This document shows positions 1 to 64,000 of a stretch of DNA of 64,000 nucleotides, one piece after another (position 1 is the first letter of the stretch; each line of letters starts with the position of its first letter). This DNA comes from Nitrospirota bacterium (GTDB taxonomy: Bacteria; Nitrospirota; Nitrospiria; Nitrospirales; Nitrospiraceae). A program made the position numbers and the translations under genes. The notes under the pieces were generated by a model. It was not told where the DNA came from. It made no database searches and saw only the letters and a program-made list of their open reading frames with translations. Location: the NCBI GenBank assembly GCA_963701855.1, contig CAVPBK010000001.1:96001-160000 (forward strand), in the 5' to 3' direction.

Positions 1-140
1 TGCAAGAAGCCGCCACGCTGCGATCGGATTTGATTCTGATGGGCACAAGGGGCCGGCAGGGAATCACCCGCCTCGTGCTCGGCAGCGTGTCTCATGCCGT
101 ATTACACAAGACGCCCTGCCCAGTCCTCGTGTTTCACTGA
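1..140 (+). CDS. Universal stress protein, 3' end (partial)
   Basis: Frame from nt 3 reads QEAATLRSDLILMGTRGRQGITRLVLGSVSHAVLHKTPCPVLVFH*, the USP C-terminal motif. Confidence 0.9.
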   Translation, partial: QEAATLRSDLILMGTRGRQGITRLVLGSVSHAVLHKTPCPVLVFH

Positions 141-175
141 GGAAACAGCGGGAAAGGCGAGAAACGCCGGACGGG

Positions 176-1135
176 CTAGAAGTGCGGGTTCCAGGTTTTC
201 GGACCTTCGACCCCTGACCTTTGCATTGTGCCTTTTCGCACCTCACGCACTACGGTCTGTGGTGCTAGCCGCTTGTTCAGCATCCGCGGCCAGAGGCCCT
301 TCCGCCATTGCCTCGAAATCCGGCTGGGGGAGGTACTCCTGAGCCCGTGATCAAGGGCACACAACTGCTGTCTCAGCGGAATCAGTCGTTCGACCTGCCT
401 AACGATGCTCTGGATGGCAGCTTGTGCTTTTTCGTCCCCTGTCCCCTTCAAGAGAAACTCGGCCTGTCCGAGGATCACATTGAGCGGGGTTCCCATCTCT
501 TGTACCAACCCTGATGTCTTCGCAAGCCATGCCGTAAGGAGACTCACAACCGTTCGCTGCTCGGCCTGGCGCTGCCTCTCCTCGACCGCCTGCTTGCTCA
601 GCGCAAGGTTCAACGCTCTCTTCATCTCGCTCATATCCCGCCCGGCTGCCTCCAGCAAATTATCACGCTGTGTGAGAGATTCGCTCATCGCCAGTTCAAG
701 GTCGTGGAAAATCACTTTCAGCAAAGCATTCCACACCGTGTGGTACAGGTGAGGCCTGTTCCCAAAGGCTTCGAACACCAGCGGCTGAATGGAGATCAGA
801 AAGTGGACGAAGGTACCGAGGTGCCAGCCTACACCGAGCCCGAAAGGATCACGATAGTCTGCCGCCTGCGCACCATTTCTTCTGGCAATCTCCCCGTTAT
901 TCCCGTTCGGCAGGGAAAACAGATACTCCTGCTGCGATCGCTTCAAGCGCGCGACTTCAAGGACGTCCGACAGCAACGAGGCCCGGTCGTGGCCGTTCCC
1001 GAGGTGAGGGGCCAAGGTTTCAAGAATACGGTCGCGGTGGCGGGTGAAGAGTGGTTCCAGCAGACGGAGCGAGGTTTCCTCTTCCTGCGTAAGCAGCGTC
1101 CCGTTCTCATGTCGGCCATTATGCTCTTCCATCAT
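176..1135 (-). CDS. Globin-coupled-sensor-like protein with degenerate HisKA helix, no HATPase domain
   Basis: N-terminal region resembles protoglobin/sensor globin (LEPLFTRHRDRILE, LKRSQQEYL, ALLKVIFHDLEL); H-box-like GLVQEMGTPLNVILGQAE has Q where the His should be. Confidence 0.65.
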   Translation of the reverse strand: MMEEHNGRHENGTLLTQEEETSLRLLEPLFTRHRDRILETLAPHLGNGHDRASLLSDVLEVARLKRSQQEYLFSLPNGNNGEIARRNGAQAADYRDPFGLGVGWHLGTFVHFLISIQPLVFEAFGNRPHLYHTVWNALLKVIFHDLELAMSESLTQRDNLLEAAGRDMSEMKRALNLALSKQAVEERQRQAEQRTVVSLLTAWLAKTSGLVQEMGTPLNVILGQAEFLLKGTGDEKAQAAIQSIVRQVERLIPLRQQLCALDHGLRSTSPSRISRQWRKGLWPRMLNKRLAPQTVVREVRKGTMQRSGVEGPKTWNPHF

Positions 1136-1175
1136 GATCTCATCATTTCTTCTCCATCGTTCAACCCCTCAGCTC

Positions 1176-1682
1176 CTACTTCAACAAATCATCTGCCCTC
1201 CCACGATGGTGGAACGCATACCGCCGGCACCTATGATGGCACTGATCTCCACGTCTGTACCTCGGTTCATCGACAGATGCATTCTCCTCTCTCACCCCCA
1301 ACCCGATATAGCGATTGCCTGCGAGTACGTGCAGAAGGGCTTGAGGCAGTTCTGACGCAAGGGTCGATCTCTTGAGGAGGAAACCGCGGGCTCCCGCATT
1401 GAACGCCAAGGTCATGTAGGCCGGTTCCTGATACGTCGTCACAATGATCACCCTGCTCTGCGGAGCACAGTTTTGCAGGGCACGAGTAGCGTCAAGACCA
1501 TTCAGCTTTGGCATCGAGATACCGGAGAATATAACGTCCGGCTCCAGCCTTTGTGCCGCTTTCACGAGCGCCTGACCGTCCGTCACTGTCCCCACCACGT
1601 CACCATGTTCCTCCAAGAGGTCCCGTAAGGCGGTTAACACCATTGGATGGTCGTCGGCAATAAGGATCCGCGGCTTCTTCAT
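1176..1682 (-). CDS. Stand-alone NarL-type receiver protein, phospho-Asp replaced by Gly
   Basis: MKKPRILIADDHP...DVIFSGISMP...FLLKRS; paralog of 2236..2886 but without the HTH. Confidence 0.85.
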   Translation of the reverse strand: MKKPRILIADDHPMVLTALRDLLEEHGDVVGTVTDGQALVKAAQRLEPDVIFSGISMPKLNGLDATRALQNCAPQSRVIIVTTYQEPAYMTLAFNAGARGFLLKRSTLASELPQALLHVLAGNRYIGLGVREENASVDEPRYRRGDQCHHRCRRYAFHHRGRADDLLK

Positions 1683-1745
1683 ATCTTCTTCCCCTTTCGG
1701 CCGTGAATGGCACCGCATGGTAGGCTTCTTGGAGAGTGGGTGAAC

Positions 1746-1783
1746 CTAGGAAAAACCCTGGCGTTGAGGCGCAATCTTACTAG
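1746..1783 (-). promoter_or_regulatory. Composite operator copy 1, followed by GTTCAC-17-TACCAT promoter-like element
   Basis: Minus strand CTAGTAAgattgcgcctcaacgCCAGGgtttttCCTAG; same spacing as three other copies. Confidence 0.7.
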
Positions 1784-1795
1784 AGGCCGGCAGGG

Positions 1796-1902
1796 GTGTG
1801 AGACGTAAGACGTGAAACGTAAAACGTGAAACGCCGCTCGTTTCCGGACCAGAACGTTTCACGTCTCACGTTTAACGCTCTGCGACGCTTTACGATCGAC
1901 GT
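1796..1902. repeat. 7-bp-periodic inverted repeat (ACGTRAR units, then their complement)
   Basis: gagacgtaagacgtgaaacgtaaaacgtgaaacg ... cgtttcacgtctcacgtttaacg. Confidence 0.8.
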
Positions 1903-2017
1903 CAGCGGTTGCAGTGGAAGTCGTCAGGAAGAATGCCGGTTTGCAGGCTGTGAAAAACTATTATGGTACGCCTGGCAGTCAATGGCCCCTGCGCCTGGAG
2001 CAATGAGGATTGGACAA

Positions 2018-2232
2018 GCAGGATGCTCAAAAAGGCCGGACATCTCACCCGCCCAACCCCGGCGCGCCAAGACGCGCCTTTACCCAAACAAGGCCGCAGC
2101 GATCTATCCCTTAACTAAGGGGTGGCTGGGATGATCCCAACTGCGCGCGTCCAACGAGGGCCTTCGGAGGCCGCGCGTTGCGCGAGCAAAGGGATCGTCC
2201 CAGCTACCCCGCTCCCTTTTTCAGCATCCTGC
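2018..2232 (+). mobile_element. MITE-like element, family A, GC-rich structured cargo
   Basis: TIRs GCAGGATGCTCAAAAAG / CTTTTTTCAGCATCCTGC; core ACTGCGCGCGTCCAACGAG...GCGCGTTGCGCGAGCA shared with many copies. Confidence 0.75.
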
Positions 2233-2235
2233 CCA

Positions 2236-2886
2236 CTAAAGGCCGGTGATGCCATGGGTGATCGCATACTTCGTCAAGTCGGCAGTGGTGTGAAGATCCA
2301 GCTGCTGCATGATGCGGGACTTATGGAACTCCACCGTTTTCACGGACACGTTAAGGATCGTGGCGACCTCTTTCGTGCCGCGGCCCTCCGCGACGAGCTG
2401 CAAGACTTCCCGCTGCCGCGCAGTGAGCACTGCGGACGAAACCTTCTTGCCTCGCTCCCCGGTGGGGGGCTTGAGAACCGAGTCCAGCACATCTTTCGTG
2501 AGCAGGGGCGTGAGATAGTGTTGGCCTTGGAGGACGGACTTGATTGCCAGACTGAGTTCTGAAGCCGCGGAGCGCTTGAGGAGATACCCGGAGGCCCCGG
2601 CCTGGAAGGCTTCGGCCGCATAGGTGGGACTGGCATGCATGGTAAGAAAGATCAGCTTGCTTCCCGGCACCAGGCTGCAGAGTTGCCTGGCCGCTTCGAG
2701 ACCGTTCAACAGCGGCATCGAGATGTCCAGGAGAATCAGATCCGGGCGCAGCTTCTGCGCCGCCTCAACCAGCGCCCGCCCGTCCTCCACCGTACCCACC
2801 ACGTCGCACTCAACTTCCACCAGCTTCCGCAAGCCGGCAAGAATCAGCAAGTGGTCATCTGCCATGAGCACGCGCGGTTTCTTCAT
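2236..2886 (-). CDS. NarL/LuxR-family response regulator
   Basis: Receiver (ADDH, LLDISMP, K) plus LuxR HTH (LTARQREVLQLVAEG...TVEFHKSRIMQQL). Confidence 0.95.
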   Translation of the reverse strand: MKKPRVLMADDHLLILAGLRKLVEVECDVVGTVEDGRALVEAAQKLRPDLILLDISMPLLNGLEAARQLCSLVPGSKLIFLTMHASPTYAAEAFQAGASGYLLKRSAASELSLAIKSVLQGQHYLTPLLTKDVLDSVLKPPTGERGKKVSSAVLTARQREVLQLVAEGRGTKEVATILNVSVKTVEFHKSRIMQQLDLHTTADLTKYAITHGITGL

Positions 2887-5315
2887 GCGCCCTTTTGAAA
2901 ACGGGGAATCCAGGCACAGACCTTCGTGCCGACCCTTGGCAAGGAATGGATCCGGAGAAACCCGCCCAGCCCACGCGCACGCTCCGCCATGCTTACCAGG
3001 CCGAGTCCTCTCGTGCGATTGTTCTTGCTCTCATGATCGAACCCCTTGCCGTTATCGCGCACCGACAAGCCGATCCCCTTTGACGAGCCGCTCAACCTCA
3101 CCATAACCTCGGTCGCCTGGGCATGCTTGGACACATTCTGCAGACTCTCCTGCATCACGCGAAACAGATTAGTGGCCACCTCCAGCGAGAGAATCTCAGG
3201 CACCTCACGAGCGGTAAACGTCACGGGCAGCCCGGTCCGCTTCGTGAACTCGGCGACGTGGTCTCCTACAGCGGCCGCCAAGCCAACGTGCTCGAGCAAG
3301 GACGGGTGCAGCCTGTACGCCAGATCGTGCAGGTCGTCGGAAAGCTGCCCGATCTGAGCTCGGACATCAGCGAGTTGTCGAGCCAGCGGCCCGGGTGGGA
3401 TGAGGGAGGTTCTTTCCATGGTCTCCAGTTCAACCGATAGAGCCGCCAATCGTTGATTGAAGTCGTCGTGCAATTCTCGCGCGATCCGCTTGCGCTCCTC
3501 TTCTTGGGCCTCGATCAACTTCTCTGCCAGGGATTCCAACTCTTTCTGCTTTTCGCTGAGCAGGAGCACGTGCTTCTCCAAAGCCAGCCCCATCCGGACC
3601 CTGCTTGAGATATCCGTATGAGTCATGACAACGCCCTTCGCATCTTTCAACGGAGCCACGCGCATCAGAAACCAACGCTCTTCTTCCGAAAAATGGGAGA
3701 CATATTCCATACTAAAACTTTTTTGACTGCCCCCCAATACGACTTCAATGCCGCTGAGAATCGCCTGTGCTGTCGAGTCTCCGGCGTCGATCGCTCGCCG
3801 GCAGACATCCAGATAATTCTGTCCGACATCGACACTGGAACCCACGCGACCAGAATTGCAATAGCTGAACTCTTTCCAGGCGTCGTTCGTCTTTATGATG
3901 ATCCCGCCCTTATCCAGCACGCAGACATGCGCAGTAAGTGAGTCCAGGATCGCGCGGGTGAAAGCGTCGCTGGCCTGCAGCGCTTCCTCCGCAACCTTCC
4001 GCCAGGTGATGTCAGTAGTAATACCGCACAGGGCATAGGGTTTTCCGTCTCCGCCGTACAACAGAAATTTGGAGACAATACTCGTGTGAGGACCATCGTC
4101 GTGCATGGCGACTTCTTCAAATTCGAGCGGAACTCCAGCCTGCAGTACCTCGAGATCGTTGGCACGAAACGCGGCGGCCATCTCGGGACAGAAAATGGCC
4201 TCATCCGTTTTGCCCACGACTTGCTCGTGAGTCATATGGGACACTCTTTCAAACTGGCGATTGACATGGAGATAGCGGCCCTCGGTATCCTTCAGAAACA
4301 CCATCCCCGGGCTGTTATCAAGAATGGCCTGGAGTCGCGCTTCGCTTTCGAGGAGCTCCTTTTCCACCCGCTTACGCTCGGTGACATCGCGCAGAATGAC
4401 AGTCAATAGCTTCTTGCCGCTGACCAGGACATGAGAGATGGAGGCATCGACGGGAAATTCCTCTCCATTGGCTCGCAGGCCGGACAGCCCGCCGGGTTGT
4501 CCCATCGAACGGGAAGTCGATTGTCTCAGTGCGAAGAGGCTCATATGATCATGGTGCGCCTGTCTGAACCGTTCAGGAATGAACCGGTCGAATGGTTGTC
4601 CTATCGCGTCGGCGCGTTGGCAGAGAAACATAGATTCTGCAGCTCGGTTGAAGACCACCACGCGCTCCCTCTCATCCACGGTGATGATGGCATCCATCGC
4701 CGATGAGATGATCGCGTCAAGCTGCGCCCGCTGAGCACCCACCACCGCCTCAGCCAGCCTGCGAGCGCTCACATCCAGAAACGCTGCCCGCCACTGGATG
4801 ATGTGCCCGGTCTCATCGTGAAGAGCAATACTCTCGAAATAAACGCAACAGGCGCCGGCGGTTCCGCCCAGGAGATGCACCTCACATTCTTGTCGCGTGC
4901 CTGTCTTCATGACATCCTGACAATGCCGATGAAAGATATCCTGATCATCCGATGCTATGAAGCGCGCGAGTGGTTGCCCGATCAGCTTCTTCCGGTCGAT
5001 GCCAAGTATTGCCCCGGCTCTCAGATTGGCCTCCACAACCTTGCCGTGGATATTCAGCGTGAGATGGCCGGCCGGGGAAAAATCGTAGAGCTCTACATAA
5101 CGGTCACGGCCCGCTTCTAGCTCCAGCTGGGTCCGACGCAATTCGTCGTTCTGCATCTCCAGCTCGATCTGATGAACTTGTAGTTCGTGCACCAGCTGTT
5201 GCACATCCTTGACCGGCATGGCCGCGACGTCATGGTTCGTGGCGCGCAGCAGTTTCTCCGCCTTTCGGCGAAGCCCGGTGGGTTTCATTGTCCCGCCTGG
5301 TTTCTTAGCCATCAC
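2883..5315 (-). CDS. Multi-PAS sensor histidine kinase, HisKA_3 (NarX/UhpB-type)
   Basis: Several PAS/PAC domains; EERKRIARELHDD, ESLQNVSKHA, DNGKGF, GLGLVSM. Confidence 0.95.
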   Translation of the reverse strand: MMAKKPGGTMKPTGLRRKAEKLLRATNHDVAAMPVKDVQQLVHELQVHQIELEMQNDELRRTQLELEAGRDRYVELYDFSPAGHLTLNIHGKVVEANLRAGAILGIDRKKLIGQPLARFIASDDQDIFHRHCQDVMKTGTRQECEVHLLGGTAGACCVYFESIALHDETGHIIQWRAAFLDVSARRLAEAVVGAQRAQLDAIISSAMDAIITVDERERVVVFNRAAESMFLCQRADAIGQPFDRFIPERFRQAHHDHMSLFALRQSTSRSMGQPGGLSGLRANGEEFPVDASISHVLVSGKKLLTVILRDVTERKRVEKELLESEARLQAILDNSPGMVFLKDTEGRYLHVNRQFERVSHMTHEQVVGKTDEAIFCPEMAAAFRANDLEVLQAGVPLEFEEVAMHDDGPHTSIVSKFLLYGGDGKPYALCGITTDITWRKVAEEALQASDAFTRAILDSLTAHVCVLDKGGIIIKTNDAWKEFSYCNSGRVGSSVDVGQNYLDVCRRAIDAGDSTAQAILSGIEVVLGGSQKSFSMEYVSHFSEEERWFLMRVAPLKDAKGVVMTHTDISSRVRMGLALEKHVLLLSEKQKELESLAEKLIEAQEEERKRIARELHDDFNQRLAALSVELETMERTSLIPPGPLARQLADVRAQIGQLSDDLHDLAYRLHPSLLEHVGLAAAVGDHVAEFTKRTGLPVTFTAREVPEILSLEVATNLFRVMQESLQNVSKHAQATEVMVRLSGSSKGIGLSVRDNGKGFDHESKNNRTRGLGLVSMAERARGLGGFLRIHSLPRVGTKVCAWIPRFQKGA

Positions 5316-5330
5316 CTGTTCCTCTCAACG

Positions 5331-5405
5331 CAGGCTGAGGTCAAGGTCAAGGTTGAGCAAAAATCACACTCTTTCATTCTCAACCTTAGCCTCAGCCTCG
5401 ACCTT
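5331..5405. repeat. 6-bp-periodic inverted repeat overlapping the cheBR 3' end
   Basis: caggctgaggtcaaggtcaaggttgag ... ctcaaccttagcctcagcctcgacctt. Confidence 0.8.
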
Positions 5406-8400
5406 CTCTTCCTGCCCCTTCACCTCTTCCATGGCCAACAGAATTCGGCCTGGTAGTGCCAGGTCCTGTTCGAGTCGGCGACCGTTGAGCGCCAATACCC
5501 TGCGTCCGATGTGAGGAAACGTCTGGTCCACAACGAAGTCCCGGAAGGAGCGATTCTTCGGCAGAATCTCCTCCAGCAGATGGCGTAAGCCTGGCAGGTT
5601 CCAGGCCCCGGCACAGAGGTGGTAGAGGAGCTGCTGCTCGACTTCTCGTGGCGTCACCTGAAAGGTCCGGTAGAAGGACTGGTTGGCCGAGACCACGCGG
5701 ACCTGGTCGTCCAGCATGAGCAGGGGTTCGCGAATCGTCTCGACGATGCTGACGGCCACGCCGCCCGCAGCCCGGACAACCTGCTCCGCGTTCCTCAACT
5801 TGGTGATGTCCTGAAACGTCAGCACGAGCCCGTCGATGGTGTTCTTGCCGGTCCGATAGGGCAGGATCCGCATGAAGAACCAGCTCCCGTCGGAGGCCTG
5901 AACTTCCCGCTCCTTGACGACGAGCGTCTGGAGCACGTCTTGCGCATCCTCCGACAGCCGGTCATAGGTCAGCTTCGAGACGATGTCCGACAGGGGGCGC
6001 CCGACATCGACGGCGATCAGGCAACTCACCCGCTTCGCCTCCAACGTGAACCGCTTGATGTGCAGCTCGTTGTCCAGAAAGATGGTGGCGATCTCTGTAC
6101 TGTTCAAGAGATTCTGTAGATCGTCGTTCGCGTCCGCGAGCGCATCGAGCTTGCCCTGGAGTTCAGAGTTGACGGTCAGCAGTTCTTCATTGAGGGATTG
6201 CATCTCTTCCTTCGTCGTCTCCAATTCCTCATTGGTGCTTTGCAGCTCTTCGTTGGTGGACTGCAACTCCTCGTTGGTGGACTTCAGTTCCTCATTGGAG
6301 GTTTGCTGTTCCTCGATCGTTTGTTGCAACCGCTGTTTCGTGAACTCCAGTTCCCGCAGAAGCCTGGACTCCCCTTTCTTCATCGGTGCGGCCTCTCGCG
6401 CCGGTGTTCCCTTCCGTGCAGCGGAGTTGTCCGCCTGCATCGTTTCAAACGTCACCATGAACAACCCCTGGAGGGCCTCCGGATCGACAATTCTCTTGAC
6501 GGTCAGGTTGACCAGGATGACGCTGCCGTTAGCCCTTACTCGTAGGCCGCGGCGCACGACTTCCTCCTCCTTGCTTGCCGCCTGATGGAGCGCGGTCGCC
6601 AGATCATGTTGCAATCCTTCCCGCGCCATCTCCACCAGACTGTGTGTCGGCGGGCCGGGCGCCGGTTCAAGATAGGCACCGGTGTGGCCATGGGTGTAGA
6701 CGACCTCGCCCCGACCATTCACGAGGACCGCCACCGGCGCGTAGCGCGAGACCAACAGCTGCTGGATGAGATCGGAAATCTTGGCGAGGCGCGCGGTGGG
6801 AAGGGGCACCCCGTCCTCCGCGTGAGTCCCGGTTGTCGCCCTCATCAATCCGCCCGGAAACCGCTCCAGGTGAGGAAACGTGCCTGTCTCTGCCGTCCGC
6901 CTGAACAGCTTCCATTTCCGGTCGATGACGGTAAAGAGTTGTTCGAACTCCCCGACCGTTTCGGACGTACCGAGAAATAGGATGCCATTCGGCTTCAAGG
7001 CGTAGTGGAACAGCGGTAGGATTTTGTGTTGCGCCTGAGCGTCCAGATAGATCAGGAGATTGCGGCAGGACAAGAGATCCAGCTTCGTAAAGGGGGCATC
7101 GGTCAGGATGTTATGCGTGGCAAACACGACCAGATCACGAATCTCCTTCTTGACCCGATAACTGCTGTCTTCCTTGGTAAAGAACCGCTGCAGGCGCGCC
7201 GGGGTGAGGTCCTCGGCGATGCCGACCGGGTAGAGGCCGGTGCGTGCCGCTTCAATGGCCCGGCTATCCAGGTCCGAGGCGAAAATCTGCACGGTGAAGC
7301 GGAGCTTCTTCTTCGTAAGGTATTCACGGATGAGGATTGCGAGCGAATAGGCCTCCTCTCCGGTCGAGCAACCGGCAACCCACAGGCGCAGGGTCGCGTC
7401 CTCGGACTTGCCCTCCACGAGCGCGGGTAACACTATCTGTTCGAGGACCTCGAAGGCCTGCGGGTCGCGAAAGAAGCTGGTGACCCCGATGAGCAGTTCC
7501 TGAAACAGGGCATCGAGTTCGTGCGGATTCGCCAGCACAAACCGGAGATACTGTCTCAGGTTCTCGATCTGGTGCACGTTCATGCGGCGTTCGATGCGCC
7601 GCTGAATCGTATTCTCTTTGTAGAGGGAAAAATCGTTCCCGGTCCGATCGCGCAAGAGGATAAAGATCTTGCGCAGCGTCTGGGAGGCGTCGCGCTCAGG
7701 GAGAAGTTGCGCCGGTTTCGTCAGACTGCGCGCATAGGCGTACAACGGTTCCGCCATCCGGCTCGCCGGCTGGACTACATCGACCACCCCAGCGGTTATG
7801 GCACTACGCGGCATGCTCTGATACTTGGCCGATTGCGGATCCTGCGCGATCGTCATGCCGGACTCGGCCTTGATCGCTCTCAACCCCACGGTACCGTCGC
7901 TGCCGGTCCCGGACAGGATGATCCCGACGGCTCGTTGCTTCTGATCCTCCGCCAACGAACGGAAGAAGTAATCGATGGGCAGCGGCACGCGATCCTGCGA
8001 GGGGGGCTCCATGAGGTGCAGGGTGCCGTGCAAGATCGCCAGATTGGTGCCGCCCGACGCTATATAGACGCCATTGGCCTCCACCTCCATCCCGTCCTTG
8101 GCCTCCACCACCGGCATCACGGTGCATTTACTGAGTAGGCTCGGCAGGAGACTGACATGGCCCGCGTGCTGGTGCGAGACCACCACGAAGGCCATCCCGC
8201 TGATGGGAGGCATGTGGCGGAAGAACTCTTCCATGGCTTCCAACCCGCCGGCGGAAGCGCCGATTCCGACGATCAGAAAACCGGGCAATGTGACGGGTAG
8301 AGCCAGGGATGGAACAGGTGTTGTCGGAGAAACCGTTGCTTTCACAGGTTGCCGCTTAGCGCTCTTGGGCTTGACGAGGGTCTTGGCAGCAGCTGTTCTT

Positions 8401-8537
8401 TTGGAAGTCTTTCGTGCCGCGGCCACAGAATCTTCTCCTCGGCATGACAAAATCCGCGGCATCGGGAAGTCGCGGTTCGCGCGCCCGCAGATGAGATGAA
8501 CGGATGATTGGGAGCCAGAGTCTAGGCCTTTTTTCAA
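5364..8537 (-). CDS. CheB/CheR fusion protein with coiled coil and PAS domains (true start probably a little downstream)
   Basis: GIGASAGG and ILSGTGSDG (CheB); GVTSFFRD, WVAGCSTGEEAYS, LSCRNLLIY (CheR); NEELQST repeats. Confidence 0.95.
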   Translation of the reverse strand: MKKGLDSGSQSSVHLICGRANRDFPMPRILSCRGEDSVAAARKTSKRTAAAKTLVKPKSAKRQPVKATVSPTTPVPSLALPVTLPGFLIVGIGASAGGLEAMEEFFRHMPPISGMAFVVVSHQHAGHVSLLPSLLSKCTVMPVVEAKDGMEVEANGVYIASGGTNLAILHGTLHLMEPPSQDRVPLPIDYFFRSLAEDQKQRAVGIILSGTGSDGTVGLRAIKAESGMTIAQDPQSAKYQSMPRSAITAGVVDVVQPASRMAEPLYAYARSLTKPAQLLPERDASQTLRKIFILLRDRTGNDFSLYKENTIQRRIERRMNVHQIENLRQYLRFVLANPHELDALFQELLIGVTSFFRDPQAFEVLEQIVLPALVEGKSEDATLRLWVAGCSTGEEAYSLAILIREYLTKKKLRFTVQIFASDLDSRAIEAARTGLYPVGIAEDLTPARLQRFFTKEDSSYRVKKEIRDLVVFATHNILTDAPFTKLDLLSCRNLLIYLDAQAQHKILPLFHYALKPNGILFLGTSETVGEFEQLFTVIDRKWKLFRRTAETGTFPHLERFPGGLMRATTGTHAEDGVPLPTARLAKISDLIQQLLVSRYAPVAVLVNGRGEVVYTHGHTGAYLEPAPGPPTHSLVEMAREGLQHDLATALHQAASKEEEVVRRGLRVRANGSVILVNLTVKRIVDPEALQGLFMVTFETMQADNSAARKGTPAREAAPMKKGESRLLRELEFTKQRLQQTIEEQQTSNEELKSTNEELQSTNEELQSTNEELETTKEEMQSLNEELLTVNSELQGKLDALADANDDLQNLLNSTEIATIFLDNELHIKRFTLEAKRVSCLIAVDVGRPLSDIVSKLTYDRLSEDAQDVLQTLVVKEREVQASDGSWFFMRILPYRTGKNTIDGLVLTFQDITKLRNAEQVVRAAGGVAVSIVETIREPLLMLDDQVRVVSANQSFYRTFQVTPREVEQQLLYHLCAGAWNLPGLRHLLEEILPKNRSFRDFVVDQTFPHIGRRVLALNGRRLEQDLALPGRILLAMEEVKGQEEKVEAEAKVENERV

Positions 8538-8562
8538 TATCAGGCAAGCAAGGCGATCGCCG

Positions 8563-8600
8563 CTAGTAATGTCTCCCTCCAGGACTAGGGGTCCTCCTAG
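8563..8600 (+). promoter_or_regulatory. Composite operator copy 2
   Basis: CTAGTAAtgtctccctccaggaCTAGGggtcctCCTAG between divergent cheBR and the 8720 gene. Confidence 0.7.
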
Positions 8601-8719
8601 TTTCCATGAACTGGTCCTGCCCTATACGTTACGCACTATCCATTTTGATCCATAGCCATTGCGCGTGACAGGTGGACATGACTCATCACCCATTTTCTTC
8701 TTGTCAGGGGGAGGACGAT

Positions 8720-8959
8720 ATGGCACAGGCCTATTTGATAGAATCTTCCATCCACCAACAACTCGATCGGGCCGGCACCTGTTCGCTGGATGAACTCGCA
8801 GCCCTGCTGCCCGGTTATTCCTGGGCCCAAGTCTTTGCCGCCGTGGACCGGCTGACCCGGGAAGGCACCGTCGCCCTCAAACATCCGGCTCCGTTCCGCT
8901 ACCTTCTCTCGCTCGCACCTCGTCGATCCGCCGAGGGAGGCGACGTGACGCCGGTCTGA
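8720..8959 (+). CDS. Small putative winged-helix protein (paralog 1 of 3)
   Basis: GGAGG RBS; motif SWAQVFAAVDRLTREG shared with 41582 and 60993 ORFs. Confidence 0.75.
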   Translation: MAQAYLIESSIHQQLDRAGTCSLDELAALLPGYSWAQVFAAVDRLTREGTVALKHPAPFRYLLSLAPRRSAEGGDVTPV

Positions 8960-8974
8960 ATTCCATGCGAGCAC

Positions 8975-9550
8975 ATGACACCCAGCGTTCGAGCTGCTTG
9001 TGAGGCGTCCATGTCATTTGTTTCATCATCGTCATCCCTTCCCGCACCATCGAATCTTTCTTATGGGCCATGTCATCGTAACGAAGGAATCATCGCAGTG
9101 AATCAGGAACAGGAAGCGACCGATCCCGGCATCGTTGTGCTATCCCTTTCTTTGCAAGTCTTGCACATGAACCAGCGGGCGATGGTTTTGCTCAATCAGT
9201 TGGAACATACCGGACAGAGCGTCGGAGCGGAGCGGGTCTTCGCCGCTCCGCTGCGCCAGCATTGTCAGGCTATCATTGACACATTGCGGGCACGCATGGG
9301 ATCGAACAACTGGAAACAATTCCAGCAATCCCGCACGATCGGCGATTCAACCTACTCGATCTTCGCGAATGGCTTCGGTCTTCCTGACCGAAGAAGTCTG
9401 TCCTCTTCCAGAATCGTAATGCTGCTCACTCCGCACAACCAATTGCCGATGGCCGTGAATCAGCAGAATGGAATCCTCGGAGGAGATCTCCGAGGGCAGC
9501 CACGGGGGCGCAGAGTCACGGTATGCAATCGGCCTGTAACAGGATGCTGA
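8975..9550 (+). CDS. Hypothetical protein with PAS-like segment (start uncertain)
   Basis: GIVVLSLSLQVLHMNQRA resembles a PAS N-terminus. Confidence 0.55.
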   Translation: MTPSVRAACEASMSFVSSSSSLPAPSNLSYGPCHRNEGIIAVNQEQEATDPGIVVLSLSLQVLHMNQRAMVLLNQLEHTGQSVGAERVFAAPLRQHCQAIIDTLRARMGSNNWKQFQQSRTIGDSTYSIFANGFGLPDRRSLSSSRIVMLLTPHNQLPMAVNQQNGILGGDLRGQPRGRRVTVCNRPVTGC

Positions 9551-9669
9551 ACAGTCCGCCAGTGCCGCAGCCTCCCATGAAGGACCTACCCATTCCATCG
9601 AATGAGGCAAGAACGCCTTCTCGCTCTCCGGCAGATTCCTACGCAACCTCCCACCTGTAAAATTTGATG

Positions 9670-9707
9670 CTAGTAAATTGTTCGAGCGGAACTGGGGCGT
9701 TTCCTAG
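9670..9707 (+). promoter_or_regulatory. Composite operator copy 3, followed by TTCCGC-17-TATAAC
   Basis: CTAGTAAattgttcgagcggaaCTGGGgcgtttCCTAG. Confidence 0.7.
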
Positions 9708-9808
9708 TTCCGCAAACGGCTGCATGTTCTTATAACTATGCCTTCTAAGGATCGGCACATCGTTGCATCACTGTTCCTTGTCTGACGGACGAACGAAAGA
9801 AGTGGCAT

Positions 9809-10102
9809 ATGTCTCTTGAAGCATTGTTCCCTCAGAACACTCGTGAGGCGACTTTTGCACCGATGAGAAAGACGTTCATCGCACCGACATTGCTCCCCAT
9901 CTGTTGCGTCTGCGGACTCATTCGAGACGATAATAGCTTTCCCTCTAGCCTTGACTGTTGGCTGACGCAGCGGACGTATCGCGAGGCCCATGGCATCGAT
10001 CCGGCCGAGATCGCGCTCACACACACCTACTGTCCTGAGTGTTTCAGGAAGGCCCGAACTACAGCGCAACAGCACTTCAGGGAGATCAGATCATCGCCAT
10101 GA
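9809..10102 (+). CDS. Small Cys-rich putative metal-binding protein
   Basis: LPICCVCGLIRDD ... THTYCPEC. Confidence 0.7.
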   Translation: MSLEALFPQNTREATFAPMRKTFIAPTLLPICCVCGLIRDDNSFPSSLDCWLTQRTYREAHGIDPAEIALTHTYCPECFRKARTTAQQHFREIRSSP

Positions 10103-10458
10103 CCCTGCTCGCCGGCTCTTCGTACATCGGCTCCTCTCCCCCCGTCATGCCTGACACATCCTGTCAGACAGCAGACCGGAATAGGGAGTCGCACAACAAG
10201 GCATCGGCTCCACCTGGTAAATTCTGCCTGCGCTGCGGCGGATTGCTGGTCCTCTGTTATACGGCAAACTGGGAACGGGACGTCACAGGCAAACCCATGA
10301 CGCTCTGGCGTTGTGTCAACTGCGGCGACTGCGTGGATCACGACATCCTGGCCAACCGAATGAAGGGCTCTGGTTCGGCACGGGTGCGGGCACGACCACC
10401 AGCAGGGCCTCAATACATCGGATGGCTGCCCGGAACGAGAACAGGTATGACTCGGTGA
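10099..10458 (+). CDS. Small zinc-ribbon protein
   Basis: CLRCGG...WRCVNCGDCVD; ATGA overlap with upstream gene; paralog at 59757. Confidence 0.7.
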   Translation: MTLLAGSSYIGSSPPVMPDTSCQTADRNRESHNKASAPPGKFCLRCGGLLVLCYTANWERDVTGKPMTLWRCVNCGDCVDHDILANRMKGSGSARVRARPPAGPQYIGWLPGTRTGMTR

Positions 10459-10561
10459 GTGGTTCCTATGCAAGGATACAGGCTGAAGACTTAGGACCGA
10501 AGACTAAAAGCCTTCAGTCTATCTACCTAGGCCGTTACCTTGACTATGATAATCATGGAGG

Positions 10562-11566
10562 TTGAAGATCGTGAGTCCACATCACACAGCGGATCAGCTT
10601 TGCTCGATCATCCTGGCAGGCGGTGAAGGCACGCGGCTACGCGCGCTGGTGCATCGGTGGTTGGGCCGGCCCACGCCGAAACAATACTGCACATTCGTCG
10701 GCACCCGCTCCATGTTCCAGCACACGCTGGACCGGGCGAGTCGACTCACGCCGCCGGATCACACAGTCACGGTGGTCGCGCACAGCCACCGCCGCGACGC
10801 GCTGGCACAACTGGATGGCAGAGGCAGCAGCATGATTCTCTTTCAGCCGGCCAATCGCGACACGGCGGCCGGTGTCTTCTTGCCGCTAACCTATATCCGC
10901 GCCAGGGCCCCGCAGGCCACGGTGGTGCTCTACCCGTCGGATCATTTCGTCTATCCCGAAGACCGGTTCCTCGAGGCGGTCCGACGTGCGGTCCAGTTCA
11001 CCAAATCGCAGCCTGATCGGGTGGTGATGCTGGGCGTCGCCCCTGATCGTCTCGAACTGGACTATGGGTGGATCCAGCCCGGCCAATCCCTCGCCGATCT
11101 GCCGGGCGAACCGGTGCAGGCAGTCCGCTCGTTCCTGGAAAAGCCCGACACAGCGCAGGCCGATTCCGCCTTACGGGCAGGCGCTCTCTGGAACACGCTG
11201 GTGTTCGCCGCCAAGGTGGATCTGCTCTGGACACTGGGCTGGCACTGCCTGCCGGATATGATGCCGCTCTTTGAACGGCTGAGCCAGGTCATCGGAGGGC
11301 CCGAGGAGGGGCGCGTCCTCAAGGCGATTTATCGGGACATGCCGGCGAAGAATTTCTCCTCCGACCTGCTGCAGCGCGTCCCGGAGACACTGGCGGTCGT
11401 CGAACTGACCGGCGTGCTCTGGAGCGACTGGGGCAAGCCGGAACGTATTACCGAAACTCTTCGGCGGATCGATCGGCGACCGGCCTTTCCCTTGACCTGT
11501 CTCGATCGTCCGTTTGTCCCCCTCTCCGTGACTGCCACGGAGGGTGTGCTGCCCCTGAGTGTGTAA
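10562..11566 (+). CDS. Sugar-phosphate nucleotidyltransferase (mannose-1-phosphate guanylyltransferase-like)
   Basis: IILAGGEGTRL, PKQY, PSDH, FLEKP, WSDWG. Confidence 0.9.
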   Translation: MKIVSPHHTADQLCSIILAGGEGTRLRALVHRWLGRPTPKQYCTFVGTRSMFQHTLDRASRLTPPDHTVTVVAHSHRRDALAQLDGRGSSMILFQPANRDTAAGVFLPLTYIRARAPQATVVLYPSDHFVYPEDRFLEAVRRAVQFTKSQPDRVVMLGVAPDRLELDYGWIQPGQSLADLPGEPVQAVRSFLEKPDTAQADSALRAGALWNTLVFAAKVDLLWTLGWHCLPDMMPLFERLSQVIGGPEEGRVLKAIYRDMPAKNFSSDLLQRVPETLAVVELTGVLWSDWGKPERITETLRRIDRRPAFPLTCLDRPFVPLSVTATEGVLPLSV

Positions 11567-11585
11567 TCCAAGGAAGGAGCTAGAC

Positions 11586-11855
11586 ATGAAGTCAGTCAGC
11601 ATTCGTTCGACAAAACCGGACCGGAAAACACCGGAACCCCAGCAACAGACCACAGGGCCGCCGGCCCAGAAACCTTACGTGCTACCGCTGTCGCCCTGCG
11701 ATGACCTGCATGTGCTGATCGCCAAACGGGCTTATGAGCTCCATGGTGAGCGGGGCTGGCGGCATGGGTCTGCGCTCGACGATTGGCTCGAGGCGGAGCG
11801 GGAGATTCTCAGCCAGATTTCGTCGACCTCTCAAGCAGGCAATGGGCACGCCTAG
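11586..11855 (+). CDS. DUF2934-domain protein
   Basis: IAKRAYELHGERG...DDWLEAEREI; AAGGAG RBS. Confidence 0.85.
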   Translation: MKSVSIRSTKPDRKTPEPQQQTTGPPAQKPYVLPLSPCDDLHVLIAKRAYELHGERGWRHGSALDDWLEAEREILSQISSTSQAGNGHA

Positions 11856-11900
11856 CGCGACTCACGAAGATGAACCCCCCACGCAACGAACTGTTCAAAA

Positions 11901-12917
11901 TTAGATGGGGCAGTGCTGCAATTCCTGCAGGAAATCCACAATCCGATTCTCAGCCCAGTAGGGATCTTCTCCATTGCGTGCCAATTGGAAAAACCCACAA
12001 TGGCCTCCATGTCGAGGTGCGATCATCCGAATCTTCTGGTGGCGCTGAATCAGCGGCCCCGTGAACATGGAGTAGGGAATGAATGGATCATCTTGTGCCG
12101 TGATGATGAGGGTGGGGACGGTGATGGAATCGAGCACACGGTATGCGCCTGAGCGATCGTAGTAGTCGGCTCCACTGGCGTACCCACCATCCGGGGCTGT
12201 GTAGCGGTCGTCGAATTCGCTGAGAATGCGAATGCGATCAAGTCCGGTCAGATCCCACTTGCCAGGAAAGAGCACCGCTTTCCGCCGCATGCGCCGTTTG
12301 AGTTGAGTCAAAAAGTGGTAGTGATAGACTCGGTTCCGAGGTGCTTCCAAGGCTTTGGCGCATTGCATCGGATCGATGGTCGGGCAGACCGCGATCGCGC
12401 CGGCCAACGCGGCTTCTGACGAGCCGGCTTCTCCGGCTGCTTTCAGGACGAGATTCCCTCCCAATGAATAACCGACAAGCCAGATGCGATTGAGTCCATC
12501 CATGCGAGCCAACTCATGGACGATGGTTCGATAATCCTGACTCAAGCCACTGTTGTACAGCGTCGGCGTGAGGTGTTCGGTCCCGCCACAGGTCCGCTGG
12601 TTCATCCGGATGACGTTGAATCCTGCACGATAGGCTTTTGCGGCGATACCGCGCATATAGTGAGACTCGCTGGAGCCTTCAAGGCCGTGCACGAGTACCA
12701 CGGTCTGGCATGCGATGCGGTGCGGCTGCCAGTGGCAGAAGCCGAGCAATTGGGTGTGAGACTCGGTGGTGAAGAGCCGAGACTCGGTCGGGACTCCGGC
12801 AAGAAGCGCTCGGCGAGGCCAACGGCCTGGGAGCACTGTCATGAAATGTGGATTGCGGAGCAAGGCTCCTGGTGTAAATTCTCGCCGGTCAAGTGACAGA
12901 GAGGTCATCATGCCCAA
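11901..12917 (-). CDS. YheT-like alpha/beta hydrolase
   Basis: VHGLEGS, GYSLGG, AQDDPFIP, GGHCGF. Confidence 0.9.
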   Translation of the reverse strand: MGMMTSLSLDRREFTPGALLRNPHFMTVLPGRWPRRALLAGVPTESRLFTTESHTQLLGFCHWQPHRIACQTVVLVHGLEGSSESHYMRGIAAKAYRAGFNVIRMNQRTCGGTEHLTPTLYNSGLSQDYRTIVHELARMDGLNRIWLVGYSLGGNLVLKAAGEAGSSEAALAGAIAVCPTIDPMQCAKALEAPRNRVYHYHFLTQLKRRMRRKAVLFPGKWDLTGLDRIRILSEFDDRYTAPDGGYASGADYYDRSGAYRVLDSITVPTLIITAQDDPFIPYSMFTGPLIQRHQKIRMIAPRHGGHCGFFQLARNGEDPYWAENRIVDFLQELQHCPI

Positions 12918-13009
12918 AAGTTCCGTGGACTAGATATCCGTTCGCAGAGTAAATTCATAAGGCCCTCCGAGTCAACAGGGGCGAGACATTCAGCTTCATG
13001 GATTACACC

Positions 13010-13149
13010 AAGCAGGGCGAGAAACGCAGGACCGGCGAGGGTTGATCTGGTTTGTCTGGGTGATTTGGTTCATAGGTTAGTTTCGTTCAACCAAAAACCA
13101 GACAGACCAAATGAACAAGACAAGCTGCCGGACTTTTCCAGCATTCTGC
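13010..13149. mobile_element. Family-A-ended element with 9-bp-periodic hairpin cargo
   Basis: tctggtttg/tctgggtga/tttggttca ... accagacag/accaaatga; ends GGACTTTTCCAGCATTCTGC at the kinase stop codon. Confidence 0.65.
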
Positions 13150-13724
13150 TAGAGAAATTTCGCTTTGACCAAGCTCAATATCCGGCCTGCAGCATCGCCT
13201 GAGGAAGTGGTGGTGCTGTCGATTCGGAGATCCGGGTTGATCGGCGCTTCGTAGGGAGATTGGAGCCCAGGGACTGTAAGAGATTCTCCCTGCTGGCCTT
13301 TTCGATAAGTTCCTTTCCGGTCTCGTCCCATACAGATCGCGAGGGGACATTCCACGGACACCTCGATAAAACGAGGGATCACGGACTTCGCAAAATCCCG
13401 GTAGACCCGGCGGCTTGCCGTCGCATCGAAGACCACGGTCACACCATGTGCCACAAGTTTCTGTCCGGTGAATGCCAACGAACGGTAGAAAAGATCCCGC
13501 TCCGTTTCTGAGTAGGTCGGCGTCGGCGTGATGATCCGTCGGACCTCATCGGATTCCAACACCTCGACCGTCAACCCGAGCCCTTCGAGCTGCGGCTTCA
13601 AGGTAGAGACAATCGTGCTCTTGCCCGAGGCCGGCAGGCCGGTGATCCAGATGGCGAAGGCCAAACCGTGATAAGTGATGGGGGACGGGTGATCAGAAAT
13701 GGATGGCTCTTTCATCGTATTCAC
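13149..13724 (-). CDS. Adenylyl-sulfate-kinase-like P-loop kinase
   Basis: WITGLPASGKST, DEVR, VPGLQSPYEAP. Confidence 0.85.
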   Translation of the reverse strand: MNTMKEPSISDHPSPITYHGLAFAIWITGLPASGKSTIVSTLKPQLEGLGLTVEVLESDEVRRIITPTPTYSETERDLFYRSLAFTGQKLVAHGVTVVFDATASRRVYRDFAKSVIPRFIEVSVECPLAICMGRDRKGTYRKGQQGESLTVPGLQSPYEAPINPDLRIDSTTTSSGDAAGRILSLVKAKFL

Positions 13725-13754
13725 TCATCATGGATCACAGATCACTCACTGCTT

Positions 13755-14843
13755 TCACTCCCGGCAATACTCGTTTACCCGCGACGGGTCGAAGCGCGGC
13801 TCATCCAGCACATGTTCGACAAATCGGAAGATGCTCCGGCGCACCTCGATTGGCAGCTTGGGGTACCACACAGGGCTCGCGATGACCAACCCTCGAAACG
13901 CAAAGAAGGGGGCAGCCGACTCTGTAACCGCATGATCGTGGCTTGCCTCCATATAGGTGTCCCAAAAGAGTCTAAACAGTACTTCCAACGGCCCCTTCAA
14001 GGTGCCCCAGCGACAGAGTGAGAAAAACAGATAGTTGACCGTCATCGAGGTCACGTCGTCCGCCGGTTCCCCCCACTCCCCTCGTGACCGGTCGAGCACT
14101 GAAAAATTTGTTCCTTTCCGGAACAAGACATTCCAAGGATGGAAATCTCCATGCACTTGCGACAGACGCTGGGTCTCCCCGTGCAGCCTCCAGCGCCACC
14201 GGTTGCAGGCATCCTCGATCCCGCGCAAGAGATCCGCCGATATAAACCCGTAGCGGTCTGGGTAACTGTCGGTCAGCCCCATAATACACTCGCCGTGGCC
14301 GATCAATTCCCGAAGCCGACGCCGATAGAGGGCGGGATCGCGCCGCTTTCTGGCATGGATCTCCGCCAGGTAGCGTGCCAAGGCTATCGTTCGCTTTCGA
14401 TCCTGTTTTCGAAGCCTTCCGCCTTTGGCCAATCGTTCCAGATCGAGATGATAACTGTTCCCCTCCATCCATTGGGTCAGAACAAAAAATTCGCGCGCCC
14501 GGGCCACCGAGATCAGCTGCCGATCGTCGGTAAAAGCCCCGACATCGAGAGCCTTCACATGGCGCGGTAGCCGGCCATAGGAGTCATAATCCCAGAGGAT
14601 CGCCTGGGCCCGGTCCGCCGGATGCTCATGACCGAACGGCCCGGGTTTCATGGTTTCGAGCACGGCCGACTGCGAGCGGCGTCCCACGCGGAACGTCAAC
14701 TTGACCGGGGTGCCATAGCCATACTGTTTCTGTGCCCCCTTCGAACTGGCCTTGCCGATCGCCTCGTAGGACACTAGCGTGATACCGGGGCCAAAACGAG
14801 CCCGGAGATACTGTTCAAGAGAATCCTTCCTCAGCATCGACAT
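13755..14843 (-). CDS. Aminoglycoside-phosphotransferase/choline-kinase-family protein
   Basis: VHGDFHPWNVLF and VLDRS kinase motifs. Confidence 0.85.
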   Translation of the reverse strand: MSMLRKDSLEQYLRARFGPGITLVSYEAIGKASSKGAQKQYGYGTPVKLTFRVGRRSQSAVLETMKPGPFGHEHPADRAQAILWDYDSYGRLPRHVKALDVGAFTDDRQLISVARAREFFVLTQWMEGNSYHLDLERLAKGGRLRKQDRKRTIALARYLAEIHARKRRDPALYRRRLRELIGHGECIMGLTDSYPDRYGFISADLLRGIEDACNRWRWRLHGETQRLSQVHGDFHPWNVLFRKGTNFSVLDRSRGEWGEPADDVTSMTVNYLFFSLCRWGTLKGPLEVLFRLFWDTYMEASHDHAVTESAAPFFAFRGLVIASPVWYPKLPIEVRRSIFRFVEHVLDEPRFDPSRVNEYCRE

Positions 14844-15145
14844 ACATGCTGAGTCTCGCAAGTCACGTTCCAAGCAAATATCAGGTAAGGGGCACGAGGC
14901 CTGGGGCGAAAAGGAAAACAAAGAACTTGAAATCTCAGACCACCGGCCTCACATTCCGCCTGCCACTGGTGCATTGAGCTTCACTGCCAAGGCGGCCACT
15001 GAGGAGAAATGCACCACTCAAAACCAAGAGGAGTATTAGATGACCAGCGCCAGAGGTAAGAATTATCAGTCCTATAGCCTCAAATCTCTAGCCTCTCGCG
15101 CCCTCTCAAAAGGCGGCACATCGCTTGCTGATATCAACCACTAGA

Positions 15146-15258
15146 GCAGGCTGAGGTCGATGTCAAGATTGAGCACTGATCTTGACATTATCATCATAGG
15201 TTCAGCCTTAGCCTGAACCTCAACCTTCTCCATAGTGGCGGATTTTTCAGCATTCTGC
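15146..15258. mobile_element. Family-A-ended element with 6-bp-periodic hairpin cargo
   Basis: gcaggctgaggtcgatgtcaag...agccttagcctgaacctcaacctt...GGCGGATTTTTCAGCATTCTGC. Confidence 0.65.
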
Positions 15259-15274
15259 TCGAGGGAGGTACTGC

Positions 15275-15439
15275 ATGCCCATGTATGACTATAATTGTCT
15301 GGACTGCGGGAAGGAATCGTTGGTGGTCTTGACGCTCATGCAACATGAAACGAACCGCGTGACATGCCCCAAATGCGGCAGCACCAAGATGCAGCAACTC
15401 TATTCGTCGTTTGTTGCCCACACGACCAAGAAGAGCTAG
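15275..15439 (+). CDS. FmdB-family zinc-ribbon protein (54 aa, below the ORF-track cutoff)
   Basis: MPMYDYNCLDCGKE...VTCPKCGS...TTKKS*, GGAGG RBS. Confidence 0.9.
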   Translation: MPMYDYNCLDCGKESLVVLTLMQHETNRVTCPKCGSTKMQQLYSSFVAHTTKKS

Positions 15440-15445
15440 GAGACC

Positions 15446-15832
15446 GTGATGCGCGTCATCTCTCGGAACACAATGTCAGTACTCAGCGTCACCTTGGGCA
15501 TGGGATTCGCCTGCCTCTTACTCGTCCCACTCCTCCAAGCGCAAGAGTATCCGTCCGATGTCACACGCGGCAAAGCCGTGTATGAGCGCCATTGCCAGAG
15601 CTGCCACGGTGTCGCAGGCTGGGGGGATGGGCCGGACGCGCAAGCCCTCAAGGTGGCACCAGCCAACTTCCACCGTTTTTCGTCCTTTCTGAAATCTGAC
15701 GAAGAATTGCTGCGGACCATTGAACATGGGGTCGTCTTCAGCCCCATGCATTCATGGCGTGGCCAGTTGACGGACGGGGAAATGCGGGACGTGGTGGCCT
15801 ATATTCGTCTGTTATCCCAAAAGGGGCGTTAG
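15446..15832 (+). CDS. Periplasmic monoheme cytochrome c
   Basis: Signal peptide, CQSCH, distal Met (SPMH). Confidence 0.9.
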   Translation: MMRVISRNTMSVLSVTLGMGFACLLLVPLLQAQEYPSDVTRGKAVYERHCQSCHGVAGWGDGPDAQALKVAPANFHRFSSFLKSDEELLRTIEHGVVFSPMHSWRGQLTDGEMRDVVAYIRLLSQKGR

Positions 15833-16018
15833 CAAGGAGAGGGATAGCCCGGGGAGCCCCCTGTGCTCGCGCAACGCGCGGTCTGAGAAGACCCTCGTTG
15901 GACATGTGCAGTGGGAGACCATCCGAGCCATTCTGGGAAAACGTCAACGAGCAAGTTTGGAAAAGCTATCGTTAGTTGCTCACTCCGGCCTTGCTGAACT
16001 GCCTTTTGAGCATCCTGC
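15833..16018 (-). mobile_element. Family A repeat element, reverse orientation
   Basis: Reverse complement closely matches 23424..23632; ends CTTTTGAGCATCCTGC. Confidence 0.75.
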
Positions 16019-16045
16019 CGAAAAATATTCCCACGGAGACACCAC

Positions 16046-17416
16046 ATGAACAGAACGTTTACCGGAATCTGTGCCGTCCATACAGTATTGATCGTGGTGC
16101 TGATCCTCAGCATACCGACCATCACCCATGCAGCAAAACTGAGTCAAGCAAACAGTCACCCCACCCGCTGCGAGAGCCCCTACAAAAAGAAACCCGTGCC
16201 ACCCAAACAACTGCAGGCAATCCTGGAATCGCATGGACAGTGGCTCGAACAACGTGAGAAGCCGGGATATCAGCGCGCGGATCTGTGCCAGGCGGACTTG
16301 CGCCACGCGAAACTCGCGGGGGCCGATCTGGAACGGGCACGACTGGAAGGGACCCTCCTCAGCCAGGCGAATCTCCGCGAAAGTGATTTGTCGCAAGCGA
16401 GTCTCGCGGGGGCCGATCTCACGAGAGCCGTCTTGCAAGACAGCAACCTGACGGGAGCCGATCTCCGGCATGCACGATTGTCCAATGCCAATTTGTCCCG
16501 TGCGACAGGCGATGAAGCGGCGCTCTACAACGCCGTCCTGACCGGTGCACAACTGCAAGAATCCACCTTCGAGCGGGCCCATTTTGAGGGGGCAGACCTC
16601 GCATCAGCCGATCTGACGAACGCCTCTTTCGTCGACACCTACTTCTATGGCGCCAATCTCCATCGGGCCACGTTGGCCGGAACAGATCTAATGGGGGCGG
16701 ACCTCCGCCGAACCGTCATGACTAACGCAAACCTTCATCAGGCTAATCTGCAAGGAGCACTTCTCGACGGCGCCAGTCTAGCGGGGGCCAACCTGCGTGA
16801 GGCCATCCTTCGCGGGGCGGACCTGCGATACGCGAACTTCCATTCGGCCGGCTTGCAGCAGGCTAATCTGGAAGAGGCCAATCTGGAAGGAGCGCAGTTG
16901 ACCAAGGCGAAGGTGCCATCAGGCAAACTTCGGATGGCGATTTTGTATACGGCCATCCTGGACCAGGCGGATTTCCGAAGCGCCCAATTCTACCGAGCCG
17001 TGCTGATCGGCGCCAGGGGAACCGGTACCATCTTTACGAAGGCGGACCTCAGCGAGATCTATGCACCCAAAGCCCAATTCCATCGCGCACAATTCAATGA
17101 AGCGGCCATGGAATCGGCCAATCTCGTCGCAGCGGACTTGAAGGACTCGAACTTCACCCGAACCAATCTCGCCCATGCCAACCTCCAAGAGGCGAACCTC
17201 CGAGGCGCCATGTTATCAGGAGCCGATCTCACCGGCGCACAACTCGACAAGGCAGATCTCCACCGCGCGACGCTGCATGGAGCCAACCTGGCTTCAGTCT
17301 CAGGCTTGACGCAGGCCCAACTCGATACAGCCTGCGTAGACGAGCAGACGAAATTACCAGCGGAACTCAACCGCCCCGCTCCATGCGTGGCGGCAACTAT
17401 GAAGAGAGACCGGTGA
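16046..17416 (+). CDS. Exported pentapeptide-repeat protein
   Basis: Signal peptide followed by long A(D/N)Lxx repeats. Confidence 0.9.
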   Translation: MNRTFTGICAVHTVLIVVLILSIPTITHAAKLSQANSHPTRCESPYKKKPVPPKQLQAILESHGQWLEQREKPGYQRADLCQADLRHAKLAGADLERARLEGTLLSQANLRESDLSQASLAGADLTRAVLQDSNLTGADLRHARLSNANLSRATGDEAALYNAVLTGAQLQESTFERAHFEGADLASADLTNASFVDTYFYGANLHRATLAGTDLMGADLRRTVMTNANLHQANLQGALLDGASLAGANLREAILRGADLRYANFHSAGLQQANLEEANLEGAQLTKAKVPSGKLRMAILYTAILDQADFRSAQFYRAVLIGARGTGTIFTKADLSEIYAPKAQFHRAQFNEAAMESANLVAADLKDSNFTRTNLAHANLQEANLRGAMLSGADLTGAQLDKADLHRATLHGANLASVSGLTQAQLDTACVDEQTKLPAELNRPAPCVAATMKRDR

Positions 17417-17465
17417 CCAAGGTAAGGCTTCAATTGACAAGGGCCTAGGAAAAAATAGTAAAAAC

Positions 17466-19130
17466 CTAAAGAACCGACTTTTGCTGCTGTCCCTTCTTGA
17501 TCGCAGCCCCGCTCGTTTCTGCTTGAGACTTATCGACGATCCCTTTGGCAGCGTCCAACGCACGTATGGTCGCCTCAAGCCCCGTCATGTGAGTGGTGTA
17601 ATTCTTGATCCGCGTCCCGGGCCCACTATAGTTAAAACCCTCGAACCCCAACGCCACCTCGAGAAAGATGGCACCACATCTGGCCGCCGACTGCTTAAAC
17701 TCCTGAATCATCAGGGGAGACCCCTGGGGCTGGAATTCGACGACGCCCGGTCTCAGTCTGGGGCAGCCGCCGAAACTATTTGCGGGGGCGGGTTTACGCA
17801 GTGTTCCGTTGTTGTCGTAGCGCCATCGATATATACCAGGGGAACCCGGCAACAACTCGGTGGGAGGCCCGTATTTCTCCACCAGTGTCTTCGCGAATGC
17901 GTCAACAGTCGGGTTCTTACTGGCCGGAATATACTCGGTCAGATTGAGCGACACAATTCCCTCCTGTCCAGGAACAGGCCCAAAGAATGCGGTAAGCATA
18001 ACAACGGCGTTCTCAGTTGCAGGGGTTTTTATGTCACTAATAGCACCGGATATTCTGGCCACATAATTCGTGTTTGGCACAGGCTGCGGAGCCTGTCCGG
18101 AAAGCCTGATCGCCAGCGTGTTCATGCCCTCAACATAATTTTCAACGGGTCTATTCGGGGATTTGGCCGATGATCGGAAACCATGCGACTTGAATATCTC
18201 GCGGGCCTGATCAGGCGCCATGCCGATGCGCAAACCGAGCACGTCCGGACCAGACCCGCCGCTCCCGACAGATTTCGAGCCGCTTTTGATTGTCGCGGCA
18301 TCACCCGACGGAGGATCGTTTATATTCGACTTTTGATCGAGCGAACGACTCGCATTGGGCGCGGCTGGCTTCTGGCTATTCGGCTGCCCGTTGCCCGACG
18401 CCCCTACGGCTGCCCCAGGTGCGGACGACTTCGACGAAGCCGATGACTTGGGCGTCGCAGGACTAGTGCGACGAGGAGACAATTGGGCAAGCTTGATGTC
18501 GTTGTTCTGCTCCGTAGCGCCAGTAGACTGAGGTGGCTGGGACTGGACGCGAATCCCCGAGAGGTTGATCTCGCGTTTTATTGCAATCTGACCTGGAACC
18601 GCTTGACCGTGAGCGTCCATCTTCATAATCCAAATTTCTCCACGCAGCGAAAAAGTCAGGCCTACGGGAGCCTGTCCATTTTGGTAAAACGAGATTGCGC
18701 CCTGCGTTTCTCGGTCTGGCTCTAACGGTACTGGATTATTGAGACTGCCAAGACCTTTGCTATCCCCCGTATTCCAGCTTCTTCCGCTGCTGTCCGTCAG
18801 AGAAGTGAGCCCCGTCAAAGTGATGAAGAGTCTGCGCCCAGTTCGGTTCACGAGCGACAGGCCGACATCAGCTTTTGTGTCATGGCTGAACAGCTGTATC
18901 TCCGTCACATTCACACAAAACTCCGGCGTTGCGCTGGAGGATACTCCTGCCGGTGGGCAGGGGCTTAAAGACTGACTGAACGGCGCTGGCTGGGGTCTAA
19001 CCTGATCTTTCTGCTCTATTGTGCACGACGCGAGCCCCACTCCGCCTGCCAATACGATGCATGCTTGCATCAACCACCCTATATTCATGATCAAGCATCT
19101 TTGTAGAAGACCGTTGAACTGTATGTCCAT
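17466..19130 (-). CDS. Hypothetical lipoprotein
   Basis: 554-aa ORF, lipobox-like GLASC, Pro/Ser-rich linker between two domains. Confidence 0.7.
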   Translation of the reverse strand: MDIQFNGLLQRCLIMNIGWLMQACIVLAGGVGLASCTIEQKDQVRPQPAPFSQSLSPCPPAGVSSSATPEFCVNVTEIQLFSHDTKADVGLSLVNRTGRRLFITLTGLTSLTDSSGRSWNTGDSKGLGSLNNPVPLEPDRETQGAISFYQNGQAPVGLTFSLRGEIWIMKMDAHGQAVPGQIAIKREINLSGIRVQSQPPQSTGATEQNNDIKLAQLSPRRTSPATPKSSASSKSSAPGAAVGASGNGQPNSQKPAAPNASRSLDQKSNINDPPSGDAATIKSGSKSVGSGGSGPDVLGLRIGMAPDQAREIFKSHGFRSSAKSPNRPVENYVEGMNTLAIRLSGQAPQPVPNTNYVARISGAISDIKTPATENAVVMLTAFFGPVPGQEGIVSLNLTEYIPASKNPTVDAFAKTLVEKYGPPTELLPGSPGIYRWRYDNNGTLRKPAPANSFGGCPRLRPGVVEFQPQGSPLMIQEFKQSAARCGAIFLEVALGFEGFNYSGPGTRIKNYTTHMTGLEATIRALDAAKGIVDKSQAETSGAAIKKGQQQKSVL

Positions 19131-19745
19131 GTGACGCCTCTCCTCTCAGGCAGGTGAACGCTTTCACTCCTGGCCCTCAACAAGTGTACTGCTCCACTTA
19201 GTTTCTGGCCAGTTTGTTGAACATTGTTAACCATCCTTTCTGCAACGCATTCAGCCCACTTCGAGTCTCCACTTCTAAAGGAATATCCAGGCACACTCGC
19301 TCGTGACTCTGGTGAGAGACCTTCGGCTGTCATCGCAGCGATGGGTCTTGAATAAATTCAGTGGGATTCCTGCATCCAACTGACTTAGTTACCTGTCCAC
19401 AATTTAAAGTGGGGCACAACAGGCGAAGAAATGGCCATTTGAATGTCCTTCAAACAGATGATTGGTGGACATCCAGCAATCAGAGTTGGGCCTCAGAGCA
19501 GCGCTTTAGAAAACCGTTCTCGCAATCCTACTCCAGCCAAGGTTTGCCAAAAATCCGAACTTTGGCTCGGGTAGGCTGAAATGAGGTGGGGTTGAACACA
19601 AAATAAGTACAATCGGCTCCCCAGCAGTGATGTGCAGTATTCAAAGACATTACTTAGCTGTACGTATTTACCACGGCTTACAACCCGGCGAGATATGCTG
19701 TACTCTTCCGCTCGTTTTTCTTGCCTCATACAACGGAGGTTACGC

Positions 19746-21168
19746 ATGTTGAAACTTCGCGCGGGTATACTAAGTGCGCTCTTGCTGGGTACCGTAACTG
19801 TCGTGGCAGCCGAGACTGGCCCTCCTACGTTTCTCCCGAACCTCTTTCCCTTTCCCAACTCCCATGGAATCCTGAAAACCTTCAATGAAAGCGGGAAGCT
19901 CGATCTCACCGGTCCGTTTTTCCAGAGTCTTGGTACCAACGGCCGCAGCTGTGCCAGCTGCCATCAAGCCAGTGACGCCTGGTCCGTCTCAGCCGCGCAC
20001 GTCGCCAAGCGGTTTGAAGAGACGCATGGCCTCGACCCGATCTTTCGTACCAATGACGGCTCCAACTGTGATCACAGTATCGACACCTCAACGGTGGAAG
20101 GGCGCCGACATGCCTATAGCCTGCTGACCAGCCGCGGCTTGATCCGTATTGCCATGGCAGTCCCTGCCGGAGCCGAATTTGACGTGGTGAGCGTCAGCAA
20201 CCCTTACGGGTGCAATGAAACCTCGACCCTATCCATGTACCGCCGCCCGCTTCCTTCAACCAACCTCCGGTTTCTGACCACCGTAATGTGGGATGGGCGT
20301 GAATCCTCCACACAGACCGGCACGATACCGATTACACCGCTCGGCTCGAACCCCGGTGATTTGCAGACTGACCTGCTCCATCAATCGGTCGATGCCACCA
20401 TGGGACATGCCCAAGCCACCACGCCACCCACGCCGCAACAGCAGCGGCAAATCGTGATGTTTGAACTGGGACTGTCGACCGCACAGGCCGTCGAGTTTGG
20501 CGCTGGATCGCTCGAGTCCCACGGTGCGCACGGCGGGCCAGTGGCATTGCTTAACCAAGACTTCTTTGTCGGCATCAATGATCCGCTGGGCCTGAACCCC
20601 AGGGGTACCCCGTTCAATCCGGTGATCTTTACCTTGTTTACGCCCACCTGGGCGCATGAACAGTCCCATAACCACCACCGCGCCAGTATTCTGCGCGGGC
20701 AGACGCTGTTCAACTCGCGCCCGATCGCCATCAAGGGCGTCAACGGACTCAACGACGCGCTTGGAGTCGACACCCTTCCGGGGACGTGTGGCACGTGCCA
20801 CGACTCGCCCAATGTCGGCAACCATTCCGTCATAGCACCGTTAAACATCGGGATCGCCGACGTCGGAAATCCGCTGAATCCACTGGGGGTGAGTTATTTG
20901 CCGGTCATCAAGCTGCGCCAGAAAGCGGATCCGACGAAGGAGATTTCCACCACCGATCCCGGACGAGCGTTAGTGACGGGTAAATGGGCGGATATCGGCA
21001 AGTTCAAAGGACCGATTCTTCGAGGACTTTCAGCCCGGGCACCCTACTTCCACAATGGCTCGGCGGAGAGCCTGAAGGACGTCGTCGAATTCTACGAACG
21101 TCCGTTTTGACATGGGATTGACTGAAAGAGAAAAAGCCGACCTGGCCGCGTTCTTAAGTACCTTGTAA
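19746..21168 (+). pseudogene. Di-heme cytochrome c peroxidase/MauG-superfamily protein, frameshifted near the 3' end
   Basis: CASCH, CGTCH, FKGPILRGLSARAPYFHNGS; ORF stops at 21110 but the shifted frame continues RFDMGLTEREKADLAAFLSTL* to 21168. Confidence 0.8.
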
Positions 21169-21431
21169 CAACCGGCGATCGTGAACATGCTGCGGCGCTC
21201 AGCAAAATCCTGCTGGGCGCCCAGCGCTCCGCTCCGATGGTCAAACCTGAACCGCAGGGGCGACACACCTCTTCGGCGCGGAAGCATCCCCTAGCCCCTG
21301 GTCCAGAATCCTCCACATCAATCAATCCAGTACCGGTTGTCATGTTTCACGAATTTCTGTTGTCTGAGATAGAGTCACAAACAAACGATTTTGGATTTTG
21401 GACATCGGAGATCTTACTCGCCTTAGGTTCC

Positions 21432-22496
21432 TCAGACCTTTTGCTCGACCTTAGTCCGTCCTGTCACTTCATGCACACCTCCAGCCACCAGATGCTGGAC
21501 CAAGTTGTAAAAAATGATTGGAACCATGACTCGCGGGTAGGAGGCCAGCACAAGCGAGGCTAGGACCAGCCCAGTCCCGTTGTTATTCATCCCCAATCCG
21601 TACATGAGCGAGATACGGTCAGCCTGGTCTACCTTGAACAGATTGCTCAGCCCATACCCGGAGGCAAAGGCCGTGACGCAGAGGCCCGTGGTGATTCCCA
21701 ACGTCACCGCCAAGAAGTCGAAATCGCGGTCCGCCACTGCTTGGGGAAGCGAGACCGATCCATTCGAGTAGTTCAATAGCAATAAGACGATGGAATTGAT
21801 GAGCTTGATGAAGGGCATGACAGCCGTGAGCCGGGTTTCAGGAACGGCGAATCGCACAGCAAGGCCCAGCACGGATGGCAGTACGATCCAGAGGCCCAAG
21901 AACGCTCCTGATCCGTAGGCGGCAAGGTCCTGCAGCACCGTCTCATACTCCTCCGACGCCATCTCCCCGAATACCTGCAGCGCCACCGGCGTGATGATAG
22001 GGCTCAGAACGGTTGAGGCGAGGACCAATCCTAAGCTCAGCGCCAGATTTCCATTAGAGTTCTGCGCCCAGGCAGTAGACGCGCCGGCAATCGGCATGGC
22101 GGCGACCAACGCGAGGCCGACGAGGATATGCTGCGCTTCATCCGGCTCATACCACAGCCGCATGACCAGGGTGACGCCAAAAATATAGATCATGGGGATG
22201 ACCAAATTGGCCGCGAGTCCGGCCAACATCACTCTGCTTTTTTGCATGAGGGATTTTAAGTGCGACGTCTTCACGCCCAATCCGGCGTTAAACATGAGCG
22301 TGGCGAGGAGAAGCAGGAGCAAAGAGACATGGATTTTTGTCTGGAAAGCTGGAACGTCGCCCACATTAACGTTCCTGATCCATAAGCCGGCCGTTGGAAA
22401 AACGGCGGCGATGGCATAGGCACTAATCAAGAACCAGAGCAAATGATGGTGGATGAATCGTGACAGAGCGAGGAGCGTGAATCTGCGATTATCCAT
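21432..22496 (-). CDS. Bile acid:sodium symporter family transporter
   Basis: Multiple TM helices; MPIAGAS, GMNNNG motifs. Confidence 0.85.
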   Translation of the reverse strand: MDNRRFTLLALSRFIHHHLLWFLISAYAIAAVFPTAGLWIRNVNVGDVPAFQTKIHVSLLLLLLATLMFNAGLGVKTSHLKSLMQKSRVMLAGLAANLVIPMIYIFGVTLVMRLWYEPDEAQHILVGLALVAAMPIAGASTAWAQNSNGNLALSLGLVLASTVLSPIITPVALQVFGEMASEEYETVLQDLAAYGSGAFLGLWIVLPSVLGLAVRFAVPETRLTAVMPFIKLINSIVLLLLNYSNGSVSLPQAVADRDFDFLAVTLGITTGLCVTAFASGYGLSNLFKVDQADRISLMYGLGMNNNGTGLVLASLVLASYPRVMVPIIFYNLVQHLVAGGVHEVTGRTKVEQKV

Positions 22497-22553
22497 AGCT
22501 AGAACATGCTGAGTTGGCTCAAAATCAAATCCCGCCTTTGGCACCACAATAAT

Positions 22554-23396
22554 TTAGGGTGGTGGCGCCTGACCGATGATGTGGACCCTGGGGCCCCGGG
22601 GGAGTGGAATCACACGGTCGTCGTCCGGCTTATTCCCTAAGACCCACACGAACAATTTCTCCGCGTCGAACAGTTCAGGATTCTTCGGCAGCCCATACTG
22701 TTCCTTCTGCATCCGCTCATCGTAGAGGCCTATGCAGCCGTGCGAGGCCGGATAGCCCGGCATGTCCCGTCCATGGATCCAATAGGACAAGCCTTCCCTA
22801 TTTACATAGAATCGGAGCGCGTAATTCATCGGGTACGGCTGGTCCGTCCCTTCGATCGTATAGAGACCGGATTGATGTTGCAGATGGGCAGCGGTCAGAC
22901 GGAACTTCCCTGTGGGCGTTTCGTTGAGTTCATTCCCGGAAGCGATGGGAGTCGAGAAGCGAAGGGCTCCAAATTCATAGGCGCCGAGAAACTGCTCCGT
23001 CAGATCGATCAGAATGAATTTCTCCTTCAGCTCTCCTGGCGGATAGACCAGCGGTAATGGAGTAAATTGCGTCAGATCCTCGAGCCGTCTCGGGACCTTA
23101 ATCGAGACACCGGAGTGCGCGTGACGCCGATCGATCCGATTGAATCGTGCAACGTCCACCCAGTACTCGCCAAATATCTTCTCCAGCGATTCGCCGGGCT
23201 GGATGATACGGCAGTCCCACTCCACCGTGGCATCGCTAGGGTAATGAATCTCGCAGGGACCGCGCTGCTTCTTGGGGGAATCGGCTTGCGCGGAAACGGA
23301 AAGAAACGCGACCATCATTAGTGAGATGATAATCCGTGAACTCCGAAACGACCAGGGCATAGCGGTGGACATGATCGATACACTTGTGGGCGGCAT
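22554..23396 (-). CDS. L,D-transpeptidase family protein
   Basis: ETPTGKF, IHG..MPGYPASHGCIGL. Confidence 0.9.
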   Translation of the reverse strand: MPPTSVSIMSTAMPWSFRSSRIIISLMMVAFLSVSAQADSPKKQRGPCEIHYPSDATVEWDCRIIQPGESLEKIFGEYWVDVARFNRIDRRHAHSGVSIKVPRRLEDLTQFTPLPLVYPPGELKEKFILIDLTEQFLGAYEFGALRFSTPIASGNELNETPTGKFRLTAAHLQHQSGLYTIEGTDQPYPMNYALRFYVNREGLSYWIHGRDMPGYPASHGCIGLYDERMQKEQYGLPKNPELFDAEKLFVWVLGNKPDDDRVIPLPRGPRVHIIGQAPPP

Positions 23397-23423
23397 CGCG
23401 GTGAATCATATAATGGGGTCCTC

Positions 23424-23632
23424 CAGGCTGTTCAAAAAGACCGTCCAGCAAGGCCGCAGCGAGCAACTAAAAATAGTTTCTCCGAGCTTGCTCGTTGACG
23501 TTTCCCCAGGATGGCCCGGATGAGTCCCCACTGCGCGCGTCCAACGAGGGCTTTCTCAAGCCGCGCGTTGTGCGAGCACAGGGGAGTCACCGGGCCATCC
23601 CTCTTCTGCTGGCGGTTTTTTTCAACAGCCTG
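23424..23632 (+). mobile_element. Family A MITE-like element
   Basis: TIRs CAGGCTGTTCAAAAA / TTTTTCAACAGCCTG; conserved core module. Confidence 0.75.
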
Positions 23633-24067
23633 TTAAGACCAATACTGCGATGCCTTGGCATACCCAAACAACCGATCCCGCCGTGCCAGGATACCGACGA
23701 GCTTGCCGTTCCGAACCACAGGCACCCGCGTAATATAGCGATCCTGGAACAGATTCGCGACCTCTTCCAACTTCATATTCTCAGTGGCAGTTACCGGATG
23801 GGTGCTCATCATTTCAACAGCCATCACCTTCCGCAGATCCCGCCCCTCGATCATCGCCTGAAGCAGATCATACTCGCTTATCAGACCAACCAAGGTCCGG
23901 TCCTCTTCCACCATCGGCAGGCTGCCAAAATTTCGCTGGGTCATCATCCGGCTGATGGTCAGAGCATCGGTCCTGGAGCCACAGGTAAAGACCGCATCCT
24001 GCATCAATTGTCCCACAGTCAAAGTCTTCGGGTCGCAGGCCGTCGCAAGAAACTCCGTTTGTCGCAT
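23633..24067 (-). CDS. CBS-domain protein
   Basis: Tandem CBS motifs (LVGLISEYDL, LVGILARRD). Confidence 0.9.
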   Translation of the reverse strand: MRQTEFLATACDPKTLTVGQLMQDAVFTCGSRTDALTISRMMTQRNFGSLPMVEEDRTLVGLISEYDLLQAMIEGRDLRKVMAVEMMSTHPVTATENMKLEEVANLFQDRYITRVPVVRNGKLVGILARRDRLFGYAKASQYWS

Positions 24068-24124
24068 AACCCCTCCTTCTTATCCTCTATAATAGGAACG
24101 TGCAAATAGCAGGAACGCATTCCC

Positions 24125-24380
24125 GCGGGATGCTCAAAATGACCAGCCTTCTCACCCGCCCAACCCCGGCGCGCCAAGACGCACCGTTCCACGGGCAAGG
24201 CCGCAGGGAGCAGCTAAAATGGTTCCTCCGAGCTTGCTCGTTGACGTTTCCCCAGGATGGCCCGGATGAGTCCCCCACTGTGCGCGTCCAACGAGGGCTT
24301 TCTCAAGCCGCGCGTTGCGCGAGCACAGGGGACTCACTGGGCCATCCCTCTCCTGCTGGCGGCCTTTTTCAGCGTCATGC
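24125..24380 (+). mobile_element. Family A MITE-like element (composite of modules seen at 2018 and 23424)
   Basis: GCGGGATGCTCAAAA ... CTTTTTCAGCGTCATGC; shares CTCACCCGCCCAACCCCGGCGCGCCAAGACGC with the 2018 copy. Confidence 0.75.
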
Positions 24381-24818
24381 GCGCCCAGCCGCCAGGTAGG
24401 CACGAAGCACATCCCGCCTGGCAATGATGCCCACGAGCTTGTCTTTGGCATCCACCACCGGTACACGAATCAAATCGCTGGCTCTGAATACATGAACCAG
24501 CGTCAGGAGCATTGCTTCCGGGTGGATCGAATAGGGGTTAAACGTCATGATCTCACTCGCGGCAACGGCACCAAGCTTGCGTCCATCATCCAATGCACCC
24601 AATAGATCATGTTCGCTGACGATACCCAGGAGCTTATCTTTGGCGTCTACGATCGGCACAGCCCCGAATCCTTCGATCATGAGCGACGCGATGACGTCGC
24701 CTTTGGTCTTGAGATGAGCGGACTGCACATGTTTCTGCATAACCTGCTTGACCATCATCAGGCCAAACTCTTTCTTCCTACCTGTCCTGGCCTTCTTCGT
24801 CTTCTTCTTTGTCGGCAT
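24375..24818 (-). CDS. CBS-domain protein
   Basis: LLGIVSEHDL, LVGIIARRDV. Confidence 0.9.
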   Translation of the reverse strand: MPTKKKTKKARTGRKKEFGLMMVKQVMQKHVQSAHLKTKGDVIASLMIEGFGAVPIVDAKDKLLGIVSEHDLLGALDDGRKLGAVAASEIMTFNPYSIHPEAMLLTLVHVFRASDLIRVPVVDAKDKLVGIIARRDVLRAYLAAGRA

Positions 24819-24842
24819 GTATCCCTCCTCACAATTTATTTC

Positions 24843-25020
24843 GCAGGATAGTCTAGCGGCACTGGCGGAACGGGTTGATCTGGTTCATCTGGTTTATTTT
24901 GTTCATCTGGTTAGTCTCGTGCAACCAAACAAACCAACCAAATAAACAAGAGAAACCAGCCGGTTCTCGCGCTTCACGCGCCATGGTCTGTGGCTCTGGC
25001 GGACTTTTTCCGCAGCCTGC
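24843..25020. mobile_element. Family-A-ended element with 9-bp-periodic hairpin
   Basis: tctggttca/tctggttta... accaaac/accaacc/aaataaacaag; ends GGCGGACTTTTTCCGCAGCCTGC. Confidence 0.65.
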
Positions 25021-25027
25021 TCATGGC

Positions 25028-25564
25028 TCATTGACCGATCGCTTCCCCGGACGGCGCAGCGCTCCCCCGATCTTCCGGCCAGCGGAGATGCACAGTCTTC
25101 ATCTCTCCCGCTTCCACCGTTACCCCCTTGAAACCCTGCGTCCGATCCGCGTAGATCGCCGTGAGGTGATAGGTACCGGACGGAAGTTCGACGAACAACC
25201 AAGGTCCGTTAACATGGTCACGGGGAATGCTGATCGGAGGTCCCCCTTTTGCCGACCGAATGGTGACCGCGACTCCAGCCAGAAAGGGTTTCCCTCCCGC
25301 AGTGAACACGAGCTTCAGCGAGAAAGGGGGATACTCGGCGGTACGTTCATCGATCCCAACCCCGGCGCTGAAATAGCGTGCACCTTCGGCCCGATAGAGC
25401 GGGAGCGAGTCTTTGAACACCTGACCGTTCACTTGATATTCCAATTCGAGAAACTCCCCGGACTCCCCGATTCGGGCGACCGGCCCCCCTTCGGCTAAAC
25501 TCATTCCCCCACATAGGCTACTCCACAACGCAAGTATCGGAATCAGAATCTGTCTCATAGTCAC
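25028..25564 (-). CDS. Exported protein with carboxypeptidase-regulatory-like domain
   Basis: Signal peptide; GVGIDER, GPWLFVELPSGTY. Confidence 0.75.
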   Translation of the reverse strand: MTMRQILIPILALWSSLCGGMSLAEGGPVARIGESGEFLELEYQVNGQVFKDSLPLYRAEGARYFSAGVGIDERTAEYPPFSLKLVFTAGGKPFLAGVAVTIRSAKGGPPISIPRDHVNGPWLFVELPSGTYHLTAIYADRTQGFKGVTVEAGEMKTVHLRWPEDRGSAAPSGEAIGQ

Positions 25565-25624
25565 CTCCTGGCAACTCTAGCCGTCTGGGAAAAACTACAT
25601 TGGCACGCAAGACCGGCGGGACGC

Positions 25625-25706
25625 GAGGGTTGATCTAGTTTGTTTTGTTTATCTGGTTAGTTTCGTTCAACCCAAAAACCAAATAGACCAAATGAACAAG
25701 AGAGAC
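25625..25706. repeat. 9-bp-periodic hairpin repeat
   Basis: gagggttgatctagtttg...ggttagtttcgttcaaccc...accaaatagaccaaatgaacaag, close to the 13040 copy. Confidence 0.75.
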
Positions 25707-25839
25707 TGACGCCAATCACCACAGTGATGCTTTCCTTTCTGCTGCAAAACGCCGCACCATCAATAGGAGCCGGAGTGCCGTTTCTCTTCGCAACCCCTCG
25801 AAACAGGGCTGATTCTCCTTCCTCACTCCCATACGTCAC

Positions 25840-25855
25840 AGGCACATACAATGCA
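25840..25855 (+). promoter_or_regulatory. Candidate sigma54 promoter for the USP operon
   Basis: AGGCACATACAATGCA (GG-N10-GC). Confidence 0.5.
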
Positions 25856-25897
25856 GAACTGATACCCGGAATGGCCCGTGCGTTATTGGCGTCATCA

Positions 25898-26105
25898 ACC
25901 CGTATTATTCATGACGGTTCGTGGAAAAATCGCGCAGTCGCCACGCGAGACAGGCGCGCGGAGCCGTGAGGGAGGGAGGCATACTTGAAACAGTATGTTG
26001 ACCGACAGAACGGTGAGCCTGCCTGAACGCTGGGCTGACCGCGTCCAGGCTTGTCGTAGCGGCAAATCTGCGATTGCAGCAGAAACGTTCATGAAAAATG
26101 CGGAT
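25898..26105 (-). mobile_element. Family E MITE-like element
   Basis: TIRs CCCGTATTATTCATGA / TCATGAAAAATGCGG; interior homologous to the 31738 and 33043 copies, inverted. Confidence 0.75.
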
Positions 26106-26123
26106 CAAGGAAGGGAGCCTGTC

Positions 26124-27029
26124 ATGCGAATTCTTTGTGCTGTGGATGGGTCTGAATGTTCACGGTGGGGGGTGCAAGCACTCAAAGCGCTCGCCGACCT
26201 GGAGCCGGAGACTGTGACGCTTCTTCATGTAGTCGATCCTTCGGCCCTCCGAGCGGGCAAAGGCAGGAATCCCGTGGCAGAGAAGCGCGCCCTGGCCGCC
26301 ATGGAGAAGGCCGGTGAAATCCTTCTCCACGAGGCAGAGCGATTGGCTCGTGTCGCCCTCGGACAGGCCACGACCGGCCCCCACACCAAATTTCACACTA
26401 CCTTAGTCCATGGCCCCCTCACCCGTACGATCGTGCGACAGGCGGTGCGGGTGAAGGCCGATCTCATCCTCATCGGGTCCCGCGGGTTGAGCGACATTCG
26501 TGGATTCTTGATGGGAAGCATCTCCCGGCAGATCGCGTCGATTGCTCCCTGTTCAATCCTCGTTGTGAAACAGCCACTCCCGCGACTGACGCGTGTGGTC
26601 CTTGCGGTTGATGACTCAAAGCACTCCCGAGCAGCCGCTCGATTTCTTCGATCCTTCATTCTTCCGGAATCCGCCACGACCACCATCCTCTCCTCGGCCG
26701 AGAGACCGGTGACCGACTTGGCCGTTCGGTACTTATCCAAAACCCAAGTAGCAGAGTTGGAACGACCGGTCCTCGAACGAGCCACGCGACTGGTCACGGC
26801 ATTGCGGGATGAATTTCTCAAAGAAGGCTACGCCGTCGTCACAGACGTGCAGATGGACCACGTCATCGACACCATCGTCAAACAGGTGGAGACGGATCAT
26901 GCTGACCTCCTGGTGATCGGGTCTCGCGACTTGACTAAGAGCGAGCGGCTCTATCTCGGCAGCGTCTCGGAAAGTCTCCTGAGACACGTCCCTTGTTCCA
27001 TCCTGATCGTGCGAGGCCGGCGTGCCTAA
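26124..27029 (+). CDS. Tandem-domain universal stress protein
   Basis: ILCAVDGS, LILIGSRG...GSIS, LLVIGSR...GSVSE. Confidence 0.95.
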   Translation: MRILCAVDGSECSRWGVQALKALADLEPETVTLLHVVDPSALRAGKGRNPVAEKRALAAMEKAGEILLHEAERLARVALGQATTGPHTKFHTTLVHGPLTRTIVRQAVRVKADLILIGSRGLSDIRGFLMGSISRQIASIAPCSILVVKQPLPRLTRVVLAVDDSKHSRAAARFLRSFILPESATTTILSSAERPVTDLAVRYLSKTQVAELERPVLERATRLVTALRDEFLKEGYAVVTDVQMDHVIDTIVKQVETDHADLLVIGSRDLTKSERLYLGSVSESLLRHVPCSILIVRGRRA

Positions 27030-28215
27030 CCTCGACGAGCTACCGCTCCACCAACTCACGGTTGCTGAGATCTTCAAACACCTGGAAACCAGTGAAGGCG
27101 GCTTGTCACCCGAAGAGGCACAGCAGCGGCTCAGTCGGTATGGCCCCAATGTTCTGGAGGAGCCGGGTCACTATTCATTGATTCGAGGGTTCCTCCACCA
27201 GTTCACCCACTTTCTGGCAATTTTGCTCTGGATCGCCACCGCTCTGGCTTTCACCGCAGAATTCATGAAGCCCGGCGAAGGTATGGCCACGCTCGGCTGG
27301 GCAATCCTCGGTGTGATCGTCATCAACGCCGTCTTTGCCTTCTTTCAGGAATATAAAGCGGAGCGCGCGGTGCATGCCCTTCATCGACTCCTTCCTGCCA
27401 GAGCCTGGGTGCTACGAGGCAATCAACCGCATGACGTGTCGCGGAGTGAGATCGTGCCGGGTGACGTGCTCTTGATCGAGGAGGGAGAGCAGGTCCCTGC
27501 CGACGCCCGGCTCATCGAAGCATCCGACATGCGTGTCGACCTCTCCTCTCTCACAGGCAAATCCCAACCGAAGCGGCGGACGGCGGAGCCGGTCATCGAT
27601 GGACATCTCCAGGACATTCCCAATCTCGTATTCGCCGGTACCCCCGTGCTCTCCGGCAGAGGTCGGGCGGTCGTGTTCGCCACCGGCATGCAGACGGAAT
27701 TCGGCAAGATCGCCCGCCTCTCCACGAGCGTGGAGACAGGTCTCAGCCCGCTGCAGAAAGAGATCGCGAAGGTCACCCATGTGGTCGCAATGCTGTCGGT
27801 CGCCATGGGCGGAGTCTTTTTCGTCATCGGCGTCTCCATGGGCTTGGGCTTCTGGATCAGCGCGATCTTCGGGATCGGTATCATCGTGGCGAACGTGCCG
27901 GAAGGACTGCTCCCCACTGTGACGCTGGCCTTGGCGTTGGGCAGCCAGCGCATGGCCGCATTCCGACTGGGCATCTTCACCAATCAGCTGATACTTTGGG
28001 GTCTTGTCACTGAACTCACCCTCCTCGCGTTGATCGTCTACACCCCATTAGGAAATGCCATCTTTGGAACAAGCCCCTTGCCTGCCTGGATCTTCGGGCC
28101 ACTCGCGCTGGGCGCCCTTGTGCTGTTATTCGCAGAGGAAAGTCGCAAGTTCATCGTCAACCGATTCACAAACAATCGCGCAGGCGGAGTCACGCAACAA
28201 GCGGGCACATCATGA
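27022..28215 (+). pseudogene. Cation-transporting P-type ATPase with large in-frame internal deletion
   Basis: N-terminus and VPEGL present; jumps from GSQRMA straight to the C-terminal helices; no DKTGT or GDG motif; TGES reads TGKS. Confidence 0.85.
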
Positions 28216-29549
28216 CCAGTAAACCCCAAGACCCGATTCGTGAGGTCCCTGTCACGGAGATCCTCCCCCCCGGATCTTCTTCAACTCCGGCTCGCCATTC
28301 GTCAAGTCCATTATCCGACCATGAACACCGGCTCCCCGCCTCCATGCCCGTTCTCCCTCCACCACAGACCGGGCTCCGTGTTCGCTGGCTCATCGGCATC
28401 GTGACCCTGCTCGCGATCATCGGGGCAGGTGCCTGGTATTGGTGGATGGCCGGGACTCCACCGGTTTACTACAACACCGCGCTGGTCGATAGAGGCCCCA
28501 TCACCGCGATTGTCACAGCCACAGGCACAGTCAATCCGGTCGTGTCGGTGCAGGTGGGCAGCCAAGTCTCCGGCAAAATTACTCAGCTGATGGTGGACTT
28601 CAATTCCGTGGTCACGAAGGGTCAGGTCCTGGCCACGATCGACCCGCAACCGTTCCAAGCGAGGGTGAGTCAGGCCCGCGCATCGCTCAAGAGCGGGCGT
28701 GGCAATCTGGCGAAAGCAAAAAACATGGCGAACCAGCGAAGACTCGAACTCGATCGCATGACGACCCTGCTCCGGCAGCAATTCGTCTCTCAGGCGGATC
28801 TCGACCTTGCCGCCACAAACTTCCGTGACGCCCAGGCCCAAGTCGAGGTCGAGCAGGCGCAGGTGGATCAAGCGGTGGCCACATTGGCCTCGGCTGAGCT
28901 CGATCTCGGCTATACCACGATCTATTCCCCGGTCAACGGCATCGTGGTGTCCCGCAATGTCGATGTCGGCCAAACCGTCGCCGCCAGTTTCCAAACGCCG
29001 ACCCTCTTCGTGATCGCCCAGAACCTGACTCAGATGCAGGTGGACACCAACGTCAGCGAATCCGACATCGGAGGTGTGGCAGAAGGAAAACCCGCCAACT
29101 TCCGCGTGGACGCCTATCCCAAACAGTTCTTCGAGGGCACCGTGACACAGGTGCGCAACGCGCCGATCAGCATCCAGAACGTGGTGACCTACGACGTGGT
29201 GATCACGGTGGACAATCGGGAACTCAAGCTTAAGCCCGGGATGACGGCGAACGTGACGATCGTGACGGCCAAGAAAGAAAATCCTCTACGCGTACCGAAT
29301 GGGGCATTGCGCTTCCGGATGCCGGCGGTCCCGGTGGACCGCAAGGTCACGCAGGTATGGGTAATGGATCAGGCGAAGCAGGTGCGGCAGACGGCGATCA
29401 CCACTGGCATCGCCGACTCCCTCTTCACAGAAATCGCCGAGGGAACGCTGAAGGAAGGAGACCAGGTGATCCTGGGGATTGAGACGCCAGAAGAACAAGC
29501 CCAGAAGAAGTTGCCGCCGGGCTTCGAAGGCGGCCCGAGGATAAGATGA
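28212..29549 (+). CDS. MacA-like periplasmic adaptor subunit
   Basis: VGSQVSG, YTTIYSPVNG, GQTVAASFQTPTLF, LKPGMTA. Confidence 0.9.
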   Translation: MTSKPQDPIREVPVTEILPPGSSSTPARHSSSPLSDHEHRLPASMPVLPPPQTGLRVRWLIGIVTLLAIIGAGAWYWWMAGTPPVYYNTALVDRGPITAIVTATGTVNPVVSVQVGSQVSGKITQLMVDFNSVVTKGQVLATIDPQPFQARVSQARASLKSGRGNLAKAKNMANQRRLELDRMTTLLRQQFVSQADLDLAATNFRDAQAQVEVEQAQVDQAVATLASAELDLGYTTIYSPVNGIVVSRNVDVGQTVAASFQTPTLFVIAQNLTQMQVDTNVSESDIGGVAEGKPANFRVDAYPKQFFEGTVTQVRNAPISIQNVVTYDVVITVDNRELKLKPGMTANVTIVTAKKENPLRVPNGALRFRMPAVPVDRKVTQVWVMDQAKQVRQTAITTGIADSLFTEIAEGTLKEGDQVILGIETPEEQAQKKLPPGFEGGPRIR

Positions 29550-29553
29550 AAAG

Positions 29554-29638
29554 CTGGTCTGTTGGGTCTGTTCCGTCTATCTGGTCTGTCTGGTTGTTAA
29601 CCAGAAGAACGAGACAGACCACATAGACCAAATACACC
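29554..29638. repeat. 9-bp-periodic hairpin repeat filling the macA-macB gap
   Basis: ggtctgttg/ggtctgttc/cgtctatct/ggtctgtct ... gagacagac/cacatagac/caaatacac. Confidence 0.75.
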
Positions 29639-30871
29639 ATGTCTTTTCTCTGGCTCACCATTCTTTCCGCCCTCCGCATCCTCCGCCGCAATCCGCTGCG
29701 CGCGGGGCTGACCATGCTCGGCATCATCATCGGCATCGGCGCCGTCGTGGCGATGGTCAGCTTGGGTCAGGGCGCTACCGCCTCCGTCCAGACTGAAATC
29801 ACCAGCCTAGGCACCAATGTGATGATCATCGTCCCCGGAGCGACCACTGTCGGGGGCGTGCGCGGCGGACTCGGCTCGATTTCCACGCTCACGGTCGACG
29901 ATGCGGAGGACATCCGAACCAAAGTCGGGAGTGTCACGACGGTGATATACGGCTCGCGATCCGTCTTGCAGGTCATACACGAGAACAAGAATTGGAGCAC
30001 CGTCGTCGTCGGCACGACGCCCGAATTCCCCGACATCCGCAGTTGGCCGATTGCCCAAGGCAACTTCTTCACGCAGTCTGATATGGATTCCGCCGCAAAA
30101 GTAGTCGTGCTGGGAAAAACCGCGGCCCAGAATCTGTTCGAGCCTGGCGAAGAGATGGTGGGAGCCGAGATTCGCATCAGAAACACCCCGCTCCGTGTGA
30201 TTGGGATCCTGGCGCCAAAGGGTCAATCGATCAGTGGTCAGGACCAAGACGACCTGGTGGTGCTTCCCTTCTCGACGGCTGAACGGAAAGTCCTGGGCAC
30301 AAAGTTTCTCGGAACCGTCGGGATCATGCTGGTCGCCACACAGACGCGCTATGAGATCCCTGCCGTCGTCGCGGACATCAAAGAGCTCTTGCGTGCACGT
30401 CATCACCTCCCCGCATCGGAGGAGGATGACTTCACCATCCGCACAATGGAAGATATCGCCAAGACCATCGCCGGCACGAGCCGGACGATGATGCTCATGC
30501 TGATGGGCATTGCGTCGATCTCGCTGATCGTCGGCGGGATCGGCATCATGAATATTCTTTTGGTGTCAGTCACGGAACGGACGAAAGAAATCGGGCTTCG
30601 CATGGCCGTCGGCGCGAAACGCGCGCATATTCTGCTTCAATTTCTGATCGAAGCAATCATCATGACCGCGATTGGCGGAGCGCTCGGCGTCGGTGCCGGA
30701 ATCGGAATCGCGCGCCTGCTGACCACCATGATCGGATGGCCGACCATTATCTCTCCAGAGGCCGTCGTCAGTTCGTTTCTATTTTCTCTGATCGTGGGCG
30801 TCTTCTTCGGCCTGTATCCCGCAAACAAAGCGTCGAAAATGAACCCCATCGAGGCGCTGCGCTACGAGTGA
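29639..30871 (+). CDS. MacB-family ABC transporter permease (no fused ATPase)
   Basis: LTMLGIIIG, VGGIGIMNI..VSVTERTKEIG, NPIEALRYE. Confidence 0.95.
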   Translation: MSFLWLTILSALRILRRNPLRAGLTMLGIIIGIGAVVAMVSLGQGATASVQTEITSLGTNVMIIVPGATTVGGVRGGLGSISTLTVDDAEDIRTKVGSVTTVIYGSRSVLQVIHENKNWSTVVVGTTPEFPDIRSWPIAQGNFFTQSDMDSAAKVVVLGKTAAQNLFEPGEEMVGAEIRIRNTPLRVIGILAPKGQSISGQDQDDLVVLPFSTAERKVLGTKFLGTVGIMLVATQTRYEIPAVVADIKELLRARHHLPASEEDDFTIRTMEDIAKTIAGTSRTMMLMLMGIASISLIVGGIGIMNILLVSVTERTKEIGLRMAVGAKRAHILLQFLIEAIIMTAIGGALGVGAGIGIARLLTTMIGWPTIISPEAVVSSFLFSLIVGVFFGLYPANKASKMNPIEALRYE

Positions 30872-31115
30872 GGTCTGGTACACGCATCGCGCGAGCACAT
30901 TCTGATTGTGCGGCCTCGGCGAGTAAGAAGGATGGTTTGGCTGTTCCTTCCCTCCAAGCTCGCTCGTTTCCTCTCCCAACCTCTGCGCCCGAACGTGACA
31001 CAGAAAGGGCGGCCTGGGCCATCCCGTGCTCGCGGAACCCCCACTTCAGAAAGCGGTCGTTCGACGCGCGCAGTTTGGGATTCACCCAGGCCGCCCTTTC
31101 ACTTCCTATAGTTCG
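30872..31115. repeat. Cluster of family A core modules
   Basis: CGAGCACATTCTGAT, CCAAGCTCGCTCGTT, and an inverted core within the stem GAAAGGGCGGCCTGGG/CCCAGGCCGCCCTTTC. Confidence 0.7.
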
Positions 31116-31123
31116 TCCCAGCC

Positions 31124-31606
31124 CTATTCCTTTGCCTGAACCCCAGGATGATAGGTGCCATACACATACACGGGGATGGACAGGTGGCCGAGATGTTTTT
31201 CCAGCAGCGGCTTCACGTCTTTCCAGTCGAGCCCGCCCACGCCGGTGGCCAGACGCGGAAGCGCAACGCTCTTGAACTTTTCTGCTTCGATCACCTTGCC
31301 CAACTCTTTGAGACAGTGATTCACGTTCTCAATCGTGGCCCGGCCTGGCTTGTCCCCATAACTGGCAGCAGCCTCCTGAGTATACAGATTCACTATCCGA
31401 ACAGCTCCGACGCCGGACCAAGTCCATAACCCGCCGCTCTTGGGGGTAAACGTCTGAGAGTAATGCCTGAAGTCCTTATACATTGCCGGCCACCGCTCTC
31501 TGAGCGCCAAGGCTAACCCGTTTGTAAAGTTGTCGTTCGGTGCGACGCCATGCGCCAGGACCTCCGCCTTAGTCAGCAAAATATCTCCTGCCACTTCCTT
31601 CAACAT
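31124..31606 (-). CDS. Macro-domain (Appr-1-p processing) protein
   Basis: GDILL, GLALAL, IVNLYTQ, ALPRLATGVGGLDW. Confidence 0.9.
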   Translation of the reverse strand: MLKEVAGDILLTKAEVLAHGVAPNDNFTNGLALALRERWPAMYKDFRHYSQTFTPKSGGLWTWSGVGAVRIVNLYTQEAAASYGDKPGRATIENVNHCLKELGKVIEAEKFKSVALPRLATGVGGLDWKDVKPLLEKHLGHLSIPVYVYGTYHPGVQAKE

Positions 31607-31737
31607 GTCACGTCCTCCTCCATGCAAGTTAGAAATGGGTCGCAAATTTTATCACAAAGGGCGAGATGAGTCTCCGCTGCACTCACACCACGAAATAGTT
31701 CACAGACACTCGTTTTCTTTTCCGATTGATTGAAGGG

Positions 31738-31933
31738 TTAGCCCACATTATTCATGAGGACTTCTGCTGCAATCGCCGATCTGCTGCTACGACGAGCCTC
31801 CGGCTGGCGAGCTCGCCCCCCGGCCCCCCCACATACTGCACGAGTACGCATCGGATCCTTACGGCTCCGCCCGCCGGTCTCGCGACGCGGCTCAGCGATT
31901 TCGCAACGAACCGTCATGAATAATGCGGGCTAG
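31738..31933 (+). mobile_element. Family E MITE-like element
   Basis: TAGCCCACATTATTCATGA ... TCATGAATAATGCGGGCTAG. Confidence 0.8.
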
Positions 31934-32385
31934 GAGCGAAACGGTTTAACATCACCTGACTTGCGCAACATCTTGTTCACCTCGTCAAGGTGCAGTTCTT
32001 CGCCGACGATCATCTCTCGTGCATATTCTTCCAACAGAACGGACTTTCCCTCGGAGATTTTTAGAAGTTCGTAATAGGAGGCGGCGGCGGCCTTCTCGTG
32101 CTCCAAGCTTTCCTGCAGGATATCTCCCACATCATGCTTCTCGGTTTCCAAGAGTGTCCCGATTTTCAGTGACGGGTGGCCGCCGAGTAAGGTGACCAGT
32201 TCCCCTGCTTTATACGCATGGGCAAGGCTTTCGTCAGCATTACTCTTCAGCCAAGACACGATAGGAATGCGGTTATAGCCATAGATCATAAGGGAGTAAT
32301 GCGTATAGCGTACGACTCCCGCCAACTCATGCTCCATTATTTTATTGAGAATACTAACTGCGCGTTTCGTGTCTTGATCGTTCAT
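31930..32385 (-). CDS. Bacterioferritin/ferritin-like protein
   Basis: EHELAGVVRY, ESLAH, EHE, EELH ferroxidase-type ligands. Confidence 0.9.
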   Translation of the reverse strand: MNDQDTKRAVSILNKIMEHELAGVVRYTHYSLMIYGYNRIPIVSWLKSNADESLAHAYKAGELVTLLGGHPSLKIGTLLETEKHDVGDILQESLEHEKAAAASYYELLKISEGKSVLLEEYAREMIVGEELHLDEVNKMLRKSGDVKPFRS

Positions 32386-32741
32386 CTGATGCCTCCTGTT
32401 AGCAACACTATCCCGACTGAAGAAGCTGCGAATGGCATAGCGCCTGGCACGTCTGCTACATCTGGCCTTTGCAGCCCGGCACACCACTGTCAGCGATTCG
32501 TTGGGAGACAAGTCTACTGGAAAGCCCAATGCGTATCTACCTCGTTCTGTTCTTGGTAGTACCCAAGGCATTGGTTACGACCGAGCGGCTGTCCAGCTCC
32601 CATGCAGATCATACGAACGTGTAATGGAATAGCTCTTGTCATTATTTCGTCTCTCCCCTATAGAGAATAGGCAGAGTTGCAAGTTAAACAATCGCCGGCT
32701 TCCGTAACGCCCCCTCACGCGGTTGCATAGGAGTGTCTGCT

Positions 32742-33046
32742 ATGAAAATGCTACTGATCGTCTTCGTCAGTCGATGGTAGAGCACATCCATGCCCTGCTG
32801 AAAGAATATGAAGTCAACGCGTTTACTGAACTGCACAAAGTAGCCGGAAGAGGGGAGACCGGACCCACCGTTCAGTTCTTACTGTCACCCGGTGCCAACT
32901 GTATGATTCTCACCGCGGTATCGGAACCGCTTGCCTACCGCCTCATCGATGGGTTCACGCGTTTGAAAGCGGAACAGGGAATGTCTCAGCATGACAATAT
33001 CTTCCCACTTCACGTATTCGTCCTCCCCTGTGAGCAAGTAGTCTAG
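32742..33046 (+). pseudogene. P-II-like (PG0541-type) small protein, frameshifted near the 5' end
   Basis: AGGAG RBS and MKMLLIVF in one frame; RQSMVEHIHALL...GRGETG...VFVLPCEQVV continues in another. Confidence 0.65.
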
Positions 33047-33238
33047 CCCGCATGATTCATGAGCGTTTTTGCTGCAATCGCCGATCCGCTGCTACGACGA
33101 GCCTGCGGCCTGCGGGCTCGCCCCTCAGATCGTCACTGTACTGCACGAGTACGCATTGGATCCTTGCGGCTCCGCGCGCCGGTCTCGCGACGTGGCTCAA
33201 CGATTTCGCGACGAACCGTCATGAATAATGCGGGCTAG
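33043..33238 (+). mobile_element. Family E MITE-like element
   Basis: CTAG-flanked TIRs; near-collinear with the 31738 copy. Confidence 0.8.
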
Positions 33239-33617
33239 CCACGGGCAGTCGTGTCCGCCGCCGTTCTGTATTGCCAGCACACAACAAGGTGAACAAGACG
33301 ACCATCCCGCGCGCGGATGAGGGCCAGATCTGCTAGATCTCTGCCACCTGCTGATTGGCCATCATGCGCTCCCGGAGAGTCCCATTCACATTGCGCCCGG
33401 CAGAAAAGCTTACGTCTGCAACGCCTAAGACGACATGAAATCTCTTCATGGCTCTCCCCCTCAAGCACACGCACGGACAAGGCCGTCAAAAAGCAGCAAG
33501 TCCTTGTTTTTTGCATATTTCCGTCTCTACCTCGGAGCCATCAAGATCCGTACCATCTGCTAAGCTTGTCTTAGTAAAGGTGACAAAACCTTGGCGCAAG
33601 CAAGAAGAGGAATTGCG

Positions 33618-34241
33618 ATGTGGCTTCGCTTTAGTTCCGGGCTCTTGATGATGGCGCTGCTATGGGGATGTGCGATGGTGAATGGCACACCACCGCCTAT
33701 TACTGCGCCAGTATTTCAAGCCGATGCGACCGACACAGCAATCTTGCAAACCATACATAGAGAGCAAGAAGCGTTGCTGAACACCTGCACACAAGACCGA
33801 TCCTGCGATCAGGTGCATTTTACACGTGCAATGATCGCGTTATTCCAGAATGGAGATGCCGCAACGGCGTCTTTTCAACAGGCGATTGCCGTTGCGCCGG
33901 AAGGTCCTTTCGCGGATTCAAGTGCGCGCTGGATTCGGTTTCTTGCCAACCGGGCTTCCCATCCCGACTCCATCGACAAGCCCAACGGGGCGTTAGCGGT
34001 GATGAAAGAGCTGGTACGCGCATGGCTGGAACAACAGCATGTGGCAAATGCGTCTGTCACATTGCGGGCTAGGGAAACAGCCGGAAACGCGGACCTATCA
34101 GTACACAGTCTTCAGCGGCGGATTCGTAGTCGCGATAAGAAGATTGCGGAATTGACGGATCAGCTCAGCGCCCTGAAGCAGATCGATTCGGACACACATA
34201 GGAACAGCAAGCTGAGTTTGTCGAGGACGCTATCCAAATAA
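33618..34241 (+). CDS. Hypothetical lipoprotein with C-terminal coiled coil
   Basis: Lipobox LWGC; TPR-like helices; ELTDQLSALKQID. Confidence 0.7.
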   Translation: MWLRFSSGLLMMALLWGCAMVNGTPPPITAPVFQADATDTAILQTIHREQEALLNTCTQDRSCDQVHFTRAMIALFQNGDAATASFQQAIAVAPEGPFADSSARWIRFLANRASHPDSIDKPNGALAVMKELVRAWLEQQHVANASVTLRARETAGNADLSVHSLQRRIRSRDKKIAELTDQLSALKQIDSDTHRNSKLSLSRTLSK

Positions 34242-34255
34242 TCACTGTCAGCCCC

Positions 34256-35440
34256 TCACTCCTCGAGGCTTGGACGAAGAAGGAAGGGTGCATAGACCAT
34301 GGCAAACAACAGATAGGCCCCACTCCAGCTACCTGCCGCTGCACCCAATACAAGACTGGTCGGGAGATCCGTCATCGGACCGAATACCCTCACTACAGCA
34401 CCCAGGTTGACCAGCATATAGATGAGGACCGTCAGAAGACCCGCGTGCCGGGGACGCCCCGTATGGCCCAGACTGGCACGGGTCATCACTGCCAGAGTCA
34501 TCGCACCCACCGCGCCGCTGGTAAACGCGTGCACCGCATCCTCTTTCGGCAGACCAATCCCGAGGGTCGAGCCACCTAGTATTAGCAGCGACAATGCAAA
34601 CCAGCCATATCCAACGTGCAGGATCAGTACCAACGGCTCACGCCATGTGAGCCAGCCGTACCAGCGTACCAGACGGCCCAGATTGGCCAACCCGGCCGCC
34701 ACGAACATCCACCCAGTTGCCATAGAGTGCGGTTGAACAATCCAGGATAGGACTGCGAATCCCACGAGCGCGATCGACAGGCCATCGTAACGGGAAAATG
34801 GTGCAGGCCGTTCCGCCCTGCCGGATTCAACCAGTAATTCGTCGGTAAAGTTGGGAGTCAGGCGCCCGCCGATCAGTGTCAGCAGCAGCATGACCATCGC
34901 GAGCGCCATGCGCTCGGGACGATCCGTCTCCACCCCGCTCAGGTTGAGCACATGGAACAGGATGTTGGCGCCGGCCAGCAGACTCACCAGCGCCCCCATC
35001 GGCGTACGATCCCAGCTTTTCGACGCGGCAATTTCTCGCCAGACCAGCCCCGCCACCGCGACAAGAAACCCCACATCGACAACTGCGGACACGAGGGGCG
35101 AGAACCATGGCATGGCAATCAGCAGACGTCCGGCCAGCCACAGGGTAACGAGCAGCATCAACTCATGCCCTCGAATCGGCGGACGATCGGTCCAGTTGGG
35201 AATGGCCGTGAGCATAAACCCTGTGATCACTGCGGGGAGAAAGCCGAAGACCATCTCATGCACATGCCAATTCCGAGCGGGAGAGAGTATGTCCGAGCCG
35301 CCGACCCCAGCAAGGACCAGAATCCAGACAGGGATCGCCACACCGGCAAACAGCGCAGCACCAAGAAAAAATGGTCTGAACCCATACGAAAAGATCGCAG
35401 GCCCCTGATAGCTAGAACTCTCGCTCGCCTGATCAATCAT
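34256..35440 (-). CDS. nnrS: NnrS-family protein
   Basis: GFRPFFL, WHVHEMVFG, GFMLTAIPNWT, TRASLGHTGR. Confidence 0.95.
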   Translation of the reverse strand: MIDQASESSSYQGPAIFSYGFRPFFLGAALFAGVAIPVWILVLAGVGGSDILSPARNWHVHEMVFGFLPAVITGFMLTAIPNWTDRPPIRGHELMLLVTLWLAGRLLIAMPWFSPLVSAVVDVGFLVAVAGLVWREIAASKSWDRTPMGALVSLLAGANILFHVLNLSGVETDRPERMALAMVMLLLTLIGGRLTPNFTDELLVESGRAERPAPFSRYDGLSIALVGFAVLSWIVQPHSMATGWMFVAAGLANLGRLVRWYGWLTWREPLVLILHVGYGWFALSLLILGGSTLGIGLPKEDAVHAFTSGAVGAMTLAVMTRASLGHTGRPRHAGLLTVLIYMLVNLGAVVRVFGPMTDLPTSLVLGAAAGSWSGAYLLFAMVYAPFLLRPSLEE

Positions 35441-35785
35441 AGATAGATACTCAATACTCAACCTGTGCGAAAGGTGACAATGACCGATGTGTCCTGTCTC
35501 AACAAAGCGGCGCTTAATCTCGGAGGCGATGCCGAACGCGTCAGAGGACTCACCAGAGGAAATTCGAGCCAAGCTACGTGCTGCTAGCGACGCTGTCAAC
35601 AGATGGTTGGTCATACACTGTATGCTGACCGACCGAGCAGCCAATCCGCCTGACCTTCGGTCTCTAAACTCCACCCTCTCTCCATCATCACCCTATTCCT
35701 GTTCATGTATTATAATGGGGTGTCTCTTCCCTCGGCTCTACGCATCTGACATAGCCGCACTATATATTCAGAGAGGAGGAACAGT

Positions 35786-37291
35786 ATGAGCACGGCAACG
35801 GTGGAAACTCCGATTCACCAAAACGTATTAAGCTTTGTCGGCACGCCCCGGAAGATGCTGATCGGCGGCAAGTGGCTCGACGCCGCGTCGGGAAAAACCT
35901 TCCCGACCTATAACCCGGCCACAGGCGAAGTCCTGGCCCAGGTGGCCGAAGGCAACAATATCGACGTTGACAGGGCGGTCACCGCTGCACGGAAAGCCTT
36001 CGAGAGCGGCCCGTGGCGCATGCTCACAGCCTCGGAGCGCGGACAGCTGATTTGGAAGCTCGCCGATCTTCTCGATTCTCACCTGGAAGAATTCGCCCAA
36101 CTGGAGTCGCTCGACAACGGAAAGCCGGTCGGCGTCGCCCGCGCGGCAGATGCGCCGCTAGCTGTAGACCACTTTCGATACATGGCTGGTTGGGCGACTA
36201 AAATCGAAGGCAATACGATCCCCATTTCGGTACCCTACACACCCGGTGCCCAGTATCTCGCCTACACGCTGCGCGAGCCGGTCGGCGTGGTAGCCCAGAT
36301 CATCCCCTGGAACTTTCCGCTGCTCATGGCGGCTTGGAAACTAGGCCCAGCGTTGGCCGCTGGCTGCACCATCGTCCTAAAACCGGCCGAGCAAACACCG
36401 CTGTCCGCCCTGCGACTCGGCGAGCTGATCTGTGAAGCGGGGTTCCCGGACGGAGTGGTCAACATCGTGCCAGGGTACGGGGAGACCGCTGGCGCGGCTC
36501 TGGCAGCGCACCCGGACGTGGATAAGGTGGCCTTCACTGGCTCCACCGAAGTGGGAAAACTCATCCTGAGGGCGGCGGCAGGGAATCTCAAGAAGGTGTC
36601 GCTGGAACTCGGAGGGAAATCCCCCAACATCGTGTGTAGCGACGCCGATGTGGAGGCGAGTGTTCCCGGGGTTGCGAGCGCGATCTTTTTCAACCAAGGC
36701 CAGTGCTGTTGCGCAGGCTCACGGCTCTTCGTCGAGAAGGGTATCTTCGACAAGGTGGTGGCGGGCGTGGTTGAGGACGCAAAGAAGATCAAGGTCGGAC
36801 CGGGCATGGATCTCGCCACCCAAATGGGCCCACTGGTGTCGGACGAGCAGCAACGGCGTGTGCTCGGCTATCTGGAGTCGGGCTTCTCCGAGGGCGCCAA
36901 AGCGGTAGTTGGCGGACGCAAGCTGGGCAACAAGGGCTATTTTGTGGAACCAACCGTGCTGGTCGATACCACGCAGAAGATGAAGATCATGCAGGAGGAA
37001 ATATTCGGGCCGGTTGTATGCGCAATGCCGTTTACGGACTTGAGCGAAGTGCTCCGGGCGGCGAACGATTCCATCTACGGCCTGGCGGCAGCGGTGTGGA
37101 CCCGCGATGTCGGCAAGGCCCATCGCATCGCGGCCGAACTGCGCGCAGGATCAGTGTGGATCAACTGCTACAACATCTTCGACGCTGCGCTGCCCTTCGG
37201 CGGCTACAAGCAATCAGGGTGGGGCCGCGAAATGGGCCACAATGCGCTTGAACTCTATACGGAGGTAAAAGCCGTCACCGTGCGGCTGTGA
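35786..37291 (+). CDS. NAD-dependent aldehyde dehydrogenase
   Basis: [32 protein letters not shown]. Confidence 0.97.
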
Positions 37292-37457
37292 ACGATCACT
37301 GGGTACGAAAGGGTCGGCGAAAAGAGTACAGGCTAGTGTGCATGCACAGGCTCAGAAATATTGGACGGCAAGACCCGAAGCCCTATCTGCTATATTTACT
37401 GGAAAATCGCTGAGAGCTATAGTTGTGGATTTGCTGGATGAGATGCTGAGACAAGTA

Positions 37458-37548
37458 CTAACCTGCATTATTCATGAAGCTTCTGCTGCAAGCGTGAATA
37501 CGCGGCTGCACACTTTCGCGGCCAACCTTCATGAATAATGCAGGCTAA
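37458..37548. mobile_element. Family E element, internally shortened, with CTAA at both ends
   Basis: CTAACCTGCATTATTCATGA ... TCATGAATAATGCAGGCTAA. Confidence 0.8.
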
Positions 37549-37679
37549 GTTCATTGTGGGTTGCCGAGTTGGCATAACGCGATTTCTGAAGAGTCGCTTC
37601 CCCATTGTAGGGAAAAGCTCCCGCGTTATATGCTGCCGGAGAAGATAGCTGATCCAACGTTATGTCGGCGTGAAAAGCT

Positions 37680-38759
37680 ATGAGCCCCCACCTTCGCACG
37701 GAAGCGGTCTCTCAGGTACCCGCGCTGCGTATTTTAGTCCTTTCAGAGATTGACGACTGGGATCTTGGCCTGCAGTTGAAAGCGAGCGGGCATACTATTG
37801 TCGCCTGGGCTCGCCCTAGGTGGAAGCGAAGCCCAAAGGGTGACGGCCTTGGTTATACGATCAGGACCATCCTCAGAGCTATGTTGTGCCGATCCAAACC
37901 GATACGGACGATTCGACCCCGGTTTGATGCCTGGAGATGGCTCGATAAGGAAAAGATCCCGCGCATTGCCTCCCCCAAGGTAAACTCTCCAAACTTTAAT
38001 GAATATGTGAAGGGCTTGAACATTGACCTTATTGTGGTCTATTTCTTCTCTCAGATTTTAAAGGGGGATATTTTCAAAACTCCCCGGTTGGGAATCTTAA
38101 ATTGTCACCCCTCACTGCTCCCTCGTTACGGAGGACCACATCCGGCATTTTGGATGATCAAGAATGGGGAGTCGGTGGCAGGGGTCACCGTTCATGTGAT
38201 GACGGAAAAAATTGATGCAGGGGATATTGTCGCCCAACAAGAACTGGTTATCGGAGAGAGCGAGAATAATGGGCAATTGACGCAGCGACAACACCATGCA
38301 GCTGCTGCGCTCCTGACGGAATCCGTCAATGCCATGGCTCAAGGAAGAATCGACCCCAAGCCACAAAATATCGCGGAACGCAGCTATTTTGGAAAGTTTA
38401 AGGCGGCCGACACCATTCTTGATTGGAGCGGGTCTGCAAAACAAATTGCCGATCTATGGCGCGCGCTACAACCCTATGAACCTCTCGCAGCCCGTCTCAA
38501 TGGGACAACCATCAAGATTTACGACGCGCAACCTCACGAGGGACCTCCGTCAGGGAGAGCTCCCGGAGAAATCATGTCAAAGCGATCGGGGAGACTCCTC
38601 GTACAAACCGGCAACGGGTATTTCGAGATACGGTCCTATGAAATCGTACCGTTTCACGGTTGGATCAATCGTATTTTACAAGAGTTCCTGCTACCTGTCG
38701 GTGGCCGTTTTGATCTTGCTTCGTCACCAATGGGGCTAAACTCTAAAGCCGTCTCATGA
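37680..38759 (+). CDS. Formyltransferase (Fmt/ArnA-like)
   Basis: NCHPSLLPRYGG, IDAGDI; C-terminal Fmt-type domain. Confidence 0.9.
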   Translation: MSPHLRTEAVSQVPALRILVLSEIDDWDLGLQLKASGHTIVAWARPRWKRSPKGDGLGYTIRTILRAMLCRSKPIRTIRPRFDAWRWLDKEKIPRIASPKVNSPNFNEYVKGLNIDLIVVYFFSQILKGDIFKTPRLGILNCHPSLLPRYGGPHPAFWMIKNGESVAGVTVHVMTEKIDAGDIVAQQELVIGESENNGQLTQRQHHAAAALLTESVNAMAQGRIDPKPQNIAERSYFGKFKAADTILDWSGSAKQIADLWRALQPYEPLAARLNGTTIKIYDAQPHEGPPSGRAPGEIMSKRSGRLLVQTGNGYFEIRSYEIVPFHGWINRILQEFLLPVGGRFDLASSPMGLNSKAVS

Positions 38760-39160
38760 ACAGTGCGTGCAAACCTGACGGACTCATTTATCCCCATCGT
38801 CGCGTCTCTGCGCAAAGTCTCACTTCTGCTCAGCGCATGACACTGACAGTAATTGCTTCATCCGTCTGCTTGGTGTTCAGCTCGTTGCTGGTCAACGCTG
38901 CCGAACCGCTCACGTCCCTCGATAGAAAGTCATTCAAAACAATCCCGTTCGATCCGGCGCCCTCAGAGGCACAACGGCGTGAACTCGATCGTGTGGTTGG
39001 TCTTTGCATGAAGACAGTTGAAACAGAAGTGCCGGGTGGCCATTTCGAAGCCTATGCGGACGGCGGCATCGTCAATAGTGTCGGCATAGATAGAGAGAGA
39101 TTTAAGTTTTGGAAGTGTATGTTGGAGAACGGACACCCGCTTGCTCCCATCAACAAATAA
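38756..39160 (+). CDS. Hypothetical exported protein
   Basis: ATGA overlap, hydrophobic signal-like segment, Cys pair. Confidence 0.5.
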   Translation: MNSACKPDGLIYPHRRVSAQSLTSAQRMTLTVIASSVCLVFSSLLVNAAEPLTSLDRKSFKTIPFDPAPSEAQRRELDRVVGLCMKTVETEVPGGHFEAYADGGIVNSVGIDRERFKFWKCMLENGHPLAPINK

Positions 39161-39185
39161 GGCAACGAGCGGTTGAGCGCGGCCC

Positions 39186-39608
39186 ATGAACAACGACCGC
39201 TCCAGGCATGAAATTATGACCATCACGGTTCTCTTTGAACGTAGGAAGCAAAAGGTTTTGATTGTCCTTCTTTTGGCAATCACGATGAATATGATACCGG
39301 CGATATCGGTGTTGCGCGCTGAAGATACTTCACGTATCCCGATGCAATTGACGCAGATGAGTCAGCCGCCACGGAAAGGGCCGTTCCTTGAAGGCTCGCA
39401 AATTGTGCGCCCTTCGCTAAAGGAGCGAGAGGCCATCCACCAATTGCTTGCTCTCAAACCGGGCCCAAAGACTCTGAAAGATGCTGATATGAAATACTTG
39501 CAGAATCTGCGGGACAAGGGAACATGGTATGGTTACGAGCAACGAATGGTGCATGAAATATGGGCAGACGTGAACGGCAAGGAGTGGCGTGAGACTGAGG
39601 GGCCCTAG
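39186..39608 (+). CDS. Hypothetical exported protein
   Basis: Co-oriented ORF with signal-like segment. Confidence 0.5.
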   Translation: MNNDRSRHEIMTITVLFERRKQKVLIVLLLAITMNMIPAISVLRAEDTSRIPMQLTQMSQPPRKGPFLEGSQIVRPSLKEREAIHQLLALKPGPKTLKDADMKYLQNLRDKGTWYGYEQRMVHEIWADVNGKEWRETEGP

Positions 39609-39771
39609 CAGGATGCTCAAAAAGTCCGCCGGCATACGAAGATCGTTATTTGGTCTGTCTCGATTATTTGGCTTATTTTGTTTCTCTGGGTTAAGCAACA
39701 AAACAAACCAGATAGACCAGAGGAACCAGACAAACGGCGGACGAAGAAGACGGCCTTTTTGAGCATCCTGC
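39608..39771 (-). mobile_element. Family A element with 9-bp-periodic cargo
   Basis: Perfect TIRs GCAGGATGCTCAAAAAG / CTTTTTGAGCATCCTGC; inverted homolog at 61814. Confidence 0.85.
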
Positions 39772-39793
39772 GCAGTTGGCCATGCGAGAAGAA

Positions 39794-39864
39794 AGTTGAG
39801 GTTCAGGCTAAGGTGGAGGCTAAGATGAGAACATCTGATTTTCACTCAACCTTGACCTCAACTT
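39794..39864. repeat. 6-bp-periodic inverted repeat
   Basis: agttgaggttcaggctaaggtggaggctaag ... ctcaaccttgacctcaactt. Confidence 0.8.
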
Positions 39865-39919
39865 GCATACTCGCTGCGGCCACTAGAAGCCAATATTGGG
39901 ACAAAGTGGAGTCATTCGA

Positions 39920-40186
39920 ATGAAATGGATCGTCTACATCCTGGAGTGTTCGGACAACAGCCTATACACCGGCATCACCAATGATCTGGAGCGGCGACTG
40001 GAAGAGCACAGGACAGGCCGAGGTGCAAAGTACACGAAACACCGAAGTCCATTGAGGGTACGGTATGCCGAATATCGACGCACCAAAAGCGCGGCACTCA
40101 CACGTGAAGCCGCGATCAAATCCCTAGCCCGGCCAGAAAAACTGGCCCTCATCGCCGCACAGCCCACAACCAAACTCCACAGCTAA
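39920..40186 (+). CDS. GIY-YIG nuclease (UPF0213-like)
   Basis: VYILEC.DNSLYTGIT..LERRL..H..G.GAKYT. Confidence 0.9.
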   Translation: MKWIVYILECSDNSLYTGITNDLERRLEEHRTGRGAKYTKHRSPLRVRYAEYRRTKSAALTREAAIKSLARPEKLALIAAQPTTKLHS

Positions 40187-40559
40187 CCCTTCCATTTTCT
40201 CTACAGCGTGGGCAGCAAGATGCAAAACCATTGCTCTCGCACCACCAATCAGGTCAGAGCTGAACAACGATGAGTAATGGCGGGACATACATGAAACTTC
40301 CCGCGCAGACGAGCCGATCAGAAAAGTGGAATGTACCGATTTTCCGGCTCCTGCGCTGCAGGAAGATGAGTCGGTCGAGCGCTGAAACCGTACTATTCCC
40401 GCTGTTCACTTTACCATCGCCACCCGATACAATCACTATCGATGTGGTCCCTCGTCTGCTACAACGCCACCCATTTTCATGGTTACATTGCCGGATCGGG
40501 TGATCAGAAACAAGAACCGCTGCGAGTGGGCTTTCTTAACTGCCTGCTAGGAGGATGAC

Positions 40560-40949
40560 ATGTTCGGCCCAATCACGCTCCCCTTCGGAGCCAAAATGCT
40601 GTTCAATACCGTTATGCTCAAGCCCGGAGTCACGTTCGAGGATGTTGAATTGGCCGTGGGTGAACTCTGCAGCGTCGTTAAAGGAGCCTATGGAGGTGAC
40701 AAAGGCGGATTCCTCGCTGGGCAAGTGTTCAAGTTCTCCGGCTTCGTATCAAACGAGGGCTCTCTCTCTGCATCCAGAACCGCCGACGACCATTATGTCA
40801 TTGTTACATATTGGCGCACTTTCGAAGAGCACGAACGATCCCATGCGGATGAAGTCTTCAACGACAAATTTACCGCGTTGGCGGCCATGTGTTCCGACAC
40901 CAAAGAACTAGGGTACGACATGCTTTGGCAAGGCGAAGCAGGAGGCTGA
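40560..40949 (+). CDS. Conserved hypothetical protein, possible dimeric alpha/beta-barrel fold
   Basis: GGAGG RBS; YVIVTYWRTFEEHERSH resembles an ABM-like strand-helix. Confidence 0.7.
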   Translation: MFGPITLPFGAKMLFNTVMLKPGVTFEDVELAVGELCSVVKGAYGGDKGGFLAGQVFKFSGFVSNEGSLSASRTADDHYVIVTYWRTFEEHERSHADEVFNDKFTALAAMCSDTKELGYDMLWQGEAGG

Positions 40950-41581
40950 TTACGAAGGCGACCACCACCCCGAAGACTATATAAATGGGTGCATCATACG
41001 ATTCCCGCAACCTGGCTTTCTAGGCCAATCGAGGAACGGTTGACCGAGCCCCTCCATCGGCGTAGCATGCTCTCCTGACGTTCCAGTGACGGTGGCTGCT
41101 GAATCTTCCGCACGCTACTACTCGTCATCCCACGCGCCGGATCTCGCACAGCCCCCTTCACTCCTACGCCGGGCTTTTTCTCGTAGCGCATCGCCGCCAG
41201 GGTAGAAATCCTTTTGAACGAGGGTTCTCATGGTGACGGTCAGCCGCCCAATCCTCCATCCCTTCTTGGCACCGATCTTTACGCCAAGTATCTGCTCCGT
41301 GCTTGCACCGATTCCCGTTCAGGCCGCTGAAACCCCATCCTTTCTGCCGGCTACTGCGCCTACCGAACGTCTCACCTCGTCGATCACCTGGCTGGATAAC
41401 CTTGGGCACAGGCTGATGACGAACTTCACGCGGCAGCCTCACTGGCCGTTCTCTGGCAACGAATCATGCCGAACGAGGAGTCCAGTTTTGTATATCCCAG
41501 GTTGGAAACTACGCTATCAACCGAAGGAGCCCGCACCGAAAATTGCAGTGAACGTTCGAACATCAGGAGGAGGATCTGATC

Positions 41582-41821
41582 ATGATTTCTCATACACCCG
41601 TCACTGATCGCATTCTCGGAGCAGTCCAACGCACGCATGGGTGCGATCTGGATACGTTGACAAACAGTCTCTCTGACCTATCATGGGGCCAGGTCTTTCT
41701 TGAAGTCGATCGGCTAAGCCGGGAGGGTGAGGTCCTGGTGACGCTCGACACCGGAGGTCGCTACATGATCCGGATGCCGGAGCACAAGAAAGGGCGCGCG
41801 ACCCACTACGTCCGGTCCTGA
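41582..41821 (+). CDS. Small putative winged-helix protein (paralog 2 of 3)
   Basis: SWGQVFLEVDRLSREG; AGGAGG RBS. Confidence 0.75.
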   Translation: MISHTPVTDRILGAVQRTHGCDLDTLTNSLSDLSWGQVFLEVDRLSREGEVLVTLDTGGRYMIRMPEHKKGRATHYVRS

Positions 41822-41904
41822 TCAACGAAGGGGTCGGAGGGGATCGCGAGCGAGGAGGGACATCCTCACTGATCCTCAACTGGGCGATTATCCCTAACTT
41901 GACT

Positions 41905-42340
41905 TAAGGATACTGAGCAAGGCTTGACCTGGCGTTTCACTGCGCGCATCCAACGAAATCTTTTGATTCCACCTCTCTCTCCAGGGGAGTGGCCGAGGCT
42001 GCCCTTTACTGCGCGCATCGAGCGATATACATGTTCCCTCCAAGCTTGCTCGTTCTCTCTCTAGGGATGGGGGCTGATGGATCTTCCACTGCGCGCGTTC
42101 AACGAGGGCCTTCCGAGGCCGCGCGTTGCGCGAGCACAGAAGATCACCAGGCTCCATCCTCTCCTCTGTTCTGCGAGCAAGAAGGGCACCTGGCCGCGCC
42201 CTATCCTCTCCTCCCGGCTCTCCCCTTTCTCTCATCGGAGGGCGGCCTGTTTGGTCTCCCACTGCGCGCGTCCAACGAGGGCCTTCTCAGGCCGCGCGTT
42301 GCGCGAGCACAGGAGACCAACAGGCTGCCCTCCTTCCCCT
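41905..42340 (+). repeat. Nested array of four family A core modules
   Basis: ACTGCGCGC starts near 41939, 42008, 42088 and 42261, each with a different closing stem. Confidence 0.85.
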
Positions 42341-42976
42341 CTATTCGAAGAACTTCCTCACCCCCGCCTTAATCTGGTCCAGCCCCTGGCGCAAGTCGGT
42401 TTCAAGCACATCGGCCTTGGCCTGCACCCCCACGCGCTTGGCCTTGAGCTCGTCCTTGAACGACACCAGCTTAGTGAGTAGCTCCTGCTTCTTTGACTCC
42501 AGCGTAACTTGCTGTTTGGCTTTCTCGCTCTCAAAGCGGCCCTTGAGTGCCTCAAACTCGGCTTCGAGGGTGCTCGTCCGGCCCACGAGATCCTCCCAAA
42601 CCTTGCCTGATTCGAACGAAGCCCCTTTCACTTTCTGCTCCGCAACAGATTCGAACTCATTCAGAGCCTTGAGAATCTTTGTCCTCTGCTCCTCGAACGT
42701 GTCGCGGGCGTCCGCCTTGCCGAGGGCCAACTGGACTTGCAAGTGTTCGAGCTTGGCCTGCACGTCAGTCTTTGCCTGCTCTGCCATCTCCTTCGACTTC
42801 TGCACGTCGGACTGGACCTGCTTGAGCAGATCTCGTAGCTGTTGCTTGCGCTGTTCCAGCCGCTGCTGCGCTTGATCTTTCGTCTGGGTCAGTTGCGCTT
42901 CAAACGCCAGCGCCTGATGCTCCAACGCATCCAACTTCTTGTCGAACGATGCTCTGAGTTCCTTGATTCGCGACAT
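42341..42976 (-). CDS. Coiled-coil hypothetical protein
   Basis: K/E/Q/L-rich heptads; HLQVQLALGKADARDTFEEQ; GAGG RBS. Confidence 0.8.
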   Translation of the reverse strand: MSRIKELRASFDKKLDALEHQALAFEAQLTQTKDQAQQRLEQRKQQLRDLLKQVQSDVQKSKEMAEQAKTDVQAKLEHLQVQLALGKADARDTFEEQRTKILKALNEFESVAEQKVKGASFESGKVWEDLVGRTSTLEAEFEALKGRFESEKAKQQVTLESKKQELLTKLVSFKDELKAKRVGVQAKADVLETDLRQGLDQIKAGVRKFFE

Positions 42977-43193
42977 GGGGACCTCCTCTGGGTGAAATGG
43001 AACATATAAACCAGCTGCCTTCTTCTGCCGAGCGTGGCATGATATCGTCGCCAAAAGCAGGGAAGAGAGAGTCATCGCTTGACCTTGCACTGGACTGCCA
43101 GCACGCCATGACAATCCACCTATTCCATCCCTGCATAGCGCAGTATCGCGTCAAGCAATGGTCCCTTTTGCGGCATGAACCCAAGAGCCAGGG

Positions 43194-44477
43194 CTAGGGA
43201 GTCTTTGCACAACGAAACCCATAGCCGAAGTGCCGATTCGTCGGCTGGGCAGCGAACCGGTGCGCGGAACGCAGGAACTCAGGGACATAGAGCCAGGACC
43301 CACCCCGCACCACTTTAGCCTCACCAGTTGTCGGCCCTATTGGGTTCCGCCGCGGGCTGTTCTTATAATAGTCATAGTCATACCAGTCGCTGACCCATTC
43401 CCAGGCATTTCCGGCCATGTCATAGATGCCATAGGGACTCCGGCCTTCTTCGAAAGATCCTACCGGGACCAAGGCCAAATGGTTGTTCCATTCCTTTCTT
43501 CCGTAATTCGCGTGAAGCCGCGTAGGTGCTTCATTACCCCAGGGATAGATGCGTCCATCCGTCCCCCGCGCCGCCTTCTCCCACTCGGCCTCCGTCGGCA
43601 GCCTCTTGCCGGCCCATTTGCAGTACATGACAGCATCCTCCCAATCCACGTTTACAACCGGGCGTTTCTGATGTTGGGATTGATTCATAATATACCAGTC
43701 CGGCGGCTCCTCCATGTCAGTCGCCTCCAGATATTTGGCGTACTGTCCTACCGTCACCTCGTACTTGTCCATATAGAAGGCATTGAGGTAGACGTGATGT
43801 GCGGGACTTTCGTCATCTGCCAGATTACTCCCCATCGTGAATTCCCCTGCCGGCACCAGCGCCATCGGCACCCCTTGCATACCGACCTGCCCTTCCCCTC
43901 CCGTCAATCCGTCTAGTCTCAGCATGCTCGGCGAGGCAGTCGATCGCCGCTGTGAGAGTTTCGCTAGCAATTGTTGGTAGACAACCTGTTGCTCTTCGTT
44001 GAGACCCATCTCGTCGGCAGCGTCCAGAGTGTCCTTCGCCTGCTTCATCCTGTCGGGCGACGCCTTTCCGCCTGTGATCAGATCCTTCGCTTCGTCCAGC
44101 AATCGCCATACCTTCACTTCGTCCAGTAACTGCCACACCTTCGCTTTGCGTAATCGTGGTTTAGCCGATCCGACCACTGCAGATTTGGCATCCAGTTCCA
44201 GCGCGGTCTCGTAATGTTCTTCCGCGCATGCCCAGGCTTTCAAGCCCCGACAGGCCTCAGCCAAGTAGAAATGCGCCTGTGAATTCGACGGATCTTTCTT
44301 CACGCCGGCTTCCAGCTCCATGCGCGCCTCTGTATACTGTTTTTTCTTCAGTAGTTCCACCCATTTGGCAAATTCCTTATCGCCGGTATGGGCGGCCTGA
44401 GCGGTCACAGAGTTAGCGATCATCCCCGACCACATGAAGAGACACAACACGGTAAGTATTCTCACCATCTGCCTCAT
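43194..44477 (-). CDS. Exported TPR plus formylglycine-generating-enzyme (SUMF1) domain protein
   Basis: TPR helices; FTMGS, RLPTEAEWEKAARG, DMAGNAWEW, RGGSW, GFRC. Confidence 0.92.
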   Translation of the reverse strand: MRQMVRILTVLCLFMWSGMIANSVTAQAAHTGDKEFAKWVELLKKKQYTEARMELEAGVKKDPSNSQAHFYLAEACRGLKAWACAEEHYETALELDAKSAVVGSAKPRLRKAKVWQLLDEVKVWRLLDEAKDLITGGKASPDRMKQAKDTLDAADEMGLNEEQQVVYQQLLAKLSQRRSTASPSMLRLDGLTGGEGQVGMQGVPMALVPAGEFTMGSNLADDESPAHHVYLNAFYMDKYEVTVGQYAKYLEATDMEEPPDWYIMNQSQHQKRPVVNVDWEDAVMYCKWAGKRLPTEAEWEKAARGTDGRIYPWGNEAPTRLHANYGRKEWNNHLALVPVGSFEEGRSPYGIYDMAGNAWEWVSDWYDYDYYKNSPRRNPIGPTTGEAKVVRGGSWLYVPEFLRSAHRFAAQPTNRHFGYGFRCAKTP

Positions 44478-44599
44478 GGAAGCTCCTCTCCCAATTGTGA
44501 TTCCTTCGTGGATTCGACCTCGCCTGCTGGCACAGATCACGAGTCACGACAAGCCCGGCGAGCTTACCAGAAAACGAAAACGGTGGTCATGAGCTCAAC

Positions 44600-44990
44600 G
44601 GTTCCCCCTCTTGCGCCCGTCGAGCTACCACTACGATGCTCCCCTCAAGCTTGCTCGTTATCTCTCTCGGGATGGGGGCTGATTGATCTTCCACTGCGCA
44701 CAGCTTTCTCACCCGCCCACCCACTGGCACGCCGAGACGTGCCATTAGCCCGGGCGAGGGCCCTCCAATCCTCTTTACCTCTCTTGAAGGGAGTGGCAAA
44801 GGCTGCCCTTTACAGCGTGCATCGAACGAGCACCGTTTCACTGTGCGCGTTCTGCGAGCAAGAAGGGCACCTGGCCGCTCCATCCCCATCCTTCCGAGGC
44901 CGCGCGTTGCGCGAGCACAAAAGATCATCAGGCTCCATCCCGTATTCTGCTCCGCAAGCAAGGGATCAGCACAGATGTCATTCCACCCAT
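44600..44990 (+). repeat. Nested array of family A core modules
   Basis: Same modules as 41905..42340 in a different nesting order. Confidence 0.85.
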
Positions 44991-45037
44991 TTTTTTCTCC
45001 AGCTAGCCCTGCCGACATCGAGGCCGATCGCATCGCT

Positions 45038-45400
45038 TCACTTGGCGAGGGTCCGCACATAGGTCAGCACGTCTCTGCTCTCTTTCTCCGAGAGGCGGAC
45101 ATCCCAAGGCGGCATGTTCGGTTTGCCGTCATGGATAGTCTTGATCAGGTCGGCATCGGATTTCTTTCTGGTCGATGGTGATGTGAGGTTAGCCGGATCC
45201 GGTCCACGAAGAAACTTGTACCCATCCCCTCCACCCTCCGGCCCGTGGCAACCGGTGCAGTATCTGACAAACAGGATCTTTCCACGCGCCACATCGCCGC
45301 TCCGAGCCCTGGGCTCAGCTTGTCCTAACGCCACAGTCCCGAATAAAAGGCCGCTCACAAGCCCGACTGTTGCCATCTTAAGCATCCAGCTCCGCTTCAT
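45038..45400 (-). CDS. Periplasmic monoheme cytochrome c
   Basis: Signal peptide, CTGCH, MPPW. Confidence 0.92.
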   Translation of the reverse strand: MKRSWMLKMATVGLVSGLLFGTVALGQAEPRARSGDVARGKILFVRYCTGCHGPEGGGDGYKFLRGPDPANLTSPSTRKKSDADLIKTIHDGKPNMPPWDVRLSEKESRDVLTYVRTLAK

Positions 45401-45485
45401 AACATTTCCTTCCGTTCGGTGTGCCCTACCGGCTGCATGCAATCGAAGCCCTGCCTTCGATGTAGCAGATCGAGCCTCCAGACCA

Positions 45486-45782
45486 CTAGTCCGGTTGTCG
45501 ATCGATCCCCGCTTTGATGGTCACGAATCGCCAAACCCCGACCCCCAGGAACAACATGCCCGTGACCAGCGAGACCACACCCAGCGCTTGAAATCCGCCC
45601 CCCTCCAGCCACCACACGGCCGGAATTCCAACGGCAAAAAACCCCAGCGCAGTTCTGATGTACGACAGCAACGTGCGCTCGTTGGCCAACTCGGTCCGTT
45701 GCCGGGCCAGCCGATCCCGCACAAGGGTATCCGATTGCTCAGGCATAGGAGACTCCGATTTCTCGCCGAAACGATACTCCAT
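45486..45782 (-). CDS. DUF202 (YidH-like) membrane protein
   Basis: RTELANERTLLSYIRTAL. Confidence 0.9.
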   Translation of the reverse strand: MEYRFGEKSESPMPEQSDTLVRDRLARQRTELANERTLLSYIRTALGFFAVGIPAVWWLEGGGFQALGVVSLVTGMLFLGVGVWRFVTIKAGIDRQPD

Positions 45783-45864
45783 CGAATCGTGAAGCTCAAC
45801 AGATGTGCAGCAAAATCAGACGTCCGCCGTTTCAGCCTCTCCAAGATTACTTATACTTTCCTCA

Positions 45865-46050
45865 CGGGAGGGTGATCTGTTTGATCTCCCACTGCGCGCG
45901 TCGAACAACCGCTATGATGGTCCATCCAAGCTTGCTCGCTTTCCCATTGTGGAATGGCACTCGTGGTGGTCCTACTGCGGCCGTCGAGCGAGCACATTCT
46001 GATCGTGCGCGCTCCGGGAGCACAGGACCATCACGGGTGTCATTCCACTC
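45865..46050 (+). repeat. Family A core modules
   Basis: CCCACTGCGCGCGTCGAAC, CCAAGCTTGCTCG, stem GTGGAATGGCAC/GTGTCATTCCAC. Confidence 0.75.
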
Positions 46051-49000
46051 CTACACCCACTCCGGCGCATACTCCTTCCCTGCTTCTTTTTCTGCGAACC
46101 ATCGATACAGGGCCGGCAAGACCACCAACGTGAGTGCCGTCGAGGTAAAGAGGCCGCCGATGACGACGGTTGCGAGCGGCCGCTGGACTTCGGCACCGAT
46201 CCCCTGCGCGAGCGCCAATGGCAGCAGACCCAGCAGCGTCGTCATCATCGTCATGACGACGGGGCGAAGCCGGAGGACGCAACCGCTGACGATAGCCTGG
46301 TCCATCTGCGCGCCTTCGCTGCGCAACTGATTGATATAGGAGACCAGCACGATCCCGTTCCCCACCGCAAGGCCGAATAGTTCGATAAAGCCGATGGAAG
46401 CCGGCAGACTCAGATATTGTCCGCTCAGCCACAGAGACACAACGCCCCCGATCAAGGCGAAGGGGAGATTGATCATGATCAACGTCGCGTAACGGAGCGA
46501 GTGAAACGCCCAGAAGAGCAGAAAAAACACGAGCCCCAGCGTAATAGGCACCACGATTACCAGCCGCTCGTTGGCCCGCTCCATGTTCTCGAACGCTCCG
46601 CCCCACGTCATCTGGTACCCTTCAGGCAGGTGTACCAATGATTCCAGTTTCTGCCGCCCTTCATCCACGACGCTGCCGATGTCGCGCCCGACGACATTGA
46701 AGCCGATGTAGATGCGGCGCTTCACTTGCTCCCGGCTGATGCTGAACGGCCCTTCGCGCATCTCGATCGTGGCGAGTTCGCTCATCGGGATCAGCGCGCC
46801 GGACGCCGACTTCACCCGAATCTCTCCGATGGTGCCGATGCTGTTGCGTTGCAGTTCCGGGAACCGAAGCGTCAATTGAAACCGCCGCTCGCCTTCGTAG
46901 ACATGGGTCACCGCCTTGCCGCCGATCGCGGTGGTCACGATCTCCTGCACGTCGGCCACGTTAATGCCAAAACGGGCGATCTTCTGCCGGTCAATGTCGA
47001 GCGTCAGATAGGGCTGGCCGGCAATCTGCTCGACTTTGATGTCTTTGACGCCGTTGATCAGCTGCATCAAGGCGGCAATCTTCTCCGCCTTGTCGTGCAG
47101 CACATCAAGATCCTCCCCGTACAGCTTAATCGCGCATTCCGCCCTGACGCCGGAGATGAGCTCGTCCACCCGGTGTTGAATCGGCTGGCTCATGAGCACG
47201 GAGATGCCTGGAATCTCCGCCAGTTTTTTCCGGATGGCGTCGGTCAATTGCGGCTGAGTGGTCGCCGTCTTCCATGTGCTCCGATCACTCAGAGACACGA
47301 TTGGCTCGCTCTCGTTCAGTTCCTCCGGCCCTACAGCAATCTCCGGCCTGCCGATCTTGCTCACGGCCATCCGGACTTCTGGAAACTCCAGCATGACCTT
47401 ATGGGCTTGTTTCTCCATCTCTATGGACTCCGGCAGCGAGACGCTCGGCAGCCGAACAATCTTGGGCGTCAGAGTGCCTTCTTCTAGTAGTGGGATGAAC
47501 TCCCGTCCCACAAATGGAACAAGGGCAAGGCTGCAAAGCACGATCGCTGTCGAGCTGCCGAGCACGAGACTGCGATGCCGGAAGGTCCAGGTTAGCACCG
47601 GCACATAGCGCTGTTTCATCCAACCAGCGAGGCGCGTTTCTTCCGGATGGTCTCCACGCAAGATCAATGATGCGAGCACCGGCGACAGGGTCAACGTGAC
47701 TACGACCGAAGCCAAGAGAGCGATCACCAACGTGTAGGCCAGCGGTGCGAACATCTTCCCTTCCATGCCGTGGAGCGTCATCAGCGGCAAAAACACGACA
47801 CTGATGATCAGAATGCTAAACAGGATCGGCCGGCCCACTTCTTTCGTGGCCTGAAGAATCACCTCCGACGTACTCTTCTTCGTTGCGCCATGGTTCTGCG
47901 CCAGGTGCCGATAGACGTTTTCCACCACGACCAGCGATCCGTCCGCAATCTCGCCGATGGCGATGGCGAGTCCGCCGAGCGTCATCAAGTTGGCCGAGAG
48001 CCCCAGCCGCTGCATCACGATGAATGTGATCAGGGGAGTGACGATGAGCGAGACCGTCACCACGACGGCGCTGCGGACGTGGCCCAGAAAGAAAAAGAAG
48101 ACGAAGATCACCAGCACGATCCCTTCAATCAAAGCATCCCGCACCGTATTGATCGCCGCCGTGACCAACTCGGTGCGATCGTAAAAAGGCAGGAGCTTCG
48201 TGCCCGAAGGAAGGATATTGTTCTGCTGGAGATCTTCCACCTTGGTCTTCACCGCTTCGACTACCTGACGAGCATTGCCCCCGCGAATCATGAGCACGGT
48301 GCCAGCCACGACCTCCCGCTCGCCGTTGAGCACCACTGACCCAAGGCGGACGGCGTGGCCGATGCGGACTTCCGCGACATCACGAACGAAGACCGGGGTG
48401 CCGCCGGCCTCTTTCACGATGATGGACTCGATATCGCTCATTGTCTTGATGAGGCCCAGGCTGCGGACGATCGCCCGTTCTGCATGGCGCTCCAGCACAT
48501 TGCCACCGGCATTGGCATTGTTCTTTGCCACCGCGCTGTAAATGTCGTGGAGCGTCAGGTCGAACTTGCGGAGCTTGGCCGGATCGACCAGGACTTGATA
48601 CTGTTTGACGAACCCGCCCATGCCGTTCACATCGATCACGCCGGGCACGCTCTTGAGCAAGGGGCGCAAAACCCAGTCCTGGAGCGTGCGCTGATCCATC
48701 AACTCCGTCTCGATGATCTTGGGGTCGGTCTCCGCCGCATTCGGCCCTTCCACATAATATTGATAGACCTCGCCCAGCCCGGTACTCACAGGGGCCATGA
48801 CAGGCTCCAGCCCATCGGGCAATCGCTCCTTCGCCGCCATGATCCGTTCGAGAACCAACTGGCGGGCGAAGTAGATATCGACGTCGTCGTTGAACACGAC
48901 CGTGATCTGGGAGAGGGCGAATTTTGAAAGGGATCGGATCTCCGCTAAACCTGGCAGGCCGGTCATCTGGAGTTCGAGCGGATAGGTGATGAATCGTTCG

Positions 49001-49182
49001 ACTTCGACCGGTGAGAGACCGGGCGCGTCGGTCAGCACCTGCACCTGGATGTTCGTTACGTCGGGATACGCATCGATCGGGATAGACTGAAAGGCGAAGA
49101 CACCGGCGACGGACAACAGGCAGGCCAGGCCCAGAACCAGTATCCGCTGTCGCAGCGAAAATTCCAGAAGAGAGGCGATCAT
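46051..49182 (-). CDS. czcA: CzcA/CusA heavy-metal RND efflux permease
   Basis: PIDAYPDVT, GLGEVY, GLAIAIG..ADGS, LRLRPVVMT. Confidence 0.95.
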   Translation of the reverse strand: MIASLLEFSLRQRILVLGLACLLSVAGVFAFQSIPIDAYPDVTNIQVQVLTDAPGLSPVEVERFITYPLELQMTGLPGLAEIRSLSKFALSQITVVFNDDVDIYFARQLVLERIMAAKERLPDGLEPVMAPVSTGLGEVYQYYVEGPNAAETDPKIIETELMDQRTLQDWVLRPLLKSVPGVIDVNGMGGFVKQYQVLVDPAKLRKFDLTLHDIYSAVAKNNANAGGNVLERHAERAIVRSLGLIKTMSDIESIIVKEAGGTPVFVRDVAEVRIGHAVRLGSVVLNGEREVVAGTVLMIRGGNARQVVEAVKTKVEDLQQNNILPSGTKLLPFYDRTELVTAAINTVRDALIEGIVLVIFVFFFFLGHVRSAVVVTVSLIVTPLITFIVMQRLGLSANLMTLGGLAIAIGEIADGSLVVVENVYRHLAQNHGATKKSTSEVILQATKEVGRPILFSILIISVVFLPLMTLHGMEGKMFAPLAYTLVIALLASVVVTLTLSPVLASLILRGDHPEETRLAGWMKQRYVPVLTWTFRHRSLVLGSSTAIVLCSLALVPFVGREFIPLLEEGTLTPKIVRLPSVSLPESIEMEKQAHKVMLEFPEVRMAVSKIGRPEIAVGPEELNESEPIVSLSDRSTWKTATTQPQLTDAIRKKLAEIPGISVLMSQPIQHRVDELISGVRAECAIKLYGEDLDVLHDKAEKIAALMQLINGVKDIKVEQIAGQPYLTLDIDRQKIARFGINVADVQEIVTTAIGGKAVTHVYEGERRFQLTLRFPELQRNSIGTIGEIRVKSASGALIPMSELATIEMREGPFSISREQVKRRIYIGFNVVGRDIGSVVDEGRQKLESLVHLPEGYQMTWGGAFENMERANERLVIVVPITLGLVFFLLFWAFHSLRYATLIMINLPFALIGGVVSLWLSGQYLSLPASIGFIELFGLAVGNGIVLVSYINQLRSEGAQMDQAIVSGCVLRLRPVVMTMMTTLLGLLPLALAQGIGAEVQRPLATVVIGGLFTSTALTLVVLPALYRWFAEKEAGKEYAPEWV

Positions 49183-50375
49183 AGCGTCGGCTCGATCTTG
49201 TGGCGTTCCATCTCAGACTTGAGGACGAACGATCCCTTGGTCACAACCTGCTCGCCGGCGCTCACCCCCTCCAACACCGTTACTACCTCTCCCTGCTCGC
49301 TTCCCACCTTGACCATTCGCGCTTCGAAGTCATTCGTTCCCCGTTGAACAAATACCATCGTACCGGTTGGCCCGCTTTGGACTGCCTCGAGCGGCACAGT
49401 CAGGGCGTCCGGAGTCGGCGACGCATAGACGAGGACGGTGGCAAACATTTCCGGTTTCAGCAGCCGATCGGGATTCAGCACCGTCACCCGCAGGCGCATC
49501 GTACGGGTGGCCGGATCGAGCACATCCCCGATGTAGGTGATCGTTCCCGGAACGATGGCATGGGGATAGGCGAACACAATCACATTGACCTTCAGGTCCT
49601 TCCGGATGAACTCCACGTCCTTCTCCGGCACGTTGCCGACGACCCACACATCCGAAAGATCCGCGACGGTGAAGAGCTTCTGCTGCGTCTCGACCACCTC
49701 GCCCCTCGTGATTTTGCGCGTGATGACCCGGCCGTCGAAAGGCGCCCGTAGGGACACATCCGCCTTGATCGTATCCTCGCGATCCAGCCGTTCGACTTCC
49801 TGCCGGGGGACGCCGAGCAGTTCCAGACGGTTCCGCGCCTCGCGGGCTTCGGCTTGTGCCGTTTTCATCGTGGCCTCGCGGCGTTGCAACTCGGCCAGAC
49901 TCACAACCTTTTGTTCATACAGGTCCCTGGCACGCTCGTACGCCAGTTTCGCTTCGTGCAATTTTGCAGCAGATTTCAGATATGCCCCCTCCGCCACACC
50001 GAGGTCCGTACTGTGGAGCAACGCCAGCAAGGCGTCTTTCTTTACGTCTTGGCCGACATCCACATAGACCTTCACCACTCGGCCCCTGATGAGCGTGGTC
50101 ACCTCAGCCAGTTCATTTTCGTTGGCTTGAACTGTGGCGGGAAATTCCCGAGGTACCAGCAACTGGCCTCGGACAACCGGCGCGACCTCGATCACCGTCC
50201 GCGCGAGTTCTTCGGCTGTGAGATGGACAACTCCTGGCTTGTCGGCCACAACAGTCTTCTTAGCCTCACGCGCTTGATCGGGAGTTCTCTCGCAGGCAAT
50301 AAGCCCGGCGAACGCTAAGGCAACGAGGATAACGACTCTACGTCGATCGTGAAACGTGAAACGCTTCATGGTCAT
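49179..50375 (-). CDS. czcB: CzcB-like RND periplasmic adaptor
   Basis: APFDG, ADLSDVWV, LKPEMF, VVTKGSFVLKSE; overlaps czcA. Confidence 0.9.
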   Translation of the reverse strand: MTMKRFTFHDRRRVVILVALAFAGLIACERTPDQAREAKKTVVADKPGVVHLTAEELARTVIEVAPVVRGQLLVPREFPATVQANENELAEVTTLIRGRVVKVYVDVGQDVKKDALLALLHSTDLGVAEGAYLKSAAKLHEAKLAYERARDLYEQKVVSLAELQRREATMKTAQAEAREARNRLELLGVPRQEVERLDREDTIKADVSLRAPFDGRVITRKITRGEVVETQQKLFTVADLSDVWVVGNVPEKDVEFIRKDLKVNVIVFAYPHAIVPGTITYIGDVLDPATRTMRLRVTVLNPDRLLKPEMFATVLVYASPTPDALTVPLEAVQSGPTGTMVFVQRGTNDFEARMVKVGSEQGEVVTVLEGVSAGEQVVTKGSFVLKSEMERHKIEPTL

Positions 50376-50395
50376 ACCTTTCCGTTTTTGGAATC

Positions 50396-50411
50396 AGCAT
50401 GAGGTGTGCCA
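50396..50411 (-). promoter_or_regulatory. Candidate sigma54 promoter for czcBA
   Basis: Minus strand TGGCACACCTCATGCT (GG-N10-GC). Confidence 0.5.
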
Positions 50412-50736
50412 CGAAAAGCTCTCGATTTTACGGAAGAAATGGTCGGTCTAGATGCCTTTTGCCACGTTTCCGATGGAGGACCGTGGTGAAATGCGACAGT
50501 AGGGATTGCGGAGGCGAAGAACCGACAGGAGCGGTTACCACGTGAATGGAATGACCTTCGTGCTAGTTGTGATTTTTCACGAATGATCCCGACAAGGGAA
50601 CCGGGACAACGTGAATAAGACACCATCGTCCTTTAAGGGGACTGCCCGGCGTTGTTGTTCGTAGCGAGGCGAAGGAAGTGCGGCCAAACATGACCCCACT
50701 GGCATTCCAACCCTATTGTCTTCTGGAGATCTCTAA

Positions 50737-51078
50737 TCAAAACCCGTCGAGGGGCACTTTCTTCTTCGCTGCGTATTCGTCGTCGGTGATCAACCCGTCA
50801 TTGTGAATCTGCTTGAGTCGTTTCAGTTTTCCTTCGAGAGAAGAATCTGGATAAGCGGAAGGAGGCGATCCTTTTTCCTGTCCACCGTCTATCCGAGGAG
50901 CGTTCGATAAGAGCTGTTGATAGGCAAGGGCTAACTGTGGCGCCTCAGGGATCAGGAAAGTCCCAAGCCCGTTGTCCTCGTGAGGCAGGCGCTGATATGG
51001 CTCATAGAGAGCTCCGGCGATCATGCGCGGCGGATCCTGCCACATCAGCTCGCGGATGCTCGACATCGCATTGTGAGT
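50737..51078 (-). pseudogene. 3' remnant of a SHOCT-domain lipoprotein gene
   Basis: IRELMWQDP...LKRLKQIHNDGLITDDEY aligns by eye to the C-terminal half of 51593..52534. Confidence 0.65.
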
Positions 51079-51079
51079 G

Positions 51080-51430
51080 TTACTTGCCAAGACTCCGTAT
51101 GTAGGCGAGCACGTTCTGTATATCCTGCCCGTTGAGCCGGCTTTTCCACGCAGGCATTGTGCCGTGACCTTCACGAATCACTGTCCGCAGATCCGTATCC
51201 GATTTGCCCCTCACTTGTGGACCAGTCAAATCTGCCGGTGGCGGCCTGAGTGCTTCGCCCATGACTCCGTCTCCCTTTCCACCCTCTCCATGACACACCA
51301 CACAATTGATCGCATACAGTATTTTTCCTTTTGTGGAATCTCCGCTCTCGGCCGATGTCACTTGGGCGCCCACTCCTCCCGTAAATAAGCAGGATGCGGA
51401 AAACAGAACGAGAAGTTTCAAGCCATTCAC
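51080..51430 (-). CDS. Periplasmic monoheme cytochrome c
   Basis: Signal peptide, CVVCH, MPAW. Confidence 0.92.
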   Translation of the reverse strand: MNGLKLLVLFSASCLFTGGVGAQVTSAESGDSTKGKILYAINCVVCHGEGGKGDGVMGEALRPPPADLTGPQVRGKSDTDLRTVIREGHGTMPAWKSRLNGQDIQNVLAYIRSLGK

Positions 51431-51592
51431 CTAGTCACCTCTTTCTTTGTTTAAACCGTGGCCGAAATCGTGATCATCAGTTATTTTAAAGGGCCGTGGT
51501 GACGCAAGCCGCGTTCCATTCGCTTCCGTTGCGTCAGTATGAGTGACAGAGGGGAGCTTCATTTGGATGCGCCGGATTTGTCCAGTGGGCAT

Positions 51593-52534
51593 TTAGAGGC
51601 GCTCCAACAGCTGGTTTCTTTTATTGCGATACTCTTCCTCTGTGATCAAGCCCTGATCACGGAGTCGTTTCAAGACTTTCAACCGTTCTTCCATTGAGGG
51701 CTGATTGGTTTGCGCTTGAGGAAGACGTGAAGCACTGAAGCCATCTGGTAGTGCGGCCTTGGAGAGGGGCTCAGCCAGTAGAAGCGGTTGATAGGAGATC
51801 GAGATTTCATTGACTGGGGCACTCAGCACCCCGACTTCCTTATGTTGGATCACCGTCTGATGGTCACCGGGGACCAACTCATACAAATTGACCTGGCTCG
51901 AGAGCGGATTCTCCCAAACCAGCTCACGGATGTTCGGCGCAGTCACGGCATATCGATAGTTGGCCAGGAGCAGATGGAGGTGCGACCCTTCCATAAACCA
52001 CCCGCCGGAGGTGATCTCGGAGACGTCCGGTGCGCCAGGCCGGCTCAGTCCAAAGACCACCCACTCTGTTGGTTGTGCCTGGGCGAAGGCGAGGCTTAAG
52101 GTCCGGCTCAGGTAGTCGACTTCATCCTGCGTTAATGCATCATTGATTAGCCCCTTGGGCAATGAAAACAAGACGACCGGCTCACCCTGTCTTTGAACAC
52201 GAAGACTGCTCAGGATGATTTTCCATTCCTCGGGACTGAGCGTGAACGGATGAGAAAAGTTCGGTACGCGGTCTCGGCGTAATCCCGGGGACGGTCCTTG
52301 TAGCCGGACGAACCGATCCTCTCCCTCACACTCTCCGCAGACCATGCGACAATTTTCACAGGCCAAGCGAGGCGGGTGTGCCGGCCCAGCACAACCCTGA
52401 AGCAGGCCGGCGATTAGACCTCCGGTGAGCATTGCCACGACCACGCAGGCGCTTGTCGCACGTCGAACTCGCGCATAGCCGTGCGACGCGCTGACCTGAT
52501 GATCTTCCTGGAATTCTCGTTTGTGGGCTGTCAC
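51593..52534 (-). CDS. SHOCT-domain lipoprotein
   Basis: Lipobox LQGC, CENC/CGEC, C-terminal ERLKVLKRLRDQGLITEEEY. Confidence 0.8.
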   Translation of the reverse strand: MTAHKREFQEDHQVSASHGYARVRRATSACVVVAMLTGGLIAGLLQGCAGPAHPPRLACENCRMVCGECEGEDRFVRLQGPSPGLRRDRVPNFSHPFTLSPEEWKIILSSLRVQRQGEPVVLFSLPKGLINDALTQDEVDYLSRTLSLAFAQAQPTEWVVFGLSRPGAPDVSEITSGGWFMEGSHLHLLLANYRYAVTAPNIRELVWENPLSSQVNLYELVPGDHQTVIQHKEVGVLSAPVNEISISYQPLLLAEPLSKAALPDGFSASRLPQAQTNQPSMEERLKVLKRLRDQGLITEEEYRNKRNQLLERL

Positions 52535-52667
52535 GTGATTCGTTCAGACTCCTGATTTACGCGATGATGTCTTGCCGCTCTTGCTCTGTCAACCGGTGCC
52601 TGACAGAGGGACGGTGGTGAGAGGAAGAGAGGAGGTAACACCCACACCGGTGAGTCGGCTGAGCCGT

Positions 52668-53183
52668 CTAGTCACGAAGCGGCTCATCGAGATCTCCGAC
52701 CGTCAGACGATCTGGAGGCCATCGGTAGGCGCCCCTTACAGCGGAGGCAACCATCGCATAGCCAGGTGGTTCTTTTCTGACAAATTGACCGAGGAGGTCT
52801 GGTGTCGGGTTTCCATCGATCAGATAGACCACGCCCTTTTCATAACCCGTGGTCGGTGACGGGGCTGGAATGCCGACCGTGGCCAGCGCATGACTGGCCC
52901 GGGCCTTCTTCAACGCAGACAGGTAGGTGCGCACCTGCTCGGGAGTCCATCCTCCGTGATTGGTGACCACGACTGAGGCGTCTCCGATGACCATCACATC
53001 AATCATTGGCATGGGGGCATGCGTCGCCGCGCTGAACGCAGGCGGTGGTGCAGGCTCCGGCCTTCCCCACTCCATGAAGACTCGGATCATGGCGAAGACA
53101 ATGAGCACGACGGCACCTCCGAGCAGTACCTGCCGACCGGACAGACGGTGGACCGGAACGGACTGCTCGGGTCGGGATGGCAT
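52668..53183 (-). CDS. Hypothetical membrane-anchored protein
   Basis: Single TM helix; co-oriented within the operon. Confidence 0.6.
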   Translation of the reverse strand: MPSRPEQSVPVHRLSGRQVLLGGAVVLIVFAMIRVFMEWGRPEPAPPPAFSAATHAPMPMIDVMVIGDASVVVTNHGGWTPEQVRTYLSALKKARASHALATVGIPAPSPTTGYEKGVVYLIDGNPTPDLLGQFVRKEPPGYAMVASAVRGAYRWPPDRLTVGDLDEPLRD

Positions 53184-53307
53184 GGGACCCTTTCCTGGCA
53201 CAGATGAGCGCGCGAATCTTAGCACAGAGCTCAGCGAATTTCCTCGCTGGGCTCCCCTCCCTCAAGATATATCGACACCGGAGGAGGGAGCTGTGTGCCT
53301 GTCGAAA

Positions 53308-54771
53308 CTAGTACGCGAAGTCCAAGCCAACCAACATGGTCTGACCGAGCAGATCCCCGCCTCCTGTGCCGACCCCTTTGGTCCTGTAGGTGTTGTACTC
53401 AGCGTGTAGGGCCAGATCCGTCCGCGTGGATTGGTGAAGGAAGTACCGAACCAGAAACGTTTGGGAGTCAACATTGTTATAGTTGTGGTTAAAGGTGGGA
53501 TCCCCCTGCCGATCGTTGCGGATGATGTCGTACCGATAGGCGAAGAACCAATCGGGCACGTTCAGGAACGGAAGGAGCGTGGGATAGTAATCCAGCTCGA
53601 CAAAGCCGCCGTTCCACGAAGCGTTCTGGGCACCGGCGATGCCTTGAGAGACGAAGAGGTTCTTGCTGCTGTTGCCATGCACGAAGGCACCAAAGAGATT
53701 CCATTCTCCATTAAACGTGGTACTCAGATCCACGCCAATGTTGCTAAAGGGCTGGCCGCTTCCGCCCACAGCTTGACACGTGGGGCAAGTCGCGTTCACC
53801 GTGGTCGGGGCGTCCCCATAGACCCCGAAGAGGCCAATTCGATGGCCGGTCACGATGCCATATCCCCCGAAGGATTGCGTGACATGGCCGTAGAAATTGA
53901 CCCCACGTCCACCCGTACACGACTGGCCGGCCGGACAACCGCTCAACGGACCAGAAAACGTATTGGTTGACATTGCCGTGAAGCTGTAGCGGAAAAATCC
54001 ACTGGTGGGCGCGGTTTTCATCAGGCCCGCGAGTTCCGCTCCCGGTTGATTATCCCCGAGCCCAAACGAGTTGGGATTGGCGTAGGTGCTGGTGGATGTC
54101 CCGCTGATCGTGGCTGTATACGGTGTCCCCGGCGTGTAGTGGTACATGACAAATGGGGTGTTGAGCGTCGGACTGCGTTTTTCGCTGAACGGCAAATCCA
54201 ATTCGAATTTGCCTATACGGAAGTTCATGAGATAGTCGCCGGGCTTGCTCGTGATGCCCAGATATTTTTCCAGCCTCATGAGCCGAACGAAGGAGCTTTC
54301 CAAATCGCTGTCGCTGGCGCCGGTCCCAAATCCCGCGCTACCCAAGCCTGGCGTATACACGATGCCGAACGCCACATCGCGAGTCAATGTGCCGAAACTT
54401 AAAATATCGAGGCCGGTGAAGCCGAACCCACCCGTGCTGATCCCGCTGCCATCGGTACGGACACTAGCCGCCTGATAGCCGATGGTGGTCCGGAACGACA
54501 CGGGCCAAAAGCCCATGGTGATCCCTTCGTACGTGGGCATGTCCGCATCGGAGCCCATTTGATAGCCCCGATCCCGGAAGAGGTTGCCGAAGTCGTTCAA
54601 CTTTGGAAATCCAGGGACGTGGCAGACGTTGCACTTCATGTCGTATTTCCTCGCGAAGGCCGGAATGGCTTCCGCCTCAGGCGCACGATAGGTGAATTCA
54701 TGCAAGACGAGGACAATCAATACCAGCACGAGAAACGGAGCCCCTACGACGAATATCTCCCTATAGCGCAT
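53308..54771 (-). CDS. Cyc2-like fused monoheme cytochrome c / outer-membrane beta-barrel
   Basis: AIPAFARKY..KCNVCH...PKLNDFGNLFRDRGY matches the Cyc2 N-terminal motif; amphipathic beta-strands; terminal GLDFAY. Confidence 0.8.
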   Translation of the reverse strand: MRYREIFVVGAPFLVLVLIVLVLHEFTYRAPEAEAIPAFARKYDMKCNVCHVPGFPKLNDFGNLFRDRGYQMGSDADMPTYEGITMGFWPVSFRTTIGYQAASVRTDGSGISTGGFGFTGLDILSFGTLTRDVAFGIVYTPGLGSAGFGTGASDSDLESSFVRLMRLEKYLGITSKPGDYLMNFRIGKFELDLPFSEKRSPTLNTPFVMYHYTPGTPYTATISGTSTSTYANPNSFGLGDNQPGAELAGLMKTAPTSGFFRYSFTAMSTNTFSGPLSGCPAGQSCTGGRGVNFYGHVTQSFGGYGIVTGHRIGLFGVYGDAPTTVNATCPTCQAVGGSGQPFSNIGVDLSTTFNGEWNLFGAFVHGNSSKNLFVSQGIAGAQNASWNGGFVELDYYPTLLPFLNVPDWFFAYRYDIIRNDRQGDPTFNHNYNNVDSQTFLVRYFLHQSTRTDLALHAEYNTYRTKGVGTGGGDLLGQTMLVGLDFAY

Positions 54772-54942
54772 AATCAACCTCCACGGTCGGATTGAAAGGT
54801 GCGATACGGTGACAACGTGACGTGGCACCAGGGGGCGAGCCTCGACCTCCAGCCTCCCCAATGCGGGATCGGTTCACCTCATCCTTCTCTTGTCCGGCTC
54901 GCCGTTGATGCGTGGTATCCATGTATCTCCTCAGGACAGGCC

Positions 54943-55785
54943 CTACTCCATCGTGACAGGACGGACGGGAAATTCAAATCGTGTGTCCACCGTTTCTTTC
55001 GGTTTGACGTCCACTTTCTGTCGAACAATATGCGGGTCGTCGTAGACCGCTCGGGAGGAGTCTATTTTCTTGATCTTGTATCCCTCATGCCAGGCCACGA
55101 GGGTATAGGTGCCTGGCGGTACGCCATGAATCTCAAACTTTCCAGCGGCATCGGTGATCGCAAAATATGGATGATCAAATCCGGCGATATAGCCAGACAT
55201 GTGGGTATGGACGTCGCACTGATAAGGCAACCCGACCCCAAGACCTCGAAGGAGAGTGTGATCAACCTCCCGGTTCGGAGTGGGCATAGCCACATTAAAA
55301 ATGCTGCCGCGGTTGGCAGTGAAGAAATGCGGATTGTGGAGAATTGGGTCGAAATTAATTATTGCGACGAGCTGTGTCCGGACAAACGCAAGGATATGTT
55401 CCTTGAATTGGCATAGCTGCGTGTCTGGTTCTTTGCCGGTCTGGTCCTGTCCCATATGGAGCCAATATTTCTCTTCAAGCGCTTTCCCCTTTTCGACCTG
55501 CTCCAGATACACCAGAACGTGCTGGAGCCCTTTGCTCTTTGGATCCACCTTCAACACCGGGGATGGTGCCGTTTCACCGCATGTATCCAGATCCGCCTTG
55601 ACCGGGAGCGGGGGAATCGTCGGAATCTCGCCTTCCCAGGTCGCCACGCCTTTGATCGTCCCGCCGTTCGAGACGTTAATAACCTCATACTCGGCAAAGG
55701 CGGCCTCCGAACCACCTGCCAACACGAGCAGACTGATCGCTAGTATACATGACCAATCCGTAATTCGAGTTTTGATCCGTGTCAT
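54943..55785 (-). CDS. Exported cupredoxin-like / carboxypeptidase-regulatory-like domain protein
   Basis: Signal peptide; LHNPH ... QCDVHTHM; HPYFAITD..GKFEI.GVPPGTY. Confidence 0.8.
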   Translation of the reverse strand: MTRIKTRITDWSCILAISLLVLAGGSEAAFAEYEVINVSNGGTIKGVATWEGEIPTIPPLPVKADLDTCGETAPSPVLKVDPKSKGLQHVLVYLEQVEKGKALEEKYWLHMGQDQTGKEPDTQLCQFKEHILAFVRTQLVAIINFDPILHNPHFFTANRGSIFNVAMPTPNREVDHTLLRGLGVGLPYQCDVHTHMSGYIAGFDHPYFAITDAAGKFEIHGVPPGTYTLVAWHEGYKIKKIDSSRAVYDDPHIVRQKVDVKPKETVDTRFEFPVRPVTME

Positions 55786-55965
55786 CGCGCCTCCTTTTGC
55801 GTGAGGTTGTAACCACACTCGATTCGTCCACGAATCTCTTCCGCCAGAGACCCTTCTGGTGTCGGGCTCTCTTCATCTCTTCAGTTTGGAGTGTGAGCAC
55901 CATACTCAAATCTGCTCATCATGTTGGAGCGCAGAGACCCTAGCGGCAGTAAAGAAGTTCTGCAA

Positions 55966-56003
55966 CTAGGGAATCCTCTAGTCTTAATCGTAGAAATTAC
56001 TAG
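55966..56003 (-). promoter_or_regulatory. Composite operator copy 4, followed by TTGCAG-17-TAGGGT
   Basis: Minus strand CTAGTAAtttctacgattaagaCTAGAggattcCCTAG. Confidence 0.7.
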
Positions 56004-57002
56004 TGAACCTCTCCGCATTTCATAGACACCTTCTCCCGGGCTTGAACGCTGCCCACTTGTTTTTCAAATACTCCAACTAAAGAAGTTCGTCAATTCAAAC
56101 CTAAGTAGCAGTACGTGCATTTTACATTCCTGATAATCGCCAGATTTCATGGGAGACGACCTCTCAGGCAGCCCACGTAATTCTTGGATTAGGAAAGTAC
56201 ACTTCGCCTTCGGTAATCCCTCAGAGATGGAGCTTTTGCCACAAATGCAATTTTCATTTTTCCCAAAGAAGCGACAGCTATATTCTGAACTACTCAGGCA
56301 GATAGGCTGAAGGCTTTTAGGGTCGGGCTTCTTGCCCAACAAGGACTCATCTCTGCTTGAACCAAAGGTCGTAGGAAACCGAGAAGGTTTTGAATGGCTT
56401 GGTTCGCTGCCTTGGGAGATTATGTATAGCCTTCCGCCTGAATACCTGAGCAGGTACGCCTGCTTGTCGATTTCCCTAATGCCTGTTAAACGTTGTATCT
56501 TCTCGCATGCCTACAGTGTGAGAGTCTTGCGATCATACACAATGCTTACGATGACTCTCTCTTATCTGACAGACCCCACGCAGAAATCTCCTCCCTCCTG
56601 GCGCGGCAAGTTCCCAATCAAACCCGCATTGTTCATGACAGTCCCTGGCGAAAGCGACTAAGAGTGCGTTCCTCATTATTATTTATTATTCGCGCGTGAC
56701 TTGCGCGAAAAGCGCGGCGGGGGAGGTGGTCTGAAGGCTGAAGTGTTCGGAACTCCGACCTTCAGCCTTTGCACCACACCTGTCTCGTGGCATAACGGGG
56801 CATCGGGTGCGGAGACATTGCCCCATAATGCCACGAGGAATGATCCGGGCTTTACGATTCTCTACCACGCTGCGCGCTAACCCCTCTGTTCCTCACAGGT
56901 TTGCATGATCACCCCAAAAGGCATTCATGGCATTTCCCTTGCTAACTTACTCTTCATAAGAATTATGCATATTTTCTTCTCCATTCAGTAAGGGAGGTTG
57001 CC

Positions 57003-57488
57003 ATGCCGGTGTTGAAACGACTCCAGAGTTATCTCGACGCGAACAAGATTCCCCATGAAGTGGTAAACCACCCAAAGGCCTATACCGCCCACGACGTGGC
57101 CCATACACTTGATGTGCCGGGAAAACTTGTCGCTAAAGTCGTCGTGGTGAAGGCCGATCAGTACTTCGTGATGACGGTGCTCCCCTCAACCTGGCGCGTA
57201 GATTTGAAACGATTGCGGGATGTACTGGAGGCCCGTGACATCCGATTAGCAACAGAAGCCGAGTGCGCGAATCTGTTCCCCGATTGCCAAGTGGGAACAA
57301 TGCCACCGTTCGGAAATCTCTACGGCGTGGAGGTGTACGTCGATCAACTGCTGACAGAAGACGAGTCCATCGTGTTTGAAGCAGGGACCTATGTCGGCGC
57401 GATCAAGCTACGGTACAAGGACTTTGCCGATCTCGTTCGCCCGAAAGTCGCCGCGTTTCATCACGAGCCGTCGAAGATCGAGAGCTAG
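57003..57488 (+). CDS. YbaK/EbsC-family aminoacyl-tRNA deacylase-like protein
   Basis: AKVVVVK, LATE.E...FPDC.VG.MPPFG. Confidence 0.92.
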   Translation: MPVLKRLQSYLDANKIPHEVVNHPKAYTAHDVAHTLDVPGKLVAKVVVVKADQYFVMTVLPSTWRVDLKRLRDVLEARDIRLATEAECANLFPDCQVGTMPPFGNLYGVEVYVDQLLTEDESIVFEAGTYVGAIKLRYKDFADLVRPKVAAFHHEPSKIES

Positions 57489-57673
57489 CAGGGAGAGGGA
57501 TGGCTTGATGAGTCCCCTGTGCTCGCAAAACGCGCACGATACAACAGTGCTCGTTCGATGCGCGCAGTGAGGGACTCATCCAGCCATCCTGGATAAAATC
57601 AACGAGCAAGCTTGGAAGACCTATTTTGATTGCTCGATGCGGCCATGCTGAACGGCTATTTTGAGCATCCTGC
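57488..57673 (-). mobile_element. Family A element between two convergent stop codons
   Basis: CTAGCAGGGAGAGGGATGG ... AACGAGCAAGCTTGG ... TTTTGAGCATCCTGCTAG. Confidence 0.75.
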
Positions 57674-58224
57674 TAGAAAAGAGGATGATGGGGAGCGCTT
57701 GCTGGTGGAGTTGAATGGAATGTTCCTCCTGCATTGCCGAGGAATCGCCAGGCCCCTTCTTCTTTGACGAGGTAGTGCACCTCGCGCGCCCAGCTGTCAA
57801 TGGTGATGGACTTCCCCGTCTGTTTCTCCGTCCCATAGAGCCCTCCGGTGCAGGTCACATAGGCTTTTCTGATGCCGTCGGCCTGGACTAATTTCAGCTC
57901 GGTGAAGACATGGGATGAACTGATGTCCCGGTAGTGCAGGAAGACCTCCTCCCATACTCGACGCACATCCGATCTTTTTAACCCGTGATAGTTATAGGTC
58001 GTGGCGTAGAACTTCATGAGCGCATAGAGATCAACCTTCTTGACCGCTGCTTCGGCCTCATTGAACGCTGTCACCAGCTCCCTGATGACCGGCTGATCGG
58101 CATCCGCTCCCACGTCCGGTGCAAATTCCACAGCTGCGGCGACGGGAGTCGACGGCCGGCATTGGGTCAGGATCAAGGTTCCTGCCAGGATCAGTATGAT
58201 CTTGAGTACGCCTCGTCGCTTCAT
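57673..58224 (-). CDS. Exported NTF2/SnoaL-like protein
   Basis: YNYHGLK, VTCTG, IDSW..EVH; paralog at 63521. Confidence 0.75.
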   Translation of the reverse strand: MKRRGVLKIILILAGTLILTQCRPSTPVAAAVEFAPDVGADADQPVIRELVTAFNEAEAAVKKVDLYALMKFYATTYNYHGLKRSDVRRVWEEVFLHYRDISSSHVFTELKLVQADGIRKAYVTCTGGLYGTEKQTGKSITIDSWAREVHYLVKEEGAWRFLGNAGGTFHSTPPASAPHHPLF

Positions 58225-58425
58225 GATTGTAGCGTGACGCAATGCTGATGCCATCGCTGTAAGAATGGCAAGCCCTCGATAATTCAAGCCGCAACTCTCT
58301 TCCTCTATTTTCCACTGGGACCAGGGTCAACAGGATGACGCCTAACTCCCCACGTGACACTGCTTCCCTGCTGCAAAACGCTACGCTTCATAGCGCCATC
58401 TGACCCAAGATCAACAAGGAAGCAC

Positions 58426-58441
58426 AGGCACATCTGATGCA
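58426..58441 (+). promoter_or_regulatory. Candidate sigma54 promoter upstream of dodecin
   Basis: AGGCACATCTGATGCA (GG-N10-GC). Confidence 0.5.
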
Positions 58442-58543
58442 TTCCGAACTATTCGTGCTCAAGGAACAACTGGAAACCTGTAAGCCATCGAGCGATCAAC
58501 TTGTCAGCAACCGCGCTCACGCGCCCAACAAAGGAGGAGTCCC

Positions 58544-58744
58544 ATGTCCGTCGCCAAGATTATCGAGATTAGTGCCGAATCACCGAAGAGTTTCGAAGAT
58601 GCCATTCAAAACGGGATCACCCGGGCATCCAAAACCATACACAGCATCAAATCGGCTTGGGTGAAGGAGCAACACGTGGTGGTCGACAACAGCAAGGTCG
58701 CCCTGTATCGCGTGGACCTGAAAGTAACATTCGTGCTGGATTGA
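58544..58744 (+). CDS. Dodecin family protein
   Basis: VAKIIEI.AES..SFEDAI..G...A.KT......AWVKE...YRV.LKVTF. Confidence 0.95.
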   Translation: MSVAKIIEISAESPKSFEDAIQNGITRASKTIHSIKSAWVKEQHVVVDNSKVALYRVDLKVTFVLD

Positions 58745-58750
58745 CGAGAT

Positions 58751-59413
58751 ATGAGGATGGGCGAGCGAAACTGGTGGGAGAGGGTTGCCAAGAGCACGGC
58801 CTACGCCCTTTCTCTGTTTCTTATCGCCCTTACTTACTCCCTCGCGTTCGGCTCATCGGGCCAGATCTTGGAGCCCCCCACTGACGTGGTTCGCTCGACG
58901 CTCACTGAAGTCTTCCGCATCCTTGAAGACGAGACACTCAAAGATCCGGCCAAGCTCATCCCGCGCCGGCATATGCTGGAAGATGTCATCGCTTCCCACT
59001 TCGACTATACGGAAATGTCGAAGCGATCGCTCGCAGCTCACTAGGCTCCACTTACGGCCGGCGAGCGGGCCGAATTCGTCGAACTCTTCAAGAACTTTCT
59101 CTCCGACCGCTATGCTGAAAAAATCGAAAGCTATTCAGGCGAACAGGTAGCCTATCTCTCCGAACGGATCGAGGGGAACTATGCGGAGGTGCGGACCGAG
59201 CTGCGGTCGAGCAAAGTCGCAATCCCGATGGACTACCGGCTACAAGGGAAAGACGGAACATGGCACGCTTACGACCTCATTGTGGACGGGGTCAGTTTGG
59301 TGAAGAATTACCGCAGTCAATTCGAGAAGATCATCCGCTCATCGTCCTACCAGGAGTTAGTCCGGCAGTTGCGCGAACGCACCGTCGGCGAGGACAAGAA
59401 AAAGAAGGCTTAG
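58751..59413 (+). pseudogene. mlaC: MlaC/Ttg2D phospholipid-binding protein with internal TAG
   Basis: FDYTEMSKRSLAAH-TAG(59042..59044)-APLT...FVELF...YDLIVDGVSLVKNYRSQF, all in one frame. Confidence 0.85.
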
Positions 59414-59756
59414 CTCACGAGAATGCCCTGCAGCCTCACCGCCTGAGATCCGCCCCTGCCCTATTACGCCGCTACGCCACAGTAACTCGATGACAGATCC
59501 TGGACCGACGAAGCATCTCTAACGATTGATAGCGCGTCCCTCGAACCGTCACCCCGCCACTGAAGCAGTAGCGGCACCCTTTGCACGCTGACTGCACAAG
59601 GGCGAGTCAAACTAGCACCAGGCTGCTGCCCTTTCTAAGCTCTCTCCACCTCCTTCGGTTATAAGTTAATCTTGATTCTGTCAGAATCAACGAGGGCAAG
59701 ATGCCTCACCGAACTGCAGACTGTGGCATTACAGGATCTGACGAGATTGTAGGGGC

Positions 59757-59981
59757 CTAATTGAGGCGGGCTTTGCCTTTACCAGCAAAGAGTCTCTCGG
59801 CTTCGACTCGCGCGAGGTCTTTCTGGCGATGGGCGAGAATGACCGGATCAATCCGCTCACCGCAGCTCACGCAACGCCAGTTGATCGATCCGATTTCGAA
59901 AACCCGTTCTTCCAGCATCAGTCCGCCGCAGCGATGGCACTGGTCGGTCTGAGTGTTTTTAGCGGCAACAACCTTGGGCAT
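59757..59981 (-). CDS. Small zinc-ribbon protein
   Basis: CHRCGG...WRCVSCGERIDPVIL. Confidence 0.8.
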   Translation of the reverse strand: MPKVVAAKNTQTDQCHRCGGLMLEERVFEIGSINWRCVSCGERIDPVILAHRQKDLARVEAERLFAGKGKARLN

Positions 59982-60555
59982 GAACAGATTCCTCCCTCTT
60001 GTTGAATGTACTGGATAGCTGTGTGAGCCAAAAGGACAGAAAAGGATTCATCCACGAAATAAGAAAACCAGCCTCCCTACGGATATCGAGCCGTAGGCAA
60101 GCGTGGCTATCCGAACAACCCGGCAGGCAATCCACTGTTGCTTGTTCCTCGCCCCTAGTCTTCGGGCTCTCTTGAGTGCCGTACCTCCTACTGGCACCGA
60201 GATGGAAGCCTGTCCCTTCGGATCTGATCCCACCACTGAAATAGGGACGATACCCTCAGGCGCGCTGCACAGAGGAGGGCACCTGCTTGCCCCGGCACAT
60301 TGCCCCTTCTCGATTGGAGTGGTGCCGAACATCTGGCCACGGCCATTGACTCGCACAGCATAACATCATGTAATCACTTCAATTGGCCTCACGTTCAGTA
60401 TCAGCAGGTGGGCCGCCCACCTTGGCATATTCTGTATCTTGTATTTTTGCTATCAGAGGACTACGCTACGACACATCCGCTAGCAATACTTACTTGCGCC
60501 TCGAAGGTACACCGTGGGATTCAAAGAATCAGAACAAGCCCCACAGCCACTCCTA

Positions 60556-60702
60556 ATGAGCCAGCCCTGCACCTGTACCCACAGTCGCCTGATCTCCGAT
60601 TGCGTCTCGGAGGAGGAACACGAGGCCGGCAAGGTACGCTGTGTTGAATGTGGAGCCATCGTGCCGGATCCCTACCTCAAACGGGACGGCAAGGAGACGT
60701 AG
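60556..60702 (+). CDS. Small putative zinc-binding protein
   Basis: CTH.RLI ... VRCVECGAIVPDP. Confidence 0.6.
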   Translation: MSQPCTCTHSRLISDCVSEEEHEAGKVRCVECGAIVPDPYLKRDGKET

Positions 60703-60932
60703 CGCCGGTCTCGCTCTCCCTTTCAGGCTAGCCACTCTTAAAGTTTAGGTCTGCATCGTCTGCCCGCTCACACGATCCCTCTTCGCTGAGGTATTTGGCA
60801 ACAGCTTCCTGTCTGTCACTGGCCCAAAACTCCTCAACCTGCCGATTGGCGCAGCTCTCTCTCTCATACTCTAAGCCTGTAAGTCCCTGTGCTACCGAAC
60901 TTCTCCTTCTACATTCACACGAGATTATCCAC

Positions 60933-60948
60933 TGGCACCGACAATGCA
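60933..60948 (+). promoter_or_regulatory. Candidate sigma54 promoter for the winged-helix/hsp20 genes
   Basis: TGGCACCGACAATGCA (GG-N10-GC). Confidence 0.55.
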
Positions 60949-60992
60949 ATGCTCTCCTCCCAGCAACTCATTCCGTTCTTCGAGGATGGCGC

Positions 60993-61235
60993 ATGGCACA
61001 ATCTACAACCGTGGAAGTTCAAGTAATCGACATCGTGCGCGGAGCCGATGCCTGTGACCTTGAAGAGATCACGCGTCGATGCACCAATCTTACGTGGAAC
61101 CAGGTATTTCTCGCTGTCGACCGCTTGAGCCGAAGTGGCAAGATCATGCTCGTGCCCAAGGGCCGGGGCCTTTATTCCGTAACTTTCCCGCATCGGCAGG
61201 AAGGACGGACTGATCAACGCTTTCTCCCATCTTAA
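60993..61235 (+). CDS. Small putative winged-helix protein (paralog 3 of 3)
   Basis: [24 protein letters not shown]. Confidence 0.75.
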
Positions 61236-61252
61236 TCACAAGGAGGTTTCTC

Positions 61253-61726
61253 ATGTCTGATCTAACCCGTTGGCAACCGACGATGACGCGCTGGAATCCA
61301 TTCAAAGATCTGGAGGATATGGAGAAGCGCCTCTCGACCTATTTGGGCCGTCCCGCTGTTCGGACCGAGGCCGGGAAGGAAGCCATGACCGTCGCCGAAT
61401 GGTCGCCACTCGTTGACATTACAGAGGACGAGAAGGAATATCTCATCAAGGCGGATCTGCCGGAAGTGAAGAAAGAAGACGTCAAACTGACAGTCCAGGA
61501 CGACGTGATGAGCATATCCGGCGAGCGAAAGTATGAGAAAGAGGAAAAAGGGAAGAAGTACCATCGTGTCGAGAGGGCCTACGGAAGCTTTATGCGGAGT
61601 TTCACCTTGCCGGAAGATGCCGATGGCAGCAAGATCAGTGCGGAGTACAAAGACGGTGTCTTGAAAGTACACCTGCCCAAGTCAGAAAAGGCGAAACCGA
61701 AATCGATCGAGGTGAAGGTCTCCTGA
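61253..61726 (+). CDS. Hsp20/alpha-crystallin small heat-shock protein
   Basis: [35 protein letters not shown]. Confidence 0.97.
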
Positions 61727-61813
61727 GGACGACCGAAGAAACGAAGGAAAAACTATGTTGTCCCGTGAGAATTTCCATGATTCACACGCGTGGCACAACA
61801 GCAAAATGCTCTT

Positions 61814-61959
61814 GCAGGATACTCAAACAGGCCGTCCTCTTCGTCCGCCGTTTGTCTGGTTCATCTGGTCTATCTGGTTTGTTTAGTTGCTTAACCCAGA
61901 GAAACCAAACAAACCAAATAACGATCTTCGTATGCTGGCGGACTGTTTCAGCATCCTGC
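61814..61959 (+). mobile_element. Family A element with 9-bp-periodic cargo
   Basis: Reverse complement of 39608..39771, 18 bp shorter. Confidence 0.85.
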
Positions 61960-61974
61960 AAAAGGAGGGATATA

Positions 61975-62130
61975 ATGTTCCGCCATCCTCACTATCTGGA
62001 ATTTCCGTGGGGCATTCATGGGCAGCGCGCGACCACAGAACCCCATCGTCATCTGTGGTGGTTGATCGCGCTGCTGGTCCTGCTGGCCATGTTTCTGATC
62101 GGCGTGGGCGTCACGCACGGAATCTTGTAG
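61975..62130 (+). CDS. Small membrane protein
   Basis: AGGAGG RBS; one C-terminal TM helix. Confidence 0.55.
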   Translation: MFRHPHYLEFPWGIHGQRATTEPHRHLWWLIALLVLLAMFLIGVGVTHGIL

Positions 62131-62237
62131 AAGGCTAAGGTCGAGGTCAAGGCTAAGCGAAGATAAAACTTTCCTTACCTCAGCCTTAGCCTAAACCTCA
62201 ACCTTCCGCGTACTGGCGGACTTTTTGAGCATCCTGT
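62131..62237. mobile_element. 6-bp-periodic hairpin with a family A right end
   Basis: aggctaaggtcgaggtcaaggctaag ... cctcagccttagcctaaacctcaacctt ... GGCGGACTTTTTGAGCATCCTG. Confidence 0.7.
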
Positions 62238-62283
62238 TAAGGACACGGGATCAGCGCTCCAGATTTAAGGAGTCAGACGAATC

Positions 62284-62955
62284 ATGTTCCGCAATCGCGA
62301 AGAAGCGGGCCGGATGCTGGCCGATAAGCTGAGTCAATACCGCAACGATTCGACGGCGTTGATTCTGGCCCTTCCCCGAGGCGGAGTGGCAGTGGGCTAT
62401 CAACTCAGCCTCGCCCTCCATCTCCCGCTCGACGTGTTTATTACGCGCAAGATCGGTGCGCCGGGAAATCTCGAATATGCGATCGGGGCCGTGGCCGAGA
62501 CGGGATCGCGCTATCTGAATCAAGAGGCGGTCAGCGCCTTTGGCTTATCCCAGCATGAGCTGGACCGGTTGATTCATGTCCAAGAGAAAGAGATTGCCAG
62601 GCGCAAGAACCTGTACAGGCAGGGACGACCGCTCCCGCGGCTCACAGGCCACACTGTGCTCTTGGTTGACGACGGCATCGCCACAGGCTCGACATTCCTG
62701 GCCTCGGCACTTGCCATTCGCAGTTTACAACCTCACCGTTTGGTGGGCGTGATTCCAGTCGGACCCCCGTCGACAATCCGTGAAGTCCGAGCACATGTGG
62801 ACGAGTTGGTGGTGCTCATGACACCGGACCCGTTCGAGGCCGTGGGAAATTTCTTCGTGGACTTCACGCAAGTCGAAGATCGCGACGTAGTGGAATACTT
62901 AAATCTGGCCGAGGAGGCGATGCTCGAACGCACGCCCCCTTCACCAGCCTCGTAA
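62284..62955 (+). CDS. Phosphoribosyltransferase family protein
   Basis: FRNREEAG, ALPRGG, LVDDGIATGST. Confidence 0.92.
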   Translation: MFRNREEAGRMLADKLSQYRNDSTALILALPRGGVAVGYQLSLALHLPLDVFITRKIGAPGNLEYAIGAVAETGSRYLNQEAVSAFGLSQHELDRLIHVQEKEIARRKNLYRQGRPLPRLTGHTVLLVDDGIATGSTFLASALAIRSLQPHRLVGVIPVGPPSTIREVRAHVDELVVLMTPDPFEAVGNFFVDFTQVEDRDVVEYLNLAEEAMLERTPPSPAS

Positions 62956-62988
62956 AACGTTTTGTTAGCCACGGAGGTACACCGTAAC

Positions 62989-63489
62989 ATGTCCACACAT
63001 TCCAAGATCCCGTCAGGGTTGGGATCTCGCAGAGACCAAACATATCAAGAATACGAACACGACACCTATAAACTTCAGGGAAAACTCAAGGAGCCCACTG
63101 CCTGTCCAACATGCGGGGCAGTCTTTCTCAAAGGGCGGTGGACCTGGGAAGCGAAACCGGCAGGCGCGCACGAGACTCTCTGTCCGGCTTGTCACCGGAT
63201 CCACGATACATACCCCAAGGGCCTCGTCACGATCAAAGGGCCGTTCAAAGATACCCAGCACGAACAGCTGATCGGTGTCGTCAAGAACACGGAGGAGAAG
63301 GAGAAAAAGGAACACCCGCTCTCCCGGATCATGGCGATTGAATCACGGCCTGAGGGCCTGGTCATTTCGACGACCGATACCCATCTGCCCCGGCGAATCG
63401 GCGAGGCGCTGGAACATGCCTACCACGGGCAGCTGGAGTTGCATTACGACCAGGACGAAGACTTCGTACGGGTCACATGGACCCGCTGA
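62989..63489 (+). CDS. BCAM0308-family protein
   Basis: CPTCGA....GRWTW, CPAC.RI.D.YP.G, HPL.RIM, TT..HL..RIG.AL. Confidence 0.85.
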   Translation: MSTHSKIPSGLGSRRDQTYQEYEHDTYKLQGKLKEPTACPTCGAVFLKGRWTWEAKPAGAHETLCPACHRIHDTYPKGLVTIKGPFKDTQHEQLIGVVKNTEEKEKKEHPLSRIMAIESRPEGLVISTTDTHLPRRIGEALEHAYHGQLELHYDQDEDFVRVTWTR

Positions 63490-63520
63490 ACCCTGGTTTC
63501 AACTTTTGAGGAGAAAAATA

Positions 63521-64000
63521 ATGTGGTCCTGCCCCAACCGATGGATACTTGTCGCAGTAGCAACATTCAGCCTGGTGACCGGAACGACGGGACAGGCGGC
63601 GACGTCCATTCCACAAGGCTCGATCGTGGAGGTGGATCAGGCTACCGTCAATCAGATATTAGATGTGTTTCACAAGGCTGAAGCAGCCATCGCGGCAGGA
63701 AATCTTGACGGCGTCATGGCACTCTATGCAACCCAGTACAACTATCATGGGTTGAAACAGGCGGATGTTCGTAAGATCTGGTCCAATCTGTTCGAGGAAT
63801 ACCGTGATATCAGCGAGGTTCATTTCTTTTCGAAGATCGCCAAGGTGGGATCGGGCTCCACCGCCATCATCGAAGTGACCTGCACGGGGAGCTTGTCGGG
63901 CCTTTCGAAGACCAGCGGCCTCCGAGTTCCCATTGACAGCTGGTATGAAGAAGTGCATTTTCTGATGCTCGAGGGCGGCGTCTGGCGCATTCGCGGAAAT
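63521..64000 (+). CDS. Exported NTF2/SnoaL-like protein (partial, runs off the window)
   Basis: GAGGAG RBS; MWSCPNRWILV...YNYHGLK...VTCTG...IDSWYEEVH...WRIRGN. Confidence 0.8.
   Translation, partial: MWSCPNRWILVAVATFSLVTGTTGQAATSIPQGSIVEVDQATVNQILDVFHKAEAAIAAGNLDGVMALYATQYNYHGLKQADVRKIWSNLFEEYRDISEVHFFSKIAKVGSGSTAIIEVTCTGSLSGLSKTSGLRVPIDSWYEEVHFLMLEGGVWRIRGN

Follow-up and report, generated by a model that had tools for sequence, protein, structure and literature searches.

A composite DNA motif, CTAGTAA-N15-CYRGR-N6-CCTAG, occurs four times in the analysed window, a 64,000-nucleotide stretch of a Nitrospirota genome, and it is rare, conserved in relatives, fixed in geometry and linked to the gene of a NarL/LuxR-type response regulator. 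We suggest that this neighbouring two-component regulator is the most likely reader of the two-part site. The four copies (c1 to c4, Table 1) are all the matches in the window. Each is intergenic and, as an earlier note on this DNA had claimed, oriented toward a gene, and the identical spacing described in that note was recovered as exact matches at all four positions. The same pattern gave no match in 100 dinucleotide-preserving shuffles of the window. The proximal dyad CTAGG-N6-CCTAG is perfect in c2 and deviates once in each of c1, c3 and c4, and the spacers of the four copies are wholly different in sequence.

Table 1. Composite sites, predicted promoters and genes discussed in the text (window coordinates).
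Feature	Position	Strand	Remarks
Composite site c1	1746..1783	-	CTAGTAA 1783-1777, N15, proximal box CCAGG-N6-CCTAG 1761-1746; orthologous copy just 3' of regulator gene in relatives; end of CCTAG to ATG 1682, 63 nt
Composite site c2	8563..8600	+	CTAGTAA, N15, perfect palindrome CTAGG-GGTCCT-CCTAG; end of CCTAG to ATG 8720, 119 nt
Composite site c3	9670..9707	+	CTAGTAA, N15, CTGGG-N6-CCTAG; end of CCTAG to ATG 9809, 101 nt
Composite site c4	55966..56003	-	CTAGTAA, N15, CTAGA-N6-CCTAG; upstream of 291-aa/Cyc2-like operon; end of CCTAG to ATG 55785, 180 nt
Predicted c1 promoter	1717..1745	-	-35-like GTTCAC 1745-1740, 17-bp spacer, -10-like TACCAT 1722-1717; geometry conserved in relatives
Predicted c2 promoter	8601..8628	+	TTTCCA, 16 bp, TATACG; in relatives TTTCCC-17-TATACC/TATAAG
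Predicted c3 promoter	9708..9736	+	TTCCGC, 17 bp, TATAAC; conserved in relatives
Predicted c4 promoter	55937..55965	-	TTGCAG, 17 bp, TAGGGT
Protoglobin + HisKA protein	176..1135	-	Downstream of receiver-only gene; Protoglobin 3.2e-09, HisKA 3.4e-07
Receiver-only protein, putative c1 target	1176..1682	-	56% identical to regulator's receiver domain; without HTH
NarL/LuxR-type response regulator, candidate binder	2236..2886	-	Pfam Response_reg 2.7e-25, GerE 1.6e-17
Sensor kinase	2883..5315	-	Four PAS stretches, HisKA_3, HATPase_c; stop overlaps regulator start
CheB methylesterase/CheR methyltransferase/PAS fusion	5364..8537	-	True start probably ATG 8462
79-aa winged-helix-like protein, putative c2 target	8720..8959	+	Target assigned by synteny; model pLDDT 78
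97-aa Cys-rich protein, putative c3 target	9809..10102	+	Domain fused to winged-helix domain in L081, L088 and L092
517-aa protein, "Cyc2-like" by appearance	53308..54861	-	One CXXCH (KCNVCH) near N-terminus; C-terminal ...LDFAY
Secreted protein, first gene after c4	54943..55785	-	291-aa ORF counted from GTG 55818; ATG 55785 preceded by AAGGAGG; CarboxypepD_reg-like C-terminal part

In the whole genome (15 contigs, 4,297,576 b) a regular-expression search returned no exact copy beyond these four. The genome-wide weight-matrix scan that the earlier note had called for, performed with a matrix built from the sites of relatives, scored 8.6 million positions; six exceeded 30 bits, and the runner-up reached 20 bits. 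The two sites added to c1-c4 lie at C5:20193 and C8:7369. All six are intergenic, compared with about 14% of the genome according to a crude ORF call. Further, CTAG is scarce in this genome (1.02 per kb, against about 3.8 per kb expected from base composition by simple arithmetic), and despite this scarcity every composite copy contains two or three of them.

The distribution of conserved positions supports the view that the composite site would act like a protein-binding operator placed beside a -35 element, as the earlier note had proposed. Among 58 distinct sites from relatives, conservation is limited to the blocks; the intervening spacers differ, and a -10-like box follows at a constant distance. 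The two halves of the palindrome are equally conserved. All that is kept of the distal box is its leading half, CTAGTAA, plus a T at +10. This T (54 of 58 sites), the two T directly following CCTAG (53 and 45 of 58, respectively) and T62/A63 are conserved positions that played no part in the selection of the sites. Across the genus, 114 matches with at most one mismatch, distributed over 47 of 85 genomes, compare with 28 for reversed controls. The type represented by c2 is the most widely conserved in the genus, and the c3 type with a TTCGAG spacer is recurrent in many of its genomes. The 22-bp offset between distal and proximal box, which the earlier note put at about two helical turns, is invariant in c1-c4 but amounts to 23 bp in L051 and in the c4 of the closest relative. 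Because these two natural variants carry a distal spacer of 16 nt instead of 15, strict helical phasing is not absolute.

What follows CCTAG resembles a promoter. The claimed succession of a hexamer, 17 bp and a -10-like hexamer (TACCAT, TATAAC, TAGGGT) can be read directly in c1, c3 and c4. In relatives, CCTAG is likewise followed by a -35-like hexamer, often TTCACA, then by 17-18 bp and a TANNNT box. TANNNT was counted 40 times at offsets 62-64 in the 58 sites, and no other offset has it more than five times. A fixed-threshold scan (9 or more matches to the 12 positions of TTGACA/TATAAT, 16-18-bp spacer) detected no sigma-70 consensus promoter at any of c1-c4. Such a lack would be expected of a weak activator-dependent promoter, yet it also counts against the promoter reading, which we therefore base on conservation in relatives and not on consensus strength. 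From the hexamer, spacer and -10 geometry it follows that the 16-bp palindrome would be centred at about -43.5, and CTAGTAA would lie at about -70, from the presumed start. In RNA runs, 6-11% of sampled words were present.

The motif is tied to the regulator gene in several ways. In 80 regulator loci (1.24 Mb) there are 95 matches at up to two mismatches, against five for the reversed pattern, and 46 of 75 evaluable orthologous loci carry a same-strand site within 1 kb 3' of the regulator stop codon. Of 40 relatives, 11 have a regulator that is at least 85% identical; nine of these 11 contain the exact motif, and none of the remaining 29 does. In eight of the nine genomes, the motif lies on the regulator's contig, at most 8 kb away. 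Since these genomes are kin, the co-occurrence is phylogenetically confounded and does not represent an independent test. Orthologues share the conserved recognition helix SVKTVEFHK, which is nearly invariant across loci that retain CTAG half-sites, and in a clade with an ...EFHR... helix a 15-bp palindrome (N5) was found in 8 of 8 loci read.

The explanation we consider somewhat better than an even bet is a two-box activator promoter, with the regulator as the best candidate reader and with activation, instead of repression, as the presumed outcome. Every copy would then constitute the upstream half of a promoter that depends on an activator. A weak -35-like hexamer follows the palindrome CTAGG-N6-CCTAG without a gap, and the centre of the palindrome would accordingly fall about 43.5 bp upstream of the presumed start, a class-II-type activator position. 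A second, degenerate box starts 22 bp, or two helical turns, farther upstream. The reader would be a response regulator of the NarL/FixJ/LuxR type that, once phosphorylated, binds as one dimer or as two, occupying the strong proximal box and, through cooperativity, also the weak distal one. The regulator is probably fed by the adjacent PAS/HisKA_3 kinase. Presumed targets are the pair of receiver-only and protoglobin-kinase genes (c1), the small winged-helix-like protein (c2), Cys-rich proteins (c3 and the site of a paralogue on contig 8) and, in this lineage only, an operon for the secreted 291-aa protein and a cytochrome-porin-like protein (c4).

Site c2 is located in the divergent region that separates the CheB/CheR-kinase-regulator operon from the winged-helix gene. 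The latter is the motif's most conserved presumed target across Nitrospira and follows the motif directly in 21 of 46 loci; its product is the sole other DNA-binding-like fold in the conserved cluster. In the Protoglobin and HisKA protein, Pfam gives no match to HATPase_c. A MITE-like repeat, unrelated to the motif, adjoins c1.

The palindrome itself is much more frequent than the composite site. Judging by its occurrence and its distance to -10-like boxes, the palindrome on its own is a putative promoter element of broader occurrence, spread through the genus, and for this reason we treat the composite as a two-box subclass. The genome contains 29 CTAG-N8-CTAG palindromes, 19 of them intergenic; TANNNT stands at the composite-site distance in 10 of the 38 orientations of these 19. 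Such palindrome-only promoters, which do not have the distal CTAGTAA, cluster in this genome at C9:172-213 kb among trehalase, GH15, CBM48/amylase and MscS genes. We did not find CTAG-palindrome promoters of Nitrospira stress or storage genes in the published literature. Unlike these, the composite class adds the distal element, is limited to six sites in this genome and is linked with the signalling cluster. The four sites in the window are real, but the regulon drawn by the earlier note would extend to six composite sites within a far wider set of palindromes. With 29 sites, 19 GerE-type proteins in the genome and at least three of these, besides the regulator, with a similar recognition helix, the palindrome may be read by another regulator or by several.

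A less likely alternative is that two readers are involved. A master regulator encoded elsewhere, for example a GerE-type response regulator at C6:365.7-367.1 kb or C9:167 kb, would act on some 20-30 palindrome promoters, and a second factor, maybe the regulator discussed here and maybe not, would bind the distal CTAGTAA and give the six composite promoters an input of their own. The wide occurrence of the bare palindrome at equal distance to a -10-like box and the similarity of several recognition helices among the 19 GerE proteins are consistent with this, and so is a second promoter class with the same palindrome and a different distal element, GTAGGMCATTTCTTAC. Two further observations count against the two-box activator reading: of 49 palindromes, 9 lie at most 10 kb from a GerE gene where 3.9 would be expected, an enrichment of no more than about 2-fold, and promoters with this palindrome also precede pairs of winged-helix and CheY genes without an adjacent GerE gene. 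Against two readers, the distal element has the CYRG core and the T at +10 in common with the proximal box, as expected of its degenerate copy, no other DNA-binding gene is conserved beside composite sites, and regulator orthologues always have CTAG palindromes beside them.

An improbable variant is that the winged-helix-like protein autoregulates through the palindrome, alone or with a Cys-rich partner, and that the response regulator participates only indirectly. The pairing of motif and winged-helix gene is the most conserved one, and the palindrome also lies upstream of 6 of 12 winged-helix paralogues and 7 of 9 Cys-rich paralogues, some of them without a nearby GerE gene. The modelled fold resembles the winged-helix domains of MarR, Fur and ArsR (Foldseek TMq 0.58-0.72), although with E-values of 3e-3 or weaker, and neither Pfam nor NCBIfam assigns the 79-aa protein to a known transcription-factor family. 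Its domain is acidic (net charge above zero in 3 of 39, median pI 4.9), and a site ending at -36 would suit an activator rather than an autorepressor.

Very little speaks for reading CTAGTA-N16-CTAGGG as a two-block promoter of an alternative sigma factor. Geometry alone would fit, the block starts being 22 bp apart compared with 23 bp for -35 and -10 elements with a 17-bp spacer; however, the palindrome's second half and the TT after it are as conserved as its first half, which would not be needed in a -10 block, a distinct conserved -35/-10-like pair lies downstream at fixed distance, and the supposed first block is absent from palindrome-only promoters. Chance likeness or copying by a mobile repeat is hardly credible. 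The shuffles were empty, the spacers are unlike, and orthologous copies are conserved in dozens of species, the controls with a reversed pattern giving 4- to 19-fold fewer matches; only the unrelated repeat beside c1 can be set against this.

Returning to the two-box activator promoter, we can compare it with several known systems. In lux and tra boxes, a dimer of LuxR or TraR binds through its GerE-type HTH to a 16-20-bp palindrome just upstream of, or overlapping, the -35 element. The promoters described here have a second box upstream, and no AHL synthase is found in the cluster. Pfam recognizes only Response_reg and GerE in the candidate regulator, that is, a phospho-receiver and no autoinducer-binding domain, unlike the AHL-dependent LuxR/TraR activators that act at lux and tra boxes. 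PAS and protoglobin domains are found in the cluster's kinases, a parallel to the DevR/DosR system of Mycobacterium tuberculosis, in which DosS and DosT are haem sensors. NCBIfam does not point to orthology of the regulator with DosR: the best matches (MctR, PRK15369 and UvrY) all score far below their cut-offs.

The tandem DevR/DosR boxes are nevertheless the closest known architecture. DevR promoters require two or more boxes that follow one another in helical phase, the positions -42.5 and -63.5 being one example; the primary box is conserved, the secondary box poorly so (PMC3177182). A comparable arrangement may exist here, with a primary palindrome and a weaker putative secondary box, a NarL-family protein as candidate reader and a proximal box adjoining a weak promoter; the centres would lie at about -43.5 and -65.5 (22 bp apart, 21 bp in DevR; PMC3177182). 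The Dev box spans 18 bp, and each of its halves has an essential G5 and C7; CTAGG-N6-CCTAG is unrelated to it, and unlike in DevR the distal box retains one strictly conserved half-site (PMC3177182). ComA of Bacillus subtilis is a further parallel: an activator of NarL/LuxR type (tetrahelical HTH) that requires, for activation, a degenerate accessory "half-site" RE3 in addition to the canonical inverted repeat RE1/RE2 (PMC4797271). There, the extra element follows the inverted repeat on its downstream side and is paired with RE4 as a direct repeat (5-nt spacer), whereas here it is upstream at a 22-bp offset, and the recognition sequences are unrelated (PMC4797271).

The proposed link from the signalling cluster to the Cyc2-like operon stands on one side only. 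The motif is tied to the signalling cluster, as the orthologous loci indicate, but the site on the Cyc2 side is not conserved: among 29 other loci with relatives of the 291-aa gene, a c4-type site is present in one, that of the closest relative (L106), with the 16-nt spacer. On this distribution of sites, the tie to the Cyc2-like operon is recent and lineage-confined, and not a conserved feature of the presumed regulon. The cupredoxin label given to the 291-aa product could not be upheld, because Pfam yields only CarboxypepD_reg-like matches below cut-offs and searches of NCBIfam and of PDB sequences are empty; a C-x2-H-x2-M string is visible in it. The 517-aa protein has no Pfam or NCBIfam match, and its Atlas neighbours are unnamed, annotated as "putative cytochrome C", or belong to clusters in which 20% and 53% of the members carry Porin_O_P.

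The composite site CTAGTAA-N15-CYRGR-N6-CCTAG joins a distal half-box, CTAGTAA, to a proximal 16-bp palindrome, CTAGG-N6-CCTAG, at an offset of 22 bp. The window contains exactly four matches (c1-c4, see table), with the coordinates and strands claimed in the earlier note, and none of 100 dinucleotide-preserving shuffles contains any. When the whole genome was scanned with the same regular expression (15 contigs, 4,297,576 b), in which CTAG is rare (1.02 per kb), the same four sites were returned and no further exact copy. Each of them is intergenic and, as had been proposed, faces a gene. Because an alignment of c1-c4 reveals little shared sequence outside the named blocks, they are not copies of a repeat.

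Composite sites, the genes they face and the adjacent signalling genes (C5 and C8 are contigs of this genome)
Feature	Position	Strand	Target or description	Predicted promoter (read from sequence)
c1	1746-1783	(-)	receiver-only protein, ATG 1682, then protoglobin-HisKA protein	GTTCAC-17-TACCAT
c2	8563-8600	(+)	79-aa protein, ATG 8720	TTTCCA-16-TATACG
c3	9670-9707	(+)	97-aa Cys-rich protein, ATG 9809	TTCCGC-17-TATAAC
c4	55966-56003	(-)	secreted protein, 291-aa ORF, ATG 55785 after AAGGAGG, then 517-aa protein with one CXXCH	TTGCAG-17-TAGGGT
fifth composite site	C8:7369	(-)	precedes a paralogue (53% identity) of the c3 gene	
sixth composite site	C5:20193	(-)	CTAGTAC..., 39 bits; faces degenerate IS3-like transposase ORF (C5:19594-20236)	
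regulator	2236-2886	(-)	receiver + GerE	
kinase	2883-5315	(-)	PAS, HisKA_3, HATPase_c	
CheB/CheR/PAS fusion	5364-8537	(-)	first of three consecutive genes	

Of the other genus genomes, 9 of 24 contain the exact motif; in three further families of the order, none of 16 genomes does. A reversed-pattern control gave no exact match in any genome of the genus or of these three families. With at most one mismatch allowed, 114 matches are spread over 47 of 85 genus genomes (28 matches for the reversed pattern). Three sequence types recur across the genus, c1-like, c2-like and c3-like, and these are orthologous promoters. Within 80 loci centred on relatives of the regulator (1.24 Mb), 95 matches with up to two mismatches stand against 5 reversed ones, and 60 of the loci have at least one. 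A same-strand site lies within 1 kb downstream of the regulator stop codon in 46 of 75 evaluable loci; the gene that follows encodes a homologue of the 79-aa protein in 21 and a receiver-only protein in 13, and is something other or undetected in 12. Near-consensus sites also occur in the locus (L023) of the isolate Nitrospira sp. NS4, whose regulator is 90% identical. Among 40 relatives, 11 have a regulator with an identity of 85% or more; 9 of these 11 carry the exact motif, against none of the other 29, and in 8 of the 9 carriers it lies less than 8 kb from the regulator; because these genomes form one clade, the association amounts to consistency and not to an independent test.

Promoter geometry was read from 58 distinct sites with at most one mismatch, collected from the 80 loci around regulator orthologues and paralogues. 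Several positions played no part in the selection and are conserved nevertheless: T at +10 (54 of 58), TT directly 3´ of CCTAG (53 and 45 of 58), and T62 and A63. The hexamer that starts with this TT often reads TTCACA in relatives. Over offsets 49-91, TANNNT has 40 occurrences at 62-64, and no other offset has more than five. In the window, the claimed succession of CCTAG, a hexamer, 17 bp and a -10-like hexamer holds for c1, c3 and c4, while c2 departs from it by its 16-bp spacer. On this geometry, the palindrome would span about -51 to -36, centred near -43.5, and CTAGTAA would occupy about -73 to -67. A sigma-70 consensus scan (9-of-12 threshold) calls no promoter at c1-c4, so the promoter is deduced from conservation and not from consensus; such weak hexamers would fit an activator-dependent promoter. 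At the gathering threshold, Rfam detects no RNA family in the window, the long c4 leader included.

The nearest described architecture is that of the DevR/DosR regulon. According to the excerpted text of PMC3177182, its promoters carry at least two boxes arranged in tandem and in phase with the helix (at -42.5 and -63.5, for instance), and a conserved primary box is combined with a degenerate secondary box, activation requiring cooperative binding. Promoters of ComA, in the corresponding excerpt of PMC4797271, likewise place an extra degenerate element, a "half-site", beside a canonical inverted repeat, but on its downstream side. The box sequence of the composite site is unlike both, and we assign it to neither regulon family. 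The excerpted study of the Nitrospira CRP/FNR regulon (PMC8510549) uses canonical NnrR/FNR matrices and there mentions no such palindrome, and, among the papers listed, titles and abstract openings revealed no publication on this motif or regulon in Nitrospira. What emerges is a precise, testable promoter architecture, in which a palindrome near -43.5 is combined with a distal half-box that lies 22 bp further upstream, together with a named candidate regulator and a short list of targets.

Comparative evidence lends good support to the reading of the composite site as a putative operator. As to its reader, our best hypothesis is the neighbouring NarL/LuxR-type response regulator, a candidate we favour by a modest degree. 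No other canonical DNA-binding protein is conserved next to the composite sites, and the recognition helix of this regulator, SVKTVEFHK, is near-invariant across loci. In the regulator clade with ...EFHR..., all eight loci read (L078, L080, L084, L085, L086, L089, L090, L091) have a 15-bp palindrome, CTAGG-N5-CCTAG, with CCAGTAAT or CCAGCAAT as the distal element, in the intergenic region after the regulator gene. Co-evolution of regulator and operator is a possible explanation of this pairing of helix and spacer. The genome encodes 19 GerE proteins, paralogues at C6:365.7-367.1 kb among them, and at least three have a similar recognition helix; another protein, instead of this regulator or alongside it, may therefore read the palindrome. 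Proximity of palindromes to GerE genes, being enriched only about 2-fold, is too weak to name one.

A second protein to be weighed as reader is the 79-aa c2 target itself. Its model is a winged helix (pLDDT 78), and Foldseek relates it to MarR/Fur/ArsR-like domains (TMq 0.58-0.72, E 3e-3 to 2e-2), with no match at E <= 0.001. The family is acidic in 33 of 39 homologues (net charge above zero in three, median pI 4.9) and unnamed, its atlas members, like those of the Cys-rich domain, being mostly from Nitrospirota. Since the protein is acidic and belongs to no named family, we consider it a target, possibly an adaptor, and not the protein that reads the site. The winged-helix-like and Cys-rich (CxCG...HTxCPxC) domains are encoded here by separate genes (8720-8959 and 9809-10102) and fused into one protein in three Nitrospira loci (L081:6160-6624, L088:377-850, L092:6504-6968). 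Two winged-helix-like paralogues lie in the window, at 41624-41776(+) and 60993-61151(+), the latter inside an ORF (60795-61235) that immediately precedes an HSP20 gene; the 400 bp upstream of each are free of palindromes.

A weight matrix built from the relatives' composite sites finds six sites above 30 bits in this genome and none between 30 and 20.4. An insertion may have displaced the original target of the sixth. The palindrome has a wider distribution: CTAG-N8-CTAG occurs 29 times, 19 of them intergenic, where intergenic DNA makes up about 14% of the genome by a crude ORF call. In the 38 orientations of these 19 sites, TANNNT has ten occurrences 23-24 nt past the palindrome, and no other offset has more than one. 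A palindrome is found upstream in 6 of the 12 paralogous loci of the 79-aa gene and 7 of the 9 of the Cys-rich gene in this genome. The composite site thus forms a two-box subclass within a promoter element that is general in Nitrospira, and the attachment of this variant to a specific two-component cluster narrows the search for the regulator of the palindrome regulon. About twelve palindromes, the palindrome-only site C9:209469 being one example, are clustered within 40 kb (C9:172000-213800, loci L101-L103), among genes for trehalase, a GH15 glucoamylase/trehalase-like protein, two CBM48/alpha-amylases, MscS, MlaC and many small ORFs. Transposase and integrase fragments are also present there, and a GerE response regulator is located at C9:167.1-167.8 kb. 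In another promoter class, GTAGGMCATTTCTTAC is separated by 7 bp from the same palindrome CTAGGGnnnnTCCTAG (C11:277026-277069, C9:189230-189273, C6:847.9 kb, C12:61.6 kb). On C11 and C6 at least, this class stands before an operon of winged-helix-like and CheY-like receiver genes with no adjacent GerE gene.

The proposed inclusion of the Cyc2-like operon in the regulon has a basis in the sequence of this genome, where c4 is truly present, and beyond it, among the loci compared, in the closest relative alone. Relatives of the 291-aa gene exist in 80 of 84 other genus genomes. In 29 other loci of this gene, neither a composite site (up to three mismatches) nor a palindrome (up to one) occurs near it, except in the closest relative L106; the lone three-mismatch match, in L134, is devoid of the CCTAG end. 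L106 (81% protein identity) is about 95% identical in the region and reads CTAGTAtA..., the palindrome and CTAGTA being kept with a spacer of 16 nt. The link is therefore real in sequence, young and lineage-specific. Judged by these loci, the tie is a recent addition and no conserved feature. Its interest lies in how regulons grow, and c4 is no evidence for a conserved link of the signalling system to metal or electron-transfer metabolism. The label "Cyc2-like" is based on CXXCH, a C-terminal aromatic end and porin-type atlas neighbours. "Cupredoxin" found no support in Pfam, NCBIfam or a PDB sequence search, the last of which gave no match for the 291-aa protein. Pfam and NCBIfam assign no family to the winged-helix, Cys-rich, 149-aa, 291-aa, 517-aa and 185-aa proteins, with weak sub-threshold matches only. 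Downstream of the Cyc2-like gene (46051-53225(-)) are genes for a 185-aa protein, two SHOCT-domain proteins, a HlyD/CusB-type membrane-fusion protein and a 1043-aa AcrB-type RND pump, and the c4 transcription unit may run on into this efflux system.

A much broader scheme can be imagined, which we regard as unlikely when taken as a whole. The cluster of PAS-kinase, NarL-type regulator, receiver and protoglobin-kinase would be the master switch of a genus-wide CTAG-palindrome programme covering genes for stress, storage sugars and small adaptors, a DosR-like survival regulon, and would exert feedback on its own genes through a two-box, high-affinity operator. The winged-helix and Cys-rich proteins, which are acidic, would constitute a new class of adaptors for receiver proteins, and the system would have been wired recently, in this lineage alone, to an outer-membrane cytochrome-porin operon. 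If so, a nitrite oxidiser would have its O2/NO/redox sensing coupled to electron transfer outside the cell.

Several features of the signalling cluster deserve a record. Past the regulator come a strong hairpin and c1, then the genes for the receiver-only and protoglobin-HisKA proteins. The hairpin (1784-1895(-)), built of GTGAAACG/ACGTAAAACG-type repeats, separates the regulator operon from c1 and exists also in L019, a 98%-identical relative. Its predicted RNA fold reaches -43.8 kcal/mol (z -3.6), and none of 200 shuffles folds as well; a role as terminator or insulator is possible, but a T-run is missing. Directly after the regulator stop codon, an element of about 215 bp (2018-2235) is bounded by terminal inverted repeats, GCAGGATGCTGAAAAAGG ... 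CCTTTTTGAGCATCCTGC, and is missing from L019. As blastn with 1784-2235 yields 123 matches across the genome, this element looks like a MITE-like repeat family. The protoglobin-HisKA protein (176-1135(-), 319 aa) has no detectable HATPase_c and is thus a kinase-like protein without its ATPase. On the other side, the CheB/CheR gene and the 79-aa gene diverge, and c2 is placed between them. The c2 operon has a second gene (9101-9550) whose product, about 149 aa long, shares 41% identity with the N-terminal portion of a 211-aa frame (C4:50727-51254) that ends in GerE, and so looks like a LuxR-type sensor domain without HTH.

What the first reader, a model, noticed from the sequence alone, without database searches (positions are those of the whole stretch)
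41905..46050. Structured repeat modules nested inside each other reciprocally
Seen: modules share the core ACTGCGCGCRTCSAACGAG-[variable hairpin]-GCGCGTT(G/CT)GCGAGCA, closed by long stems whose sequence differs per module while pairing is kept. They are often preceded by CCAAGCTTGCTCG. At 41984-42201, module Y (GGAGTGGC..GCTGCCCTTTAC / GAAGGGCACCTGGCCGC) is split by a complete module X (GGGATGGGGGCTGAT / ATCA.CAGGCTCCATCC). At 44644-44941 the order is reversed: X is split by a third module (CTCACCCGCCC, also at ~2044 and ~24151) plus a complete Y. Further variants lie at 2018, 15833, 23424, 24125, 30872, 42237, 45865 and 57488. Inference: independently mobile, structure-defined units that target each other's cores, such as an ssDNA/HUH-type or RNA-mediated element or an undescribed ncRNA family. 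I do not recognise it as a named repeat.
Basis: partly seen in the sequence, partly recalled or inferred. Interest (0 to 1): 0.82.

Follow-up and report, generated by a model that had tools for sequence, protein, structure and literature searches.

The report
Self-nesting hairpin DNA repeats in Nitrospira
The region holds piles of a roughly 100-base hairpin-forming DNA repeat that sits just behind genes, lands inside the tips of its own relatives and is found across a whole bacterial family without any known jumping enzyme, so it is a real, undescribed variant of a familiar kind of bacterial repeat.

Summary
The window carries 10 full copies and several half copies of a ~105-nt foldback repeat. 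The tip is a fixed 49-nt core. The outer stems differ between copies but stay paired. The genome has 148 full copies in 150 arrays. Covariation beats the shuffled and slid controls in this genome and in five other genera. Both nestings are real: Y split by X at 41982-42204, and X split by a third module plus Y at 44668-44941. Both are present in an independently assembled relative. Break points cluster at the hairpin tip, and guests are co-oriented with their hosts. Arrays abut stop codons, with the better-pairing strand antisense to the gene. The core occurs in 103 of 120 genomes of the family sampled and at most once in each of 16 genomes of sister families. Neither Y1/HUH (RAYT-type), IS110 nor integron-integrase genes track it. 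Rfam has no match. Best reading: a non-autonomous, DNA-level foldback repeat of the REP/MITE kind, reshuffled by recombination through its core, with the enzyme unknown. This scan met the same family before in other Nitrospira genomes.

The parts
41930..41960 (+). fragment of a 5' core (model positions 20-50) at the left edge of the array
   Evidence: nhmmer hit, E 0.0035; also kept in G015
41982..42025 (+). 5' half (outer arm plus 5' core) of a Y-type unit, the host
   Evidence: nhmmer model 4-46; pairs with 42168-42204 at -34.5 kcal/mol
42026..42061 (+). leader of the guest, holding CCAAGCTTGCTCG at 42040-42052
   Evidence: the same leader precedes units at a fixed 32-38 nt genome-wide
42060..42164 (+). 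complete X-type unit (guest) sitting in the tip of the Y host
   Evidence: covariance model 100.3 bits, E 8.8e-26
42168..42204 (+). 3' half of the Y-type host
   Evidence: nhmmer model 66-103; arm complementarity
42233..42337 (+). complete unit; its 3' base lies about 7 nt from the stop codon of the minus-strand gene 42341..43114
   Evidence: covariance model 110.6 bits; sequence; ORF
44600..44626 (+). degenerate 5' core fragment in front of the next leader
   Evidence: nhmmer model 19-45 on the intergenic stretch
44636..44667 (+). leader with TCAAGCTTGCTCG (44645-44657)
   Evidence: repeat family D3
44668..44702 (+). 5' half of an X-type unit (host), cut after ACTGCGC
   Evidence: nhmmer model 4-38; pairs with 44890-44941 at -32.4 kcal/mol
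44703..44762 (+). third module (T): TTCTCACCCGCCC followed by its own small hairpin
   Evidence: sequence; the 13-mer has 103 genome hits at up to 1 mismatch, and about 20 of the 60 contexts printed directly follow a unit's 5' core, ACTGCGCGC or a close variant
44784..44887 (+). complete Y-type unit (guest) with its own CT-rich leader (44763-44789)
   Evidence: covariance model 72.3 bits; Y-type flanks compared
44890..44941 (+). 3' half of the X-type host, starting in the tip loop (CCTTC...)
   Evidence: nhmmer model 50-101
44949..44986 (+). remnant of a further 3' half, 79% like 46011-46048
   Evidence: the repeat finder family D7
45868..45913 (+). 5' half of a unit with no 3' half in this genome; the matching 3' half is present in relatives G015 and G064
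   Evidence: nhmmer model 6-51; orthologous loci
45914..45946 (+). leader with CCAAGCTTGCTCG (45926-45938)
45947..46050 (+). complete unit; its hairpin ends 2 nt from the stop codon of the AcrB-type gene 46051..49182(-)
   Evidence: covariance model 89.4 bits; sequence; Pfam ACR_tran
23503..23606 (+). complete unit with leader; at this place G015 has a different central hairpin inside the same outer shell
2113..2216 (+). complete unit inside a larger inverted-repeat element together with a T module; the whole composite is missing in G015

Best explanation
These are arrays of an old, non-coding, non-autonomous foldback DNA repeat that is specific to this bacterial family.

Anatomy. Each unit is a ~95-nt rod-like hairpin. 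The tip is a nearly invariant 49-nt asymmetric core. The ~20-bp outer arms vary. Many subtypes add a ~35-nt CT-rich leader and a short CT-rich trailer.

Shown. Units multiply as whole hairpins: two arm types have 19 and 17 copies at unrelated loci. Units are gained, lost and swapped between genomes only ~4% apart. They lie in one orientation directly behind stop codons. Several repeat families occupy the tips of resident hairpins, always co-oriented with the host.

Inferred. A host-encoded factor that recognises the folded core on one DNA strand opens or marks the tip, between ...CGAG on the left and GTT/CCTTC on the right. Another unit is then pasted or copied in. The identical cores next serve as homology for deletion, chimera formation and gene conversion. 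This would produce the many orphan halves and cassette swaps.

The enzyme is unknown and is none of the three tested here (Y1 HUH, IS110, integron integrase). Any effect on the neighbouring mRNA would be a by-product or a later co-option.
For: Copy number and structure. There are 148 full matches in the genome. nhmmer gives 283 hits: 143 full units, 78 5' halves, 54 3' halves and 8 others, in 150 arrays. Covariation: 85.7% paired against 63.0% shuffled, 0 of 500 shuffles as high. On 38 copies from five other genera that were not used to build the model: 89.4% against 63.3%, 0 of 500.

Proliferation. Clustering the 140 complete units by their arms gives 77 clusters, of sizes 19, 17, 7, 6, 5..., with 65 singletons.

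Turnover. Of 9 arrays in the window, 5 are kept, 1 is remodelled and 3 are absent in G015, which is ~96% identical. The spacer behind the AcrB gene holds different unit types and chimeras in 6 genomes. G012 shows a clean three-level nest.

Tip targeting and polarity. Break points cluster. Of 30 bracket-matched half pairs, 20 have complementary arms, against 183 of 870 permuted pairs. Of 75 multi-hit arrays, 73 are co-oriented. T modules and heptamer-armed hairpins also sit in unit tips.

Strand. MFE is lower on the forward strand in 98 of 140 units and lower on the reverse strand in 41. G-T cells number 121 against 63 A-C cells.

Position. Between co-directional genes, 63 units are antisense and 9 sense. 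Among array ends within 40 nt of a stop codon, the 3' side faces the stop 83 times and the 5' side 3 times. Of 148 arrays, 74 have the hairpin base within -12..+30 nt of a stop codon.

Age. The core is in 103 of 120 family genomes, in 35 of 39 genera counting G000's own. It occurs 0-1 times in each of 16 genomes of three sister families.
Against: No mobilising gene was found. Y1_Tnp is in 11 of 24 genus genomes. IS110 is in 52 of 120 family genomes and is missing from G001, which has 62 core hits. Integron integrase scores above its cut-off in 1 of 24 genus genomes. The 18 genes flanked by arrays on both sides look ordinary.

No consistent target-site duplication was seen, and hosts often lose 10-20 nt at the tip. 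I found no clean filled-versus-empty site in unique DNA. The clearest recent change is a cassette replacement that gene conversion alone could explain.

Deep conservation of the core and the constant presence of some unit behind the same stop codon in different species also fit a selected host function.

Paired changes in arms can arise without selection, by copying one arm onto the other.

The gene calls behind the orientation counts are my own crude ORF model: 3513 genes covering 75% of the genome.
Confidence: 0.58

Rival explanations
1. A host-selected element of mRNA 3' ends. The hairpin, read in the mRNA as the reverse complement, is kept behind stop codons because it protects, processes or insulates transcripts, or modulates termination of translation. 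It spreads only passively by recombination.
For: Half of the arrays start within -12..+30 nt of a stop codon. Orientation relative to genes is strongly biased: 63 against 9 and 83 against 3. Orientation follows transcription more than replication: no bias between convergent genes (18 against 15), and 8 antisense against 5 sense for lagging-strand genes. Some unit is present behind the same genes in several species although its type differs. The core is conserved across the family.
Against: Pairing is better on the strand that is not in the mRNA: G-T 121 against A-C 63, and MFE lower on the forward strand in 98 units and on the reverse strand in 41. There is no T run after the hairpin on either strand and no terminator-like excess, 5 found against 3.9 expected. 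Three of 9 window arrays are simply missing in a ~96%-identical genome. Piled-up and truncated copies are hard to see as tuned signals. A 49-nt invariant core is not needed for a generic stabilising hairpin.
Confidence: 0.2
2. A true REPIN-RAYT or other HUH single-strand DNA system. A Y1 transposase would cut next to the folded core on one strand and move the units.
For: The elements are hairpins with a conserved asymmetric core. They are polar and extragenic. Left junctions often follow a fixed tetranucleotide, CGAG. They persist over long times, as reported for REPINs (abstract starts of the two REPIN preprints listed). The genome has 4 Y1_Tnp matches.
Against: Y1_Tnp is missing from 13 of 24 same-genus genomes that all carry tens of copies, among them four of 99% completeness. 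No Y1 gene in this genome lies next to a unit: the Y1 genes are on C5, C12, C1:189 kb and C11:87 kb, the units are listed, and the nearest unit I see is about 3 kb away. The forward strand lies mostly on the strand with negative GC skew, taken as the lagging-strand sequence (100 of 140). The conserved part is the tip, not a REP at each end.
Confidence: 0.07
3. Genes for a small structured RNA or self-cleaving ribozyme, read from the forward strand.
For: A conserved core with covarying stems, and G-U favoured on the forward strand.
Against: No Rfam family reaches its threshold. The best weak hits are a microRNA-precursor model at 25 bits against a 100-bit cut-off. No promoter-like site was found in 41800-46200, 0 against 1.6 expected. 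The fold is a plain rod without junctions. Copies are truncated, nested and lost between close relatives.
Confidence: 0.06
4. attC-like folded recombination sites used by a tyrosine recombinase, with hairpin tips exchanged as cassettes.
For: The better-folding strand is opposite the mRNA and sits directly behind stop codons, as recalled for integron attC sites. Host junctions lie at ...AACGAG and GTT..., and tips are replaced as blocks.
Against: Integron integrase scores above its cut-off in 2 of 41 genomes, 1 of 24 in the genus. The conserved boxes are at the tip and not at the hairpin base. Host sequence is lost at junctions, which conservative recombination does not do. No gene cassettes lie between units.
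Confidence: 0.04

Closest known systems
REP / BIME elements of enterobacteria and pseudomonads
   Same: Short extragenic imperfect palindromes in tens to hundreds of copies. They lie behind genes and between co-directional genes, occur as mosaics of several motifs, and are hot spots for other insertions (recalled knowledge). Extragenic position and mosaic arrays are shown here.
   Different: The units are three times longer. The conserved part is the hairpin tip and not the whole palindrome. Units in an array are co-oriented and nested rather than alternating (73 of 75 multi-hit arrays). No RAYT gene tracks them.
REPIN-RAYT systems
   Same: Hairpins of ~100 nt, non-autonomous, vertically inherited and persistent over long times (abstract starts of 10.1101/2022.05.22.493013 and 10.1101/2021.07.10.451892, seen in the listing). 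Here the family spans 35 of 39 sampled genera, counting G000's own.
   Different: The defining single-copy Y1 transposase is not found in 13 of 24 same-genus carriers. The arms are not two inverted copies of one conserved REP. There are 77 arm types among 140 units.
Bacterial MITEs that nest in one another (Correia/NEMIS, Nezha, RPE and others; recalled)
   Same: Small non-coding foldback elements that multiply as families, with nested copies.
   Different: No consistent target-site duplication and no parent insertion sequence was identified. Insertion is into hairpin tips, with loss of host bases. The core is kept across a whole family of bacteria.
Integron attC sites
   Same: The sites are defined by structure rather than by sequence, one strand folds better, and they lie directly after a gene with that strand opposite the mRNA (recalled). 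The same polarity is measured here.
   Different: No integron integrase in 23 of 24 genus genomes. There are no cassettes, and the conserved boxes are at the tip.
Quasipalindrome template switching and gene conversion between dispersed repeats
   Same: These would keep arms paired without selection and could copy one tip over another. The swap at 23424-23606 between G000 and G015 keeps both outer shell arms and replaces only the centre.
   Different: They do not by themselves explain first arrivals in unique DNA (about 10 leaders lie in unique DNA). They also do not explain the family-wide invariance of an asymmetric core with fixed bulges.

Membership tests
REPIN-RAYT system | A RAYT (Y1 HUH transposase, Pfam Y1_Tnp) gene in every genome that maintains the repeat | tested here: not met
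   Y1_Tnp matched in 11 of 24 same-genus genomes, while the core motif is in 24 of 24. Four carriers of 99% completeness have no match.
REPIN-RAYT system | The RAYT gene is flanked by copies of its REP | tested here: not met
   The four Y1_Tnp places in G000 are not adjacent to any of the 148 units. None of the 18 genes flanked by arrays on both sides looks like a transposase (read by eye, no Pfam scan of these 18).
REPIN-RAYT system | The hairpin is made of two inverted copies of a short conserved REP | tested here: not met
   Conservation is in the central 49 nt, and the arms fall into 77 types among 140 units.
MITE (DDE-transposon derivative) | Target-site duplication of fixed length at both ends | tested here: inconclusive
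   Y-type guests in X tips show CCTTC..GA on both sides. The same words also precede Y units where no host tip exists. Other guests replace 10-20 host bases.
MITE (DDE-transposon derivative) | A related autonomous element with the same ends | not tested
   Only Y1, IS110 and integron-integrase profiles were searched. ISfinder was not available.
BIME mosaics | Neighbouring palindromic units alternate in orientation with set linkers | tested here: not met
   Of 75 multi-hit arrays, 73 are wholly co-oriented.
Integron attC | An integron integrase in the genome | tested here: not met
   TIGR02249 scores above its cut-off in 2 of 41 genomes, 1 of 24 in the genus.
Intrinsic terminator | A GC-rich hairpin followed by a run of T/U | tested here: not met
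   None of the 5 terminator-like sites in 41800-46200 is a unit hairpin followed by a T run (two short stems lie at the 5' edge of the 45868 half-unit); 3.9 were expected by chance. Flanks are CT-rich on the forward strand and so AG-rich in the mRNA.
Any Rfam 15 RNA family | Score at or above the family's gathering threshold | tested here: not met
   0 matches in the window. With lax filters on 41880-42360 the best is mir-3150 at 25.8 bits against a 100-bit threshold.

The most novel reading that the evidence does not exclude
Hairpin tips in these genomes act as general landing pads for a transposase-free, structure-driven copying process. Alternatively, the agent is a still unrecognised core-genome nuclease or recombinase specific to this bacterial family. 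In either case a folded core on the transcription-template strand is opened between CGAG and GTT, and another hairpin is copied in with fixed polarity. This process would have maintained a self-nesting population of several repeat families since before the genera of the family diverged. That would be a new class of single-strand, structure-targeted mobile DNA unrelated to HUH, IS110 or integron systems.
Probability: 0.2. Interest if true: 0.82.

Novelty: new variant of a known kind. Interest (0 to 1): 0.6.

Why it matters
Repeats of the REP/REPIN type are the only bacterial mobile DNA known to persist for very long times in single lineages, and they do so with a dedicated transposase.

This family has the same long persistence: it is in 35 of 39 sampled genera, counting G000's own. 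It has tens to about 150 copies per genome, yet none of the three enzymes tested tracks it. It also has three unusual properties:
- an invariant folded tip;
- a strict grammar of tip-in-tip nesting shared with other repeat families;
- a better-folding strand opposite to the mRNA, directly behind stop codons.

It gives a concrete bait, the folded 49-nt core, for finding the protein that recognises it. It also bears on the genomes of nitrifiers of environmental and engineering importance, where these arrays mark places of rapid rearrangement. For annotation, the covariance model prevents these hairpins from being mistaken for locus-specific riboswitches or terminators.

Tried and rejected
- Rfam: the gathering search of the whole window gave 0 hits. 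A lax search of 41880-42360 gave only chance hits to microRNA and snoRNA models.
- Enzyme hunts by co-occurrence found nothing that tracks the repeat: Y1_Tnp, IS110 DEDD transposase, integron integrase. Reverse transcriptase, TnpB and other DDE families were not searched.
- Genes flanked on both sides by arrays: the 18 found are ordinary proteins, such as an SDR, an MFS transporter, a UvrD-like helicase and FtsK (named by eye from the translations).
- The genes around the finding are ordinary too: FGE-sulfatase/TPR, cytochrome c, DUF202, AcrB.
- Promoter and terminator consensus scan of 41800-46200: 0 promoters, and 5 terminator-like sites against 3.9 expected, none of them a unit hairpin followed by a T run.
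- RNA evidence: the seven metatranscriptome runs listed hold at most 9% of the sampled words, and no reads were laid. Transcription, strand and RNA ends therefore remain untested.
- A motif I first took for a conserved gene end (GCAGGATGCTGAAAA) turned out to be the end of another abundant inverted-repeat element.
- A first regex for the 3' core was one base too long and found only 20 units. A BESTMATCH regex undercounted. Both were replaced by nhmmer and the covariance model.
- Literature: 'Nitrospira' was searched with REPIN, with repetitive extragenic palindromic, with miniature inverted-repeat, and with intergenic+palindromic+repeat. Passages were read in PMC12306157, PMC6006769 and PMC12542641. 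The first two only list a Nitrospira genome or order in a table or figure legend; in the third only the MITE passages were read, and they concern other contigs. None describes this family. ISfinder could not be consulted.

Full report
**What is there.** The window is G000:C1:96001-160000 of a 4.30-Mb, 15-contig genome with about 55.5% G+C. Earlier notes of this scan call it a comammox Nitrospira; I did not verify the taxonomy myself.

Lining up the copies shows a strict layout:
- an outer arm of about 20-24 nt;
- a 19-nt 5' core;
- a 14-nt apical hairpin;
- a 16-nt 3' core;
- a complementary outer arm.

In 132 of 145 candidate units the distance between the two core parts is exactly 22 nt. Each unit folds into a single rod-like hairpin of about -58 kcal/mol with fixed small bulges in the core.

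A covariance model built from 50 diverse copies finds 11 matches in the window. It finds 148 in the genome, where only 150 candidates were scored. A profile search that also catches pieces gives 283 hits: 143 full units, 78 5' halves, 54 3' halves and 8 others, in 150 arrays.

**Is the pairing more than chance?** Yes. On the 50 copies, 85.7% of cells form pairs, against 63.0% after shuffling partners and 37-47% when partners are slid by 1-3 columns. Double-sided changes number 454 against 152, and 0 of 500 shuffles reach the observed values. All 22 outer-arm pairs and 12 of 18 core pairs show changes on both sides. The two main core variants differ by compensating pairs, for example G-C 28 against A-U 19, and G-C 30 against C-G 17.

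An independent set of 38 copies from five other genera of the family gives 89.4% against 63.3%, again 0 of 500.

A caveat: paired changes in a DNA palindrome can also arise when one arm is copied onto the other, so covariation does not prove selection on an RNA.

**The nestings.** At 41982-42204 a Y-type unit is split after its 5' core by a leader plus a complete X-type unit, and the Y 3' half follows. At 44668-44941 an X-type unit is split by a third module (T), a leader and a complete Y-type unit. The separated arms pair at -34.5 and -32.4 kcal/mol. Both layouts are present, with point differences, in G015, an independent assembly ~96% identical in this region.

Genome-wide, 30 pairs of 5' and 3' halves can be matched like brackets. 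Twenty of them have complementary arms (at most -25 kcal/mol), against 183 of 870 permuted pairs. Relative G012 shows a clean three-level nest at the orthologous spacer. The reciprocal nesting is therefore real.

It is not the whole story. Of 78 5' halves, 48 have no partner, as do 24 of 54 3' halves. Ten matched pairs are chimeras of two subtypes, and arrays such as '5F' (14) or '555F' (3) outnumber tidy '5F3' nests (9).

**Junction grammar (shown).**
- 5' halves end mainly at model positions 36-40 (26 of 78) or 46-59. 3' halves start mainly at positions 50-51 (24 of 54).
- Guests with the CCAAGCTYGCTCG leader follow the host's ...AACGA(G) plus 0-9 nt, and the host resumes at GTTCYGCGAGCA. 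The host's apical hairpin is lost.
- Y-type guests carry their own CT-rich leader, which always follows CGAGGGCC. The host then resumes in the loop at CCTTC.
- T modules sit between ACTGCGCGC and CGAGGGCC.
- The leader motif precedes a unit core at a near-constant distance, 32-38 nt in 51 of the 54 cases. Thirty of the 54 leaders follow a host 5' core. About nine follow the arm of another repeat family that also ends in CGAG. About ten lie in unique DNA (the last two counts are by eye).
- T modules nest in T modules, and heptamer-armed hairpins sit in unit tips.

Hairpin tips are thus general landing places, and guests are co-oriented with hosts in 73 of 75 multi-hit arrays.

**Position and polarity.** I used my own crude ORF-based gene calls: 3513 genes covering 75% of the genome.
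- Units between co-directional genes are antisense 63 times and sense 9 times.
- Among array ends within 40 nt of a stop codon, the 3' side of the forward array faces the stop 83 times and the 5' side 3 times.
- Seventy-four of 148 arrays have the hairpin base within -12..+30 nt of such a stop, mostly 0-8 nt.
- In the finding itself all flanking genes are on the minus strand: a protein with no Pfam match, FGE-sulfatase/TPR, cytochrome c, DUF202 and AcrB. The units lie on the plus strand, 7 and 2 nt from two of the stop codons.
- The bias follows transcription more than replication. For genes on the strand with positive GC skew there are 53 antisense and 3 sense. For genes on the other strand there are 8 and 5. 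Between convergent genes there are 18 and 15.
- The forward strand, which is the template strand of the genes, pairs better. MFE is lower on the forward strand in 98 of 140 units and lower on the reverse strand in 41. G-T cells number 121 against 63 A-C cells.
- Since the forward strand is mostly the C-rich strand (100 of 140), the usual deamination bias would predict the opposite. This points to a constraint on the forward DNA strand (inference).

**Age and turnover.** The core motif is present in 24 of 24 same-genus genomes, with 18-200 hits at up to 2 mismatches. It occurs 0-1 times in each of 16 genomes of three sister families. In a wider sample it is in 103 of 120 genomes of the family, in 35 of 39 genera counting G000's own, with about zero hits of the reversed control pattern. 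Full-length units number 36-90 in five other genera, capped by 150 scored candidates.

Individual copies nevertheless turn over fast. Of the 9 arrays in the window, 5 are kept, 1 is remodelled and 3 are missing in G015. The spacer behind the AcrB gene carries different units, chimeras and guests in six genomes. At 23424-23606 the centre of a larger inverted-repeat element has been exchanged between G000 and G015: a leader plus unit in one, a different small hairpin in the other. Both shell arms are untouched.

Within the genome, arm types form 77 clusters among 140 units. Two have 19 and 17 members and 65 are singletons. This is the picture of a few active lineages and many old copies.

**What moves them?** None of the three enzymes tested tracks them.
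- Y1_Tnp is in 11 of 24 same-genus genomes.
- IS110 is in 52 of 120 family genomes and absent from carriers such as G001.
- Integron integrase is above its cut-off in 2 of 41 genomes.
- Genes bracketed by arrays are ordinary.
- There is no promoter-like or terminator-like signal in the region and no Rfam family.
- RNA data could not be examined. Only small shares of the region were held in the runs found, and no reads were laid.

**Reading.** The most economical account is a DNA-level, non-autonomous foldback repeat of the REP/MITE kind with two unusual properties. First, a family-wide invariant, asymmetric tip that must be recognised by some conserved host factor. Second, tip-directed, orientation-specific entry of new hairpins, followed by frequent recombination between the identical cores. 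That recombination deletes halves, builds chimeras and copies cassettes between paralogous shells.

Which steps are enzymatic insertion and which are template switching or gene conversion is not settled by the data. The excess of orphan 5' halves (48 against 24) suggests a polar process or polar loss.

The rival that the hairpins are kept for a role at mRNA 3' ends remains open at about one in five. The HUH, ribozyme and attC readings each fail a defining test.

**Comparison and novelty.** This scan has reported the same family from other Nitrospira genomes. Those notes are leads, and I re-measured their claims on pairing, nesting, orientation and strand polarity here.

- the family-wide distribution;
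- the independent-genera covariation test;
- the junction grammar with leaders;
- the orphan-half asymmetry;
- the orthologous-site comparisons;
- the negative co-occurrence tests for three enzyme families.

I found no description in five literature searches.

Noticed in passing
window 2016-2235 and 23424-23640; genome-wide: A second, very abundant element ends in inverted copies of GCAGGATGCTSAAAA, with 689 hits at up to 3 mismatches in the genome. It acts as an outer shell whose centre holds different hairpin cassettes: a T module plus a W-type unit, a unit with leader, or a small GC hairpin.
   Followed up: partly
window ~2041, ~24148, 44703-44762; G000 C1:51140/51169 and C6:1451917/1451945: The T module (TTCTCACCCGCCC plus a small hairpin) is its own family, with 103 hits of the 13-mer at up to 1 mismatch. 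It nests inside the tip of other T modules.
   Followed up: partly
G000 C3:120709-120909, C11:117023-117200, C15:13727-13917; loci L048 (G018) and L046 (G015) behind the AcrB gene: Hairpins whose arms are tandem ~7-nt words sit as guests in the tips of units. Earlier notes of this scan described these heptamer-armed repeats in other Nitrospira genomes.
   Followed up: no
window 41883-41924 versus G015:C17:67651-71281: About 3.6 kb present in G015 is missing in this genome exactly at the left edge of the 41930 array. Its gene start is also seen in G009, G047 and G075. The arrays may therefore mark deletion break points.
   Followed up: no
window 15834-16018 versus G015:C17:96940-99042: The unit at 15836-15940(-) lies in a 184-nt stretch that is replaced by about 2.1 kb in G015. 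The content was not examined.
   Followed up: no
window 44084-44137: A 27-nt tandem duplication, 81% identical, lies inside the TPR part of the FGE-sulfatase gene (family D10).
   Followed up: no
G000 C5:11607, C12:66015, C1:189485, C11:87349; C6:360922, C9:508402, C12:13459: The genome holds three Y1_Tnp matches with near-identical scores (two tie exactly) and the same 162-aa frame, plus one longer Y1 gene in a 239-aa frame. It also holds 11 IS110-type matches, three with almost identical scores. None lies next to a unit.
   Followed up: partly

Follow-up and report, generated by a model that had tools for sequence, protein, structure and literature searches.

The gene cluster at positions 51080-55785 of the window (the whole analysed stretch of DNA, 64,000 nt, from a Nitrospirota bacterium) encodes a fused cytochrome-porin that was confirmed as Cyc2-type by every sequence and fold criterion testable on the predicted protein, together with a putative amicyanin-like cupredoxin, a lipoprotein and a cytochrome c. 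We propose that the cluster constitutes an electron conduit across the cell envelope, centred on the Cyc2-type outer-membrane protein, and we consider this reading moderately probable. All features listed in a preliminary description of the region were found in their places on the minus strand. Two further ORFs, absent from that description, encode a 185-aa membrane protein (52668-53225) and a 109-aa SHOCT remnant (50737-51066). From the first gene to this remnant one strand is used throughout, with intergenic gaps of 13-171 nt.

The Cyc2-type cytochrome-porin

The longest form of the Cyc2-like ORF (53308-54861) begins with TTG. Since homologues start at an internal ATG, we adopted a 487-aa form (53308-54771, minus strand), recognized as a Cyc2-type fused monohaem cytochrome-porin by its motifs, AlphaFold2 and Foldseek. 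The protein, which reads ...EAIPAFARKYDMKCNVCHVPGFPKLNDFGNLFRDRGYQMG..., has a predicted signal peptide (MRYREIFVVGAPFLVLVLIVLVLHEF...APEAEA/IP), and residues 3-27 form a hydrophobic helix in the AlphaFold2 model. Its sole CxxCH is CNVCH (residues 47-51), with AIPAFARKY (residues 35-43) upstream of it and PKL (56-58) coming after H51-VPGF. Across 46 sequences C47, C50 and H51 do not vary. When the whole 4.3-Mb genome was translated in six frames, the pattern FA[RK][KQ][YTF]-x(1-8)-CxxCH was encountered a single time, in the cyc2 gene.

The Cyc2-like barrel with a terminal aromatic residue, claimed earlier from the sequence, was corroborated by structure prediction: AlphaFold2 returned a confident model (pLDDT 87.1, pTM 0.84) in which residues 92-486 contain 16 strands, and the sequence ends with LDFAY. 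The best Foldseek matches to the model were OprP (2o4v, 9.5e-11) and OprO (4rjx/4rjw). Modelling and motifs together showed the N-terminal monohaem c domain at the periplasmic mouth of the predicted 16-strand porin. By sequence, the protein has no family in Pfam or NCBIfam and no relative in the PDB, and 1319 representatives match it at E<=0.001.

The criteria for Cyc2 given in the excerpts of PMC8406198 (Keffer et al. 2021) comprise a signal peptide, a single N-terminal CxxCH, AxPxFAR[Q/K][T/Y] before and PxL four residues after this motif, a length of at least 365 aa, and a 16-strand porin like OprO/OprP. The signal peptide, haem motif, flanking motifs, length and barrel of the present protein all agree with this excerpted definition. 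The same excerpts place the upstream motif '5 amino acids upstream'; here three residues separate Y43 and C47. A signal peptide, a single CxxCH near the N-terminus, the flanking motifs, a length above 365 aa and a 16-strand, OprO/OprP-like barrel are shared with Cyc2 of Mariprofundus ferrooxydans PV-1 (cluster 1) and Acidithiobacillus ferrooxidans (cluster 2), and with Leptospirillum Cyt572 (cluster 3). Unlike the characterised proteins, the close homologues of the present one have long loops with two additional Cys pairs. Both pairs noted in the preliminary description (CPAGQSC and CPTC) are present, and alignment A3 indicates that they are kept only in close Nitrospira-type homologues, not family-wide.

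Cyc2 homologues of Nitrospira are known already, while the partner proteins described below were not found in print in the literature searched. In the available part of bioRxiv 10.1101/2024.12.25.630300, Nitrospira Cyc2 is placed in cluster 3, an assignment made for the MAGs of that study and not for the present protein, and phylogeny could not establish a link between the Nitrospira proteins and the oxidation of iron or manganese. The function of cluster 3 is called 'most uncertain' in the excerpts of PMC8406198.

P280, a cupredoxin relative

The gene upstream of cyc2 (54943-55785, minus strand; AAGGAGG ribosome-binding site, then ATG at 55785) encodes P280, an exported two-domain protein of 280 aa. 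It had been described as an exported, cupredoxin-like partner with H...C-x2-H-x2-M, and this holds: P280 has a signal peptide (...GGSEAAFA/EYEV) and the stretches LHNPH...QCDVHTHM, and the match of its family profile to amicyanin supports the view that it is a genuine cupredoxin relative, whose ligands, a set of the amicyanin type, would bind copper. Its domains are an amicyanin-like cupredoxin (H150, C190, H193 and M196) and a CarboxypepD_reg-like beta-sandwich, and its N-terminal segment contains an invariant C69/C125 pair. H150, N151, C190, H193 and M196 do not vary among 36 sequences whose identity goes down to 23%, and C-x2-H-x2-M was found in 49 of 50 neighbouring homologue ORFs.

When compared with solved structures, the family profile A4 matched amicyanin (1sfd, E 1.3e-5; 1aac, 4.3e-5) and also the type 1 copper protein 5fc9 (E 5.9e-5). 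Of the 105 amicyanin residues the match covers 20-104, and the four copper ligands all fall in register (PHNVHF and CTPHPFM in amicyanin, HNIHP and CNVHPWM in the P280 family). His-Asn at the first ligand, visible in this alignment, is typical of cupredoxins. The narrower Nitrospira-only profile A1 matched no solved cupredoxin. In P280 itself, Pfam recognised the CarboxypepD_reg/fn3_3 part alone. None of the 34 Nitrospira-type members matched a Pfam cupredoxin family above the gathering score, and two of six distant members gave weak sub-threshold matches (Cupredoxin_1, E 0.025 and 0.041; Copper-bind, E 0.072). The AlphaFold2 model has a pLDDT of 67.1 overall and below 50 at the ligand stretches 132-154 and 180-202, and a Foldseek search with it matched only the CarboxypepD_reg-like part, with no cupredoxin among the 50 matches listed. 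That Pfam, AlphaFold2 and Foldseek each missed the copper domain counts against the conduit reading.

P280 aligns with amicyanin (1aac, 1sfd), a protein of methylamine oxidation, at His-Asn and Cys-x2-His-x2-Met; however, the best match is only E 1.3e-5, there is no Pfam cupredoxin call, P280 has in addition a second domain as well as the N-terminal segment with the invariant Cys pair, and its genomic context is Cyc2 instead of methylamine dehydrogenase. P280 is no relative of AcoP or rusticyanin. It has a C-x2-H-x2-M loop and the fused CarboxypepD_reg-like sandwich, whereas the ligand loop of AcoP is C159-x6-H166-x4-M171 in the excerpts of PMC4059628.

The lipoprotein and the cytochrome c

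The Cys-rich lipoprotein reported downstream of cyc2 was recovered as a 313-aa SHOCT lipoprotein (51593-52534, minus strand) with the lipobox LLQGC48 and the stretch CENCRMVCGEC. Its SHOCT domain (PF09851) covers residues 283-310 (35.4 bits against a cut-off of 27). C66-x2-C69 is invariant and two His are nearly invariant in 29 sequences, and the protein has no haem motif. A further domain of ~200 aa belongs to no known family of Pfam or NCBIfam, and the protein has no PDB relative by sequence.

The lipoprotein is predicted to dock on the haem face of Cyc2. Prediction of a complex of both proteins with haem gave a score of 0.72 (runs: 0.69, 0.74 and 0.72), while the best of 3 controls scored 0.00. 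Of 157 solved complexes 116 attained a score of 0.72, as did 2 of 215 mismatched pairs, benchmark counts that apply only roughly here because our own alignments were used and haem was included. The runs had at least 77% of contacts in common, with a lipoprotein pLDDT of at least 74. The predicted contacts on Cyc2 comprise residues 43-76, around the CxxCH, and barrel positions 177-178, 307-308, 355-356, 398-399, 406 and 448-450. On the lipoprotein, the predicted interface is no better conserved than the remainder (mean 0.53 versus 0.51; 3850 of 10000 random sets reach this value).

A dedicated lipoprotein partner, as predicted here, distinguishes the system from the characterised Cyc2 proteins, for which none is mentioned in the excerpts of PMC8406198 and bioRxiv 10.1101/2024.12.25.630300. 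The predicted arrangement resembles MtoAB/MtrAB and PCC, in which an outer-membrane barrel and a separately encoded, periplasm-facing partner jointly carry electrons across the outer membrane. In contrast to these systems, the haem is here fused to the barrel, and the predicted partner has no haem motif, only CxxC and the two nearly invariant His.

The last expected component, a cytochrome c, is real: the gene at 51080-51430 (minus strand) encodes a periplasmic class I monohaem cytochrome c of 116 aa with CVVCH, which scored 54.3 bits with PF13442 (cut-off 27) and 41.5 bits, also above cut-off, with PF00034. It is ~30% identical to cytochrome c genes adjoining distant cyc2 relatives.

Conservation of the gene neighbourhood

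Linkage was counted within 5 kb of cyc2 in the best 80 of 586 confirmed cyc2-relative loci, and the counts overstate independence because these loci are kin and were selected as best matches. In the distant group (n=45; Acidobacteriota, Gemmatimonadota and others) a dihaem cytochrome c was present at 42 loci, a cupredoxin of the P280 family at 39, coxB at 30 and coxA at 29. When the count was restricted to loci with 3 kb or more on each side (n=36), the figures were 35, 34, 27 and 26, respectively. This cross-phylum linkage of Cyc2, cupredoxin and cytochrome c, often with cox genes, fits a putative rus-like electron chain.

At the Nitrospira-type loci (n=25) the constant neighbour of cyc2 is, instead of the cupredoxin/cox set, the SHOCT lipoprotein with its invariant CxxC (18/25), which was found beside cyc2 at none of the 45 distant loci. 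A cytochrome c lies within 5 kb at 15 Nitrospira-type loci, a cupredoxin at only 10 and cox genes at none, and the low cupredoxin and cox counts weigh against the conduit reading. Among Nitrospiraceae genomes, 22 of the 29 strongest lipoprotein matches (E<=1.2e-25) were on the same contig as a Cyc2-like match and no more than ~3 kb from it, according to a manual cross-tabulation of two genome searches.

The absence of an oxidase from loci that do have carriers (cox 0/25) might indicate the opposite direction of flow, i.e. that periplasmic electrons pass via Cyc2 to extracellular Mn(IV)/Fe(III) when oxygen is scarce, and a monohaem conduit is in principle reversible. Nevertheless, the distant relatives are linked to cox genes, the characterised Cyc2 proteins are all Fe2+ oxidases in the excerpts of PMC8406198, and a monohaem in a narrow porin is predicted there to meet dissolved ions only. 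We regard an outward conduit as very improbable.

It may also be asked whether the neighbours share a function at all. The P280-type cupredoxin family was found in 100 of 101 Nitrospiraceae genomes, in multiple copies (9 matches in the source genome), and as the Cyc2 query matched only 39 of the 101, the family is not dedicated to Cyc2. Furthermore, 13 tblastn matches to the cluster cytochrome c lie on contig C1, and gene order differs among the Nitrospira-type loci. The Cyc2-like protein could then be a haem porin for solute uptake or for haem/iron acquisition, with the carriers belonging to a general pool. On the other hand, the Cyc2, cupredoxin and cytochrome c families co-occur at ~30% identity in several phyla, the partner families recur beside other Nitrospiraceae Cyc2 paralogues (e.g. 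G018:C11, G068:C486 and G035:C116), and the Cyc2-lipoprotein complex prediction cleared its controls. A lack of shared function appears quite unlikely to us.

The adjoining RND efflux genes

Directly downstream, on the same strand, are genes for the CzcB-like adaptor of a heavy-metal RND efflux pair (49179-50375, minus strand; TIGR01730) and a CusA/CzcA-family RND pump (46051-49182, minus strand; TIGR00914, 1153.9 bits against a cut-off of 701.45). This CzcBA pump is equally suggestive of metal handling, which speaks against the conduit reading. The module might work with the pump in metal homeostasis and not in energy metabolism, so that toxic reduced Fe2+, Cu+ or Mn2+ would be oxidised or sensed at the envelope and then precipitate outside or be exported. 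The adjacency is repeated in loci L025 and L054, and elsewhere in the window lie a fragment of a cation P-type ATPase (27022-28215) and, at 31930-32571, a ferritin-like gene. Copper handling, moreover, often involves periplasmic cupredoxins and CxxC proteins. However, few loci have a CzcA match within 5 kb (Nitrospira-type, 3/25; distant, 2/45), and the widely kept neighbours are respiratory (dihaem cytochrome c at 42 and coxB at 30 of the 45 distant loci). A 361-nt gap and a gene remnant precede czcB, and therefore the junction looks secondary. We consider metal homeostasis unlikely.

The upstream region

The electron chain of the preliminary description is upheld as regards the family identities and the cross-phylum linkage, often with cox genes, but not as regards its control by a 'new operator'. 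The divergent intergenic region of 1.2 kb on the upstream side of the cluster (55786-57002) holds no recognised element: an Rfam search gave no match at E<=1, and no promoter-like site was found in it. Its only inverted repeats (56726-56837) are ~940-1050 bp from the first gene, beside the divergent gene. The region is essentially unalignable with that of the closest relative (L025), where protein-level identity of the coding genes is 75-92%.

The proposed electron conduit

We infer the substrate, the electron direction and the activity of the cluster as follows. By analogy with the characterised Cyc2 proteins, the Cyc2 haem, against which the Nitrospira-specific lipoprotein is predicted to sit, would oxidise a reduced metal ion in solution, with Fe2+ the likeliest candidate and Mn2+ a possible one. 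The electron would pass to soluble periplasmic carriers of the cluster, of which one is the amicyanin-like type-1 copper protein and the other the class I cytochrome c, and might then enter a high-potential cytochrome c pool feeding a terminal oxidase. The terminal oxidase of the source genome is encoded outside the cluster. The host may be a nitrifier, to judge only from the Nitrospira/Nitrospiraceae names of the closest homologues. If the conduit reading is true, the cluster would represent an auxiliary branch of the respiratory chain of a nitrite oxidiser, serving as an electron donor or for Fe(II) detoxification.

In the Acidithiobacillus ferrooxidans rus operon, the genes after the first two are, in order, cup/acoP, coxBACD and rus. 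The first two are cyc2 and cyc1, as stated in the excerpts of PMC10654088. The distant relatives have a similar order, i.e. Cyc2, dihaem cytochrome c, cupredoxin, coxB and coxA, whereas the present cluster is without cox genes and its cytochrome c is monohaem, not dihaem.

Two additional ORFs

The 185-aa ORF located between the Cyc2 and lipoprotein genes (52668-53225, minus strand) has one predicted membrane helix and no family in Pfam or NCBIfam. Among 91 comparison loci it was found in L025 only, and mismatches between the two copies are distributed over the codon positions as 15/15/43, the pattern expected of a coding gene. By this comparison, it is a lineage-specific insert. The 109-aa ORF that follows the cytochrome c gene (50737-51066, minus strand; SHOCT, 27.2 bits) matches the C-terminal part of the full-length lipoproteins in L033, L036 and L054 at 78%, 75% and 70% identity, respectively, and is devoid of the N-terminal ~170 residues; it probably derives from a second lipoprotein paralogue of which the C-terminal part is left.

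Organization of the cyc2 gene cluster

The cluster lies on the minus strand in the transcription order P280, cyc2, orf185, lipoprotein gene, cytochrome c gene, SHOCT ORF and then czcB/czcA, with spacings of 13-171 nt among the first six genes. P280 (54943-55785), whose start is marked by AAGGAGG followed by ATG, encodes a 280-aa exported protein, and the gene for the 487-aa Cyc2-like protein (53308-54771) begins at an ATG shared with its homologues. They are followed by orf185 (52668-53225; 185 aa, one membrane helix) and by the genes for a 313-aa SHOCT lipoprotein (51593-52534), a 116-aa class I monohaem cytochrome c (51080-51430) and the 109-aa SHOCT ORF (50737-51066). A CzcB-like adaptor (49179-50375) is encoded 361 nt beyond this ORF, together with a CusA/CzcA-family pump (46051-49182; TIGR00914, 1153.9 bits against a cut-off of 701.45). 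All motifs quoted in the preliminary description were found in minus-strand translations of the cluster; its observation was right, and its interpretation was right in kind, namely a Cyc2-family porin-cytochrome with a cupredoxin relative and a cytochrome c.

Identity of the Cyc2-like protein

Cyc2 is the main genetic marker of microbial iron oxidation, and cluster 3 is its largest and most divergent branch; to our knowledge, neither a function nor any periplasmic partner has been assigned to it. The Cyc2-like protein belongs to no family in Pfam or NCBIfam. Among 8000 candidates scored, 740 proteins matched it at E<=0.001, and the 120 homologues listed show 60-100% identity, the named ones being nearly all Nitrospira, Nitrospiraceae or Nitrospirota. 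A 50%-clustered library contained 1319 representatives at E<=0.001, of which 221 reached E<=1e-10 and 54 reached E<=1e-30. Within its own family the query matched 39 of 101 genomes (32 of the 68 high-quality ones). The window's own 4.3-Mb genome holds a single cyc2 gene, the Cyc2 motif with CxxCH being found once in its six-frame translation.

According to Keffer et al. 2021 (PMC8406198), Cyc2 proteins have a signal peptide, a single CxxCH preceded by AxPxFAR[Q/K][T/Y] and followed four residues later by PxL, a length of at least 365 aa, and a 16-strand porin resembling OprO/OprP. The protein studied here bears AIPAFARKY (residues 35-43), CNVCH (47-51) and PKL (56-58). Its AlphaFold2 model, built on a 46-sequence alignment (pLDDT 87.1, pTM 0.84), places 16 strands within residues 92-486, and Foldseek returned OprP 2o4v as the top match (9.5e-11), then OprO 4rjx and 4rjw, with 236 matches at E<=0.001. 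Lack of a predicted barrel was a refuting condition of the preliminary description; as a 16-strand barrel is predicted, the Cyc2 reading is not refuted on this count. The additional cysteine pairs, CPAGQSC and CPTC, are located in loops 269-290 and 322-339 and are kept only in the close Nitrospira-type homologues of another alignment (A3).

Cyc2 homologues have been published for Nitrospirales (PMC9040806) and, as cluster 3 genes, for six of seven sand-filter MAGs of Nitrospira (bioRxiv 10.1101/2024.12.25.630300), so that finding one in a Nitrospira-type genome is not new. The latter source states that phylogeny was unable to tie Nitrospira cyc2 to iron or manganese oxidation, and PMC10654088 that Leptospirillum Cyt572 clusters densely with Acidobacteria and Nitrospira homologues. 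In the supplements of PMC7029218, a search for Nitrospira entries and close-homologue accessions matched community tables only.

A lipoprotein predicted at the haem face

Features of the lipoprotein are a lipobox (LLQGC48), C66-x2-C69, which is invariant, H95 and H187, which are nearly so, and a SHOCT domain at the C-terminus; nothing was recognisable in the rest of it by NCBIfam, ESM Atlas or PDB sequence searches, and its ESM Atlas look-alikes are unnamed Nitrospirota clusters only. It was chosen for complex prediction because it is both a constant neighbour in Nitrospira-type loci and family-less. The complex of Cyc2, lipoprotein and haem scored 0.72 (runs 0.69, 0.74 and 0.72), and the best of three controls scored 0.00. 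In calibration, 116 of 157 solved complexes and 2 of 215 mismatched pairs attained a mark of 0.72; these figures apply only roughly here, as our own alignments and haem were included. The runs had at least 77% of contacts in common, with lipoprotein pLDDT of at least 74.

On the Cyc2 side, the contacts involve residues 43-76 around the haem motif and barrel residues 177-178, 307-308, 355-356, 398-399, 406 and 448-450; on the lipoprotein side, residues 115, 118, 168-171, 195-205 and 214-217. No relative of either protein was found in the PDB by sequence search, which makes it unlikely that the model was recalling a solved complex. These predictions support binding of the lipoprotein to Cyc2 at its haem face. 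Conservation speaks against it, as the residues of the predicted lipoprotein interface show no enrichment over the remainder of the protein.

P280 and its putative copper site

The cupredoxin reading of P280 initially found no support. Pfam recognized nothing beyond a CarboxypepD_reg/fn3_3 piece (residues 207-243), its cupredoxin families were matched by none of 34 Nitrospira-type members, and no cupredoxin was returned by PDB searches with a Nitrospira-only profile or with the single sequence. The AlphaFold2 model was weak (pLDDT 67.1, and below 50 around the putative ligands), and Foldseek with this model, poor around the metal site, matched only the second, transthyretin-like domain. ESM Atlas look-alikes were unnamed clusters only, from Planctomycetota and Nitrospinota, and a search of the window's own genome for PF00127 gave no match.

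However, the picture changed when distant homologues from related loci were added, giving a 36-sequence alignment down to 23% identity. Its invariant residues include C69, C125, H150, N151, C190, H193 and M196, and its profile matched amicyanin in the PDB (E 1.3e-5 to 4.3e-5, residues 20-104 of 105) as well as the type 1 copper protein 5fc9 (E 5.9e-5). The PHNVHF and CTPHPFMRG segments of amicyanin align with HNIHP and CNVHPWMxG of the P280 family. The C-x2-H-x2-M motif occurs in 49 of 50 homologous ORFs adjoining cyc2 relatives, the exception being a truncated ORF, and two of six distant members gave sub-threshold Cupredoxin_1 or Copper-bind matches. We conclude from these alignments that P280 carries a putative amicyanin-like type 1 copper site; the proposal of a cupredoxin-like protein upstream of cyc2 is supported by four ligands invariant across phyla and by the profile match to amicyanin. 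The putative copper domain is joined to a CarboxypepD_reg-like sandwich, the first strand of which seems to precede it.

The best non-self P280 shows 81% identity, with an N-terminus identical to that of the window's protein. A Cyc2 with 100% identity to that of the window is on record, and the contigs that carry these two entries have the same length (309,713 bp); in L025, the closest relative, Cyc2 is 90% and P280 only 75% identical. The P280 gene may be a mosaic or undergo recombination with paralogues.

Linkage of the cluster genes across genomes

Out of 586 confirmed related loci the best 80 were kept, and neighbours were counted within 5 kb by tblastn; the loci are related to one another and were chosen as best matches, and their MAG labels may be wrong. 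Among the 25 Nitrospira-type loci (at least 58% identity to Cyc2), the lipoprotein was found in 18, a cytochrome c (dihaem query) in 15, the cupredoxin in 10, and coxB and coxA in none. The corresponding counts for the 10 loci of 40-58% identity were 2, 5, 1, 0 and 0. Below 40% identity (45 loci, labelled Acidobacteriota, Gemmatimonadota, 'delta proteobacteria', Eisenbacteria, Limnocylindria and others), the cupredoxin accompanied 39, cytochrome c 42, coxB 30 and coxA 29, and the lipoprotein none; for the 36 of these with at least 3 kb on both sides the counts were 34, 35, 27, 26 and 0. Eleven loci from relatives' genomes contained the lipoprotein in 10 cases, a full cupredoxin in 4, a broken one in 1 and cytochrome c in 2. 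When the 29 strongest matches to the lipoprotein from 100 related genomes were counted by hand, 22 lay within approximately 3 kb of a Cyc2-like match, a tally that includes three unpublished genomes (G006, G053 and G076). In L032, a MAG labelled N. defluvii, the genes for cupredoxin, Cyc2 and lipoprotein are consecutive.

The usual order in the distant loci is cyc2, dihaem cytochrome c, cupredoxin, coxB, coxA. Among loci L061-L104 (e.g. L065:5953-11638 and L098:5812-8956), MAGs labelled Acidobacteriota, Gemmatimonadales, Limnocylindria, Eisenbacteria and Myxococcaceae bear a cyc2 relative followed by dihaem cytochrome c, P280-type cupredoxin, coxB and coxA. Judged by gene content, this is a respiratory cluster of soil phyla similar to the rus operon. 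In the rus operon of A. ferrooxidans, cyc2 and cyc1 are followed by a copper protein and coxBACD, and the distant loci resemble it in gene order. That cyc2 and cyc1 are its first two genes is stated in PMC10654088. The rus protein AcoP has C-x6-H-x4-M, according to PMC4059628, whereas the P280-type motif is C-x2-H-x2-M, i.e. a different cupredoxin occupies the equivalent position.

Literature searches of openly available papers and supplements found, among the papers listed, no report of Cyc2 with a cupredoxin and carboxypeptidase-regulatory domain or with a SHOCT protein. Nothing relevant, judged partly by title and opening of the abstract, was found on an Acidobacteriota Cyc2-cytochrome c oxidase gene cluster, also with aa3 or plastocyanin as terms. 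The proposed identity of the Cyc2 partners and the cross-phylum linkage to cox genes therefore appear new relative to the literature searched.

Dedicated chain or general electron pool

Of 101 related genomes (the same three unpublished ones included), 100 carry the P280 cupredoxin family, in several copies. The window's genome has nine matches, one of them a 53%-identical paralogue on contig C9, and none of the paralogues is near a Cyc2. Paralogues with C-x2-H-x2-M are located at C9:221802-222614, C9:443263-443991, C4:373621-376514, C13:868-2179 and C6:1525710-1526528, the copy on C6 having in-frame stops (4 TGA, 1 TAA). Contig C1 gave 13 tblastn matches to the small cytochrome c. Its 111-197 kb region is cytochrome c-rich, with matches at window positions 15446-15832 and 45038-45442 and most just past the window's right end.

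The adjoining RND pump, with its CzcB-like adaptor and CusA/CzcA-family component on the same strand as the cluster, suggests metal handling as another role, but such adjacency is rare (3 of 25 Nitrospira-type and 2 of 45 distant loci). The multi-copy cupredoxin family beside a single Cyc2 gene, the many cytochromes c and the neighbouring pump count as evidence against a dedicated Cyc2 chain.

As to an electron-transfer role, we infer the function, substrate and direction of the Cyc2 cluster from analogy and conserved gene neighbourhood. In the most far-reaching reading, which we consider rather unlikely, Nitrospira-type Cyc2 would be half of a two-protein outer-membrane complex, in which the family-less CxxC/His lipoprotein would form a cap over the haem, at the mouth facing the periplasm, and either gate the electrons or pass them on to a new class of two-domain cupredoxins; nitrite oxidisers, and many soil Acidobacteriota and Gemmatimonadota with cox genes, would thereby respire dissolved Fe(II)/Mn(II). 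If the chain is active, more organisms would be expected to oxidise metals. Testable candidate partners can now be named, i.e. the putative copper protein with four ligands invariant across phyla, the small cytochrome c and the lipoprotein predicted on the haem, and the same parts are linked to terminal oxidase genes in many uncultured soil bacteria. Instead of a 'Cyc2 homologue of unknown role', there is thus a defined protein set for expression and assay.

Upstream region and accessory ORFs

The preliminary description also placed the cluster under the control of an operator, for which nothing was found in support. An Rfam search of 50500-57200, which includes 1.2 kb upstream of P280, gave no match at E<=1; promoter and terminator scans did not exceed the expectation from shuffling, and upstream of P280 no promoter-like site rose above it. 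This 1.2-kb region is not alignable with L025. Its sole inverted repeats, two adjacent ones at 56726-56837 (18-19 nt arms, 83-89% complementary, 16-nt spacers), are approximately 170-280 bp upstream of a divergent tRNA_edit-domain gene and approximately 940-1050 bp from P280.

Among the 91 comparison loci, orf185, an insert between cyc2 and the lipoprotein gene, is confined to the present cluster and L025. Pfam and NCBIfam searches assigned it to no family; mismatches against L025 by codon position (15/15/43) led us to reject a non-coding origin and to regard it as a real gene.

The SHOCT ORF shares 70-78% identity with full-length lipoprotein genes in L033, L036 and L054 over their C-terminal third, and in L054 the matching full-length gene stands directly before czcBA. 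The ORF looks like a remnant of an older cyc2-lipoprotein cassette, replaced at the present site. Its reading as a full gene (50737-51174) was rejected, as there would be a 95-nt overlap with the cytochrome c gene and the alignment to full-length paralogues covers no more than their C-terminal third.

Downstream of czcA, on the same strand, a second class I cytochrome c is encoded at 45038-45442 (minus strand). The segment 42341-45442 (minus strand) also holds 157-aa and 257-aa ORFs without a family and an FGE-sulfatase/TPR protein at 43194-44540.
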